A DNA stretch of 64,000 bases. Source: Thermodesulfobacteriota bacterium. Its GTDB lineage: Bacteria; Desulfobacterota; RBG-13-43-22. The stretch spans positions 24,632 through 88,631 of the forward strand of contig JBEKPQ010000003.1 in NCBI GenBank assembly GCA_049520575.1, read 5' to 3'. The notes below the pieces were generated by a model. That model searched no databases. It saw nothing but the letters and a program-made list of their open reading frames with translations, and was not told the origin of the DNA. A program made the translations under genes and the position numbers. Numbering within the stretch: position 1 is the first letter of the stretch; each line of letters begins with the position of its first letter. This document shows positions 1-64,000 of the stretch, piece by piece.

Positions 1-1979
1 GAAAGTGGGTTTTTCAAATCGTGAACGATAGCACTGGTCATCTGGCCAATGGCGGCCAATCGGCTATCTCGTTCACTCAAATTCCGTTCCAAACGATGCG
101 TACGCAGTTGTGCCGAAACTCTGGCCTTCAGTTCCCGGATTTCAAAAGGTTTAGCCAGGTAATCGTTGGCGCCGACCTCCAGACCCTCAACGACATTCTC
201 ACCGCCGGATTTAGAGGTAGCCAGAATTACCGGTGTCTGAGATAATGAGGGGTCTTTTCTGATCTCACGGGTGAATTCGTACCCGTCCATCCGGGGCATC
301 ATGATATCCGACACGATCAGATCCGGTACCCACCGTCTGGCCAATTCAAGACCTTCCATACCATCCTTGGCCATCTCCACCCGGTAGTCGGCCGCAAGAT
401 TGCCGGCAATGAAGGTGCGCAGGTCTGGGTTGTCATCAACCACTAATACCTTCTGAGCGTCCGGTGGTGCCGATTGCCTGATTCTCTCCGTTGCCTCCTC
501 GTGGTTCCCGAGGCGGGCACCGATAACATCAGCCAGGAGCGTTTCCTTGTGGCTCTCTGATTTTTCCTCGGAGGGATTACTGATCATAGCGACGGTCCTG
601 GCATAGGATATCTGATCCTCGCGCCGGCGACTGACGATCCGACGTCGCTCCAATACCTTGGAATCTGGTCGCTTAGGAAGCTCAATGCGGAAGGTTGTTC
701 CCTGGCCAAGCTTTGACCGGACCGTCACTTTGCCCGCATGGATCTTAGCCAACTGTTTGACCATGGCCAAACCGAGGCCGGTTCCCCCTTGACGTCTGTT
801 CATCTTGTCATCAACTTGAATGAACCGCTCAAAAATAGCCTCAAGTTTGTCCTCCGGGATACCGATGCCAGTGTCTTCGACTTCAAACCAGATAATTTCA
901 TCCTCCTCTGCGGTCCTTATCGTAATCCGGCCGCCTTCAGGAGTAAATTTGATTGCGTTGGACAGCAGATTGGCCGCCATCGTCTCGACCTTGTCCACAT
1001 CAAGGATTGTGTCTTCCATGTGGTCCGTCCCCTCCAAGACCAAATCGATCTTCCGGTTCTGCAGGTGAGGTCTGGCCGCAATCGACAGGTCCTGTAGGAT
1101 CTTGCCCAAGTTATTGTAGGCGTACTTGCCCTCAAGCTTACCGGCGTCGATTTTAGCGAAGTCGAGTAAGGTATTGACCTGACGTAACAGTCTCCGGGCA
1201 TTGGCCTCCATCGCCTCAAGCATGGGTCGTGGGTCCTGATCCTGCTTCCCCTGGAGAATCGCCTCCAGAGGTCCAAGAATCAGTGTCAGCGGGCTGCGAA
1301 GCTCATGGCTGACATTGGAGAAAAACCGCATTTTGGCCTGGTCAAGTTCCTTGAGGTCCTCATTGGCTTTTTCGATCTGCATTCGCAATTTTAGATCACT
1401 GCGCCGGTTATTTTCCCTCCTTATGGTTGCGAATATCGTAGCGACCACAGCTCCGGATATAAAGAAGAACGGGAAAATGGCCTTGTTAACCCTAACCGAT
1501 TCGGGTGGCCCGAAAAAGGCATTTATCGCAAAGTAACTCACCACAGTCATCAGTCCGCTAATAACGGTCTCCGGCATGCCCAAAGGAATAAACAGACAGA
1601 GAACGAAAATAACGACCACAATGCCGATATAATAGCTGCTGTCAAACCCGCCGATATAAGTGGTCATGATGGAGATCGACAGGGTTGTCACATAAAACTC
1701 CCATATAGAAAGAATTCCCGCAATCTTTGACCCGAATTTGGAGGAAAGTACCGCGATACCAATCAAATAGTTGAGAACCACAAAGAGCCGCAGCCCCAGA
1801 AAAGTCAGGTGGTGTTCAGGTGAGGCGATGATGTCAAGACCATAGAAACTCGCCCAAAGGAAACAACCCAGGATCAAGATGTAACGAACGCCAGACTGGA
1901 GCTGCTCTCGCCCTTCTTTTTTTAGACGCTCCAGGAAAATGGGGTCTTGTTCGATTTTTTTACTGCCTGTATCGTTCAT
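1..1979 (-). CDS. Hybrid sensor histidine kinase/response regulator, partial; the C-terminus runs off the window start. N-terminal multi-TM sensor, then HisKA, HATPase, receiver, and a second H-box (LAAIGQMTSAIVHDLKNP) at the window edge.
   Basis: Manual minus-strand translation is one open frame from the ATG (complement of 1977-1979) to position 1. Motifs seen: H-box FFSNVSHELRSPL, G-box GTGLGLAMV, receiver D-box VLVVDDNPDLR...DLIVSDIMMPRMDGYE...K. The frame is absent from the ORF track because its stop lies outside the window. Confidence 0.8.
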   Translation of the reverse strand, partial: MNDTGSKKIEQDPIFLERLKKEGREQLQSGVRYILILGCFLWASFYGLDIIASPEHHLTFLGLRLFVVLNYLIGIAVLSSKFGSKIAGILSIWEFYVTTLSISIMTTYIGGFDSSYYIGIVVVIFVLCLFIPLGMPETVISGLMTVVSYFAINAFFGPPESVRVNKAIFPFFFISGAVVATIFATIRRENNRRSDLKLRMQIEKANEDLKELDQAKMRFFSNVSHELRSPLTLILGPLEAILQGKQDQDPRPMLEAMEANARRLLRQVNTLLDFAKIDAGKLEGKYAYNNLGKILQDLSIAARPHLQNRKIDLVLEGTDHMEDTILDVDKVETMAANLLSNAIKFTPEGGRITIRTAEEDEIIWFEVEDTGIGIPEDKLEAIFERFIQVDDKMNRRQGGTGLGLAMVKQLAKIHAGKVTVRSKLGQGTTFRIELPKRPDSKVLERRRIVSRRREDQISYARTVAMISNPSEEKSESHKETLLADVIGARLGNHEEATERIRQSAPPDAQKVLVVDDNPDLRTFIAGNLAADYRVEMAKDGMEGLELARRWVPDLIVSDIMMPRMDGYEFTREIRKDPSLSQTPVILATSKSGGENVVEGLEVGANDYLAKPFEIRELKARVSAQLRTHRLERNLSERDSRLAAIGQMTSAIVHDLKNPL

Positions 1980-2079
1980 ACTTTTTTTCTCGGCAATAAG
2001 GATGATTGCAGTGGAGTGTAGTCAAGAGATCCTTTAACTTTGATATTAATAAAATTCTAACGGTAGAGATTTTCGCCTC

Positions 2080-3738
2080 CTATTCCCGCTCCTTCTTTGA
2101 TATTTTTAAAAAAAATATGATCTCCGAAGGCTCCCATATTGTTTCTATTCTGTAATCATCGCCAAATACTTTTCTCGTCAATTCCATAAACTCCAGATAA
2201 TTTCTAGGTATAAAATTCCAGTCAGCATACCAGTTATGGGGGATAGGTTCATATCTATCTTTATCCTTATGAGCAATCACCAAACATCCATTGTTAGCCA
2301 TTACCTTTTTACAGAATTCATAAAAAATAAGCAGTATTTTATCGGGCAGATAATCGGCTAATCCAATGCTATATAAAAGGTTATATCCAATAAATTTATT
2401 CACATACTTTTCATTACCGGGTCTTAATCTCAAAATATTTTCTTCTATCAAATCCAATTCTGCCCACTTAGGTTTCACTTTCATCAAACTGGCCCTGGTA
2501 TAATCCAAAGCCTCTTTATCATGGTCAATCAAAGAAAATATGACTTTCCCTTGGCATTCCATCTTTTTTTCAAACAATTCTTTGATTTCTCTGCTAGAAC
2601 CGCAGGCAGCATTCATTATTTTTAGCGTTTCATTGATTTTTACTTTTTTAATCTGCTCTTTTAATATTTTTCCCATCCCTTTTTTCCTATTTCGTACTGC
2701 CACAGCATATGCATCATCCAAAAAATATCTATCTATACCTTGTCCAATTTTCTTAGATATTAGTTTATTGTTATAAACAATTTCTATCATTTTGTAATCA
2801 CCCGGATACCCTCTTGGCTTCGTGAGAGCATGAGTCATCAATTCACTCTGATATATCCAACATCCTATGGTCTGCCTGAAAATCTCTTTAATTTTTGACA
2901 GAATCTTTCTATCTTGTATATCATTAAAAAGCAAATTGCCTTTTTCCACAATTTGGTTTATCAATTCTCTTACAACGTTCTTGGCTTCTTCCTTTTCTAA
3001 AAATCCCCTCAAAATCGCTTTCTCATTTTTTGAATATTGTCTTGCAAAGGTATTAACGTCATTTTCAAAAAAACCAATTATTTTTTGTTTTAAAATTTCA
3101 TTTAGATTCATTTTTTCAATTTGCGGTCTTACAATTTGTCTTATATATTCTTTACTCATCCAAAGCATTTTTTCTAGCGCAATTATTTTATCTTTTTCGG
3201 TGTTTATCATTAACCCGCAACGATACTTGTTCGTCAAATCATCTTTTTTTTGCCACACTACAGTTGATTGTATTTTTAATTTATCTCCGTCAATATTAAA
3301 CAAAATATCAAGCACTGCTCCTTTTGAACCTAAAAAATTCTCACTCTCGATATATATTCCACGGTTACCCATATTAAGTACTTCTGCTTCAACTTTTTTA
3401 TTTTTGCCGAAACTTTTTATTTGCGCATTAAAATTGCCAAAAATTCTAGGCGTATTTCTTCTATTTATTATCCTTCGATCCATAGAGTTTTTTCTTAGGT
3501 TTTCTCCAGGTTCGTTATGCGCAAACATTCGTCTTTCTCTATAACTTCTTCTTTCAAGCAACTTATCCATAATAATAAATTCTTCTGAGGGGGAGGTGTT
3601 CATTTCAGCGATCGCAGATCCTTCAATCGGTGAGTCTTTAAAAAAAGGAACAGACGCGATGGCCTTGCGCCTGTATGAACTACTTTCCTTCTTACTGCCT
3701 AACCAAGGCGTTGAAAGATCTTTAGAACGTTGGTTCAC
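2080..3738 (-). CDS. Hypothetical 552 aa protein in a strongly AT-rich gene (judged by eye to be well below the flanking ~50% GC). The central region is PilZ-like and the C-terminal region looks like a class I SAM-methyltransferase (motif I-like IMNAACGSS, acidic LIDHD). Likely horizontally acquired.
   Basis: Long ORF; composition sharply different from its neighbours; weak motif-level resemblance to PilZ and to MTase motif I with the post-I acidic residue. Confidence 0.55.
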   Translation of the reverse strand: MNQRSKDLSTPWLGSKKESSSYRRKAIASVPFFKDSPIEGSAIAEMNTSPSEEFIIMDKLLERRSYRERRMFAHNEPGENLRKNSMDRRIINRRNTPRIFGNFNAQIKSFGKNKKVEAEVLNMGNRGIYIESENFLGSKGAVLDILFNIDGDKLKIQSTVVWQKKDDLTNKYRCGLMINTEKDKIIALEKMLWMSKEYIRQIVRPQIEKMNLNEILKQKIIGFFENDVNTFARQYSKNEKAILRGFLEKEEAKNVVRELINQIVEKGNLLFNDIQDRKILSKIKEIFRQTIGCWIYQSELMTHALTKPRGYPGDYKMIEIVYNNKLISKKIGQGIDRYFLDDAYAVAVRNRKKGMGKILKEQIKKVKINETLKIMNAACGSSREIKELFEKKMECQGKVIFSLIDHDKEALDYTRASLMKVKPKWAELDLIEENILRLRPGNEKYVNKFIGYNLLYSIGLADYLPDKILLIFYEFCKKVMANNGCLVIAHKDKDRYEPIPHNWYADWNFIPRNYLEFMELTRKVFGDDYRIETIWEPSEIIFFLKISKKERE

Positions 3739-4531
3739 TATACTGTTCTCCTTTCATCATACCGGCAGATCGAGAATTCGAGCGCACAACTTTCATTCAA
3801 ACTTTCAAAAACTAAACCTGGACCATTGTTGACAAATGCCTTCCAACCTCAAGGATATCAATTATTCTTGTAACGGGAATGATCCCCATACACTGAGGAC
3901 AGATCCCGAGCCTCCTTAGCCGACCACATAAAAATACTAATCCGAATCCTATTCCTAAAGTAAAATCCCCCCTGCTCCCGCTTGGGGCATGACGACTTAT
4001 CTTTAGTCCATATTTTTTAATAAATTCAAGGAGTAACTCTGACTCTTTACAATAATCCTTTTAATTTATATCCTACTTTATAAGATTTGTCAATATATTG
4101 TATGTTAATTATTCTTTTACCACAATATCTTGGGGAAATCGGCTTTCTGCTGCCTTAAATTTTCCCATAGCTAATCATTTATGCTTTCGACTTTTTATAC
4201 CATTTTCCCCTTTGTTGATTATTTTTAACAGCCTTGCAAGCTGGAAGTTAAGAACCCAAATCTCCCACCTCCTGGTCAACGATTATCCATGGGAAAGCTG
4301 TATGATTTCCCAAAATAATAAATTACTTTTTCAGGAAGAAGTAATGAAAAAAATTGGCAGATGCTTGTGACTTTTTCTAACAGTTTGCGGAAAAACTCAT
4401 AATTTACAGGTTTCTCAAAAAGGCCCAGATACAAGGCGCCCGAAATTCTGAGGAATGAGGCGTACATAGAAGTACGTCGCAATGACGAAGAATGAGGGCA
4501 ACGCAGTAGACGGGCCTTTTTCAGCAACCTG

Positions 4532-6328
4532 TTAATCCGTATCTGACTTTAATACGGCCACGAAGGCGCCCTGGGGGATTTCGACCGCGCCGACCATCTT
4601 CATCCGTTGTTTGCCTTTTTTCTGCTTCTCCAGAAGCTTTCGCTTCCGGGTAATGTCCCCGCCGTAACATTTGGCGGTGACGTCTTTTCGAAAGGCCGAG
4701 ATGGTCGAGCGGGCGATAATGGCGCCGCCGATGGCCCCCTGGATGGGGATCTTGAACATCTGCCTGGGGATTTCTTCTTTAAGCCGGTCGCAGATCTGGA
4801 CCGCCCGGGCCCGGGCGCGATCGCGATGGACCATCAGGGAAAGGGCATCCACCTTCTAGCTGTTGACCAGGATATCCAGTTTCACCAGATCGCTTTCTCG
4901 ATAGCCGATCAGCTCGTAATCAAAAGAGCCGTATCCGCGGGTCAGGCTTTTTAGCTTGTCGTAAAAATCATAAATCACCTCGGCCAAAGGTAGGTCATAT
5001 TTAAGTTCCACCCGGCCCGGTGTGGGGTAATGCATCTGGGGATTCAATCCCCGACGTTCCCGGCAGAGATTCATGATATTGCCTAAATAAGTATCGGGGA
5101 TCAAAATCGTGGCCCGGATAAAGGGTTCCTCAGAGTAGTCTATGGTCATGGGATCGGGATAATATTGGGGGTTATCGACAATGACCGTCTCCCCGTCCTT
5201 GAGATGATAGCGGTACTGGACGCTGGGCACGGTCATAATGATGGCTTGGTTATATTCCCGCTCCAGGCGCTCCTGAACGATTTCCAGATGCAACAACCCC
5301 AGGAAGCCGCAGCGAAACCCCTGACCCAGGGCCGCGGAAGAATCTTTTTGATAGATCAGGGCGGCATCGTTGAGCTTGTACTTTTCCAGGGCCTCGGACA
5401 GAGACTGATAGTCCTCAGATGAAATGGGATAGATGGAGGAAAAGACCACGGGCTTGACTTCTTTGAAACCATGTAACGGCGTCGGGGCCGGATTGGTATC
5501 CAGGGTTATCGTATCTCCAATACGGGTGTCGCTGACAGTTTTGATGCCGGCGATAATATAACCCACCTCGCCGGCCGATAGTTCCTTTCGAGATTCGCGC
5601 GTCAACCGAAAAAATCCTACCTCTTCCACCAGGTAGGTAGCGCCGTTGGACATGAGACGAATCGTATCCCCGGCACGAACCGATCCGTTGAAGACCCGGC
5701 AACTGATAATGGTCCCGCGAAAAGGGTCATAATGGGCATCAAAGATCAAAGCGGTCAAGGGGGCATCCTGACTCCCTTTGGGCGCAGGAATCCGCTCGGT
5801 AATGGCCTCCAGAATCTCCTCGATCCCGATCCCTTCCTTGGCCGAACACAGCAGGGCCGATTCGGAATCCAGGCCCAGATCGTTTTCAATCTCTTCCTTG
5901 ACCCGTTCAATATCGGCCGAAGGCAGATCAATTTTGTTAATGACCGGGATGAGGGTCAGATCCTGGTCTACGGCGGCGTACATATTGGCCAAGGTCTGAG
6001 CCTGCACTCCCTGAGCGGCATCGATCAAAAGCAAGACCCCTTCGCAGGAGGCCAAGGCCCGGGAGACCTCATAGGAAAAATCCACATGTCCGGGTGTGTC
6101 GATCAGGTTCAGGTCGAATTCTTCTCCTTTTTTGTTGGTATAAGGCAGGGTGATGGTGTTGCTCTTAATGGTGATGCCCCGTTCCCGTTCGATGTCCATG
6201 GTATCCAGAATCTGATCCCGGAACTGCCGCTGGTCCACCAGCCCGGCGTATTGGATCAGACGATCAGCCAGTGTGGATTTGCCGTGATCAATATGGGCGA
6301 TAATGCTGAAATTGCGTATCTGTTTCAT
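4532..6328 (-). CDS. lepA: Elongation factor 4 (LepA), interrupted by an in-frame TAG at 4856-4858 where other LepA sequences have Glu. The N-terminal 490 aa and C-terminal 106 aa are in the same frame.
   Basis: N-terminus [24 protein letters not shown] and GTPase motifs. The C-terminal block [23 protein letters not shown] is typical of LepA. Codon-by-codon reading gives ...[22 protein letters not shown]..., which aligns with E. coli ...VLINGERVDALALITHRD. Confidence 0.85.
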
Positions 6329-6345
6329 AAATTGAAAAAGGGGTT

Positions 6346-6445
6346 AAGGATTCGAGGATTCAAGGGGCCAAGGGTTCGAGAGTTTTTACTTCCACGCTTT
6401 TCACTCCGCCCTGCGGTCCTTGAATCCTTGACCCCTCGAACCCTG
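6346..6445. repeat. Intergenic structured repeat element, copy 1. Terminal inverted repeats GGATTCAAGG (6356-6365) and CCTTGAATCC (6417-6426) flank the conserved core TTTTACTTCCACGCTTTTCACTCCGCCCTGCGGTCCTTG.
   Basis: The same core and flanking repeats recur at 55516-55615; partial copies at 52177-52250 and 58531-58600. Confidence 0.6.
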
Positions 6446-6449
6446 ATTT

Positions 6450-6893
6450 TTATGGTTTTAACAGCTTGAAACCCAAAGCCGGCTCCAACTTGCGAACCGC
6501 CGTGGTCTCCAGGAGTTCTATCAGAACCACCTCGGCCACCTGCCAAATCTTAACCCCGTTGCGGACACAGCCGGTTATAGTGGAATTCAGACGCCCTGCA
6601 GCCACATGCATGTGAAGGAGCGGAGTTCCTTCTTTATCAGGGAAGAGGGTACCGGTCCCAAAGATTTCATGGACGTCTGCCAGTTCATGGGTCATGGGAT
6701 TCACCGGACTGGCCCGCCCATCTTCCGGCCCGACCACTAAACGGCTTTGACGGTCCGCGCCACCGAGGGCAATCATGTAAGCAGCCTTAATCTCTTGTTC
6801 GACGGCAAAACGTTCAATGGTCTCGTGAAGGATCTCCCCGTCTTCCAGTCGAATGATAAAAATACGTCCCTGCCTGGCTTGTAAATATTTCAT
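6450..6893 (-). CDS. DUF296/PPC-domain protein (predicted DNA-binding, PD1-like).
   Basis: 147 aa ORF. Sequence pattern (GRLNSTITGCV..., AAYMIALGG) is typical of COG1661/DUF296 proteins. Confidence 0.55.
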   Translation of the reverse strand: MKYLQARQGRIFIIRLEDGEILHETIERFAVEQEIKAAYMIALGGADRQSRLVVGPEDGRASPVNPMTHELADVHEIFGTGTLFPDKEGTPLLHMHVAAGRLNSTITGCVRNGVKIWQVAEVVLIELLETTAVRKLEPALGFKLLKP

Positions 6894-7282
6894 AGTAAAA
6901 CCTCAAGGATAATAATTGTGGGAGAACTCAAAAATGAAGAACCACCATAAAAGAAGATACTAAGAATCCGAAAAAAAAGGAAGGGCTAATTTTCAACAAG
7001 GGTTTTTTTCTTGACCTTTCCCTGATGAGCTCCCTTGCTGGAAATCGTCTGGCGATAATAATTATTTGTCAAGATAATATTTATCATTTATAATAAGTTA
7101 AATGACCTAAAAATAGGTCAGTTGTTTTTTGACTGCTCTATAGCAGCCAAAGGCTATCGTTGGGATCCTTGATTGGATTCTTTGATTTATGTAGTTATCC
7201 AGAAAAACTTTAGAATAACTTGTTGGGGCCGGTTTGTGAACCGGCGCCCATTAGCCACCTGAATTCATGCTGAGGCGACGCA

Positions 7283-8221
7283 ATGTCCACTCAAACCCGC
7301 TCTGGGCACATTCTCCAACTTGTGAGAGAATTACTCGACGACATTGAACTAAGTCGCACGAGTCCGGAAAACCTCATACTCAAGGCGTCTCGCCTTGCTC
7401 GCTGGGTGGGAAGCGAAGAGATTCGCTATTGGCTGAAGCTTGAGATGACCGGTTACAACAACTCTAATGCTATCTCGATCAAATACATGGGGTTGACCGG
7501 CCGTTGGACCGACCGCGAGAAGAAACTAGGCTATTGGGGTCCGCTGGCACAGCAAGAGGCAACGATCATTGCCGAACGGGCCAAGCTTGCGTCTATGCGC
7601 ACCCCAGACTCTAGTAGTGAGTGGGCAGCAGCAGCAATCGGGAACGTAACCGACGTCATGACGGCATCCGCGAACCTGATTTCTCGTCTCAGTGGAATTA
7701 GGACACGAGTCCTTGGACTTCTTCATTCTTTCGTTAGCGAGATTTACTACGAGAAGGAATTCGACAGCCTTTCTGAATCAATCTTCGAGCGCTACAAGCG
7801 TGACGTCGATTCGCTCATATCTGAAAACTGTGGCGAAGTTCTGGAGAAGATTCCATCCGTGATGGATCGTCTTGTAGACGGAGATCAAGAGTCCATCTCA
7901 CAAGCCTTGGCGACTTGCAGGCGGATAATCGAGGCGTTCGCAGACTCCATATACCCTCCGACAGATCAGACCGTCGAAATCGGTGGCAACACACTGAAGC
8001 TCGACGCTTCAAAACACCAAAACAGAATAAACGCGTTCGTCCATGCCAAGACTCAGAGCCAATCTAGAAAACAACGCCTGCGGCAGAACTTGTCAAATCT
8101 CTTTGATCGCGTTTCGTCGGGTGTTCACACCGAGGTCACCGCTGAGGAGGCTCGCGCATTGTTTCTGAATACCTATCTGTTTCTTGGTGAGGTGCTGCAT
8201 GTTGGGACGTCAGGCGTCTAA
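7283..8221 (+). CDS. Hypothetical 312 aa protein with an AbiTii-like N-terminal region (abortive-infection family). Sits alone on a small inserted segment.
   Basis: N-terminus ...LILKASRLARWVGSEEIRYWLKLEMTGYNNS resembles the AbiTii N-terminal signature (KAL.LA..L...EL..W...ELNGY). Flanked by AT-rich non-coding DNA. No homologous neighbours. Confidence 0.45.
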   Translation: MSTQTRSGHILQLVRELLDDIELSRTSPENLILKASRLARWVGSEEIRYWLKLEMTGYNNSNAISIKYMGLTGRWTDREKKLGYWGPLAQQEATIIAERAKLASMRTPDSSSEWAAAAIGNVTDVMTASANLISRLSGIRTRVLGLLHSFVSEIYYEKEFDSLSESIFERYKRDVDSLISENCGEVLEKIPSVMDRLVDGDQESISQALATCRRIIEAFADSIYPPTDQTVEIGGNTLKLDASKHQNRINAFVHAKTQSQSRKQRLRQNLSNLFDRVSSGVHTEVTAEEARALFLNTYLFLGEVLHVGTSGV

Positions 8222-8399
8222 CCCCTCTGCCAACTGTACCTATCTATTGCAGGCCGCTTACGTCGAATGTTTGGGCGATAAAATAAGATTCCTGTAGAAT
8301 GGGACACTGTTAAGTTATTAAGTTTCTATGGAAGAAAAGTAGTTTTGTGTCAATACAAGAATTATACTGCGCGTCTTATGAGCCGAAATGAAATGGTGA

Positions 8400-8660
8400 T
8401 CTATAAGGAAGGTTAAAGGAACAGATGAACTCCGCCCGGAGTATAAACGGGAAGATCTTGGTGTAGGAGTCCGTGATAAATACTTTGAAGACTATAGCAA
8501 AAGAACAAATCTTATATTTCTATCCCCCGACGTAGCAAAGGTATTCACTTCTGAAGACGCGGTCAATGACACCCTACGGTCTCTCATTAATTTGGCAGAG
8601 AAACCCACAGGTCGAAAAAGTCGTTCCACTAGATCAGCCAAAAAGCGGGCTTCCCGATGA
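8400..8660 (+). pseudogene. 5'-truncated remnant of a BrnA/CopG-like type II antitoxin. Frame ...ELRPEYKREDLGVGVRDKYFEDYSKRTNLIFLSPDVAKVFTSEDAVNDTLRSLINLAEKP...* has no start codon (a stop lies immediately upstream at 8397-8399).
   Basis: Hand translation. The motif RGKY...(V/I)xLDPDVAxxF...VNxxLRxL is characteristic of this antitoxin family. No partner toxin ORF is present. Confidence 0.35.
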
Positions 8661-8711
8661 ACCTCGTGTTGCCGCTATCGGGATGAAGCAGAGATGGTAC
8701 TTTAATTTTCT

Positions 8712-9314
8712 TTAAACCAACGTAAAATCTTTTCGCAGGTGAGCTGCCTCGTTCAGACTGGCGACCGAACGTTGCCCTTTCACGGAGGCCAAAAACCGGC
8801 TGATACTGGTGTATTCCGGGGCGAAAAAAAGATATTTATCGATGCCGAGAACATGAGCGGCCCATATATTGATGATGCCGCCATGACAGACCACGGCTAC
8901 GCGCTTGCCGCCGTTTTCCCGGATGATTTTTTCCAGGCTGTCCAGGACGGTTTTTCTAAAATCCTTCAGGTTGAATAACTTTTCAAAACCGCCGCTCACT
9001 AAATCCAGCCATAGGTCATAGTATTTGGCCCTTAATTCTTCCATAGGAACATAGGCAGAGGATTGGTTGTCAAATTCGGCCACACCCGGTTCGATTTTGA
9101 TCTCAATTCCTTTGATCTCAGCCAAAAATTTTGCGGTCATGTGGGCCCGATTCATGGGGCTGCTGTAAATGGCGTCCAATTTTTCCGACTTCATCCAGCG
9201 GGCCAGTCTTTGGGCCTGTTCGATTCCTATTTCGCTCAAACCGGGATCAGCCGGAGTGCCGTCTTCTTTTTGAACCCTCAGGGGAAGGGCATGTCGAATC
9301 AATATCAGTTCCAT
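8712..9314 (-). CDS. Histidine phosphatase family protein (phosphoglycerate-mutase-like).
   Basis: N-terminal RHG-type motif LILIRHALP; ~200 aa, typical of the family. Confidence 0.7.
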   Translation of the reverse strand: MELILIRHALPLRVQKEDGTPADPGLSEIGIEQAQRLARWMKSEKLDAIYSSPMNRAHMTAKFLAEIKGIEIKIEPGVAEFDNQSSAYVPMEELRAKYYDLWLDLVSGGFEKLFNLKDFRKTVLDSLEKIIRENGGKRVAVVCHGGIINIWAAHVLGIDKYLFFAPEYTSISRFLASVKGQRSVASLNEAAHLRKDFTLV

Positions 9315-9445
9315 CGTTTCTTAGCTCTAAAAAGAGGCTGAAGACTGAAGGCTGTTAGGAAGAAAAAACCTCATTCAAAAAAGCGTTTGTCCGAAGAAAT
9401 AGCACCTTCAGTCTTCAGCCTAACAACCTTCAGCCTATTTATCTT

Positions 9446-10963
9446 CTACATCAAATCATCCCAAGCGGCCCTTTCCTGTCCATAGGGATCATCAATAATT
9501 TTAATCTTTTTGTCAAAAATAATGGTCGATCTTTTCTTAAGATCATAGGGCGGCAATGGCGGAATGGAGGCGCTATTCGGGTTTCCGGTCCTGGCAAACG
9601 ATATCCAGGTGTCCATCATGGCCCCACTTAAGGCTTCGGTTTCTTCATCTCTTTTGGGAAAGATACCAACCTCGGTATTCAAGAGAACTCCGAAAACAAA
9701 ACCCAGTTCCAGGGCGTGCATCGCCCCGTATTTACCTCCCCGAAATGGACTTTGCCAAGTGAAAAGATACATGTAGGTGTCTTTTTGATGAACACTTTGC
9801 GCTTCAGCCAGACGTATAGAGGGAATTCGAAACGTATAATCCGTGGTTAGGGCATCCATGATGTCCCTCGGTGTATTTCTGGTCTGCTGGTAAATTTTCA
9901 ATAGCTTATCGACATGACCCTCACTCTTTCCTGTTAAAGCAGCGATGGCCTTTGTTCCTTTTTCAAGCCCTTCTTGCCGAATTTTTTCCGCTTTTGGATT
10001 TAATAAATTCCATAATTTTGTTTCGTCGAGATTCGATCCAATAAATATATCGATCTCTTTAGCATAACCCTTTCTTATCGCTGAAAGGGGGTGATCGGGT
10101 AAGACCCCTCCATCTACAACCGGCCCCAGCCGCAAAGGTCGGTCTATGGAAAAACCTTCCGATTGATCGGGCATGATGGCGATCTGGGCTTTAATAATCT
10201 CTTCCGACGAGAACCGGCGAAGGGCATTGAGATCCCCTTTTGGAATCCCCAATTCTTGAAGCAACTTTTCATGGGCGCGCATGGCCGCTTCGGGATTCAT
10301 CCCCAGAGGATGGGCCGCTCCCGACTGTAAGATAGCCCTGTGAAATAATCCCTTGGCCGAGGGCATAGCCAGAAGAGTAGCTACGGCAAATCCACCGGCG
10401 GATTCACCGAAAATCGTCACGTTGTCCGGGTCTCCACCAAAACGAACAATATTTTCTTTTACGAATCGAAGGGCCGCCGTCATATCCAGCAATCCGACAT
10501 TTGAACTCGCATCCGCCTCATCCGGAAGAAACAGAAAACCGAGTACTCCCAATCGGTAGTTAATGCTGACCACAACCACATCACCCCTCAAGGCCAACCG
10601 GGTACCGTCAAGAGAAGCCCCAGTGCCGGTCACAAATGCCCCGCCATGAATAAAAAACATGACCGGGCGTTTTGCGAAGTCCAGGCCAGGAGTCCATATG
10701 TTCAAGGTTAGGCATTCCGCCTCATTTTGTACCCTTTGTCCTCCGAACATCATTTCTAAATTGGAAGCAGGTTGGGGCGCTATCGGACTGTATTCCAGGG
10801 CATCCCGCACACCGGTCCAGGGTTCAACCGGTGCCGGGGGCTTGAAGCGGGAGTTACCGTCAGGAGGTGCAGCATAGGAAATGCCTTTAAATTTAATAAT
10901 GCCTTTTCGGCCGTAACCTCGAACTTTTCCGTTGGAAGTTTCAATAATATATTCTTTTTCCAT
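9446..10963 (-). CDS. Carboxylesterase type B (para-nitrobenzyl esterase-like).
   Basis: 505 aa. Catalytic nucleophile elbow GESAGG (FGESAGGFAV) and a type-B esterase N-terminal region. Confidence 0.85.
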   Translation of the reverse strand: MEKEYIIETSNGKVRGYGRKGIIKFKGISYAAPPDGNSRFKPPAPVEPWTGVRDALEYSPIAPQPASNLEMMFGGQRVQNEAECLTLNIWTPGLDFAKRPVMFFIHGGAFVTGTGASLDGTRLALRGDVVVVSINYRLGVLGFLFLPDEADASSNVGLLDMTAALRFVKENIVRFGGDPDNVTIFGESAGGFAVATLLAMPSAKGLFHRAILQSGAAHPLGMNPEAAMRAHEKLLQELGIPKGDLNALRRFSSEEIIKAQIAIMPDQSEGFSIDRPLRLGPVVDGGVLPDHPLSAIRKGYAKEIDIFIGSNLDETKLWNLLNPKAEKIRQEGLEKGTKAIAALTGKSEGHVDKLLKIYQQTRNTPRDIMDALTTDYTFRIPSIRLAEAQSVHQKDTYMYLFTWQSPFRGGKYGAMHALELGFVFGVLLNTEVGIFPKRDEETEALSGAMMDTWISFARTGNPNSASIPPLPPYDLKKRSTIIFDKKIKIIDDPYGQERAAWDDLM

Positions 10964-11184
10964 ACGCGTTTAATCTCCTTCCATCAATCATCCCATGCCT
11001 ATTATCCCTTTGATGAACTTGTTAACCACTTATACCCGCTTGGGTCGGGCACCACGAAAAAAGAAAATTATTCTAAGGATTCAAGTCCTAGGATTCTCGA
11101 ACCAATTTTTGTACTAAAAAAGTATCAACAGATCCTTTGGTAGGCAGGATTGTACCCCGGTCTCAGATGAAGACTGTCAATGGG

Positions 11185-11406
11185 TCAGGTTTTATGACGA
11201 AAGATAATCAGTCCATGAGAAAGGTCGTAGGGAGAAACCCCGACCGTCACTTTATCCCCCTCGATGACCCGTATTTTAAACCGTTTCATCGTACCGCATA
11301 ATTTGGCTGAGATGGTGACCCCGCTCTCCAGGGTTATCGTGTAGTTTCCTCCTCCAGTGGCCTTGGTGACTTTTCCTTCAAATTTGGCTAACTCGTCTTT
11401 AGACAA
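11185..11406 (-). CDS. infA: Translation initiation factor IF-1.
   Basis: 73 aa, S1-like. GKMRK/RFKIRVIEGDKVTVGVSPYDL matches the IF-1 consensus. Confidence 0.9.
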   Translation of the reverse strand: MSKDELAKFEGKVTKATGGGNYTITLESGVTISAKLCGTMKRFKIRVIEGDKVTVGVSPYDLSHGLIIFRHKT

Positions 11407-11440
11407 TAATTATCGCTCCTTTACGGACAATCGATGAGTT

Positions 11441-11492
11441 AAAAGGATAAGAATTTAAAAAGCCTGCAACCGGATTAGCCGGTTAGCAGGCT
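11441..11492 (-). terminator. Rho-independent terminator downstream of the RRM protein gene. Hairpin AGCCTGCAACCGG-ATTA-GCCGGTTAGCAGGCT followed by a T-run on the minus strand.
   Basis: Inverted repeat with a T-rich tract immediately 3' on the coding strand. Confidence 0.5.
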
Positions 11493-11535
11493 AATAGCAG
11501 ACTTTAAATGAAATAAGTAATATTAAAATGGGGAA

Positions 11536-11883
11536 TTACCAGCGGTTGCGGCCCTGGGAGCCACCTCCTCCTCGGCCTCCTCGACCTTTCCCCTTGCCCT
11601 GACCGCCGCGGAAACCCCCTCCGCCTTCACGAGGGGCCTGAGGACGAGCATTGGAAACGGTCAGTGTGCGTCCTTCATACGCGCTGCCGTTCAGGTTTTT
11701 AATGGCTTCGGCAGCCTCTTGTTCGTTGGCCATTTCTACAAACCCGAAGCCCTTACTGAGTCCGGTTTCCCGATCGGTGATCACTTTAGCCGATTCAACC
11801 GTACCGTACGGCGTGAAAACTTGAGAAAGGATTTCATCGTTCACAGAATAAGGGAGACTACCTACATACAATTTGTTGGACAT
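11536..11883 (-). CDS. RNA-binding protein with an RRM domain and a Gly/Arg-rich (RGG) C-terminal tail.
   Basis: RNP-2 LYVGSL and RNP-1 KGFGFVEM motifs; C-terminal GGGGFRGGQGKGKGRGGRGGGG. Confidence 0.85.
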   Translation of the reverse strand: MSNKLYVGSLPYSVNDEILSQVFTPYGTVESAKVITDRETGLSKGFGFVEMANEQEAAEAIKNLNGSAYEGRTLTVSNARPQAPREGGGGFRGGQGKGKGRGGRGGGGSQGRNRW

Positions 11884-12065
11884 ACGACCTCCTTAAAGGT
11901 TTAAGTCCCTTAAAGAGGTCTTAAGCATTATGGCCGGGAACTCTTTAAAGGCATAGGGTAAATTTTTGACTTATTTATACCATATTTTCTATTTTAAAAC
12001 AATATTTTTATTAAAACAGCCCCTACAGCCCTTGGCCACGGATAATTCCCGGCCATTAGATTCCG

Positions 12066-12110
12066 CCTCTAAGAATAAAAAGCCTCTCCCTTTTTACAAA
12101 GAGAGAGGCA
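12066..12110 (-). terminator. Terminator hairpin downstream of the 4-hydroxybutyryl-CoA dehydratase-like gene (GCCTCTCCC...GAGAGAGGC followed by a T-run on the minus strand).
   Basis: 7-9 bp inverted repeat with a flanking T-tract. Confidence 0.45.
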
Positions 12111-12157
12111 CAAAAAGGTATTCTCTTTCATTTAACGGATCAGACAACGGCCTGGAA

Positions 12158-13657
12158 TTATTTTTTCACCGGCTTGCTTAAGGCCTCACGGTCCCCACCA
12201 CTCATCCCGGCAATATACTTAACCAGATTCTTTCTAGATTCAATGTCATATTGGGTAGTAATGGCGATCTGTTCCATAATCGGGGAGCCGCCGCCATGGT
12301 AGGCCCCCATTCTTTGCACACCCCCAGCCGCGGAACACAGGACATCGCCCATATACCGCCAGAATTGGGCCTGGTCCTCCACTGGTATCTTCGGATTTCT
12401 TTTGGTGTATTTGAGAAGCAGATCTTTAATATCTTTATTCATGAAATCCTTTTCATGCGGGAAGGTAGCCGCCACACCGCCGGAAACATCACAAAGGATT
12501 TCTGCTTCACGAAACACCGCTTCGCCCGTCAGACAGCGGCCGACATTACAGTAAATCGAATGGGGGATGTAGGTGCCGGGGCCATAGGGAATAAAACCAA
12601 CGCCGGGCATGTAGACCTCCGCTTTTCCCATGCTGGAAGCGGTGTATCCTGCAGCGTAACCCAATTCAGTGACCATGATGATCTCGGCCAGTTTCTCCCT
12701 GACATGGGAGGCCTTGTGAATGTTGTTCACCTCGGCTGCCAGAGCGGCGGTCCCCAAAAGAACATCGCCGAGACCCGGTTTGCAGCCTGAATAGGAGTGA
12801 CGGTGAAACAAGGCAAAAAGCAGGGCCATTGTACCCCCATGCTGCCATTCACCGGCTAAAAAGACCCTTTCCCAGGGTATAAAGCATTTGTCGAAAATTA
12901 CATAGGAATCGGTGGCCCCTTGGGAAAAACCGCGGGGGAAATCGTCCCTTTTCCTGAATCTGCGGACGGTGACGACTTGCTTCATCCCGTCCCAATCAGC
13001 GGGAACGGCGAAGGACACGGCATAGTCCTTATCTTCGGGGCGCAAAGCCCTGGTGGGAACCACCAGCACCTCATCGGCCACTGAGGCCTCTGAAATGTGC
13101 AGTTTGCAGCCGCTGACCACGATTCCGTCTTTGCGTTTTTCCAAGATCCGCAGATAGGCTTCTTTGTTCTCCTGATCGGCGGGTCTGGCCATCCGGTCGC
13201 CCTTGACATCGGTCTGGGCGCAGCAACCCACCAAATCTTCGGTCTGGAAGCGGGTCAACCATTTTTTGAAATTTTCATGATATTGGGTGGCGCCGTTATT
13301 TTGTTTGTCCGCCTCATAGGAGACATTGTAAATCGAATTAGTGGCATCGATGCCCATGCAGCGTTGGATACACCCCCCCACCTTCCCGCAGAGCAGACGG
13401 GTCATATCCTGTTTCTTGTGCAGGTCGTCGGTATTCTGATGGATGTGAGTGAATCGGCTGATCCGCTCACCCGTCAGATGAGAAACTGCGGTCAACAAGT
13501 CCTGGTTTTCCGGCTTTAACGTCTCATCAAAGGTGGTGCCGAGGGTATTAAGGCAGTCTTGCTGCTTCTCATCCAACCGGTCGATCAATTCGCCGTCGCA
13601 ATAGATATTTCGTTTCAACTTGCTCAGGCCCTGGAAATACTGTTCCTTTGTCCTCAT
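12158..13657 (-). CDS. 4-hydroxybutyryl-CoA dehydratase/vinylacetyl-CoA delta-isomerase family protein (AbfD-like; FAD/[4Fe-4S] 4-HPA-hydroxylase fold).
   Basis: 499 aa. N-terminus MRTKEQYFQGLSKLKRNIYCDGELI is typical of the AbfD family; its length also fits. Confidence 0.75.
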   Translation of the reverse strand: MRTKEQYFQGLSKLKRNIYCDGELIDRLDEKQQDCLNTLGTTFDETLKPENQDLLTAVSHLTGERISRFTHIHQNTDDLHKKQDMTRLLCGKVGGCIQRCMGIDATNSIYNVSYEADKQNNGATQYHENFKKWLTRFQTEDLVGCCAQTDVKGDRMARPADQENKEAYLRILEKRKDGIVVSGCKLHISEASVADEVLVVPTRALRPEDKDYAVSFAVPADWDGMKQVVTVRRFRKRDDFPRGFSQGATDSYVIFDKCFIPWERVFLAGEWQHGGTMALLFALFHRHSYSGCKPGLGDVLLGTAALAAEVNNIHKASHVREKLAEIIMVTELGYAAGYTASSMGKAEVYMPGVGFIPYGPGTYIPHSIYCNVGRCLTGEAVFREAEILCDVSGGVAATFPHEKDFMNKDIKDLLLKYTKRNPKIPVEDQAQFWRYMGDVLCSAAGGVQRMGAYHGGGSPIMEQIAITTQYDIESRKNLVKYIAGMSGGDREALSKPVKK

Positions 13658-13828
13658 CTTTTATCTTCCTCCTTCATTTTATCTCTTACCGATAATAAAA
13701 TAATAGTAACCAATGCTTAAAAATGTCAAGAAAAACCGTACGGCCCAATATTTTGGGTTGTATCAATAGGAATGGGTATTCTTCCGTTATTATTTTCCGC
13801 CTGAAAAGATTTTCTTTAGAATTGTCCC

Positions 13829-13858
13829 CATTATAAAAAAGGCCCGAGAAACGGGCCC
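13829..13858 (-). terminator. Terminator hairpin GGCCCGAGAAACGGGCC, flanked by A/T runs on both sides and located just 3' of tRNA-Asn.
   Basis: Perfect 6 bp stem with GAAA loop, and T-runs on both strands. Confidence 0.55.
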
Positions 13859-13870
13859 TTTTCTTATTTC

Positions 13871-13947
13871 TGGCTCCCCGGGACGGACTCGAACCGCCGA
13901 CCAAGTGGTTAACAGCCACCCGCTCTACCGACTGAGCTACCGGGGAA
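13871..13947 (-). tRNA. tRNA-Asn (anticodon GTT) with an encoded CCA.
   Basis: Hand-folded cloverleaf: acceptor stem UCCCCGG/CCGGGGA, D-arm GCUC/GAGC, anticodon stem GGUGG/CCACU around loop CUGUUAA, T-arm GGCGG-UUCGAGU-CCGUC, then discriminator G and CCA. Confidence 0.85.
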
Positions 13948-14023
13948 GAATAACAATTTTGGATTTTAGATTGCGGATTTCGGAATATTAAGAATTATAT
14001 CTTAAGCCGTTAATGAAATCAAA

Positions 14024-14998
14024 TCATTCTTCTTTGTCTTCCCTTTTAGTCTCTGCTGATCCTGTTAATGTCTCCATTTTAAGCAGCTTTTCATATTCCG
14101 CATCCACCCGTTTCTGGATGGTTTGAATCAATTCCGAGGTCAGGTGACTGAAGCGCCGCTGTTGTTTCAGATATTCTTCCACCGGTTTAAGCCTGGTATT
14201 CTTCCGGACCACATATTTTCCTTCAATCACTTCATACAATGGGAAAATATTGGTTTCCACCACCAAACGGCTGACCTCAACGGCCAGATCCGTTCCATGG
14301 TGCCAACCGGTCGGACAAGGCGAAAAGACATGAAGATAGGCTGGTCCCTGGATTAAGGCCGCTTTCTTGGCCTTGTTCATCAGGTCCAGATAATAGGCCG
14401 GTGAGGCCGTGGCCACATAAGGGATGTCATGAGCGGCCATAATGGCCGGGAGGTTCTTTTTCCAGGTTGTTTGACCGGCAGTGATTTTTCCGGCCGGTGA
14501 AGTGGTGGTCATGGCCCCGAAAGGCGTTTCACTGGAACGCTGAATACCGGTATTCATGTAGGCTTCATTGTCCAGACAGACATAAACAAAATCATGACCC
14601 CGTTCCATAGCCCCGGAAAGAGACTGGAGCCCGATATCCGCAGTTCCGCCGTCTCCGGCAAAGGTTACTACGGTAATTTTTTTCTCGGGGATTCGCCCCT
14701 TGGCCATCAAGGTCTTTAATCCGACTTCAACACCGGAGGCTACAGCCGCGGCATTTTCAAAGGCTACATGGATCCAGGGTACGGCCCAGGCGGTTTGAGG
14801 ATAGGGAGAGGAGATGATTTCCATACACCCGGTGGCGCTGACGGCAATCATGGGACTCCCGATGGCCTTGGCCACCATACGTAAGGCCAGGACCTCCCCG
14901 CAACCCTGACAGGCCCTATGTCCGAATACCAGAGGTTCTTCTTTGGGCAAGGTCTTGGGTGTAAATCTTTTAAAATCCTTTAAGTCTTCGGAAATCAT
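14024..14998 (-). CDS. porB: Pyruvate:ferredoxin oxidoreductase beta subunit (TPP-binding).
   Basis: 324 aa with a CQGCGE Cys motif and a TPP-binding region, in operon context with porA/D/G. Confidence 0.9.
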   Translation of the reverse strand: MISEDLKDFKRFTPKTLPKEEPLVFGHRACQGCGEVLALRMVAKAIGSPMIAVSATGCMEIISSPYPQTAWAVPWIHVAFENAAAVASGVEVGLKTLMAKGRIPEKKITVVTFAGDGGTADIGLQSLSGAMERGHDFVYVCLDNEAYMNTGIQRSSETPFGAMTTTSPAGKITAGQTTWKKNLPAIMAAHDIPYVATASPAYYLDLMNKAKKAALIQGPAYLHVFSPCPTGWHHGTDLAVEVSRLVVETNIFPLYEVIEGKYVVRKNTRLKPVEEYLKQQRRFSHLTSELIQTIQKRVDAEYEKLLKMETLTGSAETKREDKEE

Positions 14999-16173
14999 TT
15001 TTCTCTCACCCCGATCATTTCGTAATGCATTTCTTTCCCTGCTTTCGCATATCGTCCTGCCTTGGAGGCCATTTCGGCAAAGACCTCCACGGTCAGATCG
15101 CGTCCCCCCAGGCCGGCTACAAACTCGGCCACATAGGGCCGTTCCTTTTTCTCATAAAGGGCTGATTTGATTTCCAGACCCACCGGCCCGCCTACACCGC
15201 CCGTTACCAGGGCCCGATCCACCACGGCCAAAACCTTGGCCCCCCGAATGGCTTGAAAAATTTCCTTAAACGGAAAGGGGCGCCAGAGACGAATATGGAT
15301 CAGTCCGACCTTCTCCCCTTTTTCACGCATGGCATCCACGGCCGTCATGGCCGTCTCGGTGATACTGCCCATGGTCACCAGTAAAGTCTCGGCCCCTTTG
15401 GTCTTATAGGATTCAACCGGTTTATAAGTCCGGCCGAATAAACTTTCGAAATCCTTCCAGACCTCGGCTGCCACCTTCTCGGACCCGATCAAGGCTTCCT
15501 CGACCTGCTTTTTTACCTCGATAAAGACATCCGGACTGCCGAAGGTCCCGATGGAGACAGGCTGGTCCGGATCGAGACGCAATACAGGTTTAAAAACGGG
15601 CAGAAAACGATCAACCGTCGCCTGATCGGGCATTTCCACCGGTTCAATCACATGGCTCAAAATAAAACCGTCCAGATTGACCACCACAGGCAGTAATACC
15701 CTTGGGTCTTCAGCGATCCTGAAGGCTTGCAAGGTGAGGTCCACGGCCTCCTGGCCATTAATGGCAAATAGCTGTACCCAGCCGCAATCCCGTTGAGGCA
15801 TAATATCGCTCAAGTCGTTCCAGATATTGATCGGGGCAGAAATGGCCCGGTTGGTCACGGTCATAACCAAAGGCATACGGATGCTGGAGGCGATAAACAT
15901 GAGTTCGTGCATCAGGGCCAGCCCCTGGGAACTGGTGGCCGTATAAGTCCTTGCCCCCACGGCAGCCGCCCCTATAGCGGCACTCAAAGCCGAATGTTCC
16001 GATTCAACGGGCACAAAGGCCGCCTCAAGGTCCCCATCGGCTACCAATTCGGAAAGGTGTTCCACGATGTGGGTCTGAGGTGTAATGGGATAGGCCGAGA
16101 TCACATCCACGTTGGCCAATTTTACCGCTTCACTGACGGCAATGGAAACTTCCATGCCTTTTCGAGTGGGCAT
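14995..16173 (-). CDS. porA: Pyruvate:ferredoxin oxidoreductase alpha subunit. The likely start is the internal ATG at 16171-16173, preceded by a GGAGG RBS; the ORF-track start at 16218 overlaps porD.
   Basis: Similarity pattern of the PorA family. RBS gcGGAGGaag lies 8 nt upstream of the ATG. The alternative start gives a 4 nt overlap with porB. Confidence 0.9.
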   Translation of the reverse strand: MPTRKGMEVSIAVSEAVKLANVDVISAYPITPQTHIVEHLSELVADGDLEAAFVPVESEHSALSAAIGAAAVGARTYTATSSQGLALMHELMFIASSIRMPLVMTVTNRAISAPINIWNDLSDIMPQRDCGWVQLFAINGQEAVDLTLQAFRIAEDPRVLLPVVVNLDGFILSHVIEPVEMPDQATVDRFLPVFKPVLRLDPDQPVSIGTFGSPDVFIEVKKQVEEALIGSEKVAAEVWKDFESLFGRTYKPVESYKTKGAETLLVTMGSITETAMTAVDAMREKGEKVGLIHIRLWRPFPFKEIFQAIRGAKVLAVVDRALVTGGVGGPVGLEIKSALYEKKERPYVAEFVAGLGGRDLTVEVFAEMASKAGRYAKAGKEMHYEMIGVREK

Positions 16174-16175
16174 AA

Positions 16176-16472
16176 CTATTCTTCCTCCGCAATCATTTGT
16201 ATGGCCTTTTTGGGACATTCACGGGCACAGATACCACACCCCTTACAGTAATACGTGTTCCAGTCAAAATAGCCGTCTGTATTCTGGCTATAGGCCATAT
16301 CCGGGCAAAAGATCCAACACATCCCGCATTTAATACATTTTTCCTTATCGGTCACCGGCCGTATCTTGGAGCGCCAGTCTCCGGTTTTGAGCTGCCGGGA
16401 ATTTCCGGCTTCCAATATAGCACAACCTATGGGAACTTCTTTCCAGGGGTGAAGGGCATCTATTTTAGCCAC
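16176..16472 (-). CDS. porD: Pyruvate:ferredoxin oxidoreductase delta subunit (2x[4Fe-4S] ferredoxin).
   Basis: Two CxxCxxCxxxCP motifs (CIKCGMCWIFCP, CKGCGICARECP). Confidence 0.9.
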   Translation of the reverse strand: MAKIDALHPWKEVPIGCAILEAGNSRQLKTGDWRSKIRPVTDKEKCIKCGMCWIFCPDMAYSQNTDGYFDWNTYYCKGCGICARECPKKAIQMIAEEE

Positions 16473-16477
16473 GCTGA

Positions 16478-17026
16478 TTACTCCTTGATTATAGTTTCGT
16501 CAAAGGCCCGTTGCATGGCCTTTTTATTTCTTTCGGCAACCTTGCCGAATCGGGCATCCAAAGGCCCGTCCATGGAGTCCATACGGGAGATCCCGGCCGC
16601 CCGGATCAAGGCTCCCAACATGGTTGTATTGGTAATAGCCACTTTCATTTCTTCCACAGCGATCTTATCGGCATCCACAACCGCAAGCCGGCTTTTAAAA
16701 CCGTGATCTTTCCGGATCTGTTCCACGGTCTTGGCCGTGTTGATGACCAAAGTCCCTTTGGGTTTCAGCCCGGAGGAAACATCAACGATATCCAGCAAAG
16801 TGGGATCGAGAACCACCACGATATCCGGATGATAAATTTTTGAGCGGATGCGGATCTGAGATGGGCTGACTCGCAAGAAGGCCACAACTGGTGCTCCGCG
16901 ACGTTCCGGCCCAAAACTGGGAAAGGCCTGGGCATACTGCCCTTCATTAATAGCGGCCAGGGCTATTAATTCGGCTGAGGTAACGGCGCCCTGCCCTCCC
17001 CGACCATGAAATCGAACTTCAATCAT
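16478..17026 (-). CDS. porG: Pyruvate:ferredoxin oxidoreductase gamma subunit.
   Basis: 182 aa. N-terminus MIEVRFHGRGGQGAVT is typical of the POR gamma subunit. First gene of the porGDAB order. Confidence 0.9.
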   Translation of the reverse strand: MIEVRFHGRGGQGAVTSAELIALAAINEGQYAQAFPSFGPERRGAPVVAFLRVSPSQIRIRSKIYHPDIVVVLDPTLLDIVDVSSGLKPKGTLVINTAKTVEQIRKDHGFKSRLAVVDADKIAVEEMKVAITNTTMLGALIRAAGISRMDSMDGPLDARFGKVAERNKKAMQRAFDETIIKE

Positions 17027-17612
17027 CGCACTATTCCTTTAGTCCCTGTGAGGTTAAAACTAAAATTTGGTATATCTATTATAATAATAGTTTTGTCAAC
17101 TACTTTTTAGCTCATTGGCTTCGCGGGTCTCGAAAAGCATGGGAATTCGCTTGGTCTTTCTATAACTCTCACGGAGGAACCCAATAGTCCGCCAATATTT
17201 GTCACTCAATTTCCCGCCGTTGATTTTCATACCCACGTCCCGCTACACAGCATACTGCTCATCTTATTCGTCCGGGTTCACCAAAAATCCACGGACGTCG
17301 ACCCAGCAGGTTTTGCCACAGACACTCAGGAAATCCATTGTGCCCGGCACGCTCGCCGAATAAAGGTCCGCCCCTCTTCGGTATTACCAGTGCCTGACTT
17401 CAGTAATCCGCTCATCTTTTGTTTTGGGGTGGATGATAAAAGAGGTGGAATGATAGGGATCGGGATATATGGATTCTGTTTAATAAATTAATGCCCTATG
17501 ACGATGTGACCCCAAGATCCTCACAGCCAAGGGGAGAACCGATCTTGCCTCTTAAAGAAAGAGGCAAGATCGGAATAACTACCGGAGAAACAGAACAGAC
17601 CTTCGGAAATCC

Positions 17613-18125
17613 TTATTTGAATACCAAGGACATAGGAATCTCTTTGAGCTTGTCGCTGATCTGCTTGTCAGAGGCTACCTGGACAGTGATCATTTTTTTG
17701 TCCTTAAAAACAGCCAACTGGTAAGTGTATAACACTAACATCGGATGATCCCATTTCAACTCCAGCTCATAGGCCGGTGTGCCGTCCTTCAGTTTTATCT
17801 CTCTTTCATAAAGCGTGCTGAAATTTTTAGCCATATATTGGGTCGCAAGAAAGTCCATCACCTCTTTCGCCAAATCCTTATAAGTCTTGCCCTCGGGGAG
17901 GTCGGCCACAGCCACATCGAATGAGGTAACCTCAAAGGAATCTTGAGCCTTTCTCAATACAGAGTTTTTATTACGTGAATTAACTTCTCCCCAACTAGGG
18001 ACGGTCATAGTGAAATCAGGCGCTTTATTCACAAAAGTCGCTGCTGTTGCATTCGGGACCGGCATAAACGCCAAGATCATGATAAGACCGACCAAAACAA
18101 AAAAACCTGTTAAAATTTTACTCAT
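17613..18125 (-). CDS. Hypothetical exported protein (N-terminal signal peptide).
   Basis: 170 aa with a hydrophobic N-terminus followed by AxA (NATAA). No recognisable domain. Confidence 0.5.
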   Translation of the reverse strand: MSKILTGFFVLVGLIMILAFMPVPNATAATFVNKAPDFTMTVPSWGEVNSRNKNSVLRKAQDSFEVTSFDVAVADLPEGKTYKDLAKEVMDFLATQYMAKNFSTLYEREIKLKDGTPAYELELKWDHPMLVLYTYQLAVFKDKKMITVQVASDKQISDKLKEIPMSLVFK

Positions 18126-18512
18126 TGCCCTTCCTCCTTTTTAATATATTTATTTTTTTGATGCCTTCATAAAAATTAAATGAACAATAAGGGACACTTC
18201 CTCATTTAAATATAGTTTGAGACTTTTTCGTTTGGAAAAAGGCCTTATCTGCTCAGCTATTCATTCAACCGGCAATTAGACCTGGGAACCTATATCAACG
18301 AAAAAAAATGTTAACTTCACAAAATACAAGGATATTTATAAAGAAATTTACTCGGTAAGATTGGGTATTGGATAGTTTATAGAGGAGAAAAGGGGGAAGT
18401 CAAGGATTTTTTTGCATCGTGACAAAAAAAATTCGTTGTTCAACGTTCGTCGTTCGGGGGGAAAATTGGATCATATCCAACACACTGGAGATGATCCAAA
18501 AATAAACCCTTG

Positions 18513-19247
18513 TCACGTCAGCTCTCCCCTGATACTGATGACCTTTTCCTCCAAGGAGATCTTTTTACCTGAGGCTTGCATGGCCTTCTTGATAACGAAC
18601 GGCAGGCCGGAGCAGCAGGGGACTTCCATAACCACGGTGGTAACACTTTTAATCCCGGCTGTTTTAAAAATATCAGTAAACTTGGCGATATATTCCTGAA
18701 CGTCGTCGAACTTGGGACAGCCCATCATAACCACTTTGCCGGGAAGTAAATCTCGATGGAAATTAGGATAGGCCAGCGGGGTGCAGTCGGCAACGACCAA
18801 CAGATCGGCCCCTTTCAGAAAAGGGGCCGTCGGAGGCACCAGTTTGATCTGGACCGGCCAATGACCGAGGGTTGAAACCCGATCCGCCTGAGAGCGCGGT
18901 CGATTGGTCTCCTGACAGGTGTCGGATCCGGGAAAGCTCTGCAATTGGGTGGAAGGGCAGCCGCAGGGAAGAACAGTTGACGCTGGATTATCCGCTTTCA
19001 TCTGTTTTTCGAGATGCTCTTCCACGGCGGCTTCGTCAAAATCCTCGGCTTCCCGCTCGATGATCTTGAGGGCATCATTGGGACATTCTCCCAAACAAGC
19101 CCCTAAGCCGTCGCAATATTTTTCCGCTGTCAATCGGGCCTTGCCGTCGATCACCTGGATGGCCCCTTCAGCACAGGAAGGTACACACAGCCCGCAGCCG
19201 TCACAGCGCTCCGGAACGATCTCAATGATCTTGCGAATAATCTTCAT
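18513..19247 (-). CDS. 4Fe-4S dicluster-domain protein of the kind often found next to hcp.
   Basis: N-terminal CDGCGLCVPSC...CDGLGACLGECP ferredoxin motifs. Sits downstream in the hcp gene string. Confidence 0.65.
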   Translation of the reverse strand: MKIIRKIIEIVPERCDGCGLCVPSCAEGAIQVIDGKARLTAEKYCDGLGACLGECPNDALKIIEREAEDFDEAAVEEHLEKQMKADNPASTVLPCGCPSTQLQSFPGSDTCQETNRPRSQADRVSTLGHWPVQIKLVPPTAPFLKGADLLVVADCTPLAYPNFHRDLLPGKVVMMGCPKFDDVQEYIAKFTDIFKTAGIKSVTTVVMEVPCCSGLPFVIKKAMQASGKKISLEEKVISIRGELT

Positions 19248-19327
19248 GATGTTCCTTTCGTCTGTCTGGTCCTTTTGGTCTGTTCGATCATAGGTCTTGC
19301 TTTCAGCTTTGAGCCTTAAGCTTTCAG

Positions 19328-20056
19328 CTATTTTTGAAAAATCTTTCTCGCTAATTTTCGTCCGCTTTCGGTCAGAAATGATTTTTCAATCATTTGTTCC
19401 ATCCTGTCCGCCTGAAAGGGTTTTTCTTTTTGACTTTCTTCCAGCTTGACGATCAGGTCGGCATCATAGAGGACCCTGTAATTGGTCGTTTCCTCTTCTC
19501 TGGGATGATGGTGATGGCCGACTATATCACAAACCTCTTCAATCAATTCCCCCCGAGCACCCAATCGACTCAGGATATCCCGGGCTATAGGAGGTCCTTC
19601 TTCTTCCTGATAGCGGACGGCGGCACTCTGATATTTTTTCATTGCTTCCAGGATGCCGATATCATGCAAATAAGCCGCCGGCAGGATCACGGCCAGATTA
19701 CCTTTTTCTTCTTTGCCGATCCGTTCGGCATAACGGGCCACTTTTGTGGTATGACCGATCAAGCGAAACGCCTTTCCGAAATATTTTTTTACTTCGACAG
19801 CCACCCGGTCCTTTAAGAGGTCTTCCTTCTGGGCCAATAGTTCCGGTGGTAAATCACCAAGACACTGTTTGGCATACTGGCAATAGGAGGCACACCCAAA
19901 ATCCATCCTGGGATTCAAGAGACGGCTACCGCACTTGTTACAGCGACGGGTAGTATCGTCTTTAAAAAATTCTATGGCCTGTCCGCACTGGGGACAATCG
20001 ATTTCAAAAATGGAACCGGGTTTCCAAAAGCGGCTGTCTTGACCGGGACATTTCAT
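19328..20056 (-). CDS. HD-domain phosphohydrolase with an N-terminal zinc ribbon.
   Basis: CPQCGQ...CNKCG zinc ribbon; HD motif region AAYLHDIG and HHHH. Confidence 0.6.
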   Translation of the reverse strand: MKCPGQDSRFWKPGSIFEIDCPQCGQAIEFFKDDTTRRCNKCGSRLLNPRMDFGCASYCQYAKQCLGDLPPELLAQKEDLLKDRVAVEVKKYFGKAFRLIGHTTKVARYAERIGKEEKGNLAVILPAAYLHDIGILEAMKKYQSAAVRYQEEEGPPIARDILSRLGARGELIEEVCDIVGHHHHPREEETTNYRVLYDADLIVKLEESQKEKPFQADRMEQMIEKSFLTESGRKLARKIFQK

Positions 20057-20124
20057 GAATTTTTTCTCTTTCCGACAGGATTAACAGGATCCAAAAAAAT
20101 TCTGTAAATCCTGTCTAAATCGGG

Positions 20125-21753
20125 TTACCCTAAAATCGCCTTCAAATCATCTTCCGGGGTGCTGATGGGCATGATGTTGAAGTTCTTGACCAGCACATCA
20201 AGCACATTGGGGGTGATAAAGGCCGGCAGGGATGGTCCTAATCGGATATCTTTGATCCCCAGATAAAATAGGGTCAAGAGAATGGCCACGGCCTTTTGCT
20301 CATACCAGGACAGGATCATGGATAAGGGCAGATCATTTACGCCCACATTAAAGGCCTTGGACAGGGCTAAGGCGATCTGAATGGCCGAGTAGGCGTCATT
20401 GCACTGGCCGATATCCAACAGTCTCGGGATGCCGCCGATATCGCCCAGGTCCTTATCAAAAAATCGGAACTTTCCGCAGGCCAGGGTCAGGACCACACAA
20501 TCCTTGGGGACCAGGTCCACGAATTTAGTGTAATAATTTCTGCCCGGCTTGGCCCCGTCGCAGCCGGCCACCAGAAAGAAATGACGGATGTTCTTATTTT
20601 TAACCGCTTCGATTACCTTATCGGCCACGCCTAAAACCGCATTGCGGCCGAAACCGCAGGTGACTTGTCCGCGGTCGATATCCTCTGGAAATCCGGGCAT
20701 GGATAAGGCCTTTTCAATCACGGGGCTGAAATTTTTATCTTTGATATGCACAACACCGGGCATACCCACCAGACCGGTGGTAAAGATGTTTCCCTGATAA
20801 GATTCCTTGGGTTTCTGGATACAGTTGGTGGTCATCAGGATGGCCCCGGGAAAATCTGCAAACTCTTTGGTCTGGTTAAACCAGGCCGTTCCGAAGTGGC
20901 CGTAAAAATGGGGATACTTTTTCAGGCCCGGGTAGCCGTGTGTAGGGAGCATTTCCCCGTGGGTATAGACATAGATCTCTTTGCCTTCGGTTTGTTTCAA
21001 TATCTCTTCCAGGTCTTTCAGGTCATGTCCGGAAACCAGGAGGGCCTTGCCTTTTTTGGCTCCCAGAGGCACTTTGGTCGGGACCGGGTGTCCATAGGTC
21101 CCGGTATTGGCGGCATCAAGCAGTTCCATGGCCCTCAGATTGATCTCCCCGCATTTTAAGACCAGACCGATCCAATCATTCAGGTTCAGGGCCTTGTTTA
21201 ACGGTGCGGCCAGCCCTTCCTGAACGAAGGCATAAACCGCATCATCTTCCTGACCCAAAATCTGCGCATGGTCGGCATAGGCGCAGACGCCCTTGAGACC
21301 GTAGGTCAGGGTCCACTGCAAGGCATGGATGTCCTTATCTATGGATGGGTCGGACAGGATGCCCACGCCTTCCCCCTGGCGTATCATCCCTTCCAGTGTT
21401 GACTCCGGTTGGAGAACAGCCGGGCCTTCGATGAAATTTACCCGGCAGCCGGCGGCCTTAACCTTTTTTTTCAGGGTCTCTCGAAGTTCGACGGTCTCTT
21501 TGATGAATTCCACAAAGCGGTCCGGGTCAAAGTCCACATTGGTCAGAGTTGAAAAGGTGGCTTCACAGATAAAGACATTGACCTGCCGATCGTTCACCCC
21601 CACTTTTCTTCCTTCCAGGGCAACTAGGGACAAGCCTCGTAAGGCATAAATCAGAAGATCATGCAAAGCCGCAACTTCCGGTTGTTTGCCGCAAACCCCG
21701 ATTTTGGTACATCCTTCCCCTTTGGCTGTTTGTTCACATTGATAACAAAACAT
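20125..21753 (-). CDS. hcp: Hybrid-cluster protein / hydroxylamine reductase.
   Basis: N-terminal signature MFCYQCEQTAKGEGCTKIGVCGK; 542 aa. Confidence 0.9.
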   Translation of the reverse strand: MFCYQCEQTAKGEGCTKIGVCGKQPEVAALHDLLIYALRGLSLVALEGRKVGVNDRQVNVFICEATFSTLTNVDFDPDRFVEFIKETVELRETLKKKVKAAGCRVNFIEGPAVLQPESTLEGMIRQGEGVGILSDPSIDKDIHALQWTLTYGLKGVCAYADHAQILGQEDDAVYAFVQEGLAAPLNKALNLNDWIGLVLKCGEINLRAMELLDAANTGTYGHPVPTKVPLGAKKGKALLVSGHDLKDLEEILKQTEGKEIYVYTHGEMLPTHGYPGLKKYPHFYGHFGTAWFNQTKEFADFPGAILMTTNCIQKPKESYQGNIFTTGLVGMPGVVHIKDKNFSPVIEKALSMPGFPEDIDRGQVTCGFGRNAVLGVADKVIEAVKNKNIRHFFLVAGCDGAKPGRNYYTKFVDLVPKDCVVLTLACGKFRFFDKDLGDIGGIPRLLDIGQCNDAYSAIQIALALSKAFNVGVNDLPLSMILSWYEQKAVAILLTLFYLGIKDIRLGPSLPAFITPNVLDVLVKNFNIMPISTPEDDLKAILG

Positions 21754-21836
21754 AGCTTTCTCCTTTCTTTATGAAAGAGGCTTTTCATTCGATCAACTTG
21801 TTGCCCTTACTATAATCATTAAAGCTAAGAGCTACA

Positions 21837-21850
21837 TTGACTTAAGTCAA
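21837..21850. promoter_or_regulatory. Perfect palindrome TTGACTTAAGTCAA (FNR/CRP-type TTGAC-N4-GTCAA half-sites) about 85-97 bp upstream of the hcp start. Candidate HcpR-type operator.
   Basis: Read directly from the sequence. Position fits a class II CRP/FNR activator site for the minus-strand hcp promoter. Confidence 0.45.
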
Positions 21851-22000
21851 GAACCCAGATTTTTTTGAAAGTTAACGAACAGACGAAGAAAACCTATTTA
21901 TCCTGCCAAGAGGGATTGGATTCCGACTGGAGTCTATCCCGCACCTGATGCGGGACCAAAGTGACGAATGGAGGTCCCCTGGACTTTTTACCAACCCGTT

Positions 22001-22037
22001 TTCCTCCTTGACCCTGTCTATGCCTTATTTTATACTC
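22001..22037 (+). promoter_or_regulatory. Promoter A of the conserved family: TTCCTCCTTGACCC (-35 at 22008-22013), 17 nt spacer, TATACT (22031-22036). Drives the rSAM-GT2-PlsY-rSAM operon.
   Basis: Near-consensus sigma70 hexamers with a 17 nt spacer. Extended motif shared with four other sites in the island. Confidence 0.6.
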
Positions 22038-22066
22038 TTTTCATTCGACGCCCGAAATTGTAAAAA

Positions 22067-23575
22067 ATGGACCTCTTAAAACAGAATAAAATCCTTCTCG
22101 TCCACCCCCTGGGTTACAAGATGGAAAGGGCGGGAAAGGATGTTTCGCGGATAGCTAATATCATGCCCCCGCTGGGCCTGGCTAGCATGGCCGCCTATCT
22201 GAATAAAAAAAATATCGAGGCTGATATCGTTGACTGTTTTGCCAAGCCCTTTTCCGATCGTTTCATCAGGGATTATCTGGGTAAGGAAAAGCCCTCTTTT
22301 ATCGGTCTCAGTTGCACCACCTCGAGCTTCCTCGATGGGGTCCGCATTGCCGAAATGGCAAAAAATACCCTGCCGGGCATAAAGACGGTTTTTGGGGGCC
22401 CCCATGTCTCCGCCCTGAAAACCAAGGTCCTGGCCGATTTCCCGGAAGTGGACTTTGTCGTGGCCGGTGAAGGGGAAGAGACCCTGGCCGAACTTCTGGC
22501 CTGCGACGGAAAGATCAATGAGACGCCCCCGGTCCCCGGTATGGTCTATCGCGATAAAAATGGAATCCCGCACTTTAGCGGCTATCGGGCAAAAGGCATC
22601 GATCTCGACACCCTTCCCTTTCCAGCCTATGAAAAACTTGATGGTTATCCTCAGGCCTACAAACTGCCCATTTTCAACTATCCGACGGTCCCCAATACCA
22701 GCTGTATATCGAGCCGCGGATGCCCTTATGCCTGCAGTTACTGCGACCGGTCGGTTTTTGGGAGCAGTTTCCGTTACAATTCCGCTGAATATCTCTATGA
22801 GCACCTGAAATACCTCCATGACCGTTTTCATATCCGGCACATCAATTTCTATGACGACCAGTTCACCTTCAACCGCAAAAGGATTGAAGCCTTCACTCGG
22901 ATGATGATCGACAAACCCCTCGGGATGACCTTTAACTGTGCCGTGCGGGCCGAACATATCGATCTCGATCTGGCCAGGATGATGAAAGAAGCCGGATGCT
23001 GGATGATCAGCCTCGGTGTGGAGACCGGCGATGAAGACCTCCTGGCCCAACACCGGAAAAACCCAGACCTGAAGATGCTGGCAGAAAAGATCCGGCTGAT
23101 CCATAAAACCAGAATCCGCGTCAAGGGACTGCTCATGCTGGGTCTGCCCGGCGAAACCGACTCGAGCATCCAAAAGAGTATGGATTATGTTTTTTCCTTA
23201 CCCATCGACGATATCAATGTGTCCAAATTCACCCCCTTCCCGGGCACACCCCTCTATGAAAAGGCCCATGAACTGGGGACCTTTGAAGAAGACTGGGAAA
23301 GGATGGACTGCATGCATTTCCTCTTCATCCCCAAGGGGATGACTGGAGAGCATCTGGAAAAACTTTTCGTGAGGTTCTATCGGAAACACTTTATGCGGCC
23401 TAAGATGTTCCTCGGTTATATCGCCATGATTTGGCGTTCTCCCGACAGTTGGAAGAGGTTCCTAACCGATTTCAGAGGTTTTTTCCGGTTTGTCCGGACC
23501 GACACAAGGATTGCAGGTCCGGGAACGGAGCCGAAGGTATCGGGAAAAAAGGCTGCTTCTTTATTGGAAAAATAA
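22067..23575 (+). CDS. B12-binding radical SAM protein (class B rSAM).
   Basis: N-terminal Rossmann-like cobalamin-binding region (ILLVHPLGY...LGLASMAAYL...GLSCTTSSF). rSAM motif CPYACSYC (CX3CX2C). Confidence 0.85.
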   Translation: MDLLKQNKILLVHPLGYKMERAGKDVSRIANIMPPLGLASMAAYLNKKNIEADIVDCFAKPFSDRFIRDYLGKEKPSFIGLSCTTSSFLDGVRIAEMAKNTLPGIKTVFGGPHVSALKTKVLADFPEVDFVVAGEGEETLAELLACDGKINETPPVPGMVYRDKNGIPHFSGYRAKGIDLDTLPFPAYEKLDGYPQAYKLPIFNYPTVPNTSCISSRGCPYACSYCDRSVFGSSFRYNSAEYLYEHLKYLHDRFHIRHINFYDDQFTFNRKRIEAFTRMMIDKPLGMTFNCAVRAEHIDLDLARMMKEAGCWMISLGVETGDEDLLAQHRKNPDLKMLAEKIRLIHKTRIRVKGLLMLGLPGETDSSIQKSMDYVFSLPIDDINVSKFTPFPGTPLYEKAHELGTFEEDWERMDCMHFLFIPKGMTGEHLEKLFVRFYRKHFMRPKMFLGYIAMIWRSPDSWKRFLTDFRGFFRFVRTDTRIAGPGTEPKVSGKKAASLLEK

Positions 23576-23632
23576 CTCTTGGCCGACTCCCCTGAAGAAA
23601 CGTCTTTGCTCCCCAATATCAGAAAAGATACG

Positions 23633-24814
23633 ATGAATGGATCAGAAAGCATGAAGATAAGGCCCCTGATGGTTATCCCCGTTTACAATCACGCCGGAAC
23701 ACTGCGGGATGTGGTTGTCCGAACGCTCAGTGTCTGTAGTGATGTGCTGGTTCTGGATGACGGCAGCACCGACGGAAGCGCAGAAGTTATCAAAGGCCTT
23801 CCCATCCATCTGGTTCGGCATGAGAAAAATAGGGGCAAAGGGGCGGCGATCCTTACAGCGGCCAAGGAAGCCGGAAGGCTCGGGATGACCCATATGATTA
23901 CCCTGGATGCCGATGGGAAGCACGACCCGACCGATTTTTCCAGATTCCTTCCTGTGATTCAGGAAAATCCCCTGGCGATTGTAGTGGGGAAAAGAATCTT
24001 AAAAAACACGAAGATTCCCTTCTCGTCCCGGTTTTATAGACACTTCTCCAACTTCTGGTTCAGGGTTCAAACCGGCAGTTCCCTGAAAGACACCCAATGC
24101 GGCTTTCGGGCCTACCCGGTTGCTGTCTTAACCTGGTTGGAGCTCCACGAAAAAGGCTATTCCTTTGAAGAGGAAGTCCTGGTAAAGGCCGCCTGGGCGG
24201 GAATTCCATTCAAAGAGGTGGAGGTTTCGATAGTCTATCTACCCCCCGGCGAACGCATATCTCATTTCCGCTTTTTCAGGGATACCCTCGCCCGGGCGCT
24301 ACTTAACACGCGTCTGACGATCTGGGCCATTGCTCCCATACCGTCGAGACAATTTATGCCCTTTGAAAACGAACCGGAAAAGATAACCATCCGCCACCCC
24401 TTGCAGTCTTTGAGAATTCTTCTCAGGAGAAAAATCTCACAGTCGCAATTAGCGATTTCAGCCGGTTTTGGGGTGCTTCTCGGTACCCTCCCACTGATCG
24501 GTTTTTGGACTCTGACTATCCTCATTACAGCCAGTTATTTCCGCCTCAACAAATATGTGGCCCTGGTTGCCAGCCAACTGTGTTATCACCCTGTTGTGCC
24601 GGCCCTCTGTATCGAAGCAGGGTATTATATTCGTCACGGGAAGTTCCTCACGGAGATTTCCCTGAACACCCTCGGATATCAGGCCTTGGAAAGGATCTAC
24701 GAGTGGATCATCGGCAGCCTGGTCCTCGGGCCTCTTTTTGGAGTTTTTTTCGGCTGCCTGATCTATGTGATCACCTTTTCCCTAAAAAAGGAGAAGTCCG
24801 TTATTAATGCTTAA
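23633..24814 (+). CDS. Family 2 glycosyltransferase (DPM1-like) fused to a C-terminal DUF2062-like membrane domain. The start is probably the ATG at 23633; the ORF track begins at a TTG at 23579.
   Basis: GT2 motifs VIPVYNH...LDDGSTDGS...TLDADGKHDP. Hydrophobic C-terminal third. Confidence 0.7.
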   Translation: MNGSESMKIRPLMVIPVYNHAGTLRDVVVRTLSVCSDVLVLDDGSTDGSAEVIKGLPIHLVRHEKNRGKGAAILTAAKEAGRLGMTHMITLDADGKHDPTDFSRFLPVIQENPLAIVVGKRILKNTKIPFSSRFYRHFSNFWFRVQTGSSLKDTQCGFRAYPVAVLTWLELHEKGYSFEEEVLVKAAWAGIPFKEVEVSIVYLPPGERISHFRFFRDTLARALLNTRLTIWAIAPIPSRQFMPFENEPEKITIRHPLQSLRILLRRKISQSQLAISAGFGVLLGTLPLIGFWTLTILITASYFRLNKYVALVASQLCYHPVVPALCIEAGYYIRHGKFLTEISLNTLGYQALERIYEWIIGSLVLGPLFGVFFGCLIYVITFSLKKEKSVINA

Positions 24815-24913
24815 AGAAACACGGGCCGTTCAGAAACATCCGGACAGAGACAGCCATAACATCGGCTTAAGCCGGGGACACAAAATCTTCTGTTAGCCGG
24901 AGCGGAGGAATAA

Positions 24914-25492
24914 ATGGGAAACTTAATACTGTTGGTCCTATTGACCTATCTGGCCGCCTCGGTCAACTTTTCCATACTTTTATTTAAGATCCTCGGTAAA
25001 GGTGACCCAAGAAGTCATTTCAGCGGCAATGCCGGAACGGCGAACGTCACCAGACAACTGGGCAAACTCTGGGGCCTGCTGATCCTCCTGCTCGACATCG
25101 GACGGGCCGTAGCCTTTGCCCAAATCGGAGTTTGGTTTCTGCCTGCTCCCTTAGTGCCTTTATTAGGTCTGGCCCTCGTGGTTGGGAACCAAAAGCCATT
25201 GTTTCACGGGTTCCGAGGCGGAAAGGGGGTAGCCGGCTACCTGGGTTTCACCGCTTTGATCTCCCCCCTTGCAGCCGGAATATCTTGCCTGGTTTGGGTC
25301 CTGGTGTACGGGTTTTTCCGGGTGACCTTCATCGGATCGTTTTTTATGATTACGGTTCTGGGCCTGGGGACCGTGATGCATTACGCTTGGGCATGGTCGG
25401 TGGTTACCGCTGCTGGTTTGACCATGGTTTTAATCTTCCTGGCCCATAAATCCAACATTGCGGGTATCCTTGGTCAGCGCAGAAAAGGTTGA
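24914..25492 (+). CDS. PlsY-family acyl-phosphate:glycerol-3-phosphate acyltransferase.
   Basis: 192 aa polytopic protein carrying the PlsY signatures SGNAGTAN and FRGGKGVAG. Preceded by a GGAGG RBS. Confidence 0.7.
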   Translation: MGNLILLVLLTYLAASVNFSILLFKILGKGDPRSHFSGNAGTANVTRQLGKLWGLLILLLDIGRAVAFAQIGVWFLPAPLVPLLGLALVVGNQKPLFHGFRGGKGVAGYLGFTALISPLAAGISCLVWVLVYGFFRVTFIGSFFMITVLGLGTVMHYAWAWSVVTAAGLTMVLIFLAHKSNIAGILGQRRKG

Positions 25493-25524
25493 CCTCGCCC
25501 ATCGTCTATGATACTTTTTTTTGC

Positions 25525-26784
25525 ATGAAATTTAAATTGATCTATCCAAAATGGAAGAAGCTTAAGGGCCAGACCGAATTCCATCTTCCCCCTCACGGCC
25601 CCGTGGTCTTTGCCGCCACAATACCCAAAGAGGTGGAAATCGAATTCGTCGATGAAAATCTGGAAACCATCGATTTCAATGATTCAGCGGATTTGGTCGG
25701 GATCTCCATGATGCTGACCAGCCAGGTGAAAAGGGGCTGGGAAATTGCCGATGAATACCGGAAAAGGGGTATCCCGGTCATCTGCGGCGGCATTGCCGCC
25801 ATGCTTCATTCCGAAGAGACTTCCCAACACGGCGACGCCGTCTTCTTGGGGGAGGCGGAAGGAAGGATGGAACAGGTCTTTGATGATTTCCGGAATAACC
25901 GGCTTCGAAAGGTCTATGACTACTTGATGGATTTTCCTCCCATCGCTTCGGTCGGTACGGCCCGGCGGGATATCCTGAAGCGGGAGCTTTACAACTACAA
26001 AGGCCTCCAGATGGTCGACCTTTTTCATGCCTCGCGGGGATGCCGATTTAACTGCTATCCCTGCTGTGTCAGCTTCCTTGGAGGACGACAGTTCCGGCCC
26101 CGCCCCATGGACAAGGTCGTGGAGGAACTGGCAGCCATAGAAAACAACCGCCTCTTTATTGTTGACAATTCACTAGCCCAAGACAAAGCCTGGGAAAAGC
26201 AGCTCTTCCGGGAGATGATTCCTTTAAAAAAGAAATGGTGCTCCCACCCCATTGAAGACGATGATGAGGTCCTCAATCTGGCGGCCCAGGCCGGGGCCTG
26301 GTATGTTTATCAGGCGATCTTCGATACCTCGGACTTCATCCGCAACCGGATCAAACGTTACCACGATTTCGGTATCGGTGTCGAGGGAACCATCCTCCTG
26401 GGACTCGACCACCATACGGAGGACTATATACGCCGTCTGTTCGAATTCCTCCAGGAGGTCGAATTGGACCTGGCGGAATTTACCGTCCTGACTCCTTTCC
26501 CCCACACGCCAGCCTTCACTGACCTGCAACGGGAAGGGCGGATTCTATCCTACGATTGGAACGACTATACCTGCGACAAGGTCGTCTTCCAGCCCAAACA
26601 CATGAGTCCGGAACGCCTTCAGGAATTATACGACCAGTCGTGGGAAACCTTCTACCGTGAAAAACCCCAGTCCTACCGGATGTTCGAACTGTTCAAACGG
26701 GTCATTGCTAAGGAAATGGCTGACGGGACCTTCCGGCGTTGGCAGCCCAAGGTCAAACGGAAATTCGGCCGGGTGGGGATATAA
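25525..26784 (+). CDS. B12-binding radical SAM protein, second copy. Probable start MKFKLIYP at 25525.
   Basis: Cobalamin-binding N-domain (DLVGISMM...VICGG) plus rSAM CRFNCYPC (CX3CX2C). Confidence 0.8.
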   Translation: MKFKLIYPKWKKLKGQTEFHLPPHGPVVFAATIPKEVEIEFVDENLETIDFNDSADLVGISMMLTSQVKRGWEIADEYRKRGIPVICGGIAAMLHSEETSQHGDAVFLGEAEGRMEQVFDDFRNNRLRKVYDYLMDFPPIASVGTARRDILKRELYNYKGLQMVDLFHASRGCRFNCYPCCVSFLGGRQFRPRPMDKVVEELAAIENNRLFIVDNSLAQDKAWEKQLFREMIPLKKKWCSHPIEDDDEVLNLAAQAGAWYVYQAIFDTSDFIRNRIKRYHDFGIGVEGTILLGLDHHTEDYIRRLFEFLQEVELDLAEFTVLTPFPHTPAFTDLQREGRILSYDWNDYTCDKVVFQPKHMSPERLQELYDQSWETFYREKPQSYRMFELFKRVIAKEMADGTFRRWQPKVKRKFGRVGI

Positions 26785-26832
26785 GGCCCTCGCCCATTCC
26801 CAGGTTTTAAAGATGTTTGGTTCCCTTTTAAT

Positions 26833-27696
26833 TCACAACTCCTTAATCCATAGAAGAGGATGGAGGCGGCCCTGGGATATATCCTGCATTTGAATACCCC
26901 GGATTTCCTCACAGACAGCCCCTTGGTCATCGATAATCCAGGCATTAAAAAAAAACTGATTCTTTTCTACTCCCGTCGGAAAAACCCGGCCGGTATATAA
27001 ACCATTTTTTTTGGTTTTCTGATGAATGATCCTTTTTTCAATACCTGTTGGAAATAGGACATACTCAGTAAACCGTTGCCCCCAGATGCAAGCCACCTGA
27101 AGGGCGGCATCCAGAGGAAAGAGAGAACCGAGTCGATCATCCTCTTTTCCGCAGTCACCGCCGGAAAGATAGCCTGAAGCCTCTTCGGGCCAAAGAGAAA
27201 CCGGGCCGATGATATTTTGAAAAGCCTTCCCGAAAGGGATCAGTCCGGGGTAAACTAATTCTTTTGAAACCAAGATATCCGGTCCTTTAGGATTTTCTTT
27301 GTCCGCCAATAGCGGTGAAGCACCTGGAAAAGAATCGGCCTGAGAAAATTCCACCCGGGCATGCTCCAGGTTGCGGCTGATGCCACCGGTTTTTGATCTC
27401 ATCGAAGTCATCAGCCGTGTGGAAATACCCCCCTTGGGGGTTTGATCTATTTCGACGACAACCGGCAGATGGTGCATTTCCGGATGGATTATCAGAAAAC
27501 GGGGAAACCGGGCCTTGGTCAAACAAACCATATCCCAATTGGAAAAATGATCATGAACAACCTTGGCCAGGACATTCAAAGCCTCTGTAGCCGGCAAAAC
27601 ACACCGGCCTTCAAAGTGATGATCCAATAAATAGTCGCCGACTTCGATTTCCAGAGGACAGCGCATTTTTCCATTTAGCCGGGGAAGGATTTCCAA
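26833..27696 (-). CDS. Standalone polyketide-synthase-type dehydratase (PS-DH, double hot-dog). Start uncertain: the ORF overlaps the upstream thioesterase by 22 nt.
   Basis: PKS DH active-site signature LLDHHFEGRCVLPATE (HxxxGxxxxP); ~287 aa. Confidence 0.6.
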   Translation of the reverse strand: MEILPRLNGKMRCPLEIEVGDYLLDHHFEGRCVLPATEALNVLAKVVHDHFSNWDMVCLTKARFPRFLIIHPEMHHLPVVVEIDQTPKGGISTRLMTSMRSKTGGISRNLEHARVEFSQADSFPGASPLLADKENPKGPDILVSKELVYPGLIPFGKAFQNIIGPVSLWPEEASGYLSGGDCGKEDDRLGSLFPLDAALQVACIWGQRFTEYVLFPTGIEKRIIHQKTKKNGLYTGRVFPTGVEKNQFFFNAWIIDDQGAVCEEIRGIQMQDISQGRLHPLLWIKEL

Positions 27697-28160
27697 AGAG
27701 CAATCGTTTGGGGGTCTATGGCCACGGGAAGTCCCTTAGCATTCAGGGCGCAATGTTTGGTATATCCGATGCAAACGATCCGGTCGGTTTCCGCCTGGGT
27801 GATCAGGTAATCAAACTGCAAACGGACCCGTTCCAGGAGAGTCGGCCGGGTGTGGATCAGCATGACATCATCATAATACAAGGGAGAATAATATCCGATC
27901 CTTAAATCGATGATGGGATAAACAAAGCCGCTCGCTTCAATTTCTTTATAGGGATAGCCGAAGTCGCGCATCAAAGAGGTTCGCCCGAATTCAAAAAACC
28001 GCAAGTAATTGGCATGATAAACCACCGCTGAACGGTCCGTATCGGCATATAACGTTCTATAGGTGGAGCGATGCCAGATCAAACCAGTGGAGCGGTCGCG
28101 GATGAAGTTGGGATTGTTATTGAAAGGTTCGGGTCGGAAAGGTTTGGGACGCATCTTCAC
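27675..28160 (-). CDS. 4HBT-fold acyl-CoA/acyl-ACP thioesterase (YbgC-like).
   Basis: YADTDRSAVVYHANYLRFFEFGRTSL matches the 4HBT thioesterase consensus. ATGA overlap with the KS stop indicates translational coupling. Confidence 0.7.
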   Translation of the reverse strand: MKMRPKPFRPEPFNNNPNFIRDRSTGLIWHRSTYRTLYADTDRSAVVYHANYLRFFEFGRTSLMRDFGYPYKEIEASGFVYPIIDLRIGYYSPLYYDDVMLIHTRPTLLERVRLQFDYLITQAETDRIVCIGYTKHCALNAKGLPVAIDPQTIALWKSFPG

Positions 28161-29422
28161 ACCCCCTTGAAAATGATACAGCAGTTCGTCCCTCCAAACC
28201 CAAAGGCATTGGAAAGGGCCAATTCATAATGATGCCGACGGACTTCGTTGGGCACCACATCGATATCCGAAAATTCTGGATCAGGAAGATGATTGATGGT
28301 CGGCAATATACACCCTCTTCCCATGGCTTCGATGGTCAAGGCCGCTTCAATAGCTGCGGTGGCCCCCAAGGTGTGGCCCAATTGGGACTTATTGGAGGAT
28401 ATGGGGATTTTTTCCATGGCCTTGCCGAACACTTCGCGCAGACATTTTATCTCCGTCCGGTCCCCTTTGGGCGTAGACGTACCGTGGGCATTAATATATT
28501 GGATATCTCTCGGTTCCAAGCCTGCATCCTCAATGGTTTCTCTGATGGCCCGGACAATGGTGACGGGGTTGGGACTGGTGTAATGATAAGCGTCCGATGT
28601 CCAGCCCACACCCAAGACCTCGGCCCGGGCTTTGAGACCATAAGCCTTAATGACTTCTTCCGCCGCCAGAACCACTGCGCCCGCTCCTTCGGAAAGGACA
28701 AACCCTTTACGGTCAACACTGAAAGGGCGGGAGGCCTGGGCCGGATCCGTAAAGGCCCTATCTTTTGGGTGGACCTTGATCGTGGCATTCATATTGGCAA
28801 AGCCGTGAATCAATTCCGGAAGGATAGGGGCATCGGCCCCGCCGGCCAACACGAAATCGCAATCCCCGTCCCGGATCATTCTGGCCCCTATGCCGATGGC
28901 GTGGTTCCCCGAGGCGCAGGCCCCTTGGGGGGAAAAGATGGGACCGGTGAATTTTAGGAGCATGCCGGCCTTACCACCAGGTACATTGGCGCATAGATTG
29001 GGCAGCAGATAAGGGCTTACCCGGAGAGGTCCCCGTTGTTCCAGGTCCTGCATGGCAATTCGAAAGGCCTCCGGCCCATTTAAGGCGGAACCGATCAGGC
29101 AGGCCATTCGTGGGGAAATCTGTTCATCCATGGTAATCCCGGCGTTTTGCAGGGCTTCCTGACAGACAGCCATGGTCATGATTACAAAACCGGCGTTCCA
29201 GTTGTACACTTCTTTGGCATCGATATAATCCAGCTCCAAGGGATTCCAGTCCGGGATTTCTCCGACAATGTTGCAGGCCGATTCCACCTGACACCGGGTC
29301 ACCTTCCGGAACCCGGCTTCCCCTTTAACAGCCCGCTTCCAGGTCTTCTCAAAGGTGCTGCCCAGGGGTGTGGCCATCCCGTAACCGACAACAAACACTC
29401 TTCTGTTTTTAGGTGCCTTCAT
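28157..29422 (-). CDS. Beta-ketoacyl-ACP synthase (FabB/FabF-like KS).
   Basis: Active-site Cys in GACASGNHA; His motifs NAHGTSTPKGD and GHTLGATAAIE. Confidence 0.9.
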   Translation of the reverse strand: MKAPKNRRVFVVGYGMATPLGSTFEKTWKRAVKGEAGFRKVTRCQVESACNIVGEIPDWNPLELDYIDAKEVYNWNAGFVIMTMAVCQEALQNAGITMDEQISPRMACLIGSALNGPEAFRIAMQDLEQRGPLRVSPYLLPNLCANVPGGKAGMLLKFTGPIFSPQGACASGNHAIGIGARMIRDGDCDFVLAGGADAPILPELIHGFANMNATIKVHPKDRAFTDPAQASRPFSVDRKGFVLSEGAGAVVLAAEEVIKAYGLKARAEVLGVGWTSDAYHYTSPNPVTIVRAIRETIEDAGLEPRDIQYINAHGTSTPKGDRTEIKCLREVFGKAMEKIPISSNKSQLGHTLGATAAIEAALTIEAMGRGCILPTINHLPDPEFSDIDVVPNEVRRHHYELALSNAFGFGGTNCCIIFKGV

Positions 29423-29494
29423 GGTTCAGTGCACATCCTTTATGACTTTACCAGTTTCAACTATCCGGTGCGAGGATATTTATTCTGGCTTCAA

Positions 29495-30745
29495 TTATAT
29501 CAGCCTGCGTAAAACCAGACAGGCATTGCACCCGCCAAAGCCCAGTGCATTTTTCAAGACAAATTCTCCGCTTAATTTTCTGGCTCCCTCGGCCACACAG
29601 TCCAATTCAACATCCGGATCAGGGAGATAATTAATCGTAGGAAGCAAGGTCTCTTTGAGCAAACCTTCCATGGTGAAAATGGCCTCGATGGCGCTGGAAG
29701 CCCCCATGGCATGGCCCATTTGGGATTTATTGGCCGATACCGGAGGAAGTCGCTTTCCGAAGATATTATGCAGGGCATCAACCTCCACCTTGTCCCCTAC
29801 CTTGGTTGAAGTGGCGTGGGCGTTAATGGCATCGATATCCGAAGGTTTAATCCCGGCCTGGGCAATAGCCAGCTCCATAGACCTTTGAACCGTTTCCAGA
29901 TTGGGGGCAACGAAGTGCTTGGCATCCGAGGTCATTCCAAACCCGGCCAATTCAATGGGCGCTTTAAGTCCATGGGCGGCGGCGAATTCCGCTGAGGCAA
30001 TGATAATACAGGCGGCCCCTTCGGAAACCACGAACCCCCTGCGATTTAAGGAAAAAGGCCGGCTGGTTTTTTCGGGCGGTTCAGGCGGCTGGCCTTCTTT
30101 GGGATGATAAGCGCCGTTCATGGTGGCAAAGCCGGCAACAATCGGTTCAACCAAGGGAAAGTCAACCGCTCCTCCGATGACCACATCAGCCAGACCCTGA
30201 CGCAGGAGCATTGCCCCTGTAATCAATGAGGTGATGCCCGTTGCGCAAGCTGTGATGGTGGAAAAGATGGGTCCGGTGGCCCCGGTGAAAACAGAGACCC
30301 GTCCACCGACCATATTGATGCATGAGTTGGGGTTGGTAAAGGGATGGGGCATTTTCCCTTGGGAGACCATCAGCCGGTCCGCCTCCAACACGGCATCCAG
30401 CCCGCCGATAGCGCTGCTGAAGGTGACGGCCACGCGGGGGGCGATCTCGGGTGTAATCACCAAACCGCTTTTTTGCAGTGCGCGGTGGACGACCAGCAGG
30501 GCGTGGGGGAAAATAGGGGAAGTCCAATGAGCCATTTCCCGGGGCTGCAAAAAAGGAAAAGGTCTGGTATCAAGGGGCGGAACTTCTCCGGCCACTCTAA
30601 CCGGAAAATCGTGGGGCAAGGGAAAACGGGTTAAGGGACCTATCCCCGAGTCCCCGCGAACCGCCTTTTCCCACTGGGTTTCCCATTCCGTACCTAAAGG
30701 GGAAACGGCATCATACCCTAAAATGACTGCTTTTTTTGGTTCCAT
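29495..30745 (-). CDS. Beta-ketoacyl-ACP synthase, second copy with the catalytic Cys retained. Probable start MEPKKAVILGYD.
   Basis: TACATG active-site Cys; NAHATSTKVGD and GHAMGASSAIEA His motifs. Confidence 0.85.
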   Translation of the reverse strand: MEPKKAVILGYDAVSPLGTEWETQWEKAVRGDSGIGPLTRFPLPHDFPVRVAGEVPPLDTRPFPFLQPREMAHWTSPIFPHALLVVHRALQKSGLVITPEIAPRVAVTFSSAIGGLDAVLEADRLMVSQGKMPHPFTNPNSCINMVGGRVSVFTGATGPIFSTITACATGITSLITGAMLLRQGLADVVIGGAVDFPLVEPIVAGFATMNGAYHPKEGQPPEPPEKTSRPFSLNRRGFVVSEGAACIIIASAEFAAAHGLKAPIELAGFGMTSDAKHFVAPNLETVQRSMELAIAQAGIKPSDIDAINAHATSTKVGDKVEVDALHNIFGKRLPPVSANKSQMGHAMGASSAIEAIFTMEGLLKETLLPTINYLPDPDVELDCVAEGARKLSGEFVLKNALGFGGCNACLVLRRLI

Positions 30746-30921
30746 AAAGAGTACCCAGATTAAAAAAACCATTTGAAGAGAGAAAAATCTTTAAATTTAT
30801 GCTCTCGGGATCACCTAATGTTGAGGAGACCAGGACAGCGCTTTTTCTCTTTTCGATTGAATCGATGATGAGATCGGATTTGAATGCCGGAAAAAGCAAA
30901 CTACCGAAGTCCCACCCATAA

Positions 30922-31920
30922 TCACCAGGGGATGAAATGATACAGCTTGGCGAACATTTCATAAACTTCGATCCAGTTCTGCAAATCTTCAGTCGACCGA
31001 ATATGTTCTCTTTTATTGACCATAACCCAGCTCATATGGGCCGCCCCGTCCTTGCAGGTGGAGCAGTCCCGGCTGGCCGAAGTGCAACAGCGGTGGACCG
31101 TCTTTAAATCGGAAGCCCAGCGGATAAAATGAATCAAACGGTGGGGCTGGGGATTCCTATCGTCCAAGGATTCGGTTACAGAGGGACATTCTTTCCAGCC
31201 GAAAGGACGGCCCATCATGGTCCCTGTGGTGATGATTTGATGGTAATATTTGCTGGAAATAACCGTTTGAGGATACCGGTCCAGCATTTCATCTAGTTCG
31301 TGACGCAAGGCCGTTAGCTCTTTTTCCCGCCAGGAAAAACCTTCCACATGCTCGTCGTTTGACAAAAGCTGAAGATGGACCTTCAATCCAATATCGGCGA
31401 TTCTTTTGATGACCGGTTCAATTTTACCCACCTGCCGCGGTGTGATGGTGTACAGATAATAAGTGTAGGGGTCACCGGTATAATGCTTACTGGAAATCGC
31501 AAAGGTGTCTCTCCCCCTTAGAACCTTTTCATCTTCAGGGCTGCCCCAGAGAGAAATCCCGACCATCATATCAGGGAACCGATCCCGGGGCACTTTTATC
31601 AAGCCGTTGGTGGCGCAATAGGTCGGCAGCCGATGATAAAAGGCCTCAGCCCTGTCCAGGAAAAGCGTCGGCTCTCCGCCGATCAATATGGCCAGATTGA
31701 CGCCCCGCTCCTTTTCCCGGTCAATAAAGGCCTCCCACTTTTTTAGATCCATTTCTTCACGGGCCGCCTGGTGTTCGTTGGAGGAAAAGAAAAAACACCC
31801 CTTACAGCGCAAATTGCATTGGTTGGTAACATCATAGATAGAACTGCGAATATTTAATTTGGAAATCCTCCGATAGCGTTCGTACCAGGATGAATCTAAT
31901 AATGAACTGACAGTTTTCAT
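30922..31920 (-). CDS. Radical SAM protein with a SPASM/twitch-like C-terminal Cys cluster. Probable start MKTVSS at 31920; the longer ORF-track form would overlap the upstream paralogue by 100 nt.
   Basis: CNLRCKGC (CX3CX2C), GGEPTL, C-terminal CCTSASRDCSTC. Paralogous to the adjacent gene. Confidence 0.7.
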   Translation of the reverse strand: MKTVSSLLDSSWYERYRRISKLNIRSSIYDVTNQCNLRCKGCFFFSSNEHQAAREEMDLKKWEAFIDREKERGVNLAILIGGEPTLFLDRAEAFYHRLPTYCATNGLIKVPRDRFPDMMVGISLWGSPEDEKVLRGRDTFAISSKHYTGDPYTYYLYTITPRQVGKIEPVIKRIADIGLKVHLQLLSNDEHVEGFSWREKELTALRHELDEMLDRYPQTVISSKYYHQIITTGTMMGRPFGWKECPSVTESLDDRNPQPHRLIHFIRWASDLKTVHRCCTSASRDCSTCKDGAAHMSWVMVNKREHIRSTEDLQNWIEVYEMFAKLYHFIPW

Positions 31921-31973
31921 AAAGTCGTCCCTTAAAATCTTCTTTTTGGTTTTCTGATTTTTCGGTCCGGGGT

Positions 31974-33044
31974 TCAGGTCATCGGGGGGCTGACCGGGGC
32001 CGGACAGAGATTCTCCCCTTTGGGATACCCCATCACCCACACCGCCAGGTACGTATCCACATAATCCAGCCAAGCCTTGAAGGTGTCCAATTGACCGGCA
32101 TGACGAAAAAGACGGGCGGTGACCACAGCTGAACCTGAGGCATAATGCCGGCAGTCGTTACAATCGGTATCCGGCACACAGCAGGCCACCGACCGGTCCC
32201 ATTTTAAATCCGTTCGGTACTGTCGAAAGGACCGTCCCAGGCCAATGTCCTGAGAGGGGTTTTGTCGAGGGTACTGGCAGGCAAAAAGGTCATGCAAACT
32301 GCCGCGGTGGGTATGGGCAACGGCATTATAGGCCGAGAACAAAACCTGCTGAGGATATTTCTCCAGGAGGGCGATCATATTGTTTCTGGTTTGTTCCAGT
32401 GAATCTTCATTATGGCGTAAAGGTCCCTTATAGCCCACCGGGGAGGAAAAAACATTGAAGGTCAACTTACAATCCTCGGCCACGAGGCGTTCGGCCACCT
32501 CCCAGACCTCTCCGATATTGCTCCGGGTGAAGGTATAAACAAAAACGGCCCGCGGGTCATTCCGATAGTTTTCGATTTGTTTTTTTAAAAGATCCTTGGC
32601 TTTCCGCACCCGAAGGCTGGTTTCATCGTTGCCCCAGACGGAAATATGGATTTTATAGCCGACCGATTCCGAAATTTTTTTCAATCCGTTGGTGGCTATG
32701 CTGCCCAGCGGCATTTCCTGAAAACAAACCTCCAACAGTTCCGGAACGAGCGAGGGTTCGGCCCCGGCCAGAACCACATAGGTGATCCCCCGTTTTTTTT
32801 CGGTTTGCATCAGTTCCCGCCAGGCTTCGACCTGATTGTTTTCAACGGCAAATTGTTTTTCCCCCTCATAATAATAACAGCCGTCGCAGCGGAGATTGCA
32901 GCGATTGCTCATGTCATAGGTGGATTCCCGCAGGAAAAAATATTTTCGGACTTTCTCCCACCGCTGTCTGACTTCCGGATGGTCAAGCAGTTCGGAAAAT
33001 TTCGGTTGGTCTGGTTCCAAGGATGGCTGATGATTCATGGTCAT
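31974..33044 (-). CDS. Radical SAM protein with a SPASM/twitch-like C-terminal Cys cluster; paralogue of the previous gene.
   Basis: CNLRCDGC (CX3CX2C), AGAEPSL, C-terminal CCVPDTDCNDC. Confidence 0.75.
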   Translation of the reverse strand: MTMNHQPSLEPDQPKFSELLDHPEVRQRWEKVRKYFFLRESTYDMSNRCNLRCDGCYYYEGEKQFAVENNQVEAWRELMQTEKKRGITYVVLAGAEPSLVPELLEVCFQEMPLGSIATNGLKKISESVGYKIHISVWGNDETSLRVRKAKDLLKKQIENYRNDPRAVFVYTFTRSNIGEVWEVAERLVAEDCKLTFNVFSSPVGYKGPLRHNEDSLEQTRNNMIALLEKYPQQVLFSAYNAVAHTHRGSLHDLFACQYPRQNPSQDIGLGRSFRQYRTDLKWDRSVACCVPDTDCNDCRHYASGSAVVTARLFRHAGQLDTFKAWLDYVDTYLAVWVMGYPKGENLCPAPVSPPMT

Positions 33045-33102
33045 GGCGAATGAGTTCCTCTCAATTGCTCTACCCTAGCATCGAGATCAGGCTGCCGGAT
33101 TC

Positions 33103-33378
33103 TTAACTCCGGGCCTTAACTCTTTCCTCAACATATTCGGCGATCAAGCGAATGGTCTTCAATTTGGGATAATCGTCTTCGTCAATTACAATCTTGTATT
33201 CATCCTGTAAAACCAGAGAGATAGTGGCCAGATCCATACTATCAATTCCCAGTTCATCGATCAGGTCCAAATCAGGATTGAACGTCTCAACCGTTACATC
33301 TTCCAGTTTGAGTTCAAAAATTATTTTTTGGGCTACATTTTCAATAATGCCCTTAATTTCTCCCTTTTCAGGCATCAT
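33103..33378 (-). CDS. Acyl carrier protein.
   Basis: 91 aa; phosphopantetheine attachment motif LGIDSMD. Confidence 0.8.
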   Translation of the reverse strand: MMPEKGEIKGIIENVAQKIIFELKLEDVTVETFNPDLDLIDELGIDSMDLATISLVLQDEYKIVIDEDDYPKLKTIRLIAEYVEERVKARS

Positions 33379-33430
33379 TATCCTCCCTTTTTTATTAGTT
33401 TTCTGATTGGCTTTCCTTAAAGTAAAAGGA

Positions 33431-33466
33431 ATTATAAAATAAAAAGTAAACCGGGGTCAAGGGAAA
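33431..33466 (-). promoter_or_regulatory. Promoter E of the conserved family, on the minus strand. It reads TTTTCCCTTGACCCCGG (-35 at 33455-33460), 18 nt spacer, TATAAT (33431-33436). Drives the ACP-rSAM-rSAM-KS-KS-TE-DH operon.
   Basis: Reverse complement read by hand. The CCTTGACCCCGG block is identical to promoter D. Confidence 0.55.
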
Positions 33467-33489
33467 ATTAGTATATTGTTTGTTCTATA

Positions 33490-33518
33490 TTGACATTACC
33501 CATAGTTATAGATAGAAT
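33490..33518 (+). promoter_or_regulatory. Sigma70-like promoter TTGACA-17-TAGAAT for the dehydratase/ketoreductase operon.
   Basis: Hexamers with a 17 nt spacer about 75 nt upstream of the ATG at 33594. Confidence 0.45.
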
Positions 33519-33593
33519 TTTTCATCTTGATAAAAAGTTTCTCCAAAAGAAAAGATCTTATATTTTAAAACAGATAGTTTGGAAATAGGAAGT

Positions 33594-33986
33594 ATGCCTA
33601 CCCCCCCCGATGATTGGTTGCCTCTGGAGAAACAACGGATCACCCCTGAAGGCCGATGGGAATCGAGGGTGCGATTCGGACCCCAATCGAAGTGGTTCTC
33701 GGGGCATTTTGAAACATTCCCCTTGTTACCCGGCGTGGCCCTCCTCGCCTTGGCTTCTGAAACGCTACAAAGGCAAGCCTTTGAAAATGGTCGGCTTCTC
33801 GATGTGTTAGGCTTTTCCAGAGTAAGATTTAGGCATCTGGTTCTCCCGGGGGATGAACTGTGCATTTCTGTAGCAGCCATGCCCAGCGGTCCTGAGGCTA
33901 AACTCGATTTTCAGATAACCTGTCAGGCCAAACTCGTTGCCCATGGTTTTTTGAAGGCCCGAGAAGAAGGTCCTTTTGAACACTGA
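33594..33986 (+). CDS. FabZ/FabA-like hot-dog dehydratase with its catalytic His (ApeP-like). Start at the ATG 33594, preceded by an AGGAAG RBS.
   Basis: Motif FSGHFETFPLLPGVALLALASE matches the FabZ hFxGHFPxxPvmPGVLxxE signature. Confidence 0.75.
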   Translation: MPTPPDDWLPLEKQRITPEGRWESRVRFGPQSKWFSGHFETFPLLPGVALLALASETLQRQAFENGRLLDVLGFSRVRFRHLVLPGDELCISVAAMPSGPEAKLDFQITCQAKLVAHGFLKAREEGPFEH

Positions 33987-34011
33987 TGACTGATTCGATG
34001 GGATAAAAAAA

Positions 34012-34476
34012 ATGGAACGGAATGAATTATTTCCTGCTGAACCTCTGATCCCGCACCGTCATCTTATGAGACTCTTGGAATGGGTAAGACGACCGATCGA
34101 GAAAACCCTGCAGGCAGAAACTACCGTAAACGCCAATTGGCCTCTTCACCGGGACGGGATGGTGAATGCCGTGATATGTATCGAACTGGTCGCCCAGGCC
34201 ATCGCTGCCTTGAGAACCTGGAATAAAGGAAAAGGAGCCGAATCGCGACTTGGATTCGTAGTCGGTCTTAAAAAAGCTGAATTTTCTACCTCCAGCATTC
34301 CTGTGGGGACGAGGCTTGTTATCCATATTGCCGAGACCTATCATGTTGAAAAATATGCCGTGTATGAAGGTCAGGTCAACTCTGGGTCGGATTTCAACTT
34401 TAAAACCACAATCCAGGTCATGGAGCCGGAGGAGGAAGCCCTTTCCGAAAAAACTTTGCTGGACGGGCCGGGGTAG
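34012..34476 (+). CDS. Hot-dog-fold dehydratase partner subunit lacking the FabZ His motif (ApeI-like).
   Basis: 154 aa with hot-dog-like secondary-structure pattern. Adjacent to and co-oriented with the FabZ-like gene, as in heterodimeric dehydratase pairs. Confidence 0.5.
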   Translation: MERNELFPAEPLIPHRHLMRLLEWVRRPIEKTLQAETTVNANWPLHRDGMVNAVICIELVAQAIAALRTWNKGKGAESRLGFVVGLKKAEFSTSSIPVGTRLVIHIAETYHVEKYAVYEGQVNSGSDFNFKTTIQVMEPEEEALSEKTLLDGPG

Positions 34477-34597
34477 GGCAATGAGTTACCTTTTAAACAA
34501 GCCCCAAAAAAGATCCCCCAGTCCAATGTTAGGTAAGTCCATCCATTTCAGGTCAAGATTATTATAAACCCTTAATAACTTGTGGAGAAAAAAAAAC

Positions 34598-35335
34598 ATG
34601 GACCCTTTATCGCCCATGAAGGTTGCCCTGGTAACGGGCGGAAGTCGGGGAATCGGACGGGCTATCTGTTTGGAACTGGCAAAAAACGGCTTATATGTGA
34701 TAATCAATTTTCTTTCTAACCAAAAGGCGGCGGAAGAGACCTTGAGATTGATTCAGGAAGTTGGAGGAAGGGGCGAGACGGTCTGTTTTGACGTAGCGGA
34801 TCAAGAAGTAACGGAGAAAAGCCTTGAAGCCCTTTTAATCCGTCATGAAGGCATTGATATTTTAGTCAATAATGCCGGAGTAGCGGCAGACGGCCTTTTT
34901 TTGCTCCTGTCTAAAGAGGAATGGACCCGGGTTCTTAACACATCGTTACAAGGATTTTATAATGTCACTCAGCCTGTCCTTAAAAAGATGGTCACCAGGA
35001 ACCAAGGGGTGATTGTGATCATCTCCTCCGTTTCTGCCAGGCTCGGCCACCGCGGTCAGACCAACTATTCGGCAGCCAAGGCCGGTCTTGAAGGGGCTTG
35101 TCGATCCCTGGCCTCGGAGGTCGCCCGTCTCGGTATTCGGGTCAACATAGTAGCCCCAGGCATGATCGAAACCGAGATGATTCAAGCCATGCCCAAGGCG
35201 ATGATAAAACAGATCATCCCCATGGGTCGGGTTGGACTCCCGGAAGAGGTGGCCAAAGTTGTCCGATTCCTCTGTTCCGATGATGCCTCCTATATTACCG
35301 GTCAAGTCATCTCCGTCAATGGGGGAATGATTTAG
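34598..35335 (+). CDS. 3-oxoacyl-ACP reductase (FabG-like SDR). Start at the ATG 34598.
   Basis: TGGSRGIG Rossmann motif, NNAG, and catalytic S...Y...K (YSAAKAG). Confidence 0.85.
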   Translation: MDPLSPMKVALVTGGSRGIGRAICLELAKNGLYVIINFLSNQKAAEETLRLIQEVGGRGETVCFDVADQEVTEKSLEALLIRHEGIDILVNNAGVAADGLFLLLSKEEWTRVLNTSLQGFYNVTQPVLKKMVTRNQGVIVIISSVSARLGHRGQTNYSAAKAGLEGACRSLASEVARLGIRVNIVAPGMIETEMIQAMPKAMIKQIIPMGRVGLPEEVAKVVRFLCSDDASYITGQVISVNGGMI

Positions 35336-35442
35336 GCTGGTTCAGGGAAGGAAACTTAGCGATTTTTTCCCAAGCGTCGGCGGACAAGAGTTCTATTTTT
35401 TTGTTTTCTAAGCCAAATAAAGCCTGTTTAAATTTGACCTTT

Positions 35443-35479
35443 TTTCTCCTTGACCCAGCACTTTTCTTGCCCTATAATT
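35443..35479 (+). promoter_or_regulatory. Promoter B of the conserved family: TTTTCTCCTTGACCCAG (-35 at 35450-35455), 17 nt spacer, TATAAT (35473-35478). Upstream of the ACP-KS-PlsC-like operon.
   Basis: Consensus hexamers plus the shared TCTCC extension. Confidence 0.6.
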
Positions 35480-35558
35480 ATTTTTTTAAAATTGATCGAT
35501 CTTATTGAAGATCCTTGGTTAAAGAATTGGAAGAAGGAAGCTGTAAGATAACAAAACG

Positions 35559-35825
35559 ATGGATACCATTATGACACGGGAAGAGATAAAGAGTGAAATA
35601 TTAAAAATTCTATTCAGAGAATTTGAAATCGAAAATCCCGACTTGGATGATGATTTAAGAGAGAAGTATGAGTTCGACAGTATCGACGCCATAGAACTTC
35701 TGGTAGCGATTGAACATTTATTAAAAACAGAGCTGACTCAGGAAGAAAAAAAACAGGCCATGGATATTAGGACCATTAACCATATTTGTGATTATGTGGA
35801 AGCTTTGGCTAAAGCCAGGGCCTGA
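35559..35825 (+). CDS. Acyl carrier protein.
   Basis: 88 aa; FDSIDAIEL phosphopantetheinylation motif. Confidence 0.8.
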   Translation: MDTIMTREEIKSEILKILFREFEIENPDLDDDLREKYEFDSIDAIELLVAIEHLLKTELTQEEKKQAMDIRTINHICDYVEALAKARA

Positions 35826-35828
35826 GAT

Positions 35829-37076
35829 GTGAGTCGTTTTATGGAAAGAAGAGTCGTTATTACGGCCTGTTCTGCAATTACCCCTATTGGGCATTCCAAA
35901 AAAGAAATCGTCAATAGCCTGGTTAAGGGAATTTCCGGAGTAAAACCGCTGCGCAAGGATGATCTTCTGACCCGTTATATCCATTCAGGAGTTTTCGGAA
36001 CGGTGGATTATCCGGTTGAGTACGATTTCAAACGTCAACATCGTAAGACCATGGGACCAGTGGCCTATTATGCCTGTCAGGTGGCCAAGGAAGTTATTGA
36101 GGCTTCCGGTTTAGATAATGCGTTTATCACCTCAGGGCGCTTAGGCGTGGCCTTTGGATCAACTCATGGCAGCCCTTCGGTTCAAAGGGAGATTTATAAA
36201 ATCTTTTTCGGAGGCTCGTCTTCTGAATATTCAAACATCGGTGCCGTAGAATACCTGAAATCCATGGTTCATACGACAGCGGTGAATATCACCAAGATGT
36301 TTGGAATTACGGGGCGGGTCATTTCCTCTTCAACGGCCTGCACGACCAGCAGCCAATCCATCGGTTTTGGATATGAATCGATCAAATTTGGGATGCAGGA
36401 CGCCATGCTTTGCGGCGGGGCAGACGAATATGACACCACGACCGTTGCTGTTTTTGATAATCTTTTGGCCTGTTCAACAGCTTTTAATGAAACACCCCAT
36501 CTCACCCCTCGACCGTTTGATTCCAGAAGAGACGGTCTTGTCGTAGGAGAGGGCGCCGGGGCGGTCCTGTTGGAAGAATACGAACATGCCCGGAAACGAG
36601 GGGCAAATATCCTTGGCGAAGTCATCGGGTTTGCTTGTAACAATAACGGCGGCGATTTGATATTGCCCAATCTAAACGGAGTCACCCAGACGCTTCTACT
36701 TGGGCTCGAGAATGCCGGAATTTCTCCGGATCAGATTGATCTTGTGAGCGCTCACGCCACAGCAACCAAAATGGGGGACATTATCGAGGCCCAGGCCATT
36801 CATATGGTCTATGGGAATGCTCCCTGGGTTGTCGGCTTAAAAAGTTATATGGGGCATACCATGGCGACCTGCGGTTCCATTGAAACGATTCTCTGCCTTT
36901 ACATGATGGAAGAAGGATTCATTGCTCCGACTTTGAATCTGGATGAAGTTGATGAACGCTGTGCCATGATTCGGCATGCCCTGAAACTTCAGGAAGGCAA
37001 CATCCGGATTGCTGCCATCCAAAATTTTGCCTTTGGGGGAGTGAATACCTGCCTGATTATCAAAAAATTCGAATAG
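35829..37076 (+). CDS. Beta-ketoacyl-ACP synthase, third KS.
   Basis: STACTTSS active-site Cys region; SAHATATKMGD and GHTMATCGSIE His motifs. Confidence 0.85.
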   Translation: MSRFMERRVVITACSAITPIGHSKKEIVNSLVKGISGVKPLRKDDLLTRYIHSGVFGTVDYPVEYDFKRQHRKTMGPVAYYACQVAKEVIEASGLDNAFITSGRLGVAFGSTHGSPSVQREIYKIFFGGSSSEYSNIGAVEYLKSMVHTTAVNITKMFGITGRVISSSTACTTSSQSIGFGYESIKFGMQDAMLCGGADEYDTTTVAVFDNLLACSTAFNETPHLTPRPFDSRRDGLVVGEGAGAVLLEEYEHARKRGANILGEVIGFACNNNGGDLILPNLNGVTQTLLLGLENAGISPDQIDLVSAHATATKMGDIIEAQAIHMVYGNAPWVVGLKSYMGHTMATCGSIETILCLYMMEEGFIAPTLNLDEVDERCAMIRHALKLQEGNIRIAAIQNFAFGGVNTCLIIKKFE

Positions 37077-37159
37077 ACCAAAACGATAAAAAAGCCGGGG
37101 ATGGCCCAGATCCAAGGCGTCCAGGACGAAGGCCCGTCCCGGCCGGATATCGCGAGCCC

Positions 37160-37927
37160 TTGACCATTCCCCGATGGATTAAAGGTCCGGTTGATCTTTT
37201 GGTCACCCTATTTTTATGGGTCTATTTTACCTTTGGCTATTTCATTTTATTCTCTCCCTTTTATCTCTTTTCCTTCCTGTTCTCTGATAACCTCGAAAAT
37301 TCTTTTCAAAAAATAAATCACCGATTTTTCAAATCGTTTTTTATACTCCTGCGAATCATCACCCCCCGTTTAAACATCCGCATTGACGACGACGTTTGTG
37401 CCATTCGGTCTTCCGTTATTGTCTGTAATCATCTTTCATACCTCGATCCGATCCTTATGGTTTCTTTGTTTGAAAAACAAAAGACGGTCGTTAAAAAAAC
37501 ATTTCTGAAAGTACCCGTTTTCGGATGGGTGTTAAAAAAATCCGGGTATTTATTTTCAACGAAAGAGGAGACTTTTACCGCCCTCATGCTGGAACGTATC
37601 AAGGATATGGAAAATTATCTGTCATCAGGGGGGAATTTATTCGTCTTTCCGGAAGGTACGAGAAGCCGAGACGGGAAGATCGGGCGGTTAAACAAAGGGG
37701 CCTTTACCATTGCCAAGCGATATCATGCTCCGATTCAGGTGTTGATGATCAACCAAACGAATAAGTTATTAAAGCCGGGCAGATCCTTATTAAATACCTG
37801 TGTTCCGATTACGATTGAAGTAAAACGGATTGGAAGCATTCCTCCGGAATACACCAGCGATGGCTTATCGATTCAGAGAGTGATGGAACAGGTCAGGCAG
37901 TTTTTTGAACAGCAGCTCGAGCCATAG
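37160..37927 (+). CDS. PlsC-like lysophospholipid/1-acylglycerol-3-phosphate acyltransferase. Start codon is non-ATG (TTG at 37160); there is no in-frame ATG before the catalytic motif.
   Basis: HX4D motif CNHLSYLD and FPEGTRS block; N-terminal TM segment. Confidence 0.7.
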   Translation: MTIPRWIKGPVDLLVTLFLWVYFTFGYFILFSPFYLFSFLFSDNLENSFQKINHRFFKSFFILLRIITPRLNIRIDDDVCAIRSSVIVCNHLSYLDPILMVSLFEKQKTVVKKTFLKVPVFGWVLKKSGYLFSTKEETFTALMLERIKDMENYLSSGGNLFVFPEGTRSRDGKIGRLNKGAFTIAKRYHAPIQVLMINQTNKLLKPGRSLLNTCVPITIEVKRIGSIPPEYTSDGLSIQRVMEQVRQFFEQQLEP

Positions 37928-37947
37928 TTTTGCCTGCCTATCCGTAT

Positions 37948-37983
37948 TTCTCCTTGACCCTGCCTTTTTCTTGTCCTATACTT
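37948..37983 (+). promoter_or_regulatory. Promoter C of the conserved family: TATTTCTCCTTGACCCTG (-35 at 37954-37959), 17 nt spacer, TATACT (37977-37982). Upstream of the FAD oxidoreductase.
   Basis: Consensus hexamers plus the shared extension. Confidence 0.6.
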
Positions 37984-38126
37984 TTTTTGATCCAAAAGCC
38001 TCTTTGGGGTGCGTCGGGCAAAGCCTGGAAAATCCAGTCGGTTGAAAAGCGAGCCTGAGTTAGCCGACCGTCGGAACCGAGTTTGTTCTAAATGCCGGTA
38101 ACTGCATAGATGAAGCGAAAAATTCA

Positions 38127-39614
38127 ATGCCTACACTTCAACAGGTCCAGGAAAAGGTTCTGATCATCGGCTCGGGTATCGGCGGCCTGAGCACGGGCAT
38201 CATTTTAGCCAAGCTCGGTTTTGATGTCACCGTCATCGAAAAGAATCGACAACCCGGCGGGATGATGCGCAGCTACGCCCGCCGGGGGGTGCAATGCAAC
38301 GTTGGTCTGCATTACCTAGGCGCCCTGGATCAGGGCCAGGTTCTGCGCCGCTGTTTCGATTTTTTGGAAATTTCGGATCGGCTTCCGCTGGTTCGGATGG
38401 GGATCGAGGCGCCGGTGGACCGTTATCTTTTCACCGACAACCATCTTGGCCTCGATCGTTTCGATGTGCCCACCGGTTTTGAGGCTTACCAGGCCGGTCT
38501 GAATGCCGCCTTTCCAACCCAAAAAGCGCAAGTGGCCGCTTTGATGACCCTGCTACGCCGCGGCGCCGACCAATTTGACCGACTGTCTTTTCTATACGCC
38601 GATCAGCCGACTGAATACTGGTTCGATCAAATCGAGCCGCTGGGGGCGATTTTCGACCGTATCGGCTGTTCCCCCGGGCTGAGGGCGGTCTTCGGCCTGC
38701 CGACGGTCTTGATCGGGGTGCCGCCCGCGGTGTGTCCTCAGGTCTATCACACCATGACCCTGGGCAGCTACCTTTTGTCTGCCTGGCGCTTGGAGGGGCA
38801 CGGCGCTACTATGGCCGACGTCTGCGCCCAGCGCCTGGCCTCCTTCGGAGGAGGATTGCGTACCGGAGAGGCGGTAGTCGGCATTCGAACGGCCGACGGC
38901 TGCGTGCGGGGTGTCACCCTGGATTCGGGTGAAACCCTTGACGCCGCCATCGTCATCAGCACCATCCACCCCAAGAGGATGATCGAGTTACTGAAGCCCG
39001 ACGCCGTTAAAGCCTCCTATCGTCGGCGGATCATGGGGTTAAAGGATACCGCCGGCATGATGGCGGTGCACGCCCTGGTGCCGGCTGACCGGCACCCCGT
39101 AATTTCACACAACCTGTTCGTGGTGCAGGCCGATTCCAACGGCGACGTCCGGGACCTGATCTTTCTGCAATTGCGCTCCAGCGGCGCACCGGGGCAGAAC
39201 CTGCTGACAATGATCACCTCCGGCCATGATGAACTATGGCTGGCCTGGCAGCAGACCCGCTCCGGCCAGCGCGGTCCGGATTATCTCAAAAAGAAGCAGG
39301 ATCTGGCTCATGAAATCATTAGAAAAACAGAAAAGATAATGGGTCCCTTCCATGGGCTGGAGATCCTCGACGTCTTTACACCTTTAACCATCCGGGATTG
39401 GGTCAACAGCCCCCAAGGATCGGCCTACGGTGTAATGCGATCAAACGACCAAATGCTTTCAGCCGCATTGTTGAATCGTACGTCATTGCGAGGCCTCTTT
39501 TTGGCCGGCCAGAGCGTATTGTCCCCAGGTATTTTGGGCACAATTTTAGGTTCTTTCTCAACCGTGAAATTTATCGTGGGTTCAGAGCGGTTCGAGCGAG
39601 AGGTTCGAATATAG
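38127..39614 (+). CDS. FAD/NAD(P)-binding oxidoreductase of the phytoene-desaturase (CrtI/CrtD-like) family.
   Basis: N-terminal dinucleotide-binding VLIIGSGIGGLSTGIILAKLGFDVTVIEK...PGG; ~495 aa, typical for CrtI-like enzymes. Confidence 0.75.
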   Translation: MPTLQQVQEKVLIIGSGIGGLSTGIILAKLGFDVTVIEKNRQPGGMMRSYARRGVQCNVGLHYLGALDQGQVLRRCFDFLEISDRLPLVRMGIEAPVDRYLFTDNHLGLDRFDVPTGFEAYQAGLNAAFPTQKAQVAALMTLLRRGADQFDRLSFLYADQPTEYWFDQIEPLGAIFDRIGCSPGLRAVFGLPTVLIGVPPAVCPQVYHTMTLGSYLLSAWRLEGHGATMADVCAQRLASFGGGLRTGEAVVGIRTADGCVRGVTLDSGETLDAAIVISTIHPKRMIELLKPDAVKASYRRRIMGLKDTAGMMAVHALVPADRHPVISHNLFVVQADSNGDVRDLIFLQLRSSGAPGQNLLTMITSGHDELWLAWQQTRSGQRGPDYLKKKQDLAHEIIRKTEKIMGPFHGLEILDVFTPLTIRDWVNSPQGSAYGVMRSNDQMLSAALLNRTSLRGLFLAGQSVLSPGILGTILGSFSTVKFIVGSERFEREVRI

Positions 39615-39783
39615 TCTCTTAGGTGAAGTCGTATCCAATGCCGTCAACTTTAGTCCTTTCCTATGGTTTTCGGTAAAAATCAGGAAACACCTTTTAAGTC
39701 GCCTTTCTAATGTCCAAATGTCCCAATCGGTTTGCCTTCCTAATCTGAGTATAGGCATCCTGACTATGTATTATTTAGTGCGA

Positions 39784-39935
39784 AAATAGAGTTCGAGATT
39801 AAAACATCTATCGTCCATATTTTCATGATCGGTGGTGTCACGCCCCTGGCGAGGCATGATGGTTTAAACGAAAATAGGGATCGAGATTAAACCTTCAACT
39901 AACCCTTTTTTCATGATTGGCGGGGCGTGACGGCG
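39784..39935. repeat. Two tandem ~60 nt units (GAAAATAGrGwTCGAGATTAAAmC...TTTCATGATyGGyGG...), with the inverted elements GTCACGCCCC and GGGGCGTGAC at the unit ends. Candidate structured leader/regulatory RNA upstream of the ACP-like, ACP and acyl-CoA synthetase genes.
   Basis: Direct and inverted repeats read from the sequence; no long ORF. Confidence 0.4.
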
Positions 39936-39949
39936 TATCATGAAAAAAA

Positions 39950-40165
39950 TTGATAAAACGAATTGAATTTAGTATAAGAAAAAATATCGATAACCCCTTG
40001 AATCCTATTTTCATAGTAATAAAAAATCCTCGGCTAAAAAACCGATGGATGAATGGGACGGCTCATCTTTTTATAGACCATGAGCTGGACAGCATTGATG
40101 CTTTGGATTGGTTCGCTGCGAATGATAGATTGGCCTTTTTCAGCAACCTGTTAAGGGAAAAATGA
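39950..40165 (+). CDS. Possible short ACP-like protein (71 aa), translationally coupled to the downstream ACP by an ATGA overlap. AT-rich.
   Basis: Contains LDSIDALD, resembling an ACP Ser-attachment motif. Its C-terminus overlaps a 23 nt sequence repeated at 4513-4535, which lowers confidence. Confidence 0.3.
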   Translation: MIKRIEFSIRKNIDNPLNPIFIVIKNPRLKNRWMNGTAHLFIDHELDSIDALDWFAANDRLAFFSNLLREK

Positions 40166-40440
40166 TGAATCAACTCCTGCAAGAACTAAAACGAAAAATC
40201 GTGGAAGAGCTCCAGCTCGAAGATGTGAATCCGGATGAACTGGCCGATGACACCCCCTTCTTTGATGGAGGTCTGGGTCTGGCTTCCGTGGATCTATTGG
40301 TCCTGGTGGTCCTGGTGGAAAGAGATTATGGGGTTGAGATCTTCAGTAAGGAGTTAGGCGAGAAGGTCTTTATAACCATTTCCTCTCTGGCTGAATATAT
40401 TAAAGACAACCGGAAAAAAAGGGAGAAGGGCCAGATTTGA
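40162..40440 (+). CDS. Acyl carrier protein (ApeE/F-like).
   Basis: 92 aa; GLGLASVDLL phosphopantetheine site. Confidence 0.7.
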   Translation: MMNQLLQELKRKIVEELQLEDVNPDELADDTPFFDGGLGLASVDLLVLVVLVERDYGVEIFSKELGEKVFITISSLAEYIKDNRKKREKGQI

Positions 40441-40481
40441 TTAGAGGTTAACTTACGATCAGGCTGAATATAGGAATATCA

Positions 40482-42119
40482 ATGAAAGAAAAGCCATGGC
40501 TTAAACATTATGAAAGCCAAGTCCCCCATTCCATTGCTTATCCGGAGAGTTCCATCCAACGATTCCTTCTGGACACGGTGACCAACCACCCGGATTATAC
40601 GGCCATCTCCTTCAACGAGATCGACATAACTTACAAGGACCTGAATGAGAGGGTGAACCGGTTGGCCCAGGCCCTCCAGAAACGCGGGGTGGAAAAAGGA
40701 GACCGGATCGCCTTTCTTTTGGTGAACTCCCCGACTTATGTGATTGCCTTTTTTGCGGTCCTAAAGCTTGGGGCTATTGTGGTCAATATGAGTGTGGGAA
40801 TTCAGGGAGAAGAACTGACCCGCTGTTTGAACGACTCCGGGGCCAAGATAGTCGTCACCCTGGATCTGTTCGCCCAGAATCTCTACCAGGTGATTGGCAA
40901 AACCGGGGTGAAAACCGTCATCCTTCACTCCATATTCGGGCTGGAAAAGAAAATTTCCCTGAAAGAAGGGGCCCCTCACCCTCAGATATTCCAAAAGGTT
41001 TTATCCTCAGTCCAAACGGCAGAAGAGCCGGCGATTCGGGTTGCTTCCCAAGATGTGGCGGTGCTTCAGTATTCCAGCGGTTCCACCGGAGCACCAAAGG
41101 CGGCAACCTTGACCCACTTCAATATCGTTGCCAGTGTACTCCAGTCCGACGCCTGGATGGGAGTGGAGGAAGCCGGAAATGCAGCGGTCTTATGTGTGAT
41201 TCCTTTTTTCCACGTTTTCGGGATGTCGGCTTGTCTCCTCGTTTCCGTATTTAAAGGATATCGGATGGTCCTCCTCCCTCGAATTGACCCGATGGACATC
41301 CTCTCCTTGATGAAGATCAATGAGCATTACCAGCCCATTTCCTTCCCGGTCGTACCCAGCTTATGGGCGGCCATCCTGTCCCTACCTTCGGAGGTTGTCG
41401 GGCCCCAGCTTTCTTCCGTTCAGGTGGCTACCAGCGGAGGGGCAGCCCTCCCTGCCTGGGTTCATGACCGTTATGAAGAACTCACCGGCAGAAAAATCAT
41501 CGAGGCCTATGGGCTCTCGGAGGCCTCCGGAGCCACCCACTTCACGCCTTCACCCAGTGGCGGACCCCGAGACTCCATTGGGTTACCCTCGCCGGACACG
41601 GAGGTCAGGATCATGGACATAGAAACAGGCCAGAGAGAATGCGCAGTGAGTGAGATCGGCGAACTTGTAGTGAAAGGGCCACAGATTATGCAGGGCTACT
41701 GGAATAACCAGGACCTCACCTCAACAGCTCTGCGTAACGGATGGCTTTACACCAAGGACTTGGCTCGAATGGATGAACAGGGGTTTTTCTACCTGGTGGA
41801 CCGAAAAGATGACTTGATCATCTCCAGCGGATTCAACATCTACCCCAGTCAGATCGAAGCCGTCCTTGAAAAGCACCCCAAAATCGAGGAGGCTGCCGTA
41901 ATCGGAGTCCCTGACCGGATCAAAGGGCAGGCAATCACGGCAGTGATCGCTTTAAAAGAAGGCTTAGAAGGGGATAAAGAAGAATTTCTAAAGTACTGCA
42001 AAGAAAATATGCCTGATTATCGGGTGCCCAAAACTTTCCTCATCCGACAGGAAATTCCCAGGGATCCGGCAGGAAAGATCTTGAAGAGGATCTTAAGGCA
42101 AGAGATTAAGGCCGTTTAA
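40482..42119 (+). CDS. AMP-dependent acyl-CoA/acyl-ACP synthetase.
   Basis: AMP-binding motifs YSSGSTGAPK and GYGLSE; 545 aa. Confidence 0.85.
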   Translation: MKEKPWLKHYESQVPHSIAYPESSIQRFLLDTVTNHPDYTAISFNEIDITYKDLNERVNRLAQALQKRGVEKGDRIAFLLVNSPTYVIAFFAVLKLGAIVVNMSVGIQGEELTRCLNDSGAKIVVTLDLFAQNLYQVIGKTGVKTVILHSIFGLEKKISLKEGAPHPQIFQKVLSSVQTAEEPAIRVASQDVAVLQYSSGSTGAPKAATLTHFNIVASVLQSDAWMGVEEAGNAAVLCVIPFFHVFGMSACLLVSVFKGYRMVLLPRIDPMDILSLMKINEHYQPISFPVVPSLWAAILSLPSEVVGPQLSSVQVATSGGAALPAWVHDRYEELTGRKIIEAYGLSEASGATHFTPSPSGGPRDSIGLPSPDTEVRIMDIETGQRECAVSEIGELVVKGPQIMQGYWNNQDLTSTALRNGWLYTKDLARMDEQGFFYLVDRKDDLIISSGFNIYPSQIEAVLEKHPKIEEAAVIGVPDRIKGQAITAVIALKEGLEGDKEEFLKYCKENMPDYRVPKTFLIRQEIPRDPAGKILKRILRQEIKAV

Positions 42120-42125
42120 GAGAGA

Positions 42126-43049
42126 ATGATAAAGACCTTACTTTTCAAAACGGTCACCAAAGTTGCCTTACTTCTGGGTTCATGGCCCCTTCGATTTTTC
42201 GCCTGGTGGATATCCACCGGATACTTTTTCTTTCGTCCCTCCAGGAGGAAACTCAGTATCCAGCTCTATCAAGCCATCTTTCCCGAGCGTAAGGGCTGGT
42301 ATCATCTTTACTGTGCCTGGCGCCAGTTTCATTCCTTTGCGGCCACTTACGGAGACCGGATGGATTTTGAAAGCAGGAAAGAGGTCTTCACCTCTACGCA
42401 AGGGAGAGAAGGAATATTAGAGGCGAATAAAAGGGGTACCGGGGGGATTATCCTCATGTCCCATCTGGGCAGTTATGAGGTGGCAGCCAGCGGTTTTCAG
42501 AAATATGGCCTTAAGCTCCTGTTGATCATGGGCGAAAAGGAGGCCAGGCTGGTAGCCCGTGATCAGCGCCAGGCCCTGAAAGACCGGGGAATCTCCATTC
42601 AGGTGGCTACGGGACAAGGAGATTCTCTCATGGGAGGGCTGGAGGCGATCAAGTTTATCAGGGAAGGGGGATTCGTTTCTCTGGCCGGCGATCTGATCTG
42701 GACCGAACAGCGCTCATTTTTAACGGTAAAATTCTTTGGCCGGGAGGTGGTCCTGGCCTCGGGCCCCTATCTGCTGGCCCTGGTCTCCGGGGCGCCTCTC
42801 TTTATTTTGTTTACCTTTCGAGTTAAAAGAGGAAGACATCAGGTCATTGTCCTTCCTCCCAGACAGGTAACGGCCTCTATCCGTTCTGAAAGAGACAAGG
42901 TCCTTCAGGAGAGCGCCCAGGCCTATGCCGAGGCTTTGGAGGAGATGGTGCGCCGACATCCTTTTCAGTGGTACATCTTTGAGCCCTTCTTTCAACCTCT
43001 TCCGGCTAAATTAGGAAATTCGTCGATCGGGCTTAAAGGTCAAATTTAA
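42126..43049 (+). CDS. Lipid A biosynthesis acyltransferase family protein (LpxL/HtrB-like).
   Basis: 307 aa with an N-terminal TM segment. Conserved block GGIILMSHLGSYE is typical of PF03279-type acyltransferases. Confidence 0.65.
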   Translation: MIKTLLFKTVTKVALLLGSWPLRFFAWWISTGYFFFRPSRRKLSIQLYQAIFPERKGWYHLYCAWRQFHSFAATYGDRMDFESRKEVFTSTQGREGILEANKRGTGGIILMSHLGSYEVAASGFQKYGLKLLLIMGEKEARLVARDQRQALKDRGISIQVATGQGDSLMGGLEAIKFIREGGFVSLAGDLIWTEQRSFLTVKFFGREVVLASGPYLLALVSGAPLFILFTFRVKRGRHQVIVLPPRQVTASIRSERDKVLQESAQAYAEALEEMVRRHPFQWYIFEPFFQPLPAKLGNSSIGLKGQI

Positions 43050-43055
43050 AATAAG

Positions 43056-44810
43056 ATGGGAGACAACGAACCCAATATGGATGATAAACTTATGATGAAC
43101 GCCCTGGCCGCTGGATATGCCAGGATTGTAGTCTGGGCCGATATTCTTGATCAGATCAATGTCTACCCGGTGCCGGACGGTGATACGGGCCGGAATCTTG
43201 TCATTACTCTGAGTGCCTTGAATAATAATTCATGGACACCGGAGGCATTAATCCGTGAAGTCCTGCTCTCGGCCAGGGGGAATTCGGGAAACATCGCCTC
43301 CCGGTTCCTCTCCGGGTTTCTCCAGTGCCATACCCTTGCAACCTTGGCCGCATCAGCCGAAACGGGCCGTGATTCGGCTTACCGGGCCGTTGCCAATCCT
43401 AAACCGGGAACCATGCTTTCTCTCTTTGATGACCTGGTGACCTCTCTGAAGAAAAACTCTCCTGAAGATTCAGGTAGGTGGGTGCAAGCGGTCATCCAGG
43501 ATTTGGAAGAGGCGGTAAAACTAACCACCGAACAATTGCCCGAACTCAAGGAAGCCGGAGTGGTCGATGCAGGGGCCCTGGGTATGCTGGTCTTCCTCGA
43601 TCCCTTGTTGAACACCCTGGCCGGTCAAGTGGTGGAGCAGTCCCTGTTCATCGACGAACTCAAGGAAGTCCTCCAGCTTTCTTCCTCCTGGCAGGACCGG
43701 ACTTATCAGGGCTACTGCCTCGATGTGGTGCTCAAGGTGGAAGGGGATGAGCAAGAGGCGATGAAACAGATGTCGAATATGGGTGAATCGTTGGTGGCCA
43801 TGCCCGGGGGAGATTGGCTCAAGGTACATCTCCACGCCCCGGACCGGGAAAGGGTCCGGCAGGAACTGGCGGCCCTGGGATCCATCATCAGTTGGTCCGA
43901 AGATGATCTGTCCGAGCAGACCCTGCGGTTCAATGAGCCCAGAAAAAATCAGTGCATCCATATCATGACCGACGGCGCAGGTTCCATCACCCGGGACCTG
44001 GCTCAAGGGCTGGGCATCACCCTGCTGAACAGCTACATCACCGTGGGTCAGGTCTGCCTTCCTGAAACTTATGTGGACGCCGCCCGTCTCTTTGAGGCCA
44101 TGAGGAACGGGGCCAAAGTTTCCACAAGCCAGGCTTCCGATGCCGAACGCCTGGAGTGTTATCATAAGATCATGAAGACCTTCGATCGGGTTCTTTACCT
44201 CTGCGTAGGCTCTTTCTACACCGGGAATTACCAGGCGGTTATGAAATGGAAGGCCGACCATGACCCTGAAAACCGGATGATCGTCATAGATACCGGCGTG
44301 GCCTCCGGGAAACTCGGGTTGGCGGCCAAGGCTTCGGCCGAACTGGCCCTTCAGGTCGGCAACCCTGCGGAGGTCGTGGCCTTTGCCGAGGACGCCGTTC
44401 AAAAGGTTCAAGAATATATTTTTCTGGACAAACTGCAATTCCTGGCCGCCGGCGGCCGCATGTCCAAGACCGGGGCCTTTTTTGGGGATGTCCTTCACAT
44501 TAAACCCATCGTTAGCCCTTTCCCGGATGGGGCGCGAAAGATGGGGATTGTGAGAAGCACTCAGGAACAGGTGAAATTCGCCTTCCGTTGCCTGGAGCAA
44601 GAGCTCTCCAAAGATCGGAAATTCACACTGCTTCTCGAATACTCGGATAACCGGTACTGGCTGGAAAAAGAGATCAAACCGGAGATAGAGCGCAGATTCC
44701 CTTCGGTGAAAGTCTTTTTACAACTCCTCTCCCTCACCTCCGCCGCCCACATGGGGCCGGGTTCTTGGGGTATGGCCTTTCTTCCTGACACACTAAAAGA
44801 AGTGGAATAG
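43056..44810 (+). CDS. DAK2-domain/DegV-domain fusion protein of the fatty acid kinase FakA/YloV type.
   Basis: N-terminal INVYPVPDGDTGRNL matches the Dak2/FakA signature (LNVYPVPDGDTGTNM). 584 aa with a DegV-like C-terminal half. Confidence 0.7.
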   Translation: MGDNEPNMDDKLMMNALAAGYARIVVWADILDQINVYPVPDGDTGRNLVITLSALNNNSWTPEALIREVLLSARGNSGNIASRFLSGFLQCHTLATLAASAETGRDSAYRAVANPKPGTMLSLFDDLVTSLKKNSPEDSGRWVQAVIQDLEEAVKLTTEQLPELKEAGVVDAGALGMLVFLDPLLNTLAGQVVEQSLFIDELKEVLQLSSSWQDRTYQGYCLDVVLKVEGDEQEAMKQMSNMGESLVAMPGGDWLKVHLHAPDRERVRQELAALGSIISWSEDDLSEQTLRFNEPRKNQCIHIMTDGAGSITRDLAQGLGITLLNSYITVGQVCLPETYVDAARLFEAMRNGAKVSTSQASDAERLECYHKIMKTFDRVLYLCVGSFYTGNYQAVMKWKADHDPENRMIVIDTGVASGKLGLAAKASAELALQVGNPAEVVAFAEDAVQKVQEYIFLDKLQFLAAGGRMSKTGAFFGDVLHIKPIVSPFPDGARKMGIVRSTQEQVKFAFRCLEQELSKDRKFTLLLEYSDNRYWLEKEIKPEIERRFPSVKVFLQLLSLTSAAHMGPGSWGMAFLPDTLKEVE

Positions 44811-44877
44811 CATGATTGAGACCATCATTCTTGACCTGAAGGGCCTTTAATCTTCCTTCATCATCCTTGAGAAATCT

Positions 44878-45576
44878 TCAAAAATTTTCACAGGTGATTA
44901 GTGCAATCACCTGCCCGCCCCCTTCGCCATGACTTACCGGGTAGGTCATGGCCTTATATCTCAATATACTGGTTTCTTTTTCCACTTTTATTACCTCGAC
45001 ATCTCGAATAGCCCGAAGAAGATGCAACCTTAAAGCCTTGGCCGCCGCCTCTTTGGCCGTCCAGACCCGCATTGCGCTTTGCTTAAAATCAAGACCGGCC
45101 TTTGAAATCAGTTGTTCTTCTCTCGAGGATATAAAAAGATGTTGAATCTTAAGGATCTTTTCTGAAACTGCCTCGATATCCACCCCAATCGGATACCAGT
45201 GGGCAACAGCGACAACGAACCTGGAACTGTGGGAGGCCGAGCAATACAGTCCGCTTTCAGCCAGGCAGGGACTTAAGCCATCAGGACCAAGGGTTTCAAT
45301 GGTCCGGTCCGGTCTGTTTCCTTCAATAAGATTAAGTTGGCGGGATAAATTCTTTAATGCAATCCTGGCGGCAAAGAAACTCCTCCTTCTTCCTGGCCCT
45401 AACCTTAAGGCCTTTTCTAATTCACGCCGGGTAAGCAGTTGGTCTTCAATGGGGGAAAGGGATTCTATATCGAGGATCACCATTCCAAGACAGGCCGATC
45501 GGAGCCGCTCGATCCCCAACCAGGAGACGGAAGTCTTATTCAGTATGGGATGGGAATTTAAAACGGTTACGGACAA
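44878..45576 (-). CDS. 4'-phosphopantetheinyl transferase, Sfp-type.
   Basis: C-terminal WTAKEAAAKAL motif and upstream GIDIE-type block; 232 aa. Confidence 0.7.
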   Translation of the reverse strand: MSVTVLNSHPILNKTSVSWLGIERLRSACLGMVILDIESLSPIEDQLLTRRELEKALRLGPGRRRSFFAARIALKNLSRQLNLIEGNRPDRTIETLGPDGLSPCLAESGLYCSASHSSRFVVAVAHWYPIGVDIEAVSEKILKIQHLFISSREEQLISKAGLDFKQSAMRVWTAKEAAAKALRLHLLRAIRDVEVIKVEKETSILRYKAMTYPVSHGEGGGQVIALITCENF

Positions 45577-45809
45577 AGGTCTTCGGCTTTCTTAAAGAAA
45601 ATTATCAAAATAATATAGAAGAAGAAGTTCCTAGTCAATCCTAACATGATCCTTGACATTAAGGCGGCCTTCAATTACAAACTAAAGGGTCAGCTCTAAC
45701 AATGTTGTAGATGACCCAAGGTCACTTGAGCCCTTGAACCCTCAACCCCTTTCGACCAACTAAATGGGAGAAGGACCAAACTAAAAACCATTCCTGATTG
45801 GGTGAGAAA

Positions 45810-46244
45810 ATGCTTCCATCGATTTCGACCAGTGTCCACTTAAAAGTGCCCTATTATGATGTCGATACCATGCAGATCGTCTGGAATGGAAACTACTTTA
45901 AATATTTCGAAAGGGCACGGCAGGCCTTTTTTAGGGAACGCGGAGTTGATTTGTTGGACTATGCGAAAAAAACAGATTACGTTTTCCCGGTCATCCGCTC
46001 CATGATCAAACATATTCAGCCGTTGAGGATGGACGATGAATTCGTCTGCACCGCTATTCTTAAGGAAGCGAGAATTAGGATCGTTTTAAAATTTGAAATA
46101 AAGCTGCAGTCCAATGGATTGGTTTGTGCCAAGGGTCAAAGTGAACAAATAGCCCTCTTTTTACCGAAAAAGGAAATAGCTTTTTTAATTCCCGAAGAAA
46201 TCCGGAAGGCTTTGTTGGGCGGCGATGTTTCAATCCTCAAATGA
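45810..46244 (+). CDS. 4HBT-fold thioesterase, second copy in the island.
   Basis: VPYYDVDTMQIVWNGNYFKYFERARQAFF matches the YbgC/FadM-type consensus. Confidence 0.7.
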   Translation: MLPSISTSVHLKVPYYDVDTMQIVWNGNYFKYFERARQAFFRERGVDLLDYAKKTDYVFPVIRSMIKHIQPLRMDDEFVCTAILKEARIRIVLKFEIKLQSNGLVCAKGQSEQIALFLPKKEIAFLIPEEIRKALLGGDVSILK

Positions 46245-46388
46245 GCAATAATTTCGCCTTCGGCGGGGTCAACACTTCATTAGTCCTCAGTTTGGTCTGA
46301 GACATATCAAGCTTCTGTCCAAATCCTTCACACCTTTGCTCTTTCATTGTTGATGGACGCGAAAAAAGTCGCCGAAATCCGAATTAAG

Positions 46389-46425
46389 TCATTCCGGTCC
46401 CGCACTTGATGCGGGACCGGAATGA
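46389..46425. promoter_or_regulatory. Perfect 16 bp inverted repeat TCATTCCGGTCCCGCA-CTTGA-TGCGGGACCGGAATGA between convergent genes. It is a likely bidirectional terminator, or a regulator site. Its core TCCCGCACYTGATGCGGGACC also occurs at 21937-21957.
   Basis: Read from the sequence; a T-tract follows on the plus strand. Confidence 0.5.
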
Positions 46426-46473
46426 CAGACATAGTGACTTTTTCCGAGTTCGTCATTTAAGTTATAAATTTAA

Positions 46474-47283
46474 TCAACCGGTAGGCTCCAGGCCTTTGCC
46501 CTGCAGGACCCCGCCGTCGATCACAATTTCAGCCCCGGTAGTATAGCTGGAAGCATCGGAAGCCAAGTAAATCGCCGCACCGACTATATCGTCGGGTTGG
46601 CCGATCCGTCCCATGGGGGTCATGTTGGCCATGGCTTCCTGTCCCTTTTTAGCCTCTTCTGGAGGGAGGTGGAACCAATGGGAATTCAACATCTTGGTGC
46701 TTATCGGTCCTGGTGCGATGGCATTCACCTGAATATTAAAAGGGGCCAATTCTAAGGCGAAGGCCTTGGTTATCATTCGGACACCGGCCTTGGAAATACT
46801 ATAAACACTAACATTGCGTTCCGGGCTGAAGCCGTCAATGGAAGCGAAGTTGATAATTTTCCCACCTCCTTGCTTTTTCATCACTTTGGCAACAGCCTGG
46901 CTGGTGAAATAGAGCCCCTTCATGTTCAGGTTCATAATGGTGTCCCAGAGGCGTTCATCGGTTTCCAAAACGCTGCCCATGGCCGGGCTGGCCCCGGCAT
47001 TATTGACCAGGATATCAATTTTCCCAAACTTACCCATCACGGCATCGACCATTTTATTGATTTCTTCCATCTTGCCCAGATGGGCCTGGATAGGGAAGGC
47101 CTCTCCGCCAAAGGCCTTAATTTCTGCAGCGGTTGCTTCCAAATCGTTAATTTTGCGGCTGGTGATTACCACCCTGGCCCCGGCCTTGGCAAACCCCAGG
47201 GCAATTGCTTTGCCGATACCGCGACTGCCGCCGGTCACAATTGCGGTTTTACCCCTTAATGAAAACTTGGATAGATCAAACAT
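46474..47283 (-). CDS. Short-chain dehydrogenase/reductase (FabG-like).
   Basis: TGGSRGIGKAIA, NNAG, and YSISKAG catalytic triad region. Confidence 0.85.
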   Translation of the reverse strand: MFDLSKFSLRGKTAIVTGGSRGIGKAIALGFAKAGARVVITSRKINDLEATAAEIKAFGGEAFPIQAHLGKMEEINKMVDAVMGKFGKIDILVNNAGASPAMGSVLETDERLWDTIMNLNMKGLYFTSQAVAKVMKKQGGGKIINFASIDGFSPERNVSVYSISKAGVRMITKAFALELAPFNIQVNAIAPGPISTKMLNSHWFHLPPEEAKKGQEAMANMTPMGRIGQPDDIVGAAIYLASDASSYTTGAEIVIDGGVLQGKGLEPTG

Positions 47284-47387
47284 GATTAAACCTCCATAAA
47301 TTTATTAAACTCATTTGACAATATTAATTCCTGAAAGAAAATTATCAAGCAGAAAGTTTGAAATACTACAATAAATCAGTCCCGTTA

Positions 47388-47424
47388 TTCTCCTTGACCC
47401 CGGTGTCCTTCTTAATTTATACTC
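47388..47424 (+). promoter_or_regulatory. Promoter D of the conserved family: TTATTCTCCTTGACCCCGG (-35 at 47394-47399), 18 nt spacer, TATACT (47418-47423). Upstream of the second SDR.
   Basis: Consensus hexamers; the CCTTGACCCCGG block is identical to promoter E. Confidence 0.6.
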
Positions 47425-47466
47425 GCTCCATCCAAAAGGGAATTATTTTACAGGAGGTAGTTGAAA

Positions 47467-48219
47467 ATGGATTTTTCATTAAAAGGTAAAATTGCCCTCA
47501 TTACCGGAGCCAGTCGGGGAATCGGCCGGGTTTTAGCCCTTGGGATAGCCCAGGCCGGGGCGGATGTGGTTATTGCCAGCCGGAAACTTCCCGATTTGGA
47601 AAAGGTGGCTGAAGAGATCAGAAAAATTGGACGGAAATGTATGGCCATACCTGCCCATATGGGCCGGATAGAAGAAATCAACAACCTGGTTAAACAGGTC
47701 GTGGATGAGTTTGGGAAGATCGACATCCTGGTGAACAACGCAGCCACAAATCCCACCATGGCCCAGGCCATGGACATAGACGACCGGGCCTGGGATTCGA
47801 TTATGAACCTTAATCTTAAGGGCCTATTCTTCCTGAGTCAGGCAGTGGCCAAGATAATGAAGGAAAAAGGAGGCGGTAAAATCATCAATATTGCCTCTAT
47901 CGCCGGGATCAGTCCAGATATACTGCCAATATACTCCATCAGTAAGGCCGGGGTGATCATGGCCACCAAGGTAATGGCCCAACAATGGGCCCAGTACAAT
48001 ATCCGGGCCAATGTCGTGGCCCCAGGCATGACCAAAACCGGTTTCAGCCAACCCCTTTGGAGTAATCCGGACATCCTAAAGGCAGTAACCGGCCGAAATC
48101 CAATGGCCCGGGTAGCCGATCCAGAAGAAATGGTAGGGGCTGTTATTTACCTAGCTTCGGATGCTTCCAGTTATGTAACCGGTCAGGTCCTGGCTGTTGA
48201 TGGAGGGAGTACAATATAA
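47467..48219 (+). CDS. Short-chain dehydrogenase/reductase, paralogue of the preceding SDR and divergently transcribed from it. Start ATG 47467 after an AGGAGG RBS.
   Basis: TGASRGIG, NNAA, YSISKAG. Confidence 0.85.
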   Translation: MDFSLKGKIALITGASRGIGRVLALGIAQAGADVVIASRKLPDLEKVAEEIRKIGRKCMAIPAHMGRIEEINNLVKQVVDEFGKIDILVNNAATNPTMAQAMDIDDRAWDSIMNLNLKGLFFLSQAVAKIMKEKGGGKIINIASIAGISPDILPIYSISKAGVIMATKVMAQQWAQYNIRANVVAPGMTKTGFSQPLWSNPDILKAVTGRNPMARVADPEEMVGAVIYLASDASSYVTGQVLAVDGGSTI

Positions 48220-48828
48220 GGGATTTAAGGGTTTAGTTTAGCATATAGCTTCTCTTCGCAGAAAGGTTGGAAATCCGAAATCCGAAATACAAAATACAAG
48301 GATCCAAATTTAACTGACCAAAACCTCTGCTCACTTTTTTTCTGATTCGAAAATTGGAGCATTTTGAATTTTAAATTTGTTTCGAAATTCGGATTTCAGA
48401 TTCCGAATTTCGTTGCGGCCAACGCCCTGTATTAGCCTGTATTAGTAAAGAGAAATACACTATACTTTTTACCCCCACGGAGCGCTTTCGTTTTTGCCCG
48501 GAGAGGGGTTTACCTTTTTCCGAAATTTTAAAAAAAGTGTTGACTTTTCATAAATTGATTTGGTAAAAGGATGCTTTTTGATCATTACCATAAAAAACGC
48601 CATGCCTTGAAAAACTGCTAAGTCTTGCTGAAAATAGCACGTTCCTCCCTTTTTAAGGGGTGCAATAAAGGTCGAATCTATGTGTGGATTCAACCTGATC
48701 AATCGGAGGTTAGGGATGCATAGATCAGAAGGCACTCTTTATCTAAATAAATTTATCACACCCGGAAGTATTCCCGCGTATTTCTATATTAAAATTAACC
48801 TACAAACAATTTGAAAGGAGAAGAAACG

Positions 48829-50127
48829 ATGAAGAAGTTCAACTTTGGATGGAGCATGTTGCTCGTTGCCTGCCTGGTTGTGGTCATGTGTTTCCCGGCC
48901 TGGGGACGGACGATTAAAATCGGTGTCATCGGCAATATGCAGGGTTTGGAAGGTAGGGACCATTGGGCCGGCGCAACCATGGCCGCGGAAATTGTTAATG
49001 CCAAGGGAGGCGTTCAGGTCGGCAAGGAAAAAATGAAAATCGAGCTGGTCAAGGCCGACTCCAATGAAGATAAAAGCCCCACCGATGCCACCAATGCCAT
49101 GGAACGTTTAATGACCAAGGACAAAGTGGATTTTGTTATCGGCGGGTTCAGGACCGAGGCCGTTATACCCATGCAGGACATTGCCATGGATTACAAAAAG
49201 ATCTTTATCGGCTGCGGGGCCGCCACCGATGCGCTCTGCGATAAGGTTGGGACTAATTACAACCGTTACAAATACTGGTTCCGGGGCACCCCTTTCAAAT
49301 CCTCTCATCTGGTGAAAACCTGTTTTGCCATGGTGGGCCAAGCCTCAGGACTCATTAAGAGCGAATTGAAGGTCCCGGTCAAATGCGCTATCGTGGCCGA
49401 GAAGCTGGCCTGGACGGAAGGTATGGTCAAGGTTGCCCAAACCGTGTTGCCTAAGATGGGCATAGAGGTAGTCGGGCTCTGGCAGCCTTCCGCCCTGGCT
49501 ACGGATGTCACCGCCGAGCTTTCGGCTATCCAGAAGAGCGGGGCCAACCTAATCTTTCCCATTTTCTCCGGATCGGTTGGGATTACCTTTTCCCGGCAGG
49601 CAGGGGAACTCAAGATCCCGGCCATCCAGGTGGGCATCAATGTCGAGTCCCAAAAGGACGGTTTCTGGGAAGCCACCAAGGGTATGGGTAATTATGTCTA
49701 TACCATGAATACCTATGTCCGGGGGGTTGAACAAAATGAATTAACCAAACCATTTTTGGACCGCTTTATTAAGGAGTTTAAGACGACCCCAACCTATACG
49801 GCCGATACCTATTCCGCCATCCTCTATGCCCTGGTCCCAAGCATCGAGGCCGTTGGTAGCCTGGATACCGATAAGATAGTCACCCACCTGGAGAACGCGG
49901 TATATAAGGTCCCCAGTGGGGTCATCAAATATGAAAAGAATGCCCAAGGAGTATCGACCCATGATTTGACCTGGGGCCCGGGCTTTGAGACAGGCGTCGG
50001 CTGCCAGTGGCAGGACGGTAAACTGGTCGGGGTTTGGCCGAATCACTGGAAGGCCACACCGGATGCCCCGGAGGTCACTTATAAAGGGATGGTCGCTCTT
50101 AAACTGCCCCCCTGGATGAAGAAGTAA
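48829..50127 (+). CDS. ABC transporter periplasmic substrate-binding protein (LivK/branched-chain amino acid type). Start ATG 48829 after an AAAGGAG RBS.
   Basis: Signal peptide and a type I periplasmic binding fold; operon with permease and ATPase genes. Confidence 0.8.
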   Translation: MKKFNFGWSMLLVACLVVVMCFPAWGRTIKIGVIGNMQGLEGRDHWAGATMAAEIVNAKGGVQVGKEKMKIELVKADSNEDKSPTDATNAMERLMTKDKVDFVIGGFRTEAVIPMQDIAMDYKKIFIGCGAATDALCDKVGTNYNRYKYWFRGTPFKSSHLVKTCFAMVGQASGLIKSELKVPVKCAIVAEKLAWTEGMVKVAQTVLPKMGIEVVGLWQPSALATDVTAELSAIQKSGANLIFPIFSGSVGITFSRQAGELKIPAIQVGINVESQKDGFWEATKGMGNYVYTMNTYVRGVEQNELTKPFLDRFIKEFKTTPTYTADTYSAILYALVPSIEAVGSLDTDKIVTHLENAVYKVPSGVIKYEKNAQGVSTHDLTWGPGFETGVGCQWQDGKLVGVWPNHWKATPDAPEVTYKGMVALKLPPWMKK

Positions 50128-50257
50128 TTCAAAAACAGAATAATAGAATTCAGAAGTCAGAAGCTCCCTTCTCTAACCCTCCCCCTCAAAGGGGGGAGGG
50201 AAGGGGTGGGGGTGAAGAAAATATTTTTTTACTAATAAAATATTTTTTTGAGGCCTT

Positions 50258-51121
50258 ATGAATATAATAATTACCGGTCTAATCACAGGCAGTATGCTGG
50301 CCTTACTTTCCATCGGTTTCTCCCTGATCTTTGGGGTGGCCAAAATCATAAACCTCGCCCACACCGCCTTTTATATGGTCGCGGCATACTGTATCTATTA
50401 CTTGTCCTTCAGGCTTGGATTTAATGTCATCTTGTCCATGCTGATCGCTGTTGCAACCGTTACTCTGATCGGTTTGCTGACCTATAAGTTTGCCATCGAT
50501 CCGATACGCGAGCATGAGGCGGCGGTCCTGATTGCCACTATAGCCCTGGCCATGTTCTTTCAAGAAGTCATCCTGCAGCTCTTCACCTTTGAATACCGGA
50601 GTGTGGATTTCCTGATTCAAGGGTACTTTACTGTGGGAGACAACAAGATTTTTTATCAACAGTTGCTGACCTTCGGAGTGGTCCTGTTGATTTTGCTGGT
50701 CGTTTGGTTCCTGTTGATGAAGACCCGCTTAGGCCTGGCCATCCGTTCCACGGCCGAGGACCGGGAGGTGTCCAATCTGATGGGGATGAACGAGAGCCGG
50801 CTGGCCATGATCACGATGGGTCTTTCGGTCTGCCTGGCCGGGATTACCGGAGCGGTGATCGGACCTCTTATGGTCCTTACTCCCAACATGTGGGAGGAAC
50901 CCATGATCATGATGATGGCCGTCGTGGTGCTGGGTGGGCTGGGCAGCATCAAAGGAAGTTTTATAGGCGCTTATATTTTGGGGTTCGCCGAGGCCCTGGT
51001 GGTTTTCCTTCTCCCCACAGGGTCCTTTTTGAAGATGCCTGTGGCCTTGGTCATCATGATCCTGGTCCTGTTGATACGGCCGGAGGGCCTGTTTGGTATC
51101 GCTTTTGAGGAAGAGAGGTAA
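50258..51121 (+). CDS. ABC transporter permease (LivH-like).
   Basis: Polytopic membrane protein with a LivH-family pattern. Confidence 0.8.
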   Translation: MNIIITGLITGSMLALLSIGFSLIFGVAKIINLAHTAFYMVAAYCIYYLSFRLGFNVILSMLIAVATVTLIGLLTYKFAIDPIREHEAAVLIATIALAMFFQEVILQLFTFEYRSVDFLIQGYFTVGDNKIFYQQLLTFGVVLLILLVVWFLLMKTRLGLAIRSTAEDREVSNLMGMNESRLAMITMGLSVCLAGITGAVIGPLMVLTPNMWEEPMIMMMAVVVLGGLGSIKGSFIGAYILGFAEALVVFLLPTGSFLKMPVALVIMILVLLIRPEGLFGIAFEEER

Positions 51122-51127
51122 AAAGGC

Positions 51128-52168
51128 ATGGGTTTTGTCTTATTTTATATTAGAAAACTAGTTACACTCCTGCGAAACGAAGTGCTGGTCCTTCCCAGTC
51201 GAATCATGGTGGGCCTTTTTCTTATTGTTATACTGGGACTGCCCTTGGTAACCCAAGACCCCTATGTGGTCCGCATTGTCATTCTAACCAGTCTCTTTGC
51301 CATCCTGGCCGCCAGTTGGGACCTCCTGTCGGGATTTACCGGCCAGCTGAATTTCGGCCATGCTCTTTTCTTCGGAGTGGGGGCCTACGGCTCGGCCATT
51401 TTAAATACCCATGTTCATATTCCCCCCTGGGGAAGTGTGCCTTTGGGGGCCTTGGTGGCTGTTTTGGCCGGCCTTGTTATCGGGATCCCCTGCCTGCGTC
51501 TGAAACACACTTACCTGGCCCTGACCACCTTTGCCTTTCCGATCATCTTACTGGGGATCATCATTGCCCTGCCGGATTTAACCGGGGGTGAATTGGGGAT
51601 GTCCGGGGTAGAGCGATTCACCAGTTCCCTGATGGGCAATTATTATCTTCATGTCATAGTCATGCTGGTATTGTGTTTCATCATGTGGAAGATAACCGAC
51701 TCCAATACGGGTATTATTTTTCATGCCATCCGGGAGGATGAGCTGGCCGTAAAGGCCTCGGGGATCAACACCACCCGATATAAACTGTTGGCCTTCACCC
51801 TCAGCGGCTTTTTTGCCGGCATTTCCGGCGGACTCTATGCCCATTATATGCGGATTGCCGGACCTTCCACCCTGGCGGTCTCCATGTCCTTCCAGATTGT
51901 GATCTGGGCCATCTTCGGGGGAATAGCCACGATCTACGGCCCCATAACCGGGGTTTTTATCCTCATCCCGTTGTTGGAAGTCGTCCGGATCTGGCCCGAG
52001 TACCGCATGATGATATTTTCCGTATTCGTCCTGCTCATCCTCTTGTACATGCCCGAAGGCTTGGTCCCCTGGGTAAGGGACAAGATTGAAAAAGAATGTC
52101 CGCGGTGCAAAGTCAGAAACGTAGCACCTCGGAAATCCTGCCGGATCTGCACGGCGGATCTGGATTGA
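51128..52168 (+). CDS. ABC transporter permease (LivM-like), with a C-terminal CxxC...CxxC zinc-ribbon tail.
   Basis: Polytopic; ends with CPRCKVRNVAPRKSCRICTADLD. Confidence 0.8.
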   Translation: MGFVLFYIRKLVTLLRNEVLVLPSRIMVGLFLIVILGLPLVTQDPYVVRIVILTSLFAILAASWDLLSGFTGQLNFGHALFFGVGAYGSAILNTHVHIPPWGSVPLGALVAVLAGLVIGIPCLRLKHTYLALTTFAFPIILLGIIIALPDLTGGELGMSGVERFTSSLMGNYYLHVIVMLVLCFIMWKITDSNTGIIFHAIREDELAVKASGINTTRYKLLAFTLSGFFAGISGGLYAHYMRIAGPSTLAVSMSFQIVIWAIFGGIATIYGPITGVFILIPLLEVVRIWPEYRMMIFSVFVLLILLYMPEGLVPWVRDKIEKECPRCKVRNVAPRKSCRICTADLD

Positions 52169-52282
52169 GAAAAAAAGGATTCAAGGGATCAAGGATTCGG
52201 GGGTTCAAGTGAAAGGCGCGGAAAATAAAACCAGGGAACCCTCGCCCCAATTTATAAATTGAACTGAAAGAAGGAAGTTATT

Positions 52283-53986
52283 ATGAACCCAAAAGAAATT
52301 TATTTATCCAAACCCTGGCTGAAATATTACCCGGAAGGTGTTCCGGCCGAAGTCGAAATTCCGGAAGGATCCGTCATGGACCTCTTTGATCAGTCGGTTG
52401 AAAAATATGGAAACCGACCTTCCCTGATCTTTTACGGCAAGAAGATCACCTACCGGGAGATCAAGGATTCGGTGGACCGTCTTGCCACCGCCCTGGCCGA
52501 TTTGGGAATCAAAAAGGGAGACACGGTTGCCTTATACCTTCTGAACTGCCCTCAATATGTCATATCCTATTTTGCGATACTCAGGTTGGGGGCCAAGGTC
52601 ACCCCGATCAGCCCGGTCTATACCAGTATCGAGGTCAAGCATCAGATCCAGGACAGCGAAGCCAAGATGGCCATCTGTCAGAATATCCTCTATGACAACC
52701 TGGCCAAATCCGGGGTGCAACCGGAAAAGGTTATTTTAACCAGTATCGAAGAGTACCTTCCAACAATGAAAAAATGGTTCGGAAAGAAAACAAAAGACAA
52801 AAGTGGAAAAGAGGCCCCTTCAGTGGAATCCATTAAAGGGGCCGGGATTTACTATTTTCAGGAACTGCTGAAAAAATATCCGCCCAATCCCCCCAAGGTA
52901 ACCATTGACCCCCAGGAAGACCTGGCGGCCTTGCCCTACACCGGCGGCACCACCGGCCTGCCCAAGGCAGCCATGATAACCCATCGTAATATGGTAGCCG
53001 TTCAGAAACAAACCCGGGCCTTTTTGCCTATCCTGGAAGACGGCAAAGAGGTGATTATGGCCTTCCTGCCCTTTTTTCATATTTACGGCCAGGTCGTGGT
53101 CATGCTCTCCGGTCTGGTTCAGGGTTCGACCATGGTCCTGTTCACCACCCCGGATATAGAGGACATTTTGGAGGGTATAGAGCGTTATCAGGCCACCGGC
53201 TTCTTTGGTGTGCCCACCATGTTTGAATATCTCAAGGAATACGAGAAAACCGACCGGGTCAACTGGAAAAAGCTGAAGATGATCGTCTGCGGGGCCGATA
53301 CCTTGCATGATTCAACCGTCGAGGCCTGGGAGAAACGGACCAATTCCATAATCTTAGAAGGTTATGGGATGACCGAAACTACCTCCGTAAGTCATGGTTC
53401 ACCGCACAACCGGCCTAAGAGAGGCTCTTTCGGCGTGCCCATGCCTCATATGAAAGCGGCCATAATCGAAACCGAAGGAACGGATTTTCTCCCTGTGGGG
53501 GAAGTAGGTGAAATGATATTAAACGGCCCGAATATTATGAAAGGGTATTGGAAACGACCGGACAGCACTGAAGAATCCATGCTGGAATTGGATGGTGAGA
53601 CCTGGCTGCGCACCGGAGATCTGGTCAGCATGGACGAAGAAGGTTATTTTCACTTCTTTGACCGCAAACGGGACCTGATCAAGTATAAGGGCTATTCCGT
53701 CTTCGCCAGGCATGTGGAGGAAGTCCTTTTTCAACATCCCCAGATTAAGGCCGCCGGAGTGGTCGGGGTTCCGGACCCCAAGGTGGGCAACATTATTAAG
53801 GCCTATGTCGTTTTGGAAAGTGAGGCCAGGGGTAAGATCTCGGAAGAGGAAATAGTGGAATTTTGCAGCCAGAAACTGGCCCATTATAAAGTACCCAAGA
53901 TCGTCGAGTTCCGGGGTGAGCTGCCCAAAACCGATGTGGGCAAGGTTTCCCGGCGAGAACTTAGAGAAGAGGGTGAGGAAGTCTGA
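52283..53986 (+). CDS. Long-chain fatty acid/aromatic acid-CoA ligase (FadD-like), embedded in the liv-type ABC operon.
   Basis: AMP-binding motifs YTGGTTGLPK and GYGMTE; 567 aa. Confidence 0.85.
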   Translation: MNPKEIYLSKPWLKYYPEGVPAEVEIPEGSVMDLFDQSVEKYGNRPSLIFYGKKITYREIKDSVDRLATALADLGIKKGDTVALYLLNCPQYVISYFAILRLGAKVTPISPVYTSIEVKHQIQDSEAKMAICQNILYDNLAKSGVQPEKVILTSIEEYLPTMKKWFGKKTKDKSGKEAPSVESIKGAGIYYFQELLKKYPPNPPKVTIDPQEDLAALPYTGGTTGLPKAAMITHRNMVAVQKQTRAFLPILEDGKEVIMAFLPFFHIYGQVVVMLSGLVQGSTMVLFTTPDIEDILEGIERYQATGFFGVPTMFEYLKEYEKTDRVNWKKLKMIVCGADTLHDSTVEAWEKRTNSIILEGYGMTETTSVSHGSPHNRPKRGSFGVPMPHMKAAIIETEGTDFLPVGEVGEMILNGPNIMKGYWKRPDSTEESMLELDGETWLRTGDLVSMDEEGYFHFFDRKRDLIKYKGYSVFARHVEEVLFQHPQIKAAGVVGVPDPKVGNIIKAYVVLESEARGKISEEEIVEFCSQKLAHYKVPKIVEFRGELPKTDVGKVSRRELREEGEEV

Positions 53987-53987
53987 T

Positions 53988-54755
53988 ATGGCCGTACCAT
54001 TATTGGAGGTTGAAGGACTGACAAAAAGTTTCGGGGGATTGAAAGCAGTCAATGACATCAGTTTTCGCATGAAGCAGAAGGAAGTCATCGGCTTGATCGG
54101 ACCCAATGGCGCAGGAAAAACCACCTTGCTTCGTATGTTCACCGGGATCCTTAAACCGGATTCCGGGAGCGTCCGATTTAAGGGCAAGGAACTGGTGGGA
54201 ATGAAAACCTGGGATATCGTCAACCTGGGCGTATCCTGCACCTTCCAGAACATGAGACCTTTCCGCCGGCTACCCATCATTGCCAATGTTATGGTCTCCT
54301 GCCTGTCGCCCCGTTCCATGAAACACGGGGAGTGGGTCAAAAGAGTGGAGGCCAAGGCCTTGGATGCCTTGGAATTCGCCGGTATCTCGGATATGGCCCT
54401 GGAAAAGGCCTCAACGCTGTCTCAAGGCGATCTGAAGCGGCTGGAAGTGGCCCGGGCCGTGGCCACGGACCCGGAACTGCTCCTCTTGGACGAGCCGTTT
54501 GGGGGCCTGAGCCCGGCAGAAACCGACCTGATGGCCAAATCGATCCGGAGACTCCATAAAGGAGGACGCTTCGGACGTCTGCACAGCGAAGGTCCGGCCA
54601 TGATTATTGTCGAACACAAATTACAGCAGTTGATGAAGATCGTCGATCGCATCATTGTCCTCAACTTCGGGAATCTTCTGGCTGAAGGCAAACCTGAGGA
54701 AGTCGTCAACAACCCACAGGTCATTGAGGCCTATCTGGGTGGAGGAGGCCAGTAA
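53988..54755 (+). CDS. ABC transporter ATP-binding protein (LivG-like). Start MAVPLLEVEGL at 53988; the ORF-track start at 53916 lies inside fadD.
   Basis: Walker A GPNGAGKTT, signature LSQGDLKRLE, Walker B LLLDEP. Confidence 0.85.
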   Translation: MAVPLLEVEGLTKSFGGLKAVNDISFRMKQKEVIGLIGPNGAGKTTLLRMFTGILKPDSGSVRFKGKELVGMKTWDIVNLGVSCTFQNMRPFRRLPIIANVMVSCLSPRSMKHGEWVKRVEAKALDALEFAGISDMALEKASTLSQGDLKRLEVARAVATDPELLLLDEPFGGLSPAETDLMAKSIRRLHKGGRFGRLHSEGPAMIIVEHKLQQLMKIVDRIIVLNFGNLLAEGKPEEVVNNPQVIEAYLGGGGQ

Positions 54756-54757
54756 CC

Positions 54758-55507
54758 GTGCTCTTAGAAATCGTCCATTTAAACGTTCGTTATGAAAAGG
54801 CCGTGCTCATCAATGACCTGAGTTTGAGTGTCGATACCGGGGAACTGGTCAGCCTGGTCGGCCCCAACGGGGCCGGGAAATCCACCACCCTTAGGGCCAT
54901 CACCGGATTGGTGGCCTGGGAAAGAGAGATCAAGCGCCGGTCTACGGCTGCAGAGATCCATCTAGAAGGCACGGTGAATTTCGACGGCCAGCGGATCGAC
55001 AATATCCCGGCCCATGAAATCGTTAAGCGGGGTCTAATCCTTTGTCCGGAACGAAGAAGACCGTTTCGGGAACTGACCGTTCTGGAAAACTTAATGGCCG
55101 GGGCCTATCTATACAAGGACAAGCAAAAAAACCAGGAAAATCTGAGCAAGGTATATGATTTATTTCCGGTGCTTAAGGAGCGGGCTAAACAAATCTCCGG
55201 AACTCTTTCGGGCGGAGAACAGCAGATGCTGGCCATCGGACGGGCCTTGATGTCCGAACCGAAACTCCTGTGTATCGACGAACCTTCAACGGGTCTGGCC
55301 CCCATACTGCGGGCGGAAGTCTTCGAGAAAATACTTCAAATCAACCGTCTGGGAATAACCATCCTGTTGGTCGAACAGGAAGTCAGTTCGGTCTTTAAAA
55401 TGACCAAACGCAATTACGTACTTTCCGCTGGAAAGATTATCGCCCAGGGGACGGGCGAACAGCTAATGGAAAACGAAGTCATTCGCAAGACCTATTTAGG
55501 GCTTTAG
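54758..55507 (+). CDS. ABC transporter ATP-binding protein (LivF-like), GTG start.
   Basis: Walker A GPNGAGKST, signature LSGGEQQML, Walker B LCIDEP. Confidence 0.85.
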   Translation: MLLEIVHLNVRYEKAVLINDLSLSVDTGELVSLVGPNGAGKSTTLRAITGLVAWEREIKRRSTAAEIHLEGTVNFDGQRIDNIPAHEIVKRGLILCPERRRPFRELTVLENLMAGAYLYKDKQKNQENLSKVYDLFPVLKERAKQISGTLSGGEQQMLAIGRALMSEPKLLCIDEPSTGLAPILRAEVFEKILQINRLGITILLVEQEVSSVFKMTKRNYVLSAGKIIAQGTGEQLMENEVIRKTYLGL

Positions 55508-55515
55508 ATAAAAAC

Positions 55516-55615
55516 AGGGTTCAGGGATTCAAGGATTCCAGGATTCGAAGGTTTTAACTTCAACGCCTTCCCATCCGCCCTGCGGTCCTTGGCCCCTCGG
55601 CTCTTTGAATCCTGA
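55516..55615. repeat. Intergenic structured repeat element, copy 2. Inverted repeats GGATTCAAGG (55525-55534) and CTTTGAATCC (55603-55612); core TTTTAACTTCAACGCCTTCCCATCCGCCCTGCGGTCCTTG.
   Basis: Aligns to the copy at 6346-6445; the 18-mer TCCGCCCTGCGGTCCTTG is identical. Confidence 0.6.
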
Positions 55616-55700
55616 GCATAATTTTACTCAGTTGTGACAACCCTATCCAACTTTCCCTTTCTTTCAACAAAACAGCATTTATTTCAAATGGAGGAATCCC

Positions 55701-56279
55701 ATGAAAAAGTCCATAGGCGCAAAAACCATAGTCTATCCCACTCCCGTCTTTGTAGTGGGCACATATGACCGGGACGGCAAACCCAACGTCATGACCGCGG
55801 CCTGGGGAGGGATTTGCTGCTCTGTTCCCCCCTGCGTGGCCATCGCCCTACGAGAGGCCACCTACACTTACGGTAATCTTATGGAGCAAAAGGCCTTCAC
55901 CATCAGCCTGCCCACCGAGTCGTACCTCAAACAGGCGGATTACTTCGGCATCGCCTCGGGAAGAAACGAGGATAAGTTTGCGGTGTCAGGCCTAACGCCT
56001 GTCAAGAGCGATTTGGTGGATGCCCCTTATGTCAAAGAATTCCCTTTTGTATTGGAGTGCAAAGTGATCCACCATTACAAGATCGGTTTGCATACCCAAT
56101 TCATCGGTGAAATCCTGGATATCAAGGTGGATGAAGAGGTGCTTGGTGAGAAAGGAGCGGACATCACCAAAATCAAACCGGTCCTCTGGGCCCCGGACAG
56201 CCGGAGTTACTATGGGATAGGCCAGTTTCTGGGAAAGGCCTTTTACTTAGGACAGGAATTAATAAAGGGGAAAAAATAA
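55701..56279 (+). CDS. Flavin reductase-like protein (FMN-binding split barrel).
   Basis: 192 aa; [22 protein letters not shown] is typical of the flavin reductase-like domain. Confidence 0.7.
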
Positions 56280-56406
56280 TCTTTTTGACAGGATTAACAG
56301 GATTTTTTAATTTTTTCTTTCCCCTTTCTTCCGGAAAGGAGGAAATAAATCTTATCTATCCTGTAAATTATGTCAGTAAAAAATTTGTTATTGTGCTCGA
56401 AAAAGC

Positions 56407-57264
56407 TCAGTCCTCCAGCATTCCCCATTGTTTGAATTCGGACATAATCTCCGCCGCTTCTTTTATCATCTCGTCGATGTATTGTTTAACTGGCTTAACG
56501 GCGGTGATGACCCCAGAGGCGAGAGAATGTTGTCCGCCATGATCCATCTGATAAATCTTTTTACGGAACCCGGCGTCTAAGATATCCTGATCGACGATTT
56601 TTCCTTTCAGCTTGTCAGGAACATTAAACTCCTGCGTAGCCATGAAAGCAGTCCCCATGTATATGCCTACTGCACCCATGGCCAAAGCGGCGACAAAGCC
56701 CCGGGCATCGCCGATTCCACCGGCGGCGATTAACGGGACCCCGATCAACCGCCGGCCCATAGTCATGTTGACCAGCGTCGTGTTTTGATTCGGGTTTTTA
56801 TAACCCGTCCCTTCCAGGCCGACAATGACCACGGCATCCGGACCTTTTTGGGCAATGGATACGGCATGTTCGATCGTGGCACACTTGTGGATCCAGTTGC
56901 ATCCTTTTTCCTTAAATCTGCGCCCGATAATCGAGCCGTCATAAGCCGAAGTGAAAATGGTCCGTATGCCTTCTTCCATGGTAATCCGAACGTATTCTTC
57001 ATGATAAGCATTATCGTACTTGGTGTCCTTCATCAGGGTGAAGTTAACTGCAAAGGGTTTGTCGGTCATCGACTTGGCCCGTTTGACGTCTTCGGCAAAG
57101 GCCTCCGGATTCTTATAACAGATCGTGGTCAGAATGCCCAAGGCCCCGGCCTCGGAAACCGGTGCGGCGATTTGGGATGTTCCGGTCCCCGGCCATCCGA
57201 AAGCCCCTTGTATGATGGGGTACTTCACACCGAGCATCCTGGTCAGAACATTGTCAAACTTCAT
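56407..57264 (-). CDS. Nitronate monooxygenase family protein / FabK-like FMN-dependent enoyl-ACP reductase.
   Basis: TIM-barrel NMO signature; N-terminus YPIIQGAFGWPG; GIYMGTAFMATQE. Confidence 0.7.
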   Translation of the reverse strand: MKFDNVLTRMLGVKYPIIQGAFGWPGTGTSQIAAPVSEAGALGILTTICYKNPEAFAEDVKRAKSMTDKPFAVNFTLMKDTKYDNAYHEEYVRITMEEGIRTIFTSAYDGSIIGRRFKEKGCNWIHKCATIEHAVSIAQKGPDAVVIVGLEGTGYKNPNQNTTLVNMTMGRRLIGVPLIAAGGIGDARGFVAALAMGAVGIYMGTAFMATQEFNVPDKLKGKIVDQDILDAGFRKKIYQMDHGGQHSLASGVITAVKPVKQYIDEMIKEAAEIMSEFKQWGMLED

Positions 57265-57282
57265 TGATTTCTCCTCTCCGAA

Positions 57283-58506
57283 TTATTCTAAGGCCCCTCT
57301 TTTCCGGTCCTGTTTAAAATCCTGAATCCCAGGAACCGCGGTCATTTCTATGGCCTTTAATTTACTGCAAGACACCGCACATTGGGCGCAGCCGATGCAG
57401 CGCGCCGGATCATGTAAATGAGTATTGTTTTTTATATCCACGGTGATGGCCCCCATGGGACAAGCCAGGGCACATTTGCCGCAGTAATTGCATTTTTCAT
57501 AATCGACCCTGGGCATGAAATGAGGGGGAGCGATAACACCCGGCATGTTGAACTCCGTTATAATGCGCATCATATGACAGCAGCACCCGCAGCAGGAACA
57601 AGATGAGCCTCCTGTTTGCGGATCCTGGGCCGTGATCCAGGTCACCAGACCGTTCGCTTCGGCCTCGGCTTTGATCACCAGGGCCTCCTTCATTTCGATG
57701 CGGCGGAATTTCCCTTTTTGAATAAGACGGTCTGCGGAAATTCCCAGAGCCATACAGACTTCCTTGGGTTTCCCACAGCCCCTTCCTGCCAATTCTTCCA
57801 CGATTCGGCACTGACAAAGGGTTACCCCGAACGAGCTGTATTGGGAAAAGATTTCCTCCAGCTTGTCTGAGGGATAAGCCATGGGATTGGATACGATAGT
57901 CTGTTCTATGGGTAAGTATTTAACAGACGGCTTTAACTTCCCCCAGTAATCGGTTCCATAACCGGTCTCATAAAGGGTCTCAAACAACTCGCTGAAACGG
58001 CGGTGCCAATCCGTCAGAGTATCCATGGAGGTACGCATTAAAACCATCTCAAAAGATCCGGCCGCTAAGGGCAGATTAGTGTATTTCCGGTTTTCCCCAG
58101 AGCCGAAGCTTAACAGGATGCACTTTTCATCGGCCAGCCTTTCCAAGATCGGTTGCACTTCTTCGATGGGTCGATTGGCGGTCTTGGCTACTGATTCGGC
58201 AGTCTCTCTGGCCTTCGGTCCTATGTGCCGGGCTATCGATGCTTCCTCTTCCGTGAAGGTGTGCAACATCAAGGCGATCAGTTCATCACAGATCGGAGGG
58301 CCGGCAAGCTTTGGGCTTGCATAGACTTGGGCAATATCCAGGTGCGCTTGGGACACGCCGGGATAATCATGGATGGTCTTGACTTTTACATTTTTTCCTT
58401 TGGGTTCTCGGGGTCCGATTATCCCCTCATTGATTTGGATCATTCGATTACCAGCCTTATTAGGCATAACTTTTGTTTCCTCCTTTTTTAATGCTGTTGA
58501 CGTCAA
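57283..58506 (-). CDS. Fe-S cluster-binding protein (Cys-rich, 2x 4Fe-4S ferredoxin motifs at the C-terminus; possibly a DUF362-type Fe-S protein).
   Basis: CSCCGCCC cluster; CNYCGKCALACP and CIGCAQCAVSC ferredoxin motifs. Confidence 0.55.
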   Translation of the reverse strand: MTSTALKKEETKVMPNKAGNRMIQINEGIIGPREPKGKNVKVKTIHDYPGVSQAHLDIAQVYASPKLAGPPICDELIALMLHTFTEEEASIARHIGPKARETAESVAKTANRPIEEVQPILERLADEKCILLSFGSGENRKYTNLPLAAGSFEMVLMRTSMDTLTDWHRRFSELFETLYETGYGTDYWGKLKPSVKYLPIEQTIVSNPMAYPSDKLEEIFSQYSSFGVTLCQCRIVEELAGRGCGKPKEVCMALGISADRLIQKGKFRRIEMKEALVIKAEAEANGLVTWITAQDPQTGGSSCSCCGCCCHMMRIITEFNMPGVIAPPHFMPRVDYEKCNYCGKCALACPMGAITVDIKNNTHLHDPARCIGCAQCAVSCSKLKAIEMTAVPGIQDFKQDRKRGALE

Positions 58507-58909
58507 AAATGACGGCTGGGTAAAAAGATAAGAATTGAGAATCCAGAATTCAGGGGTGAGAATTCAGAATGAAACTCTTAACTTTTAATTCTAAGTTTAA
58601 AATAATAGATTCAGTTGCCATCGTCAAATGTTTTTATTGAACCTGATTAATCAAAAGCTGTTCCTGGATTAAAGCAACCCTGAAGGAATATTTGATGGGT
58701 TTTCTTTCTAAATGAAAAAGGGTAAATGTTGCCTCAAAGGAGTCACCTAAGATAAAAAAATAGATCATAGCCGGCAGATTAACTTCCGTGTTGCATGGTT
58801 AAAAAGAATGAAGTATTGTTATTAAGGATATCACTATAATCTTGACCTAATAGAAAATTTAGGAGGTGTTTAGCTGAAAGTCAAAAAGGTAATACGCGGC
58901 TGTCTGATT

Positions 58910-59524
58910 TTGGCTGCGTTGCTCATTATTTTCTTTTTTTGTTACCAACCCATCTTAAGAGGAACAGCGGGCTATTTGGCCCCCTCTGAAGAGGGAAAGG
59001 CTGAAGTGGTCATTTTGGAAGGGGTTCAGGTGGTCTCAGAAGGAGGCGTAGCCACAGGGATAGAGTTAATATTCAACAGGCAGGCCGCTCGCCTGATCGT
59101 GGTCATTCATCGGACTCCCAGAAAAGAGGAACCCTTTGCCCTTCCCTTAAATTATGCTCAACTGGTTAAAAAAGAACTGGAGGCACGGGGCCTTAAGAAA
59201 GATCAATTCCTGATGATAACTGTCCCTGTTATTCATCCGATTACTTTGAACGAGGCTAAATTGGTATTGGCCGAACTGGAACAATTAAAAGTACAGAGCG
59301 CCATCTTACTTTCCGAGGGATTTCACACCCGTCGGAGTATTGGGGTTTATCGGCAAGAAGGGGCGAAATTTCGGATGCATATTATTCCTCGGCCCTATTA
59401 TATTTCCTATCAGCTAAATAATTGGTGGCTCATCACCGATGGTGTTAGGGCCTTTGTCACCGAATATCTAAAGCTTGGTTATTATCTGCTGAGAGGATAT
59501 CTTTCTATAAAGAGCGCTTTTTAA
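58910..59524 (+). CDS. DUF218/YdcF-SanA-like protein. Start codon uncertain: TTG at 58910, and an AGGAGG RBS sits upstream of an in-frame CTG at 58874.
   Basis: Conserved DUF218 block ILLSEGFHTRRS and an N-terminal hydrophobic segment. Confidence 0.55.
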   Translation: MAALLIIFFFCYQPILRGTAGYLAPSEEGKAEVVILEGVQVVSEGGVATGIELIFNRQAARLIVVIHRTPRKEEPFALPLNYAQLVKKELEARGLKKDQFLMITVPVIHPITLNEAKLVLAELEQLKVQSAILLSEGFHTRRSIGVYRQEGAKFRMHIIPRPYYISYQLNNWWLITDGVRAFVTEYLKLGYYLLRGYLSIKSAF

Positions 59525-59569
59525 ACGAACAAGATAACCTTTTACTTCTCTCCATTTTGGGGGTGACGC

Positions 59570-60214
59570 ATGAAGAAACAAAAAATAATTAAAAGCCGAA
59601 AGAGAAGGAGGAAAAAATTTTTACCCCTATCCGTTCTTGGCTTTTTTATCCTCCTGGCCGGAACAGCATTCAGTCAGGATATTGACTGGACGCCTCCTCC
59701 TTGGGGATTGAATCTGGAAGAATTAAATAAGGCCTTTAAGGATAAAAATAAAACCGACCTGATCAGAGAAGACAAAGACCGGTCTGAAATTGAACTCCAA
59801 TATAGACCGGACAAGTCCATAAAGTTCAGAAGGGGAAAGGTAACAGCTCTGCTTGGTTCAACGGATCCCTCAACCCATGGCCGTCTTTACGGATACTCTT
59901 TCGAAGGGAAATTTTTCGGCAGAGCTATTTTTTTTAAAGATCACCCCGAGTTCTTCCCGGAAACGGTCAACAGAATCTTAAAAGAAAAATATCCTCAGGG
60001 AAAGATTATCCGAACTTTTGGCACGACTCGTAGTCTCTCTTTATTTGAATATAAATCGGATCAATTATATGTTTTTTCAAGCGAAAAAGGCGTTTTTTAT
60101 TATGACCCGTATATTCTGGAAAAGGTTGTTAAAATAGAGCAGGGACAGATCGAAAAGGAAGAACAAAAAATTGAAAAAGAAGTGAAGGATAACAACCTTT
60201 ACAGGCACTATTGA
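59570..60214 (+). CDS. Hypothetical secreted protein.
   Basis: 214 aa with a basic n-region, a hydrophobic signal peptide and AFSQD. No recognisable domain. Confidence 0.5.
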   Translation: MKKQKIIKSRKRRRKKFLPLSVLGFFILLAGTAFSQDIDWTPPPWGLNLEELNKAFKDKNKTDLIREDKDRSEIELQYRPDKSIKFRRGKVTALLGSTDPSTHGRLYGYSFEGKFFGRAIFFKDHPEFFPETVNRILKEKYPQGKIIRTFGTTRSLSLFEYKSDQLYVFSSEKGVFYYDPYILEKVVKIEQGQIEKEEQKIEKEVKDNNLYRHY

Positions 60215-60268
60215 TCCCCTTTATCATCCATATCCATCAATTCAAAAATAAGATAAAAAAAATCCCTC

Positions 60269-62947
60269 ATGACCAATTGGGTGGCCACAACTACGGAAGA
60301 CTTGCAGGCTAAGGTTGTTGCCGAAGCCGATGAACAAACCTTGATCCTGACCTCCGGTGGAAGGCTGGCCCGGCAGTTGCGTCATGCCTTTCGCCTGGAT
60401 CGGATAAAAAAAGGCCAGTCCGGCTGGCTGCCCCCTAAGGTCCTGAGCCTGAACGCCTGGATTGAAGAAACCTGGCGTTCTTCCTGGCCGGAGGAGACCC
60501 CGGCCTCTCCCATAAAAATTATTGAGCTCTGGGAAAAATCGGTTCAAATGCTCGATCTGCCTGAGGGGCTTACAGCAGATATCCCGCTTTATCAAGCCTT
60601 AGATGAAACCTTTTACGCCAAGATACGAGATAAAGTACCTCCCATAAATAACGGTTATGAAACTCCTCTCTTGTCCTGGCGGGAAGAGATCTTTAGAAGA
60701 TTTGAAAAATTGCTTCTTGAACAAGGCCTGATCCATCCTTCAACACTCCCGATAAAAGTCCTTGACGAAAAAATCATCAAAGCTCGACCCCGGCCGGGGA
60801 AGATTTTTCTCCTGGGCTTCGCATTCCCGGCCCCCATCGAGACGGACTTACTTAAGTTTTTAAAAAAAAATTTCAAGGCGGTTTCCTGCCTATCTAAAAT
60901 AAATCAGGAACCGGCCCTTTCAGCCGTCAGTCTTCCCAATCAAGAAGAAGAGGTGGCCTGGCTCAGTGAGCAAGTTTTATGGGAGGCCCAACATACCCCC
61001 CTGCATCGGATCGGGATTGTCGTGCCCAATCTTTCCCAGTATGCCCCGGATCTGTCTTCGGCTTTCAGGGAACTCATCGGCCCTATGATCTTTGAGCAGA
61101 CGGGAAATTACAATATCTCCCTGGGTCAACCCCTGCTGGACCAGCCGTTGATCCAGGCCGGACTCCTGCCCTTACGCTTTTTCCTGGAAGGGGAACCCCG
61201 TGTCCTGCTCCTTTCTTTGCTCTTGTCCCCGTATTATCGGGCCTGGGAAGCCCATCGCCCCCTCCTGTCCCAGGTGGCCCAGGCCGACCGGATCTGGCGG
61301 AAGCATTCTGTTGATGCGGGATTGGATGCCCTCCTGAAAGGTCTTGTTCATGAACATTCTTTGGGCTTATCCGGTCACAATCTCCAGGGAATCTCCCTGG
61401 ATTCCCTAATCCGATTGAATCAACACCAACAGACGGCTGCCGAATGGGTGGCTTCTCTTGAACAATGCTGGCAGGGCCTCGGTTTCCCGGTCATAACCTT
61501 AGCGGGCGAGGCAACCCTATATAAAGACCTTAAGAAAATCCTGAAGAATTTGGCCAATGATTTAAACACCAAGCTTCTGGACGGCTTTCAGTTTTTTGCC
61601 TGGTTGAAACACCTTCTCAGTCAAACCCTGGTCAATGAACCCGGTTATGAACAAGCAGGGATACAGGTCCTAGGTCTGATCGAGGCCAGGGGCCTGGCCT
61701 TTGACCGCCTCTTCCTGGCCGGCATGTCCAAAGGCAGTCTGCCTCAGCCGGTTCGCACCTTTCCCTTTCTTGGCCCGGAAGAACGAAGGCAGGTCCAGGG
61801 GGCCACCTTAAAAAGCCAGTTTGATTTTGCCCGGATCGCTTTTTCTCTTCTTAAAACCCTTTCCCCGAAAATGACGCTGACCCGGCCGCAAGAGGAAAAG
61901 GGAGATCCCTTGCCTCCTTCCCCATTTTGGCCGGCCCATTCCGAAGAAGAGAAAAGAAATTATTGGACGGTCCCAGGGCATGTCTGGCCCAGGGCCGAAT
62001 GGCTTAAACAAACCCTTCAAGGCATACAAAGTTATCCTAAAACCTATCCCCTCCACGATTCGGAACCCGCCCTGGACAAATCGATTTCCAACCTTTCCGT
62101 GACCTCTTTGGAAACGTTTTTGGCCTGCCCCTTTAAATTTTTTACCGAGCGGATGCTGCGAATCCTTTCTCTGGATGAAATAACCATAGGCATTTCTCCT
62201 TTAGAAAGGGGAGAGGTCTTACATAACCTCATGGCCTTGATTACCAAAACCCTGCGGCAGCAGGCAATCTCTCTCCAAGATCAAGAGGTCATAAAAAAGG
62301 CTGTTGATCGGTGCATTCAGGAGGTCTTCAAAGAAAAAGCCGAAAAACCGCACTGGCAGGTGGAAAAAAGGAGACTGATCGGCGAAGAGGAAGGTTTGGG
62401 CGGGATACTGGGTGCCTGGCTGGAGCAGGAAAGACAGCGATGGGATAAAGGCTGGCGATGGGAAAGGGAAGAGGTTTCTTTCACAGATCTTAGTTTTCCG
62501 TCTTGGTCGTTTTCCGTTCAAGGTCGCATCGATCGTATTGATTTTAACGATGCCCTGAACGAGGCCTGTTGTTGGGATTACAAGACCGGCAGTCTCCCCT
62601 CTACCAACGACATCGTCAAAAATTTTTTGGCCCCGCAGTTGCCTTTGTATCTCCTGGCCTTGATCACCCTGCCTGAATTGAAGATAGAAAACCTGGCGGG
62701 AATCAGGGCCGGCTATGTCGGTCTCAAATCAGAAGGGGAATTGTCTGTGTCAGATCCTTTGAAAGAGACCTCGGCTTGGGAGGCTTGTTTGCCGGTCTGG
62801 GAAAAAGAAATCAGCCTGGTCGGAGAAAAATTAAAGGCCAGTCAATTTCCGGCCGACCCGAAGCCTGTGCCCAGAGGTACGAATGAGGGGGCCTGTACCT
62901 ATTGTCCTTATAGAAGTTTATGCACCTATTGGAAGAAAGGCTCATAG
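60269..62947 (+). CDS. AddB-like PD-(D/E)XK nuclease subunit with a C-terminal Fe-S Cys cluster.
   Basis: 892 aa; RecB-type nuclease motif ...WDYKTG...; four Cys (CPFKF...GACTYCPYRSLC). Followed by a UvrD-like helicase gene. Confidence 0.7.
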   Translation: MTNWVATTTEDLQAKVVAEADEQTLILTSGGRLARQLRHAFRLDRIKKGQSGWLPPKVLSLNAWIEETWRSSWPEETPASPIKIIELWEKSVQMLDLPEGLTADIPLYQALDETFYAKIRDKVPPINNGYETPLLSWREEIFRRFEKLLLEQGLIHPSTLPIKVLDEKIIKARPRPGKIFLLGFAFPAPIETDLLKFLKKNFKAVSCLSKINQEPALSAVSLPNQEEEVAWLSEQVLWEAQHTPLHRIGIVVPNLSQYAPDLSSAFRELIGPMIFEQTGNYNISLGQPLLDQPLIQAGLLPLRFFLEGEPRVLLLSLLLSPYYRAWEAHRPLLSQVAQADRIWRKHSVDAGLDALLKGLVHEHSLGLSGHNLQGISLDSLIRLNQHQQTAAEWVASLEQCWQGLGFPVITLAGEATLYKDLKKILKNLANDLNTKLLDGFQFFAWLKHLLSQTLVNEPGYEQAGIQVLGLIEARGLAFDRLFLAGMSKGSLPQPVRTFPFLGPEERRQVQGATLKSQFDFARIAFSLLKTLSPKMTLTRPQEEKGDPLPPSPFWPAHSEEEKRNYWTVPGHVWPRAEWLKQTLQGIQSYPKTYPLHDSEPALDKSISNLSVTSLETFLACPFKFFTERMLRILSLDEITIGISPLERGEVLHNLMALITKTLRQQAISLQDQEVIKKAVDRCIQEVFKEKAEKPHWQVEKRRLIGEEEGLGGILGAWLEQERQRWDKGWRWEREEVSFTDLSFPSWSFSVQGRIDRIDFNDALNEACCWDYKTGSLPSTNDIVKNFLAPQLPLYLLALITLPELKIENLAGIRAGYVGLKSEGELSVSDPLKETSAWEACLPVWEKEISLVGEKLKASQFPADPKPVPRGTNEGACTYCPYRSLCTYWKKGS

Positions 62948-62971
62948 CCCCTAGCTGAAAGCTCAAAGCCA

Positions 62972-64000
62972 ATGACCGAGGCACTACCAGATCTTTCCAT
63001 ACGTAAGCAAGTCCTATCTCCCGAAGGAAGCTTTCATGTGGAGTCTCCGGCCGGGGCCGGGAAGACCTCTCTGCTGACCGCCCGTTTTATCCACCTGTTG
63101 GCCCAGGTCAATCACCCCCGGGAAATCCTGGCCCTGACCTTTACCAACAAGGCGGCCAACGAGATGCTGGAAAGGGTCCGGACTATCCTCCAACAGGCAG
63201 AGAATGGTGATGCATCCGAATCCGACTGGATGAATGACCTCCTCGTCGTGGCCAAAAAGGCTTTAAAGAAACACAGGACTCACCAACACCTTTTTCTGGA
63301 CCCTGACGGCTTGCAGATCACCACCTTTCATAGCTTCTGCAGTCAGATCATCAAACAGGCCCCGGTCGAAGCTCAAGTCCCTTTAGAAATAGTAATCCTG
63401 GCCGAGGAAGAACAGGATGAATTGATCTACGAATCTCTCGGCCGCAGCCAACAGGTCCTGATGGCCCTGTCTCCAGCAGACCCCCTTCGAAAGGCTTTGG
63501 AAAAGGCCCTTCTTTTTTCAAACAATAATTGGCAGGCCCTTTCCTCCGACTTGGCTCAACTCATTGCCCAGAGAGACCTGCTGATGGACCTGTTTCAAAT
63601 CGTCCGTACCAACCCCGATCCGGATAAGTTGGATCAGGTCTTAAGGGAACGTCTGGGATTTTTGATCAGCCGGCACCTTCAGTCACTAAAGGTCCAATTG
63701 GAATCCCAAGAACTTGGCCGGCAGTGGAATGCCTTCAGCAACCATCTGATCCTGAAAAAAGCTGGGGCATCCGCTCAGATACCTGACGCTATGCCTGGAG
63801 GCGACTGGACCAATCTGCCGGTCTGGCAGGGGATTGCCGAGTTGTTCACCACCAAAGCCGGTTCGGCCCGCAAATCATTCGGTCCCACAAACGGGTTTTA
63901 TTCCGGCTTTAAACAAACACCCTGGGCGCATCATATTGAATCCCTGCCCCAGCCGATCCTGGAATGGCTTCAAAAGATAAAAACATTTCCTTCCCGGCCA
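62972..64000 (+). CDS. UvrD/REP-family helicase (AddA/RecB-like), partial; continues beyond the window end.
   Basis: Walker A ESPAGAGKTSLLTARF and motif Ia ILALTFTNKAANEM. Confidence 0.8.
   Translation, partial: MTEALPDLSIRKQVLSPEGSFHVESPAGAGKTSLLTARFIHLLAQVNHPREILALTFTNKAANEMLERVRTILQQAENGDASESDWMNDLLVVAKKALKKHRTHQHLFLDPDGLQITTFHSFCSQIIKQAPVEAQVPLEIVILAEEEQDELIYESLGRSQQVLMALSPADPLRKALEKALLFSNNNWQALSSDLAQLIAQRDLLMDLFQIVRTNPDPDKLDQVLRERLGFLISRHLQSLKVQLESQELGRQWNAFSNHLILKKAGASAQIPDAMPGGDWTNLPVWQGIAELFTTKAGSARKSFGPTNGFYSGFKQTPWAHHIESLPQPILEWLQKIKTFPSRP

Follow-up and report, generated by a model that had tools for sequence, protein, structure and literature searches.

A probable acyl-phosphate route, built on a predicted one-piece fatty-acid kinase, in an uncultured Thermodesulfobacteriota bacterium's lipid cluster

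How does the unusual fatty acid made by a biosynthetic gene cluster reach membrane lipids? The question is raised by a ~24-kb island in an uncultured Thermodesulfobacteriota bacterium of sulfate-reducer type, found within the 64,000-nucleotide stretch of a metagenome contig that we analysed (the window). The island is an aryl-polyene/'ladderane'-type type-II fatty-acid/polyketide lipid cluster, and it encodes lipid-assembly enzymes of its own. A first-pass annotation had proposed that a FakA-like kinase, a PlsY-like and a PlsC-like acyltransferase form a dedicated acyl-phosphate route here, an interpretation that our analysis partly supports. We conclude that the island's one-piece kinase and variant glycerol-phosphate acyltransferases probably serve to build this unusual fatty acid into membrane lipids.

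The island and its conserved gene order

The chain-building set of the cluster comprises three acyl carrier proteins (ACPs), three ketosynthases, dehydratases, a ketoreductase, four radical-SAM enzymes and a CrtI-like desaturase. CX3CX2C is present in all the radical-SAM enzymes and Cys-His-His in all the ketosynthases. The features, assigned by domain or family matches, are as follows.

22067..26784, + strand: operon of a B12-radical-SAM enzyme (22067-23575), a GT2+DUF2062 glycosyltransferase (23579-24814), the PlsY-like gene and a second B12-radical-SAM-like enzyme (25489-26784)
24914..25492, + strand: PlsY-family acyltransferase of a cluster-bound subfamily (PlsY-like), 192 aa; Pfam G3P_acyltransf 2e-31, 109 bits
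26833..33378, - strand: operon forming the 'ladderane-type' core, with an ACP (33103-33378), two radical-SAM enzymes (31974-33044 and 30922-32073) and two ketosynthases (29495-30772 and 28157-29422), ending in TE_a and a PS-DH-like dehydratase (26833-27696)
27675..28160, - strand: hotdog thioesterase TE_a, YbgC/FadM family; TIGR00051 80.9 against a cutoff of 68.7
33579..39614, + strand: operon of ApeI-like and ApeP-like dehydratases, FabG, an ACP (35559-35825), the ketosynthase KS3 (35829-37076), the PlsC-like gene and a CrtI/CrtD-like FAD desaturase (38127-39614)
37160..37927, + strand: PlsC-type (LPLAT) acyltransferase, cluster-bound (PlsC-like), 255 aa; Pfam Acyltransferase 8e-21
40162..40440, + strand: ACP (PP-binding domain), first gene of the ACP/FadD-like/LpxL-like/kinase operon
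40482..42119, + strand: FadD-like long-chain fatty-acid AMP ligase
42126..43049, + strand: LpxL/HtrB-family (Lip_A_acyltrans) acyltransferase (LpxL-like)
43056..44810, + strand: single-chain fatty-acid kinase fusion, 584 aa; Pfam and NCBIfam matches, PDB alignments
44878..45576, - strand: 4'-phosphopantetheinyl transferase, serving the three ACPs of the island
45798..46244, + strand: hotdog (4HBT, YbgC/FadM-like) thioesterase TE_b

Much of this order recurs elsewhere. Neighbourhoods in related genomes were viewed as 10-kb flanks, and the 26833..33378 core is syntenic in 27 metagenome loci, while the order of operon 22067..26784 is repeated in L004 and in L045-L050. L004 is the closest relative: its fusion is 89% identical to that of the window and the flanking genes are the same, but block 33579..39614 is absent from an otherwise syntenic locus. 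Within the kinase operon, the gaps from ACP to FadD-like to LpxL-like to fusion are 41, 6 and 6 nt. Tighter partners of the kinase than the PlsC-like gene are the second thioesterase, the LpxL-like enzyme, and the FadD-like ligase together with its ACP; the first-pass annotation had missed all of them.

A predicted fatty-acid kinase in one polypeptide

The three genes on which the original proposal was built exist, and independent metagenome gene calls place them all identically. The motifs quoted for them are also present: the FakA signature INVYPVPDGDTG in the fusion, SGNAGTAN and GGKGVAG in the PlsY-like protein and HX4D in the PlsC-like protein. Because each falls within a significant domain match, these motifs are not chance occurrences.

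The fusion consists of a FakA_N domain (Dak2/DhaL ATP domain, residues ~10-190), a FakA middle domain that holds the Cys-His-His triad (~219-290) and a full-length FakB/DegV fatty-acid-binding domain (~300-580). Profile matches are 7e-20 for Dak2, 1e-8 for FakA-like_M and 6e-39 for DegV, the last spanning profile positions 2-279 of 280. No FakA_C domain was found among the Pfam and NCBIfam matches; a complete FakB/DegV stands in place of FakA's FakB-docking C-domain. FakA_NL alone is known to be catalytically active, and the loss of FakA_C does no more than raise the Km for FakB ~11-fold (PMC9136124).

The nucleotide- and Mg-binding residues of FakA (N32/D38/D40/T41/N82/D185) correspond to N35/D41/D43/T44/N76/D171 of the fusion, its triad C240/H282/H284 to C221/H258/H260, and FakB T61/S93/R170/H266 to T357/T389/R468/H565. 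Across 67-104 fusion representatives, with identities down to 23%, each of these catalytic and ligand residues is either invariant or conserved at 90% or more. The AF2 model of the fusion (pLDDT 86, pTM 0.75) has a C-terminal half with the complete FakB fold (TM 0.80-0.89 to FakB structures). Thus far the kinase assignment holds up: the fusion has every feature required of a fatty-acid kinase, an activity that we predict from its sequence. However, the fused Dak2-FakA_M-DegV architecture is widespread in databases and is not unique to this island.

Compared with the FakA/FakB systems of Firmicutes (S. aureus, S. suis; PDB 7W7H, 7RM7, 6W6B, 4X9X), the fusion has in common the DhaL-like Mg/nucleotide residues, the Cys-His-His triad, the Thr/Ser(Thr)/His carboxylate site of the DegV fold, and also the essential Arg. 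It differs in being a single polypeptide with FakA_C replaced by a complete FakB, and in being found in Gram-negative anaerobes, in a biosynthetic cluster beside a thioesterase, whereas the Firmicutes systems scavenge with several exchangeable FakBs. Fused proteins with the same three domains and invariant residues are present in Bacteroidota, Chlorobiota-related bacteria, Calditrichota, KSB1, Marinimicrobia, Aminicenantes and Acidobacteriota, but their identity to the window fusion is only 23-30%. A link to a PlsY gene is another point in common, seen in KSB1, Aminicenantes and Marinimicrobia; their contexts are non-cluster and the adjoining PlsY keeps His92. The window's clade, unlike them, has a thioesterase and LpxL-like as partners, within a lipid cluster of the radical-SAM/ketosynthase type. 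Databases label the uncharacterised fused proteins 'DegV family protein', 'DAK2 domain fusion protein YloV' or 'fatty acid kinase'.

Which genes accompany the kinase? All 40 of 40 Desulfobacterota-type fusion loci lie inside this cluster type and none in a housekeeping context. TE_b is directly upstream of the fusion in 17/19 clade-B loci, in most of them with gaps of at most 35 nt and apparent translational coupling. This near-universal pair in one clade backs the earlier suggestion that the acyl chain is released by a thioesterase and then re-activated. The most constant clade-A neighbour is the LpxL-like gene, on the same strand as the fusion in 20/21 loci and at most 150 nt upstream in 14; the FadD-like ligase precedes both in most clade-A loci, and the 4'-phosphopantetheinyl transferase is kept beside the fusion in clade A. 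It is a thioesterase and LpxL-like, not PlsY-like, that constantly accompany the fusion, which counts against our main reading.

The PlsY-like and PlsC-like acyltransferases

The PlsY-like protein aligns to Aquifex aeolicus PlsY (5XJ5), with which it shares the PF02660 fold, the glycerol-3-phosphate clamp, the 2-OH ligands and an identical GGKGVA loop. In ortholog sets of 115 and 80 sequences, the glycerol-3-phosphate pocket (S35, R45, K104, N180, S142, H177) is kept in at least 113/115, and the backbone 'phosphate hole' loop GGKGVA is invariant across the subfamily. Yet the protein scores 89 on TIGR00023 against an equivalog cutoff of 137, is always cluster-embedded and, unlike the Aquifex enzyme, has Asn92 and a variable Thr41. 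No PlsY side chains other than those of His92 and Thr41 bind acyl-phosphate; His92 is 97.8% conserved among PlsYs, and Aquifex PlsY H92N retains 6.9% activity (PMC5700162). In the subfamily, His92 is replaced by Asn in 111/115 and 70/73 orthologs (~96%), and Thr41, variable throughout, is Ala in the window; both changes speak against the main reading. Because His92 is lost family-wide, we infer, and do not take as given, that the Asn92 enzyme still uses acyl-phosphate.

Every PlsY-like locus with recognisable neighbours is inside the radical-SAM/ketosynthase cluster type, and 27 of 39 long loci contain the operon rSAM-rSAM-KS-KS-TE_a-PSDH-PlsY-like, with PlsY-like last. The supposed link between kinase and PlsY fared less evenly. 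It gains from direct gene pairs of fusion then canonical PlsY in three phyla (KSB1, Aminicenantes, Marinimicrobia), where all three PlsY genes adjoining non-cluster fusions keep His92. Against it, and against the main reading, the fusion is within 10 kb of PlsY-like in only 5 of the 39 long loci, and at most fusion loci no PlsY-like gene was seen within 10 kb. The two co-occur in only about ten contexts, 4-18 kb apart (the window, L004, L017, L019, L022, L083, L105, L139, L071/L072). We conclude that fusion and PlsY-like are separate modules that are independently shuffled.

The PlsC-like protein carries HX4D (NHLSYLD) and EGTR (FPEGTRS) motifs, matches T. maritima PlsC 5KYM at 1.4e-13 and scores 73.8 on TIGR00530 against a cutoff of 103. 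Its gene follows KS3, the upstream ketosynthase, in at least 11 loci and adjoins PlsY-like in L053 and L139. PlsC-like travels with the ketosynthase as a general trait of the cluster type and is not specific to an acyl-phosphate route. The notion of a dedicated route survives in that both acyltransferases are cluster-bound subfamilies below the NCBI thresholds for the housekeeping equivalogs, but it does not extend to PlsC-like as a route-specific enzyme.

A proposed route and its competitors

The direct observations that bear on the route are of domain architecture, conservation of all catalytic and ligand residues, fold and conserved gene neighbourhood; the identity of the fatty acid and the order of steps are what we infer. 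TE_b, our candidate for freeing the acid that the kinase takes up, and/or TE_a would hydrolyse the finished acyl-ACP. The DegV/FakB domain of the fusion would capture the free acid, and the tethered FakA_N and Cys-His-His domains would phosphorylate its carboxylate with ATP, the covalent tether substituting for the FakA C-domain, whose only known role is FakB recruitment. PlsY-like would use the acyl-phosphate to acylate sn-glycerol-3-phosphate at position 1. The FadD-like ligase, which probably loads free acid onto the adjoining ACP (or CoA), would with that ACP provide a thioester donor for a second acylation by PlsC-like and/or LpxL-like, after which the GT2 enzyme may glycosylate the product. 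As a whole, from thioesterase through kinase, acyl-phosphate and PlsY-like to the ligase/ACP second acylation, we rate this reading somewhat above an even chance.

Perhaps the kinase serves salvage or editing instead? The fusion and the FadD-like ligase/ACP would then re-capture exogenous acids, or acids let go by a hotdog thioesterase acting as editor or proofreader, for general lipids or cluster starters, the acyl-phosphate would be passed to an ordinary PlsY or, via PlsX, to ACP, and PlsY-like would act independently. The independent shuffling of the two modules fits this idea, as do the non-cluster, housekeeping-like contexts in which fusions of this type occur in other phyla and the resemblance of FadD-like and ACP, directly upstream of LpxL-like/fusion, to a starter-loading pair. 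Free acids in Gram-negative bacteria are usually activated by the FadD-like ligase route (PMC10146087), and the Fak of E. faecalis mops up fatty acids that its thioesterase TesE releases and that must be re-activated (PMC12288450). We nevertheless think salvage unlikely: residence in the cluster type at 40/40 loci speaks against it, and the tight thioesterase-then-fusion pair looks like a committed pathway step, not scavenging. Chance placement of the organism's only PlsY-like, PlsC-like and Fak genes beside a lipid cluster is very unlikely, even though fused Fak and PlsY are apparently the general pair in KSB1, Aminicenantes and Marinimicrobia. Both acyltransferases score below equivalog cutoffs (89 against 137 bits, 74 against 103), PlsY-like has Asn where nearly all PlsYs, including the non-cluster fusion-linked ones, have His, and it closes a radical-SAM/ketosynthase/thioesterase operon in the majority of loci. 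L004 lacks the whole PlsC-like block, so PlsC-like is unlikely to be an essential gene. Housekeeping copies presumably lie elsewhere in the genome.

A third alternative is a different chemistry: the Asn92 enzyme might not use acyl-phosphate or might have another acceptor, the acyl-phosphate might go to, for example, LpxL-like, or the fusion might phosphorylate a non-carboxylate. The family-wide loss of His92 with a variable Thr41, the constancy of LpxL-like beside the fusion and the lack of a nearby kinase at most PlsY-like loci are consistent with this. We hold it to be distinctly improbable, however, since the GGKGVA loop and the entire glycerol-3-phosphate pocket are invariant in the PlsY-like subfamily, LpxL-family enzymes are known to use thioester donors, the carboxylate-binding and phosphotransfer residues of the fusion are all conserved, and the fusion-then-PlsY pairs of other phyla tie this kinase type to PlsY.

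The acyl-phosphate route that we favour has partial counterparts. Deltaproteobacterial and anammox 'ladderane-type' FASII clusters were described by Rattray et al. 2009 (PMC2649909). 'Ladderane-type'/Ape clusters share with the island multiple FabF paralogues, dedicated ACPs, two radical-SAM enzymes, one B12-radical-SAM enzyme and one that is phytoene-desaturase-like, along with ApeI/ApeP-like dehydratases, an AMP ligase, a hotdog thioesterase, and GT2 and LPLAT-type acyltransferases; the searchable literature on them makes no mention of a fatty-acid kinase or PlsY. An engineered FakAB-PlsY and FadD-PlsC cascade achieves position-specific acylation at sn-1 and sn-2 (PMC13400652). That cascade is an in-vitro design and TesE/FakAB of E. 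faecalis a homeostatic side reaction, whereas the island encodes all four enzyme types and a thioesterase in one natural biosynthetic cluster.

A probable single-chain fatty acid kinase

The three open reading frames that the first-pass annotation had read as an acyl-phosphate route were all found, as was every motif it had quoted, each inside a significant domain match. They lie among the following genes.

24914-25492, plus strand: PlsY-like acyltransferase
26833-27696: dehydratase-like gene (PS-DH)
27675-28160, minus strand: hotdog thioesterase (TE_a)
35829-37076, plus strand: ketosynthase (KS3)
37160-37927, plus strand: PlsC-like acyltransferase
40162-40440: ACP preceding the FadD-like gene
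40482-42119: FadD-like AMP ligase
42126-43049: LpxL-like acyltransferase
43056-44810, plus strand: 584-aa Dak2-FakA_M-DegV kinase (the fusion)
44878-45576, minus strand: PPTase
45798-46244, plus strand: hotdog thioesterase (TE_b)

In Pfam/NCBIfam scans, the fusion matched Dak2, the FakA middle domain and DegV over its full profile (positions 2-279 of 280), and the YloV/FakA model covered it only over model positions 3-302 of 530. The FakB-docking domain FakA-like_C (PF13684) gave no match in the fusion, whose C terminus is a full DegV domain. From these matches we conclude that the protein consists of FakA_N and FakA_L joined to a complete FakB, without FakA_C; its DegV/FakB domain is thus intact but fused, not a separate exchangeable subunit. 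Could the C-terminal half be a divergent FakA_C? This is ruled out: that half matches DegV from end to end and FakB over its entire fold, down to the segments that make up the fatty acid tunnel.

Functional residues of the fusion, by alignment to solved structures
Mg/nucleotide ligands: SaFakA N32, D38, D40, T41, N82, D185; fusion N35, D41, D43, T44, N76, D171
Catalytic triad: SaFakA C240/H282/H284, SsFakA C244/H289/H291; fusion C221, H258, H260
FakB site: T61, S93, H266, R170 (Arg173 in FakB1); fusion T357, T389, H565, R468

FakB residues T61, S93 and H266 are what we take to be the carboxylate site, with roles from the 4X9X study. R170 (Arg173 in FakB1) is the essential Arg of FakB, and the six SaFakA ligands bind Mg and nucleotide (PMC9136124). 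Across 67 to 104 representatives of the fused family, with identity down to 23%, the functional residues of the fusion are invariant or at least 90% conserved, and C221, H258 and H260 are invariant in the family alignment (A3). An AlphaFold model of the fusion (pLDDT 86, pTM 0.75) gave TM-scores of 0.80-0.89 for the C-terminal half against complete FakB/DegV structures and 0.81 for the N-terminal domain against FakA_N. Superposed over its whole length on Streptococcus suis FakA, the model scored only about 0.3 because the domains are arranged differently, and only the per-domain matches are informative.

Published data (PMC9136124) indicate why such a protein should function: FakA_NL lacking FakA_C is active, and deletion of FakA_C only increases its Km toward FakB, from 0.09 to 0.99 µM, since that domain serves to bind FakB. 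The covalent tether of the fusion makes this role redundant. These comparisons demonstrate the architecture, residue conservation and fold of the fusion, and we predict with good confidence that it is a fatty acid kinase that forms acyl-phosphate. It is also a natural test of the idea that the C-terminal domain of FakA only recruits FakB.

The same architecture occurs well beyond this island. When representatives of 50%-identity clusters were searched exhaustively, 361 matches at E<1e-30 were returned; 103 of the best 150 were full length, and Dak2 and DegV occurred together in 67 of the 67 representatives scanned. Distant members, labeled "DegV family," "DAK2 fusion protein YloV" or "fatty acid kinase" in the databases, come from metagenome-assembled genomes of Bacteroidota, Chloroherpetonaceae, Calditrichota, KSB1, Marinimicrobia, Aminicenantes and Acidobacteriota. 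The Dak2-FakA_M-DegV protein is therefore widespread though uncharacterized; our literature search found no paper describing a natural FakA-FakB fusion. In reviews, fatty acid kinase is described as a means by which Gram-positive bacteria scavenge fatty acids from the host or the environment, and one from 2023 still presents it as a Gram-positive strategy.

Five genomes carrying distant-type fusions were inspected, and in three of them a PlsY gene directly follows the fusion in a non-cluster context.

Aminicenantes CP070627 (L056), 7001-9522: fusion, then canonical His92 PlsY
KSB1 (L057), 5001-7629: fusion, then canonical His92 PlsY
Marinimicrobia (L059), 5001-7444: fusion, then His92 PlsY with abutting stop and start codons; a PLD-type phospholipid synthase is next

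Such pairs in three phyla are independent neighborhood evidence that this type of kinase feeds PlsY. These data suggest that an undescribed operon of single-chain Fak and PlsY is widespread in Gram-negative phyla.

The lipid island and the neighborhoods of the kinase

ORF listing and Pfam/NCBIfam scans placed a lipid island of roughly 24 kb between about 22.07 and 46.3 kb of the window, with these borders.

20125-21753: hybrid-cluster protein gene (left)
From 48811: two SDR genes and a Liv-type ABC transporter (right)

The island encodes three ACPs, three FabF-type ketosynthases, one PPTase, two hotdog thioesterases, ApeI-like, ApeP-like and PS-DH-like dehydratases and a FabG. Alongside these are four radical-SAM enzymes (two SPASM-less, two with B12 domains), a CrtI/CrtD-like flavin desaturase, a GT2+DUF2062 glycosyltransferase, the FadD-like ligase and the LpxL-like acyltransferase. 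All three ketosynthases (two within 28157-30772, one at 35829-37076) keep the Cys-His-His active site, which rules out a chain-length factor among them; in this the island differs from the anammox homologues, for which a KS/CLF-like pair was recently proposed. CX3CX2C is kept in all four radical-SAM enzymes, so the second B12 enzyme is not degenerate. As listed, the minus-strand radical-SAM ORFs overlap by 100 nt (31974-32073); JGI gene calls start the downstream ORF later, and the TTG start at 32073 is therefore probably too far upstream.

With FabF paralogues, ACPs, radical-SAM enzymes, a phytoene-desaturase-like protein, Ape-type dehydratases, a thioesterase, a ligase and acyltransferases, the island has the makeup of a "ladderane-type"/aryl-polyene-like cluster. 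Its gene content is that of the "ladderane-type" FASII cluster common to anammox bacteria and some deltaproteobacteria (Rattray et al., PMC2649909). No product route has been assigned since 2009 to such clusters in Desulfobacterota and anammox bacteria, and the enzymes that would load the product onto glycerol are entry points to it. The window belongs to a metagenome contig (JGI 3300037993), and its relatives are metagenome-assembled genomes labeled Thermodesulfobacteriota, Desulfobacterales or Syntrophales. A scan for promoters and terminators around the kinase operon found sites no more numerous than in shuffled sequence.

A genome-collection scan for the fusion recovered 41 loci, and mapping the island proteins onto them revealed two clades in Desulfobacterota.

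Clade A, 62-89% identical to the window fusion: (ACP) / FadD-like / LpxL-like / fusion
Clade B, 42-48% identical to the window fusion: TE_b / fusion / (GT2, LpxL-like) / KS3 / PlsC-like

In clade A, 20 of 21 loci carry the LpxL-like gene on the strand of the fusion, and in 14 it lies no more than 150 nt upstream of the fusion. A thioesterase lies directly upstream of the fusion in 17 of 19 clade B loci, mostly with gaps of at most 35 nt; the two exceptions are truncated loci. Cluster-type genes are present in every fusion locus with enough flanking sequence, in varying module order. In the closest relative, L004, the fusion is 89% identical to that of the window, and HCP and LivK genes flank the island as they do here. 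Missing from L004 is a 13.6-kb block (26833-40440) that holds ketosynthases, two radical-SAM enzymes, dehydratases, the CrtI-like desaturase and the PlsC-like gene; hence, the island is built of separable modules. The scan demonstrates a conserved neighborhood in which the constant partners of the fusion are a thioesterase and an LpxL-like acyltransferase.

An Asn92 subfamily of PlsY and a cluster-type LPLAT

The PlsY-like protein passes PF02660 (109 bits) and falls below the equivalog cutoff of TIGR00023 (89.4 against 137.2 bits). We aligned it to Aquifex PlsY (5XJ5) and read its residues against a structure-function study of PlsY (PMC5700162). The glycerol-3-phosphate pocket (Ser35, Arg45, Lys104, Asn180, Ser142, His177) is present in the window protein and, like the GGKGVA phosphate-hole loop, in at least 113 of 115 orthologs. 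Position 92, however, is Asn in the window protein; among orthologs it is Asn in 111 of the 115 and, in an independent metagenome set, in 70 of 73, and it is His in none. Thr41 is replaced by Ala in the window protein and varies across the family. His92 and Thr41 are the sole two side chains of PlsY that contact acyl-phosphate; among 7,288 PlsYs, position 92 is His in 97.8% and Asn in 0.5%, and the H92N mutant has 6.9% activity (PMC5700162). All three PlsY genes that adjoin non-cluster fusions in other phyla keep His92. The cluster-bound Asn92 subfamily is a ready-made variant for probing how PlsY recognizes its donor.

Of 80 loci from a metagenome scan for the PlsY-like gene, 39 span 6 kb or more. 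In 27 of these 39, the gene closes a co-directional operon of the order rSAM / rSAM / KS / KS / TE_a / PS-DH / (PPTase) / PlsY-like. This compact operon was seen across L076 to L138 (for instance L085, L095, L123, L125 and L138, 3600-10600); in L138 the cluster stops at the PlsY-like gene, and an unrelated PfkB kinase, an amidohydrolase and cytochrome bd follow directly. Such recurrence at the operon end makes the PlsY-like protein clearly a cluster-specific subfamily, whose tightest link is to a thioesterase. A fusion lies within 10 kb of it in only 5 of the 39 long loci. When fusion-centered loci are included, the two occur together in the window, L004, L017, L019, L022, L083, L105, L139 and the L071/L072 pair. 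The link to the kinase is therefore recurrent, though not obligatory within readable distances. In L071 (61-5600) and L072 (935-6500), which show the same cluster type, a PlsC-like gene and then an Asn92 PlsY-like gene come after a fused kinase of the distant type (22-24% identity to that of the window). This cluster type seems to have drawn on another branch of the kinase family here.

The PlsC-like protein has both the HX4D (NHLSYLD) and EGTR (FPEGTRS) motifs and, with them, the N-terminal membrane-association helices of the LPLAT family (PF01553); over nearly all of its own length (residues 13-244) it aligns to residues 7-232 of Thermotoga maritima PlsC (5KYM). It scores 73.8 bits on TIGR00530 (1-acylglycerol-3-phosphate acyltransferase), below the cutoff of 102.95. 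KS3 directly precedes it in at least 11 loci, and it adjoins the PlsY-like gene in L053 and L139. Aryl-polyene-type clusters usually carry an LPLAT, and the PlsC-like protein is a cluster-specific LPLAT of that sort.

These results support in part, and redraw, the dedicated route of the first-pass annotation, a second, product-specific acyl-phosphate pathway after thioesterase release. The one-piece FakA_NL-FakB kinase with its recurrent thioesterase partner supports it, but the constant partners of the kinase do not include PlsY. The PlsY-family assignment holds for the pocket and the PF02660 match, although the protein belongs to a distinct Asn92 subfamily bound to a radical-SAM/ketosynthase/thioesterase operon. 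The PlsC-like protein drops out as a specific part of the route, being a general cluster-type LPLAT that follows KS3.

A candidate route and its alternatives

How might these enzymes act together? A hotdog thioesterase would free the finished chain from its dedicated ACP; the free acid would be bound by the DegV domain and phosphorylated by the tethered FakA_N and FakA_L domains, and the Asn92 PlsY would move the acyl group onto glycerol-3-phosphate. The PlsC-like and/or LpxL-like acyltransferases could draw on a thioester donor made by the FadD-like ligase and its ACP. There are precedents: an engineered FakAB-PlsY plus FadD-PlsC cascade achieves position-specific acylation (PMC13400652), and in Enterococcus faecalis Fak must handle acids freed by the thioesterase TesE (PMC12288450). 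We favor this full model somewhat over its negation. More tentatively, and with rather less than an even chance of being right, all these enzymes may form a product-dedicated, PlsX-independent line that places a radical-SAM-modified, "ladderane-cluster-type" acid at defined glycerolipid positions in anaerobic Desulfobacterota. Nothing relevant came up when the literature on ladderane, aryl-polyene or Desulfobacterota clusters was searched for DegV, Fak or PlsY.

Perhaps the kinase serves salvage, editing or starter activation, and the PlsY-like protein acts independently of it? We consider this unlikely. The loss of His92 would fit a PlsY-like enzyme of different donor or acceptor chemistry, yet the intact glycerol-3-phosphate pocket and phosphate-hole loop leave that reading little probability. 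That the island genes are simply the organism's ordinary PlsY, PlsC and Fak is an explanation we disfavor as quite improbable, given the scores of the PlsY-like and PlsC-like proteins below their equivalog or model cutoffs, the Asn92 hallmark, the operon position of the PlsY-like gene and the nearest relative, L004, which does without the block holding the PlsC-like gene. No canonical PlsY, PlsX or FakA turned up in the window or in the 1.5 Mb of loci examined, save the three PlsY genes beside non-cluster fusions. Separate housekeeping copies presumably exist elsewhere in the genome, and the island genes would then be a second set.

If the product-dedicated reading is true, the change from His92 to Asn would be the signature of a PlsY that has adjusted to an unusual acyl donor. 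Fak would then not be confined to Gram-positive bacteria, and there would be a first mechanistic handle on how the products of these long-orphan clusters enter the membrane. A natural one-piece kinase beside a thioesterase, in a biosynthetic cluster of Gram-negative anaerobes, would extend Fak to the de novo assembly of specialized lipids. The lipid bound by the DegV domain should then equal the pathway product.

Outside the island, about 8 kb downstream, an ORF of the nitronate monooxygenase family (FabK-like, 56407-57264) could encode an enoyl-ACP reductase II. Upstream lies an AbiTii-family (abortive infection) gene (7283-8221) with no apparent relation to the lipid genes. At 2001-4000, GC content falls sharply to 0.34 from the roughly 0.49 found elsewhere, and both GC skew and AT skew are strongly negative there; this stretch spans a minus-strand ORF of 552 aa with weak PilZ and methyltransferase matches and is possibly a foreign insertion.
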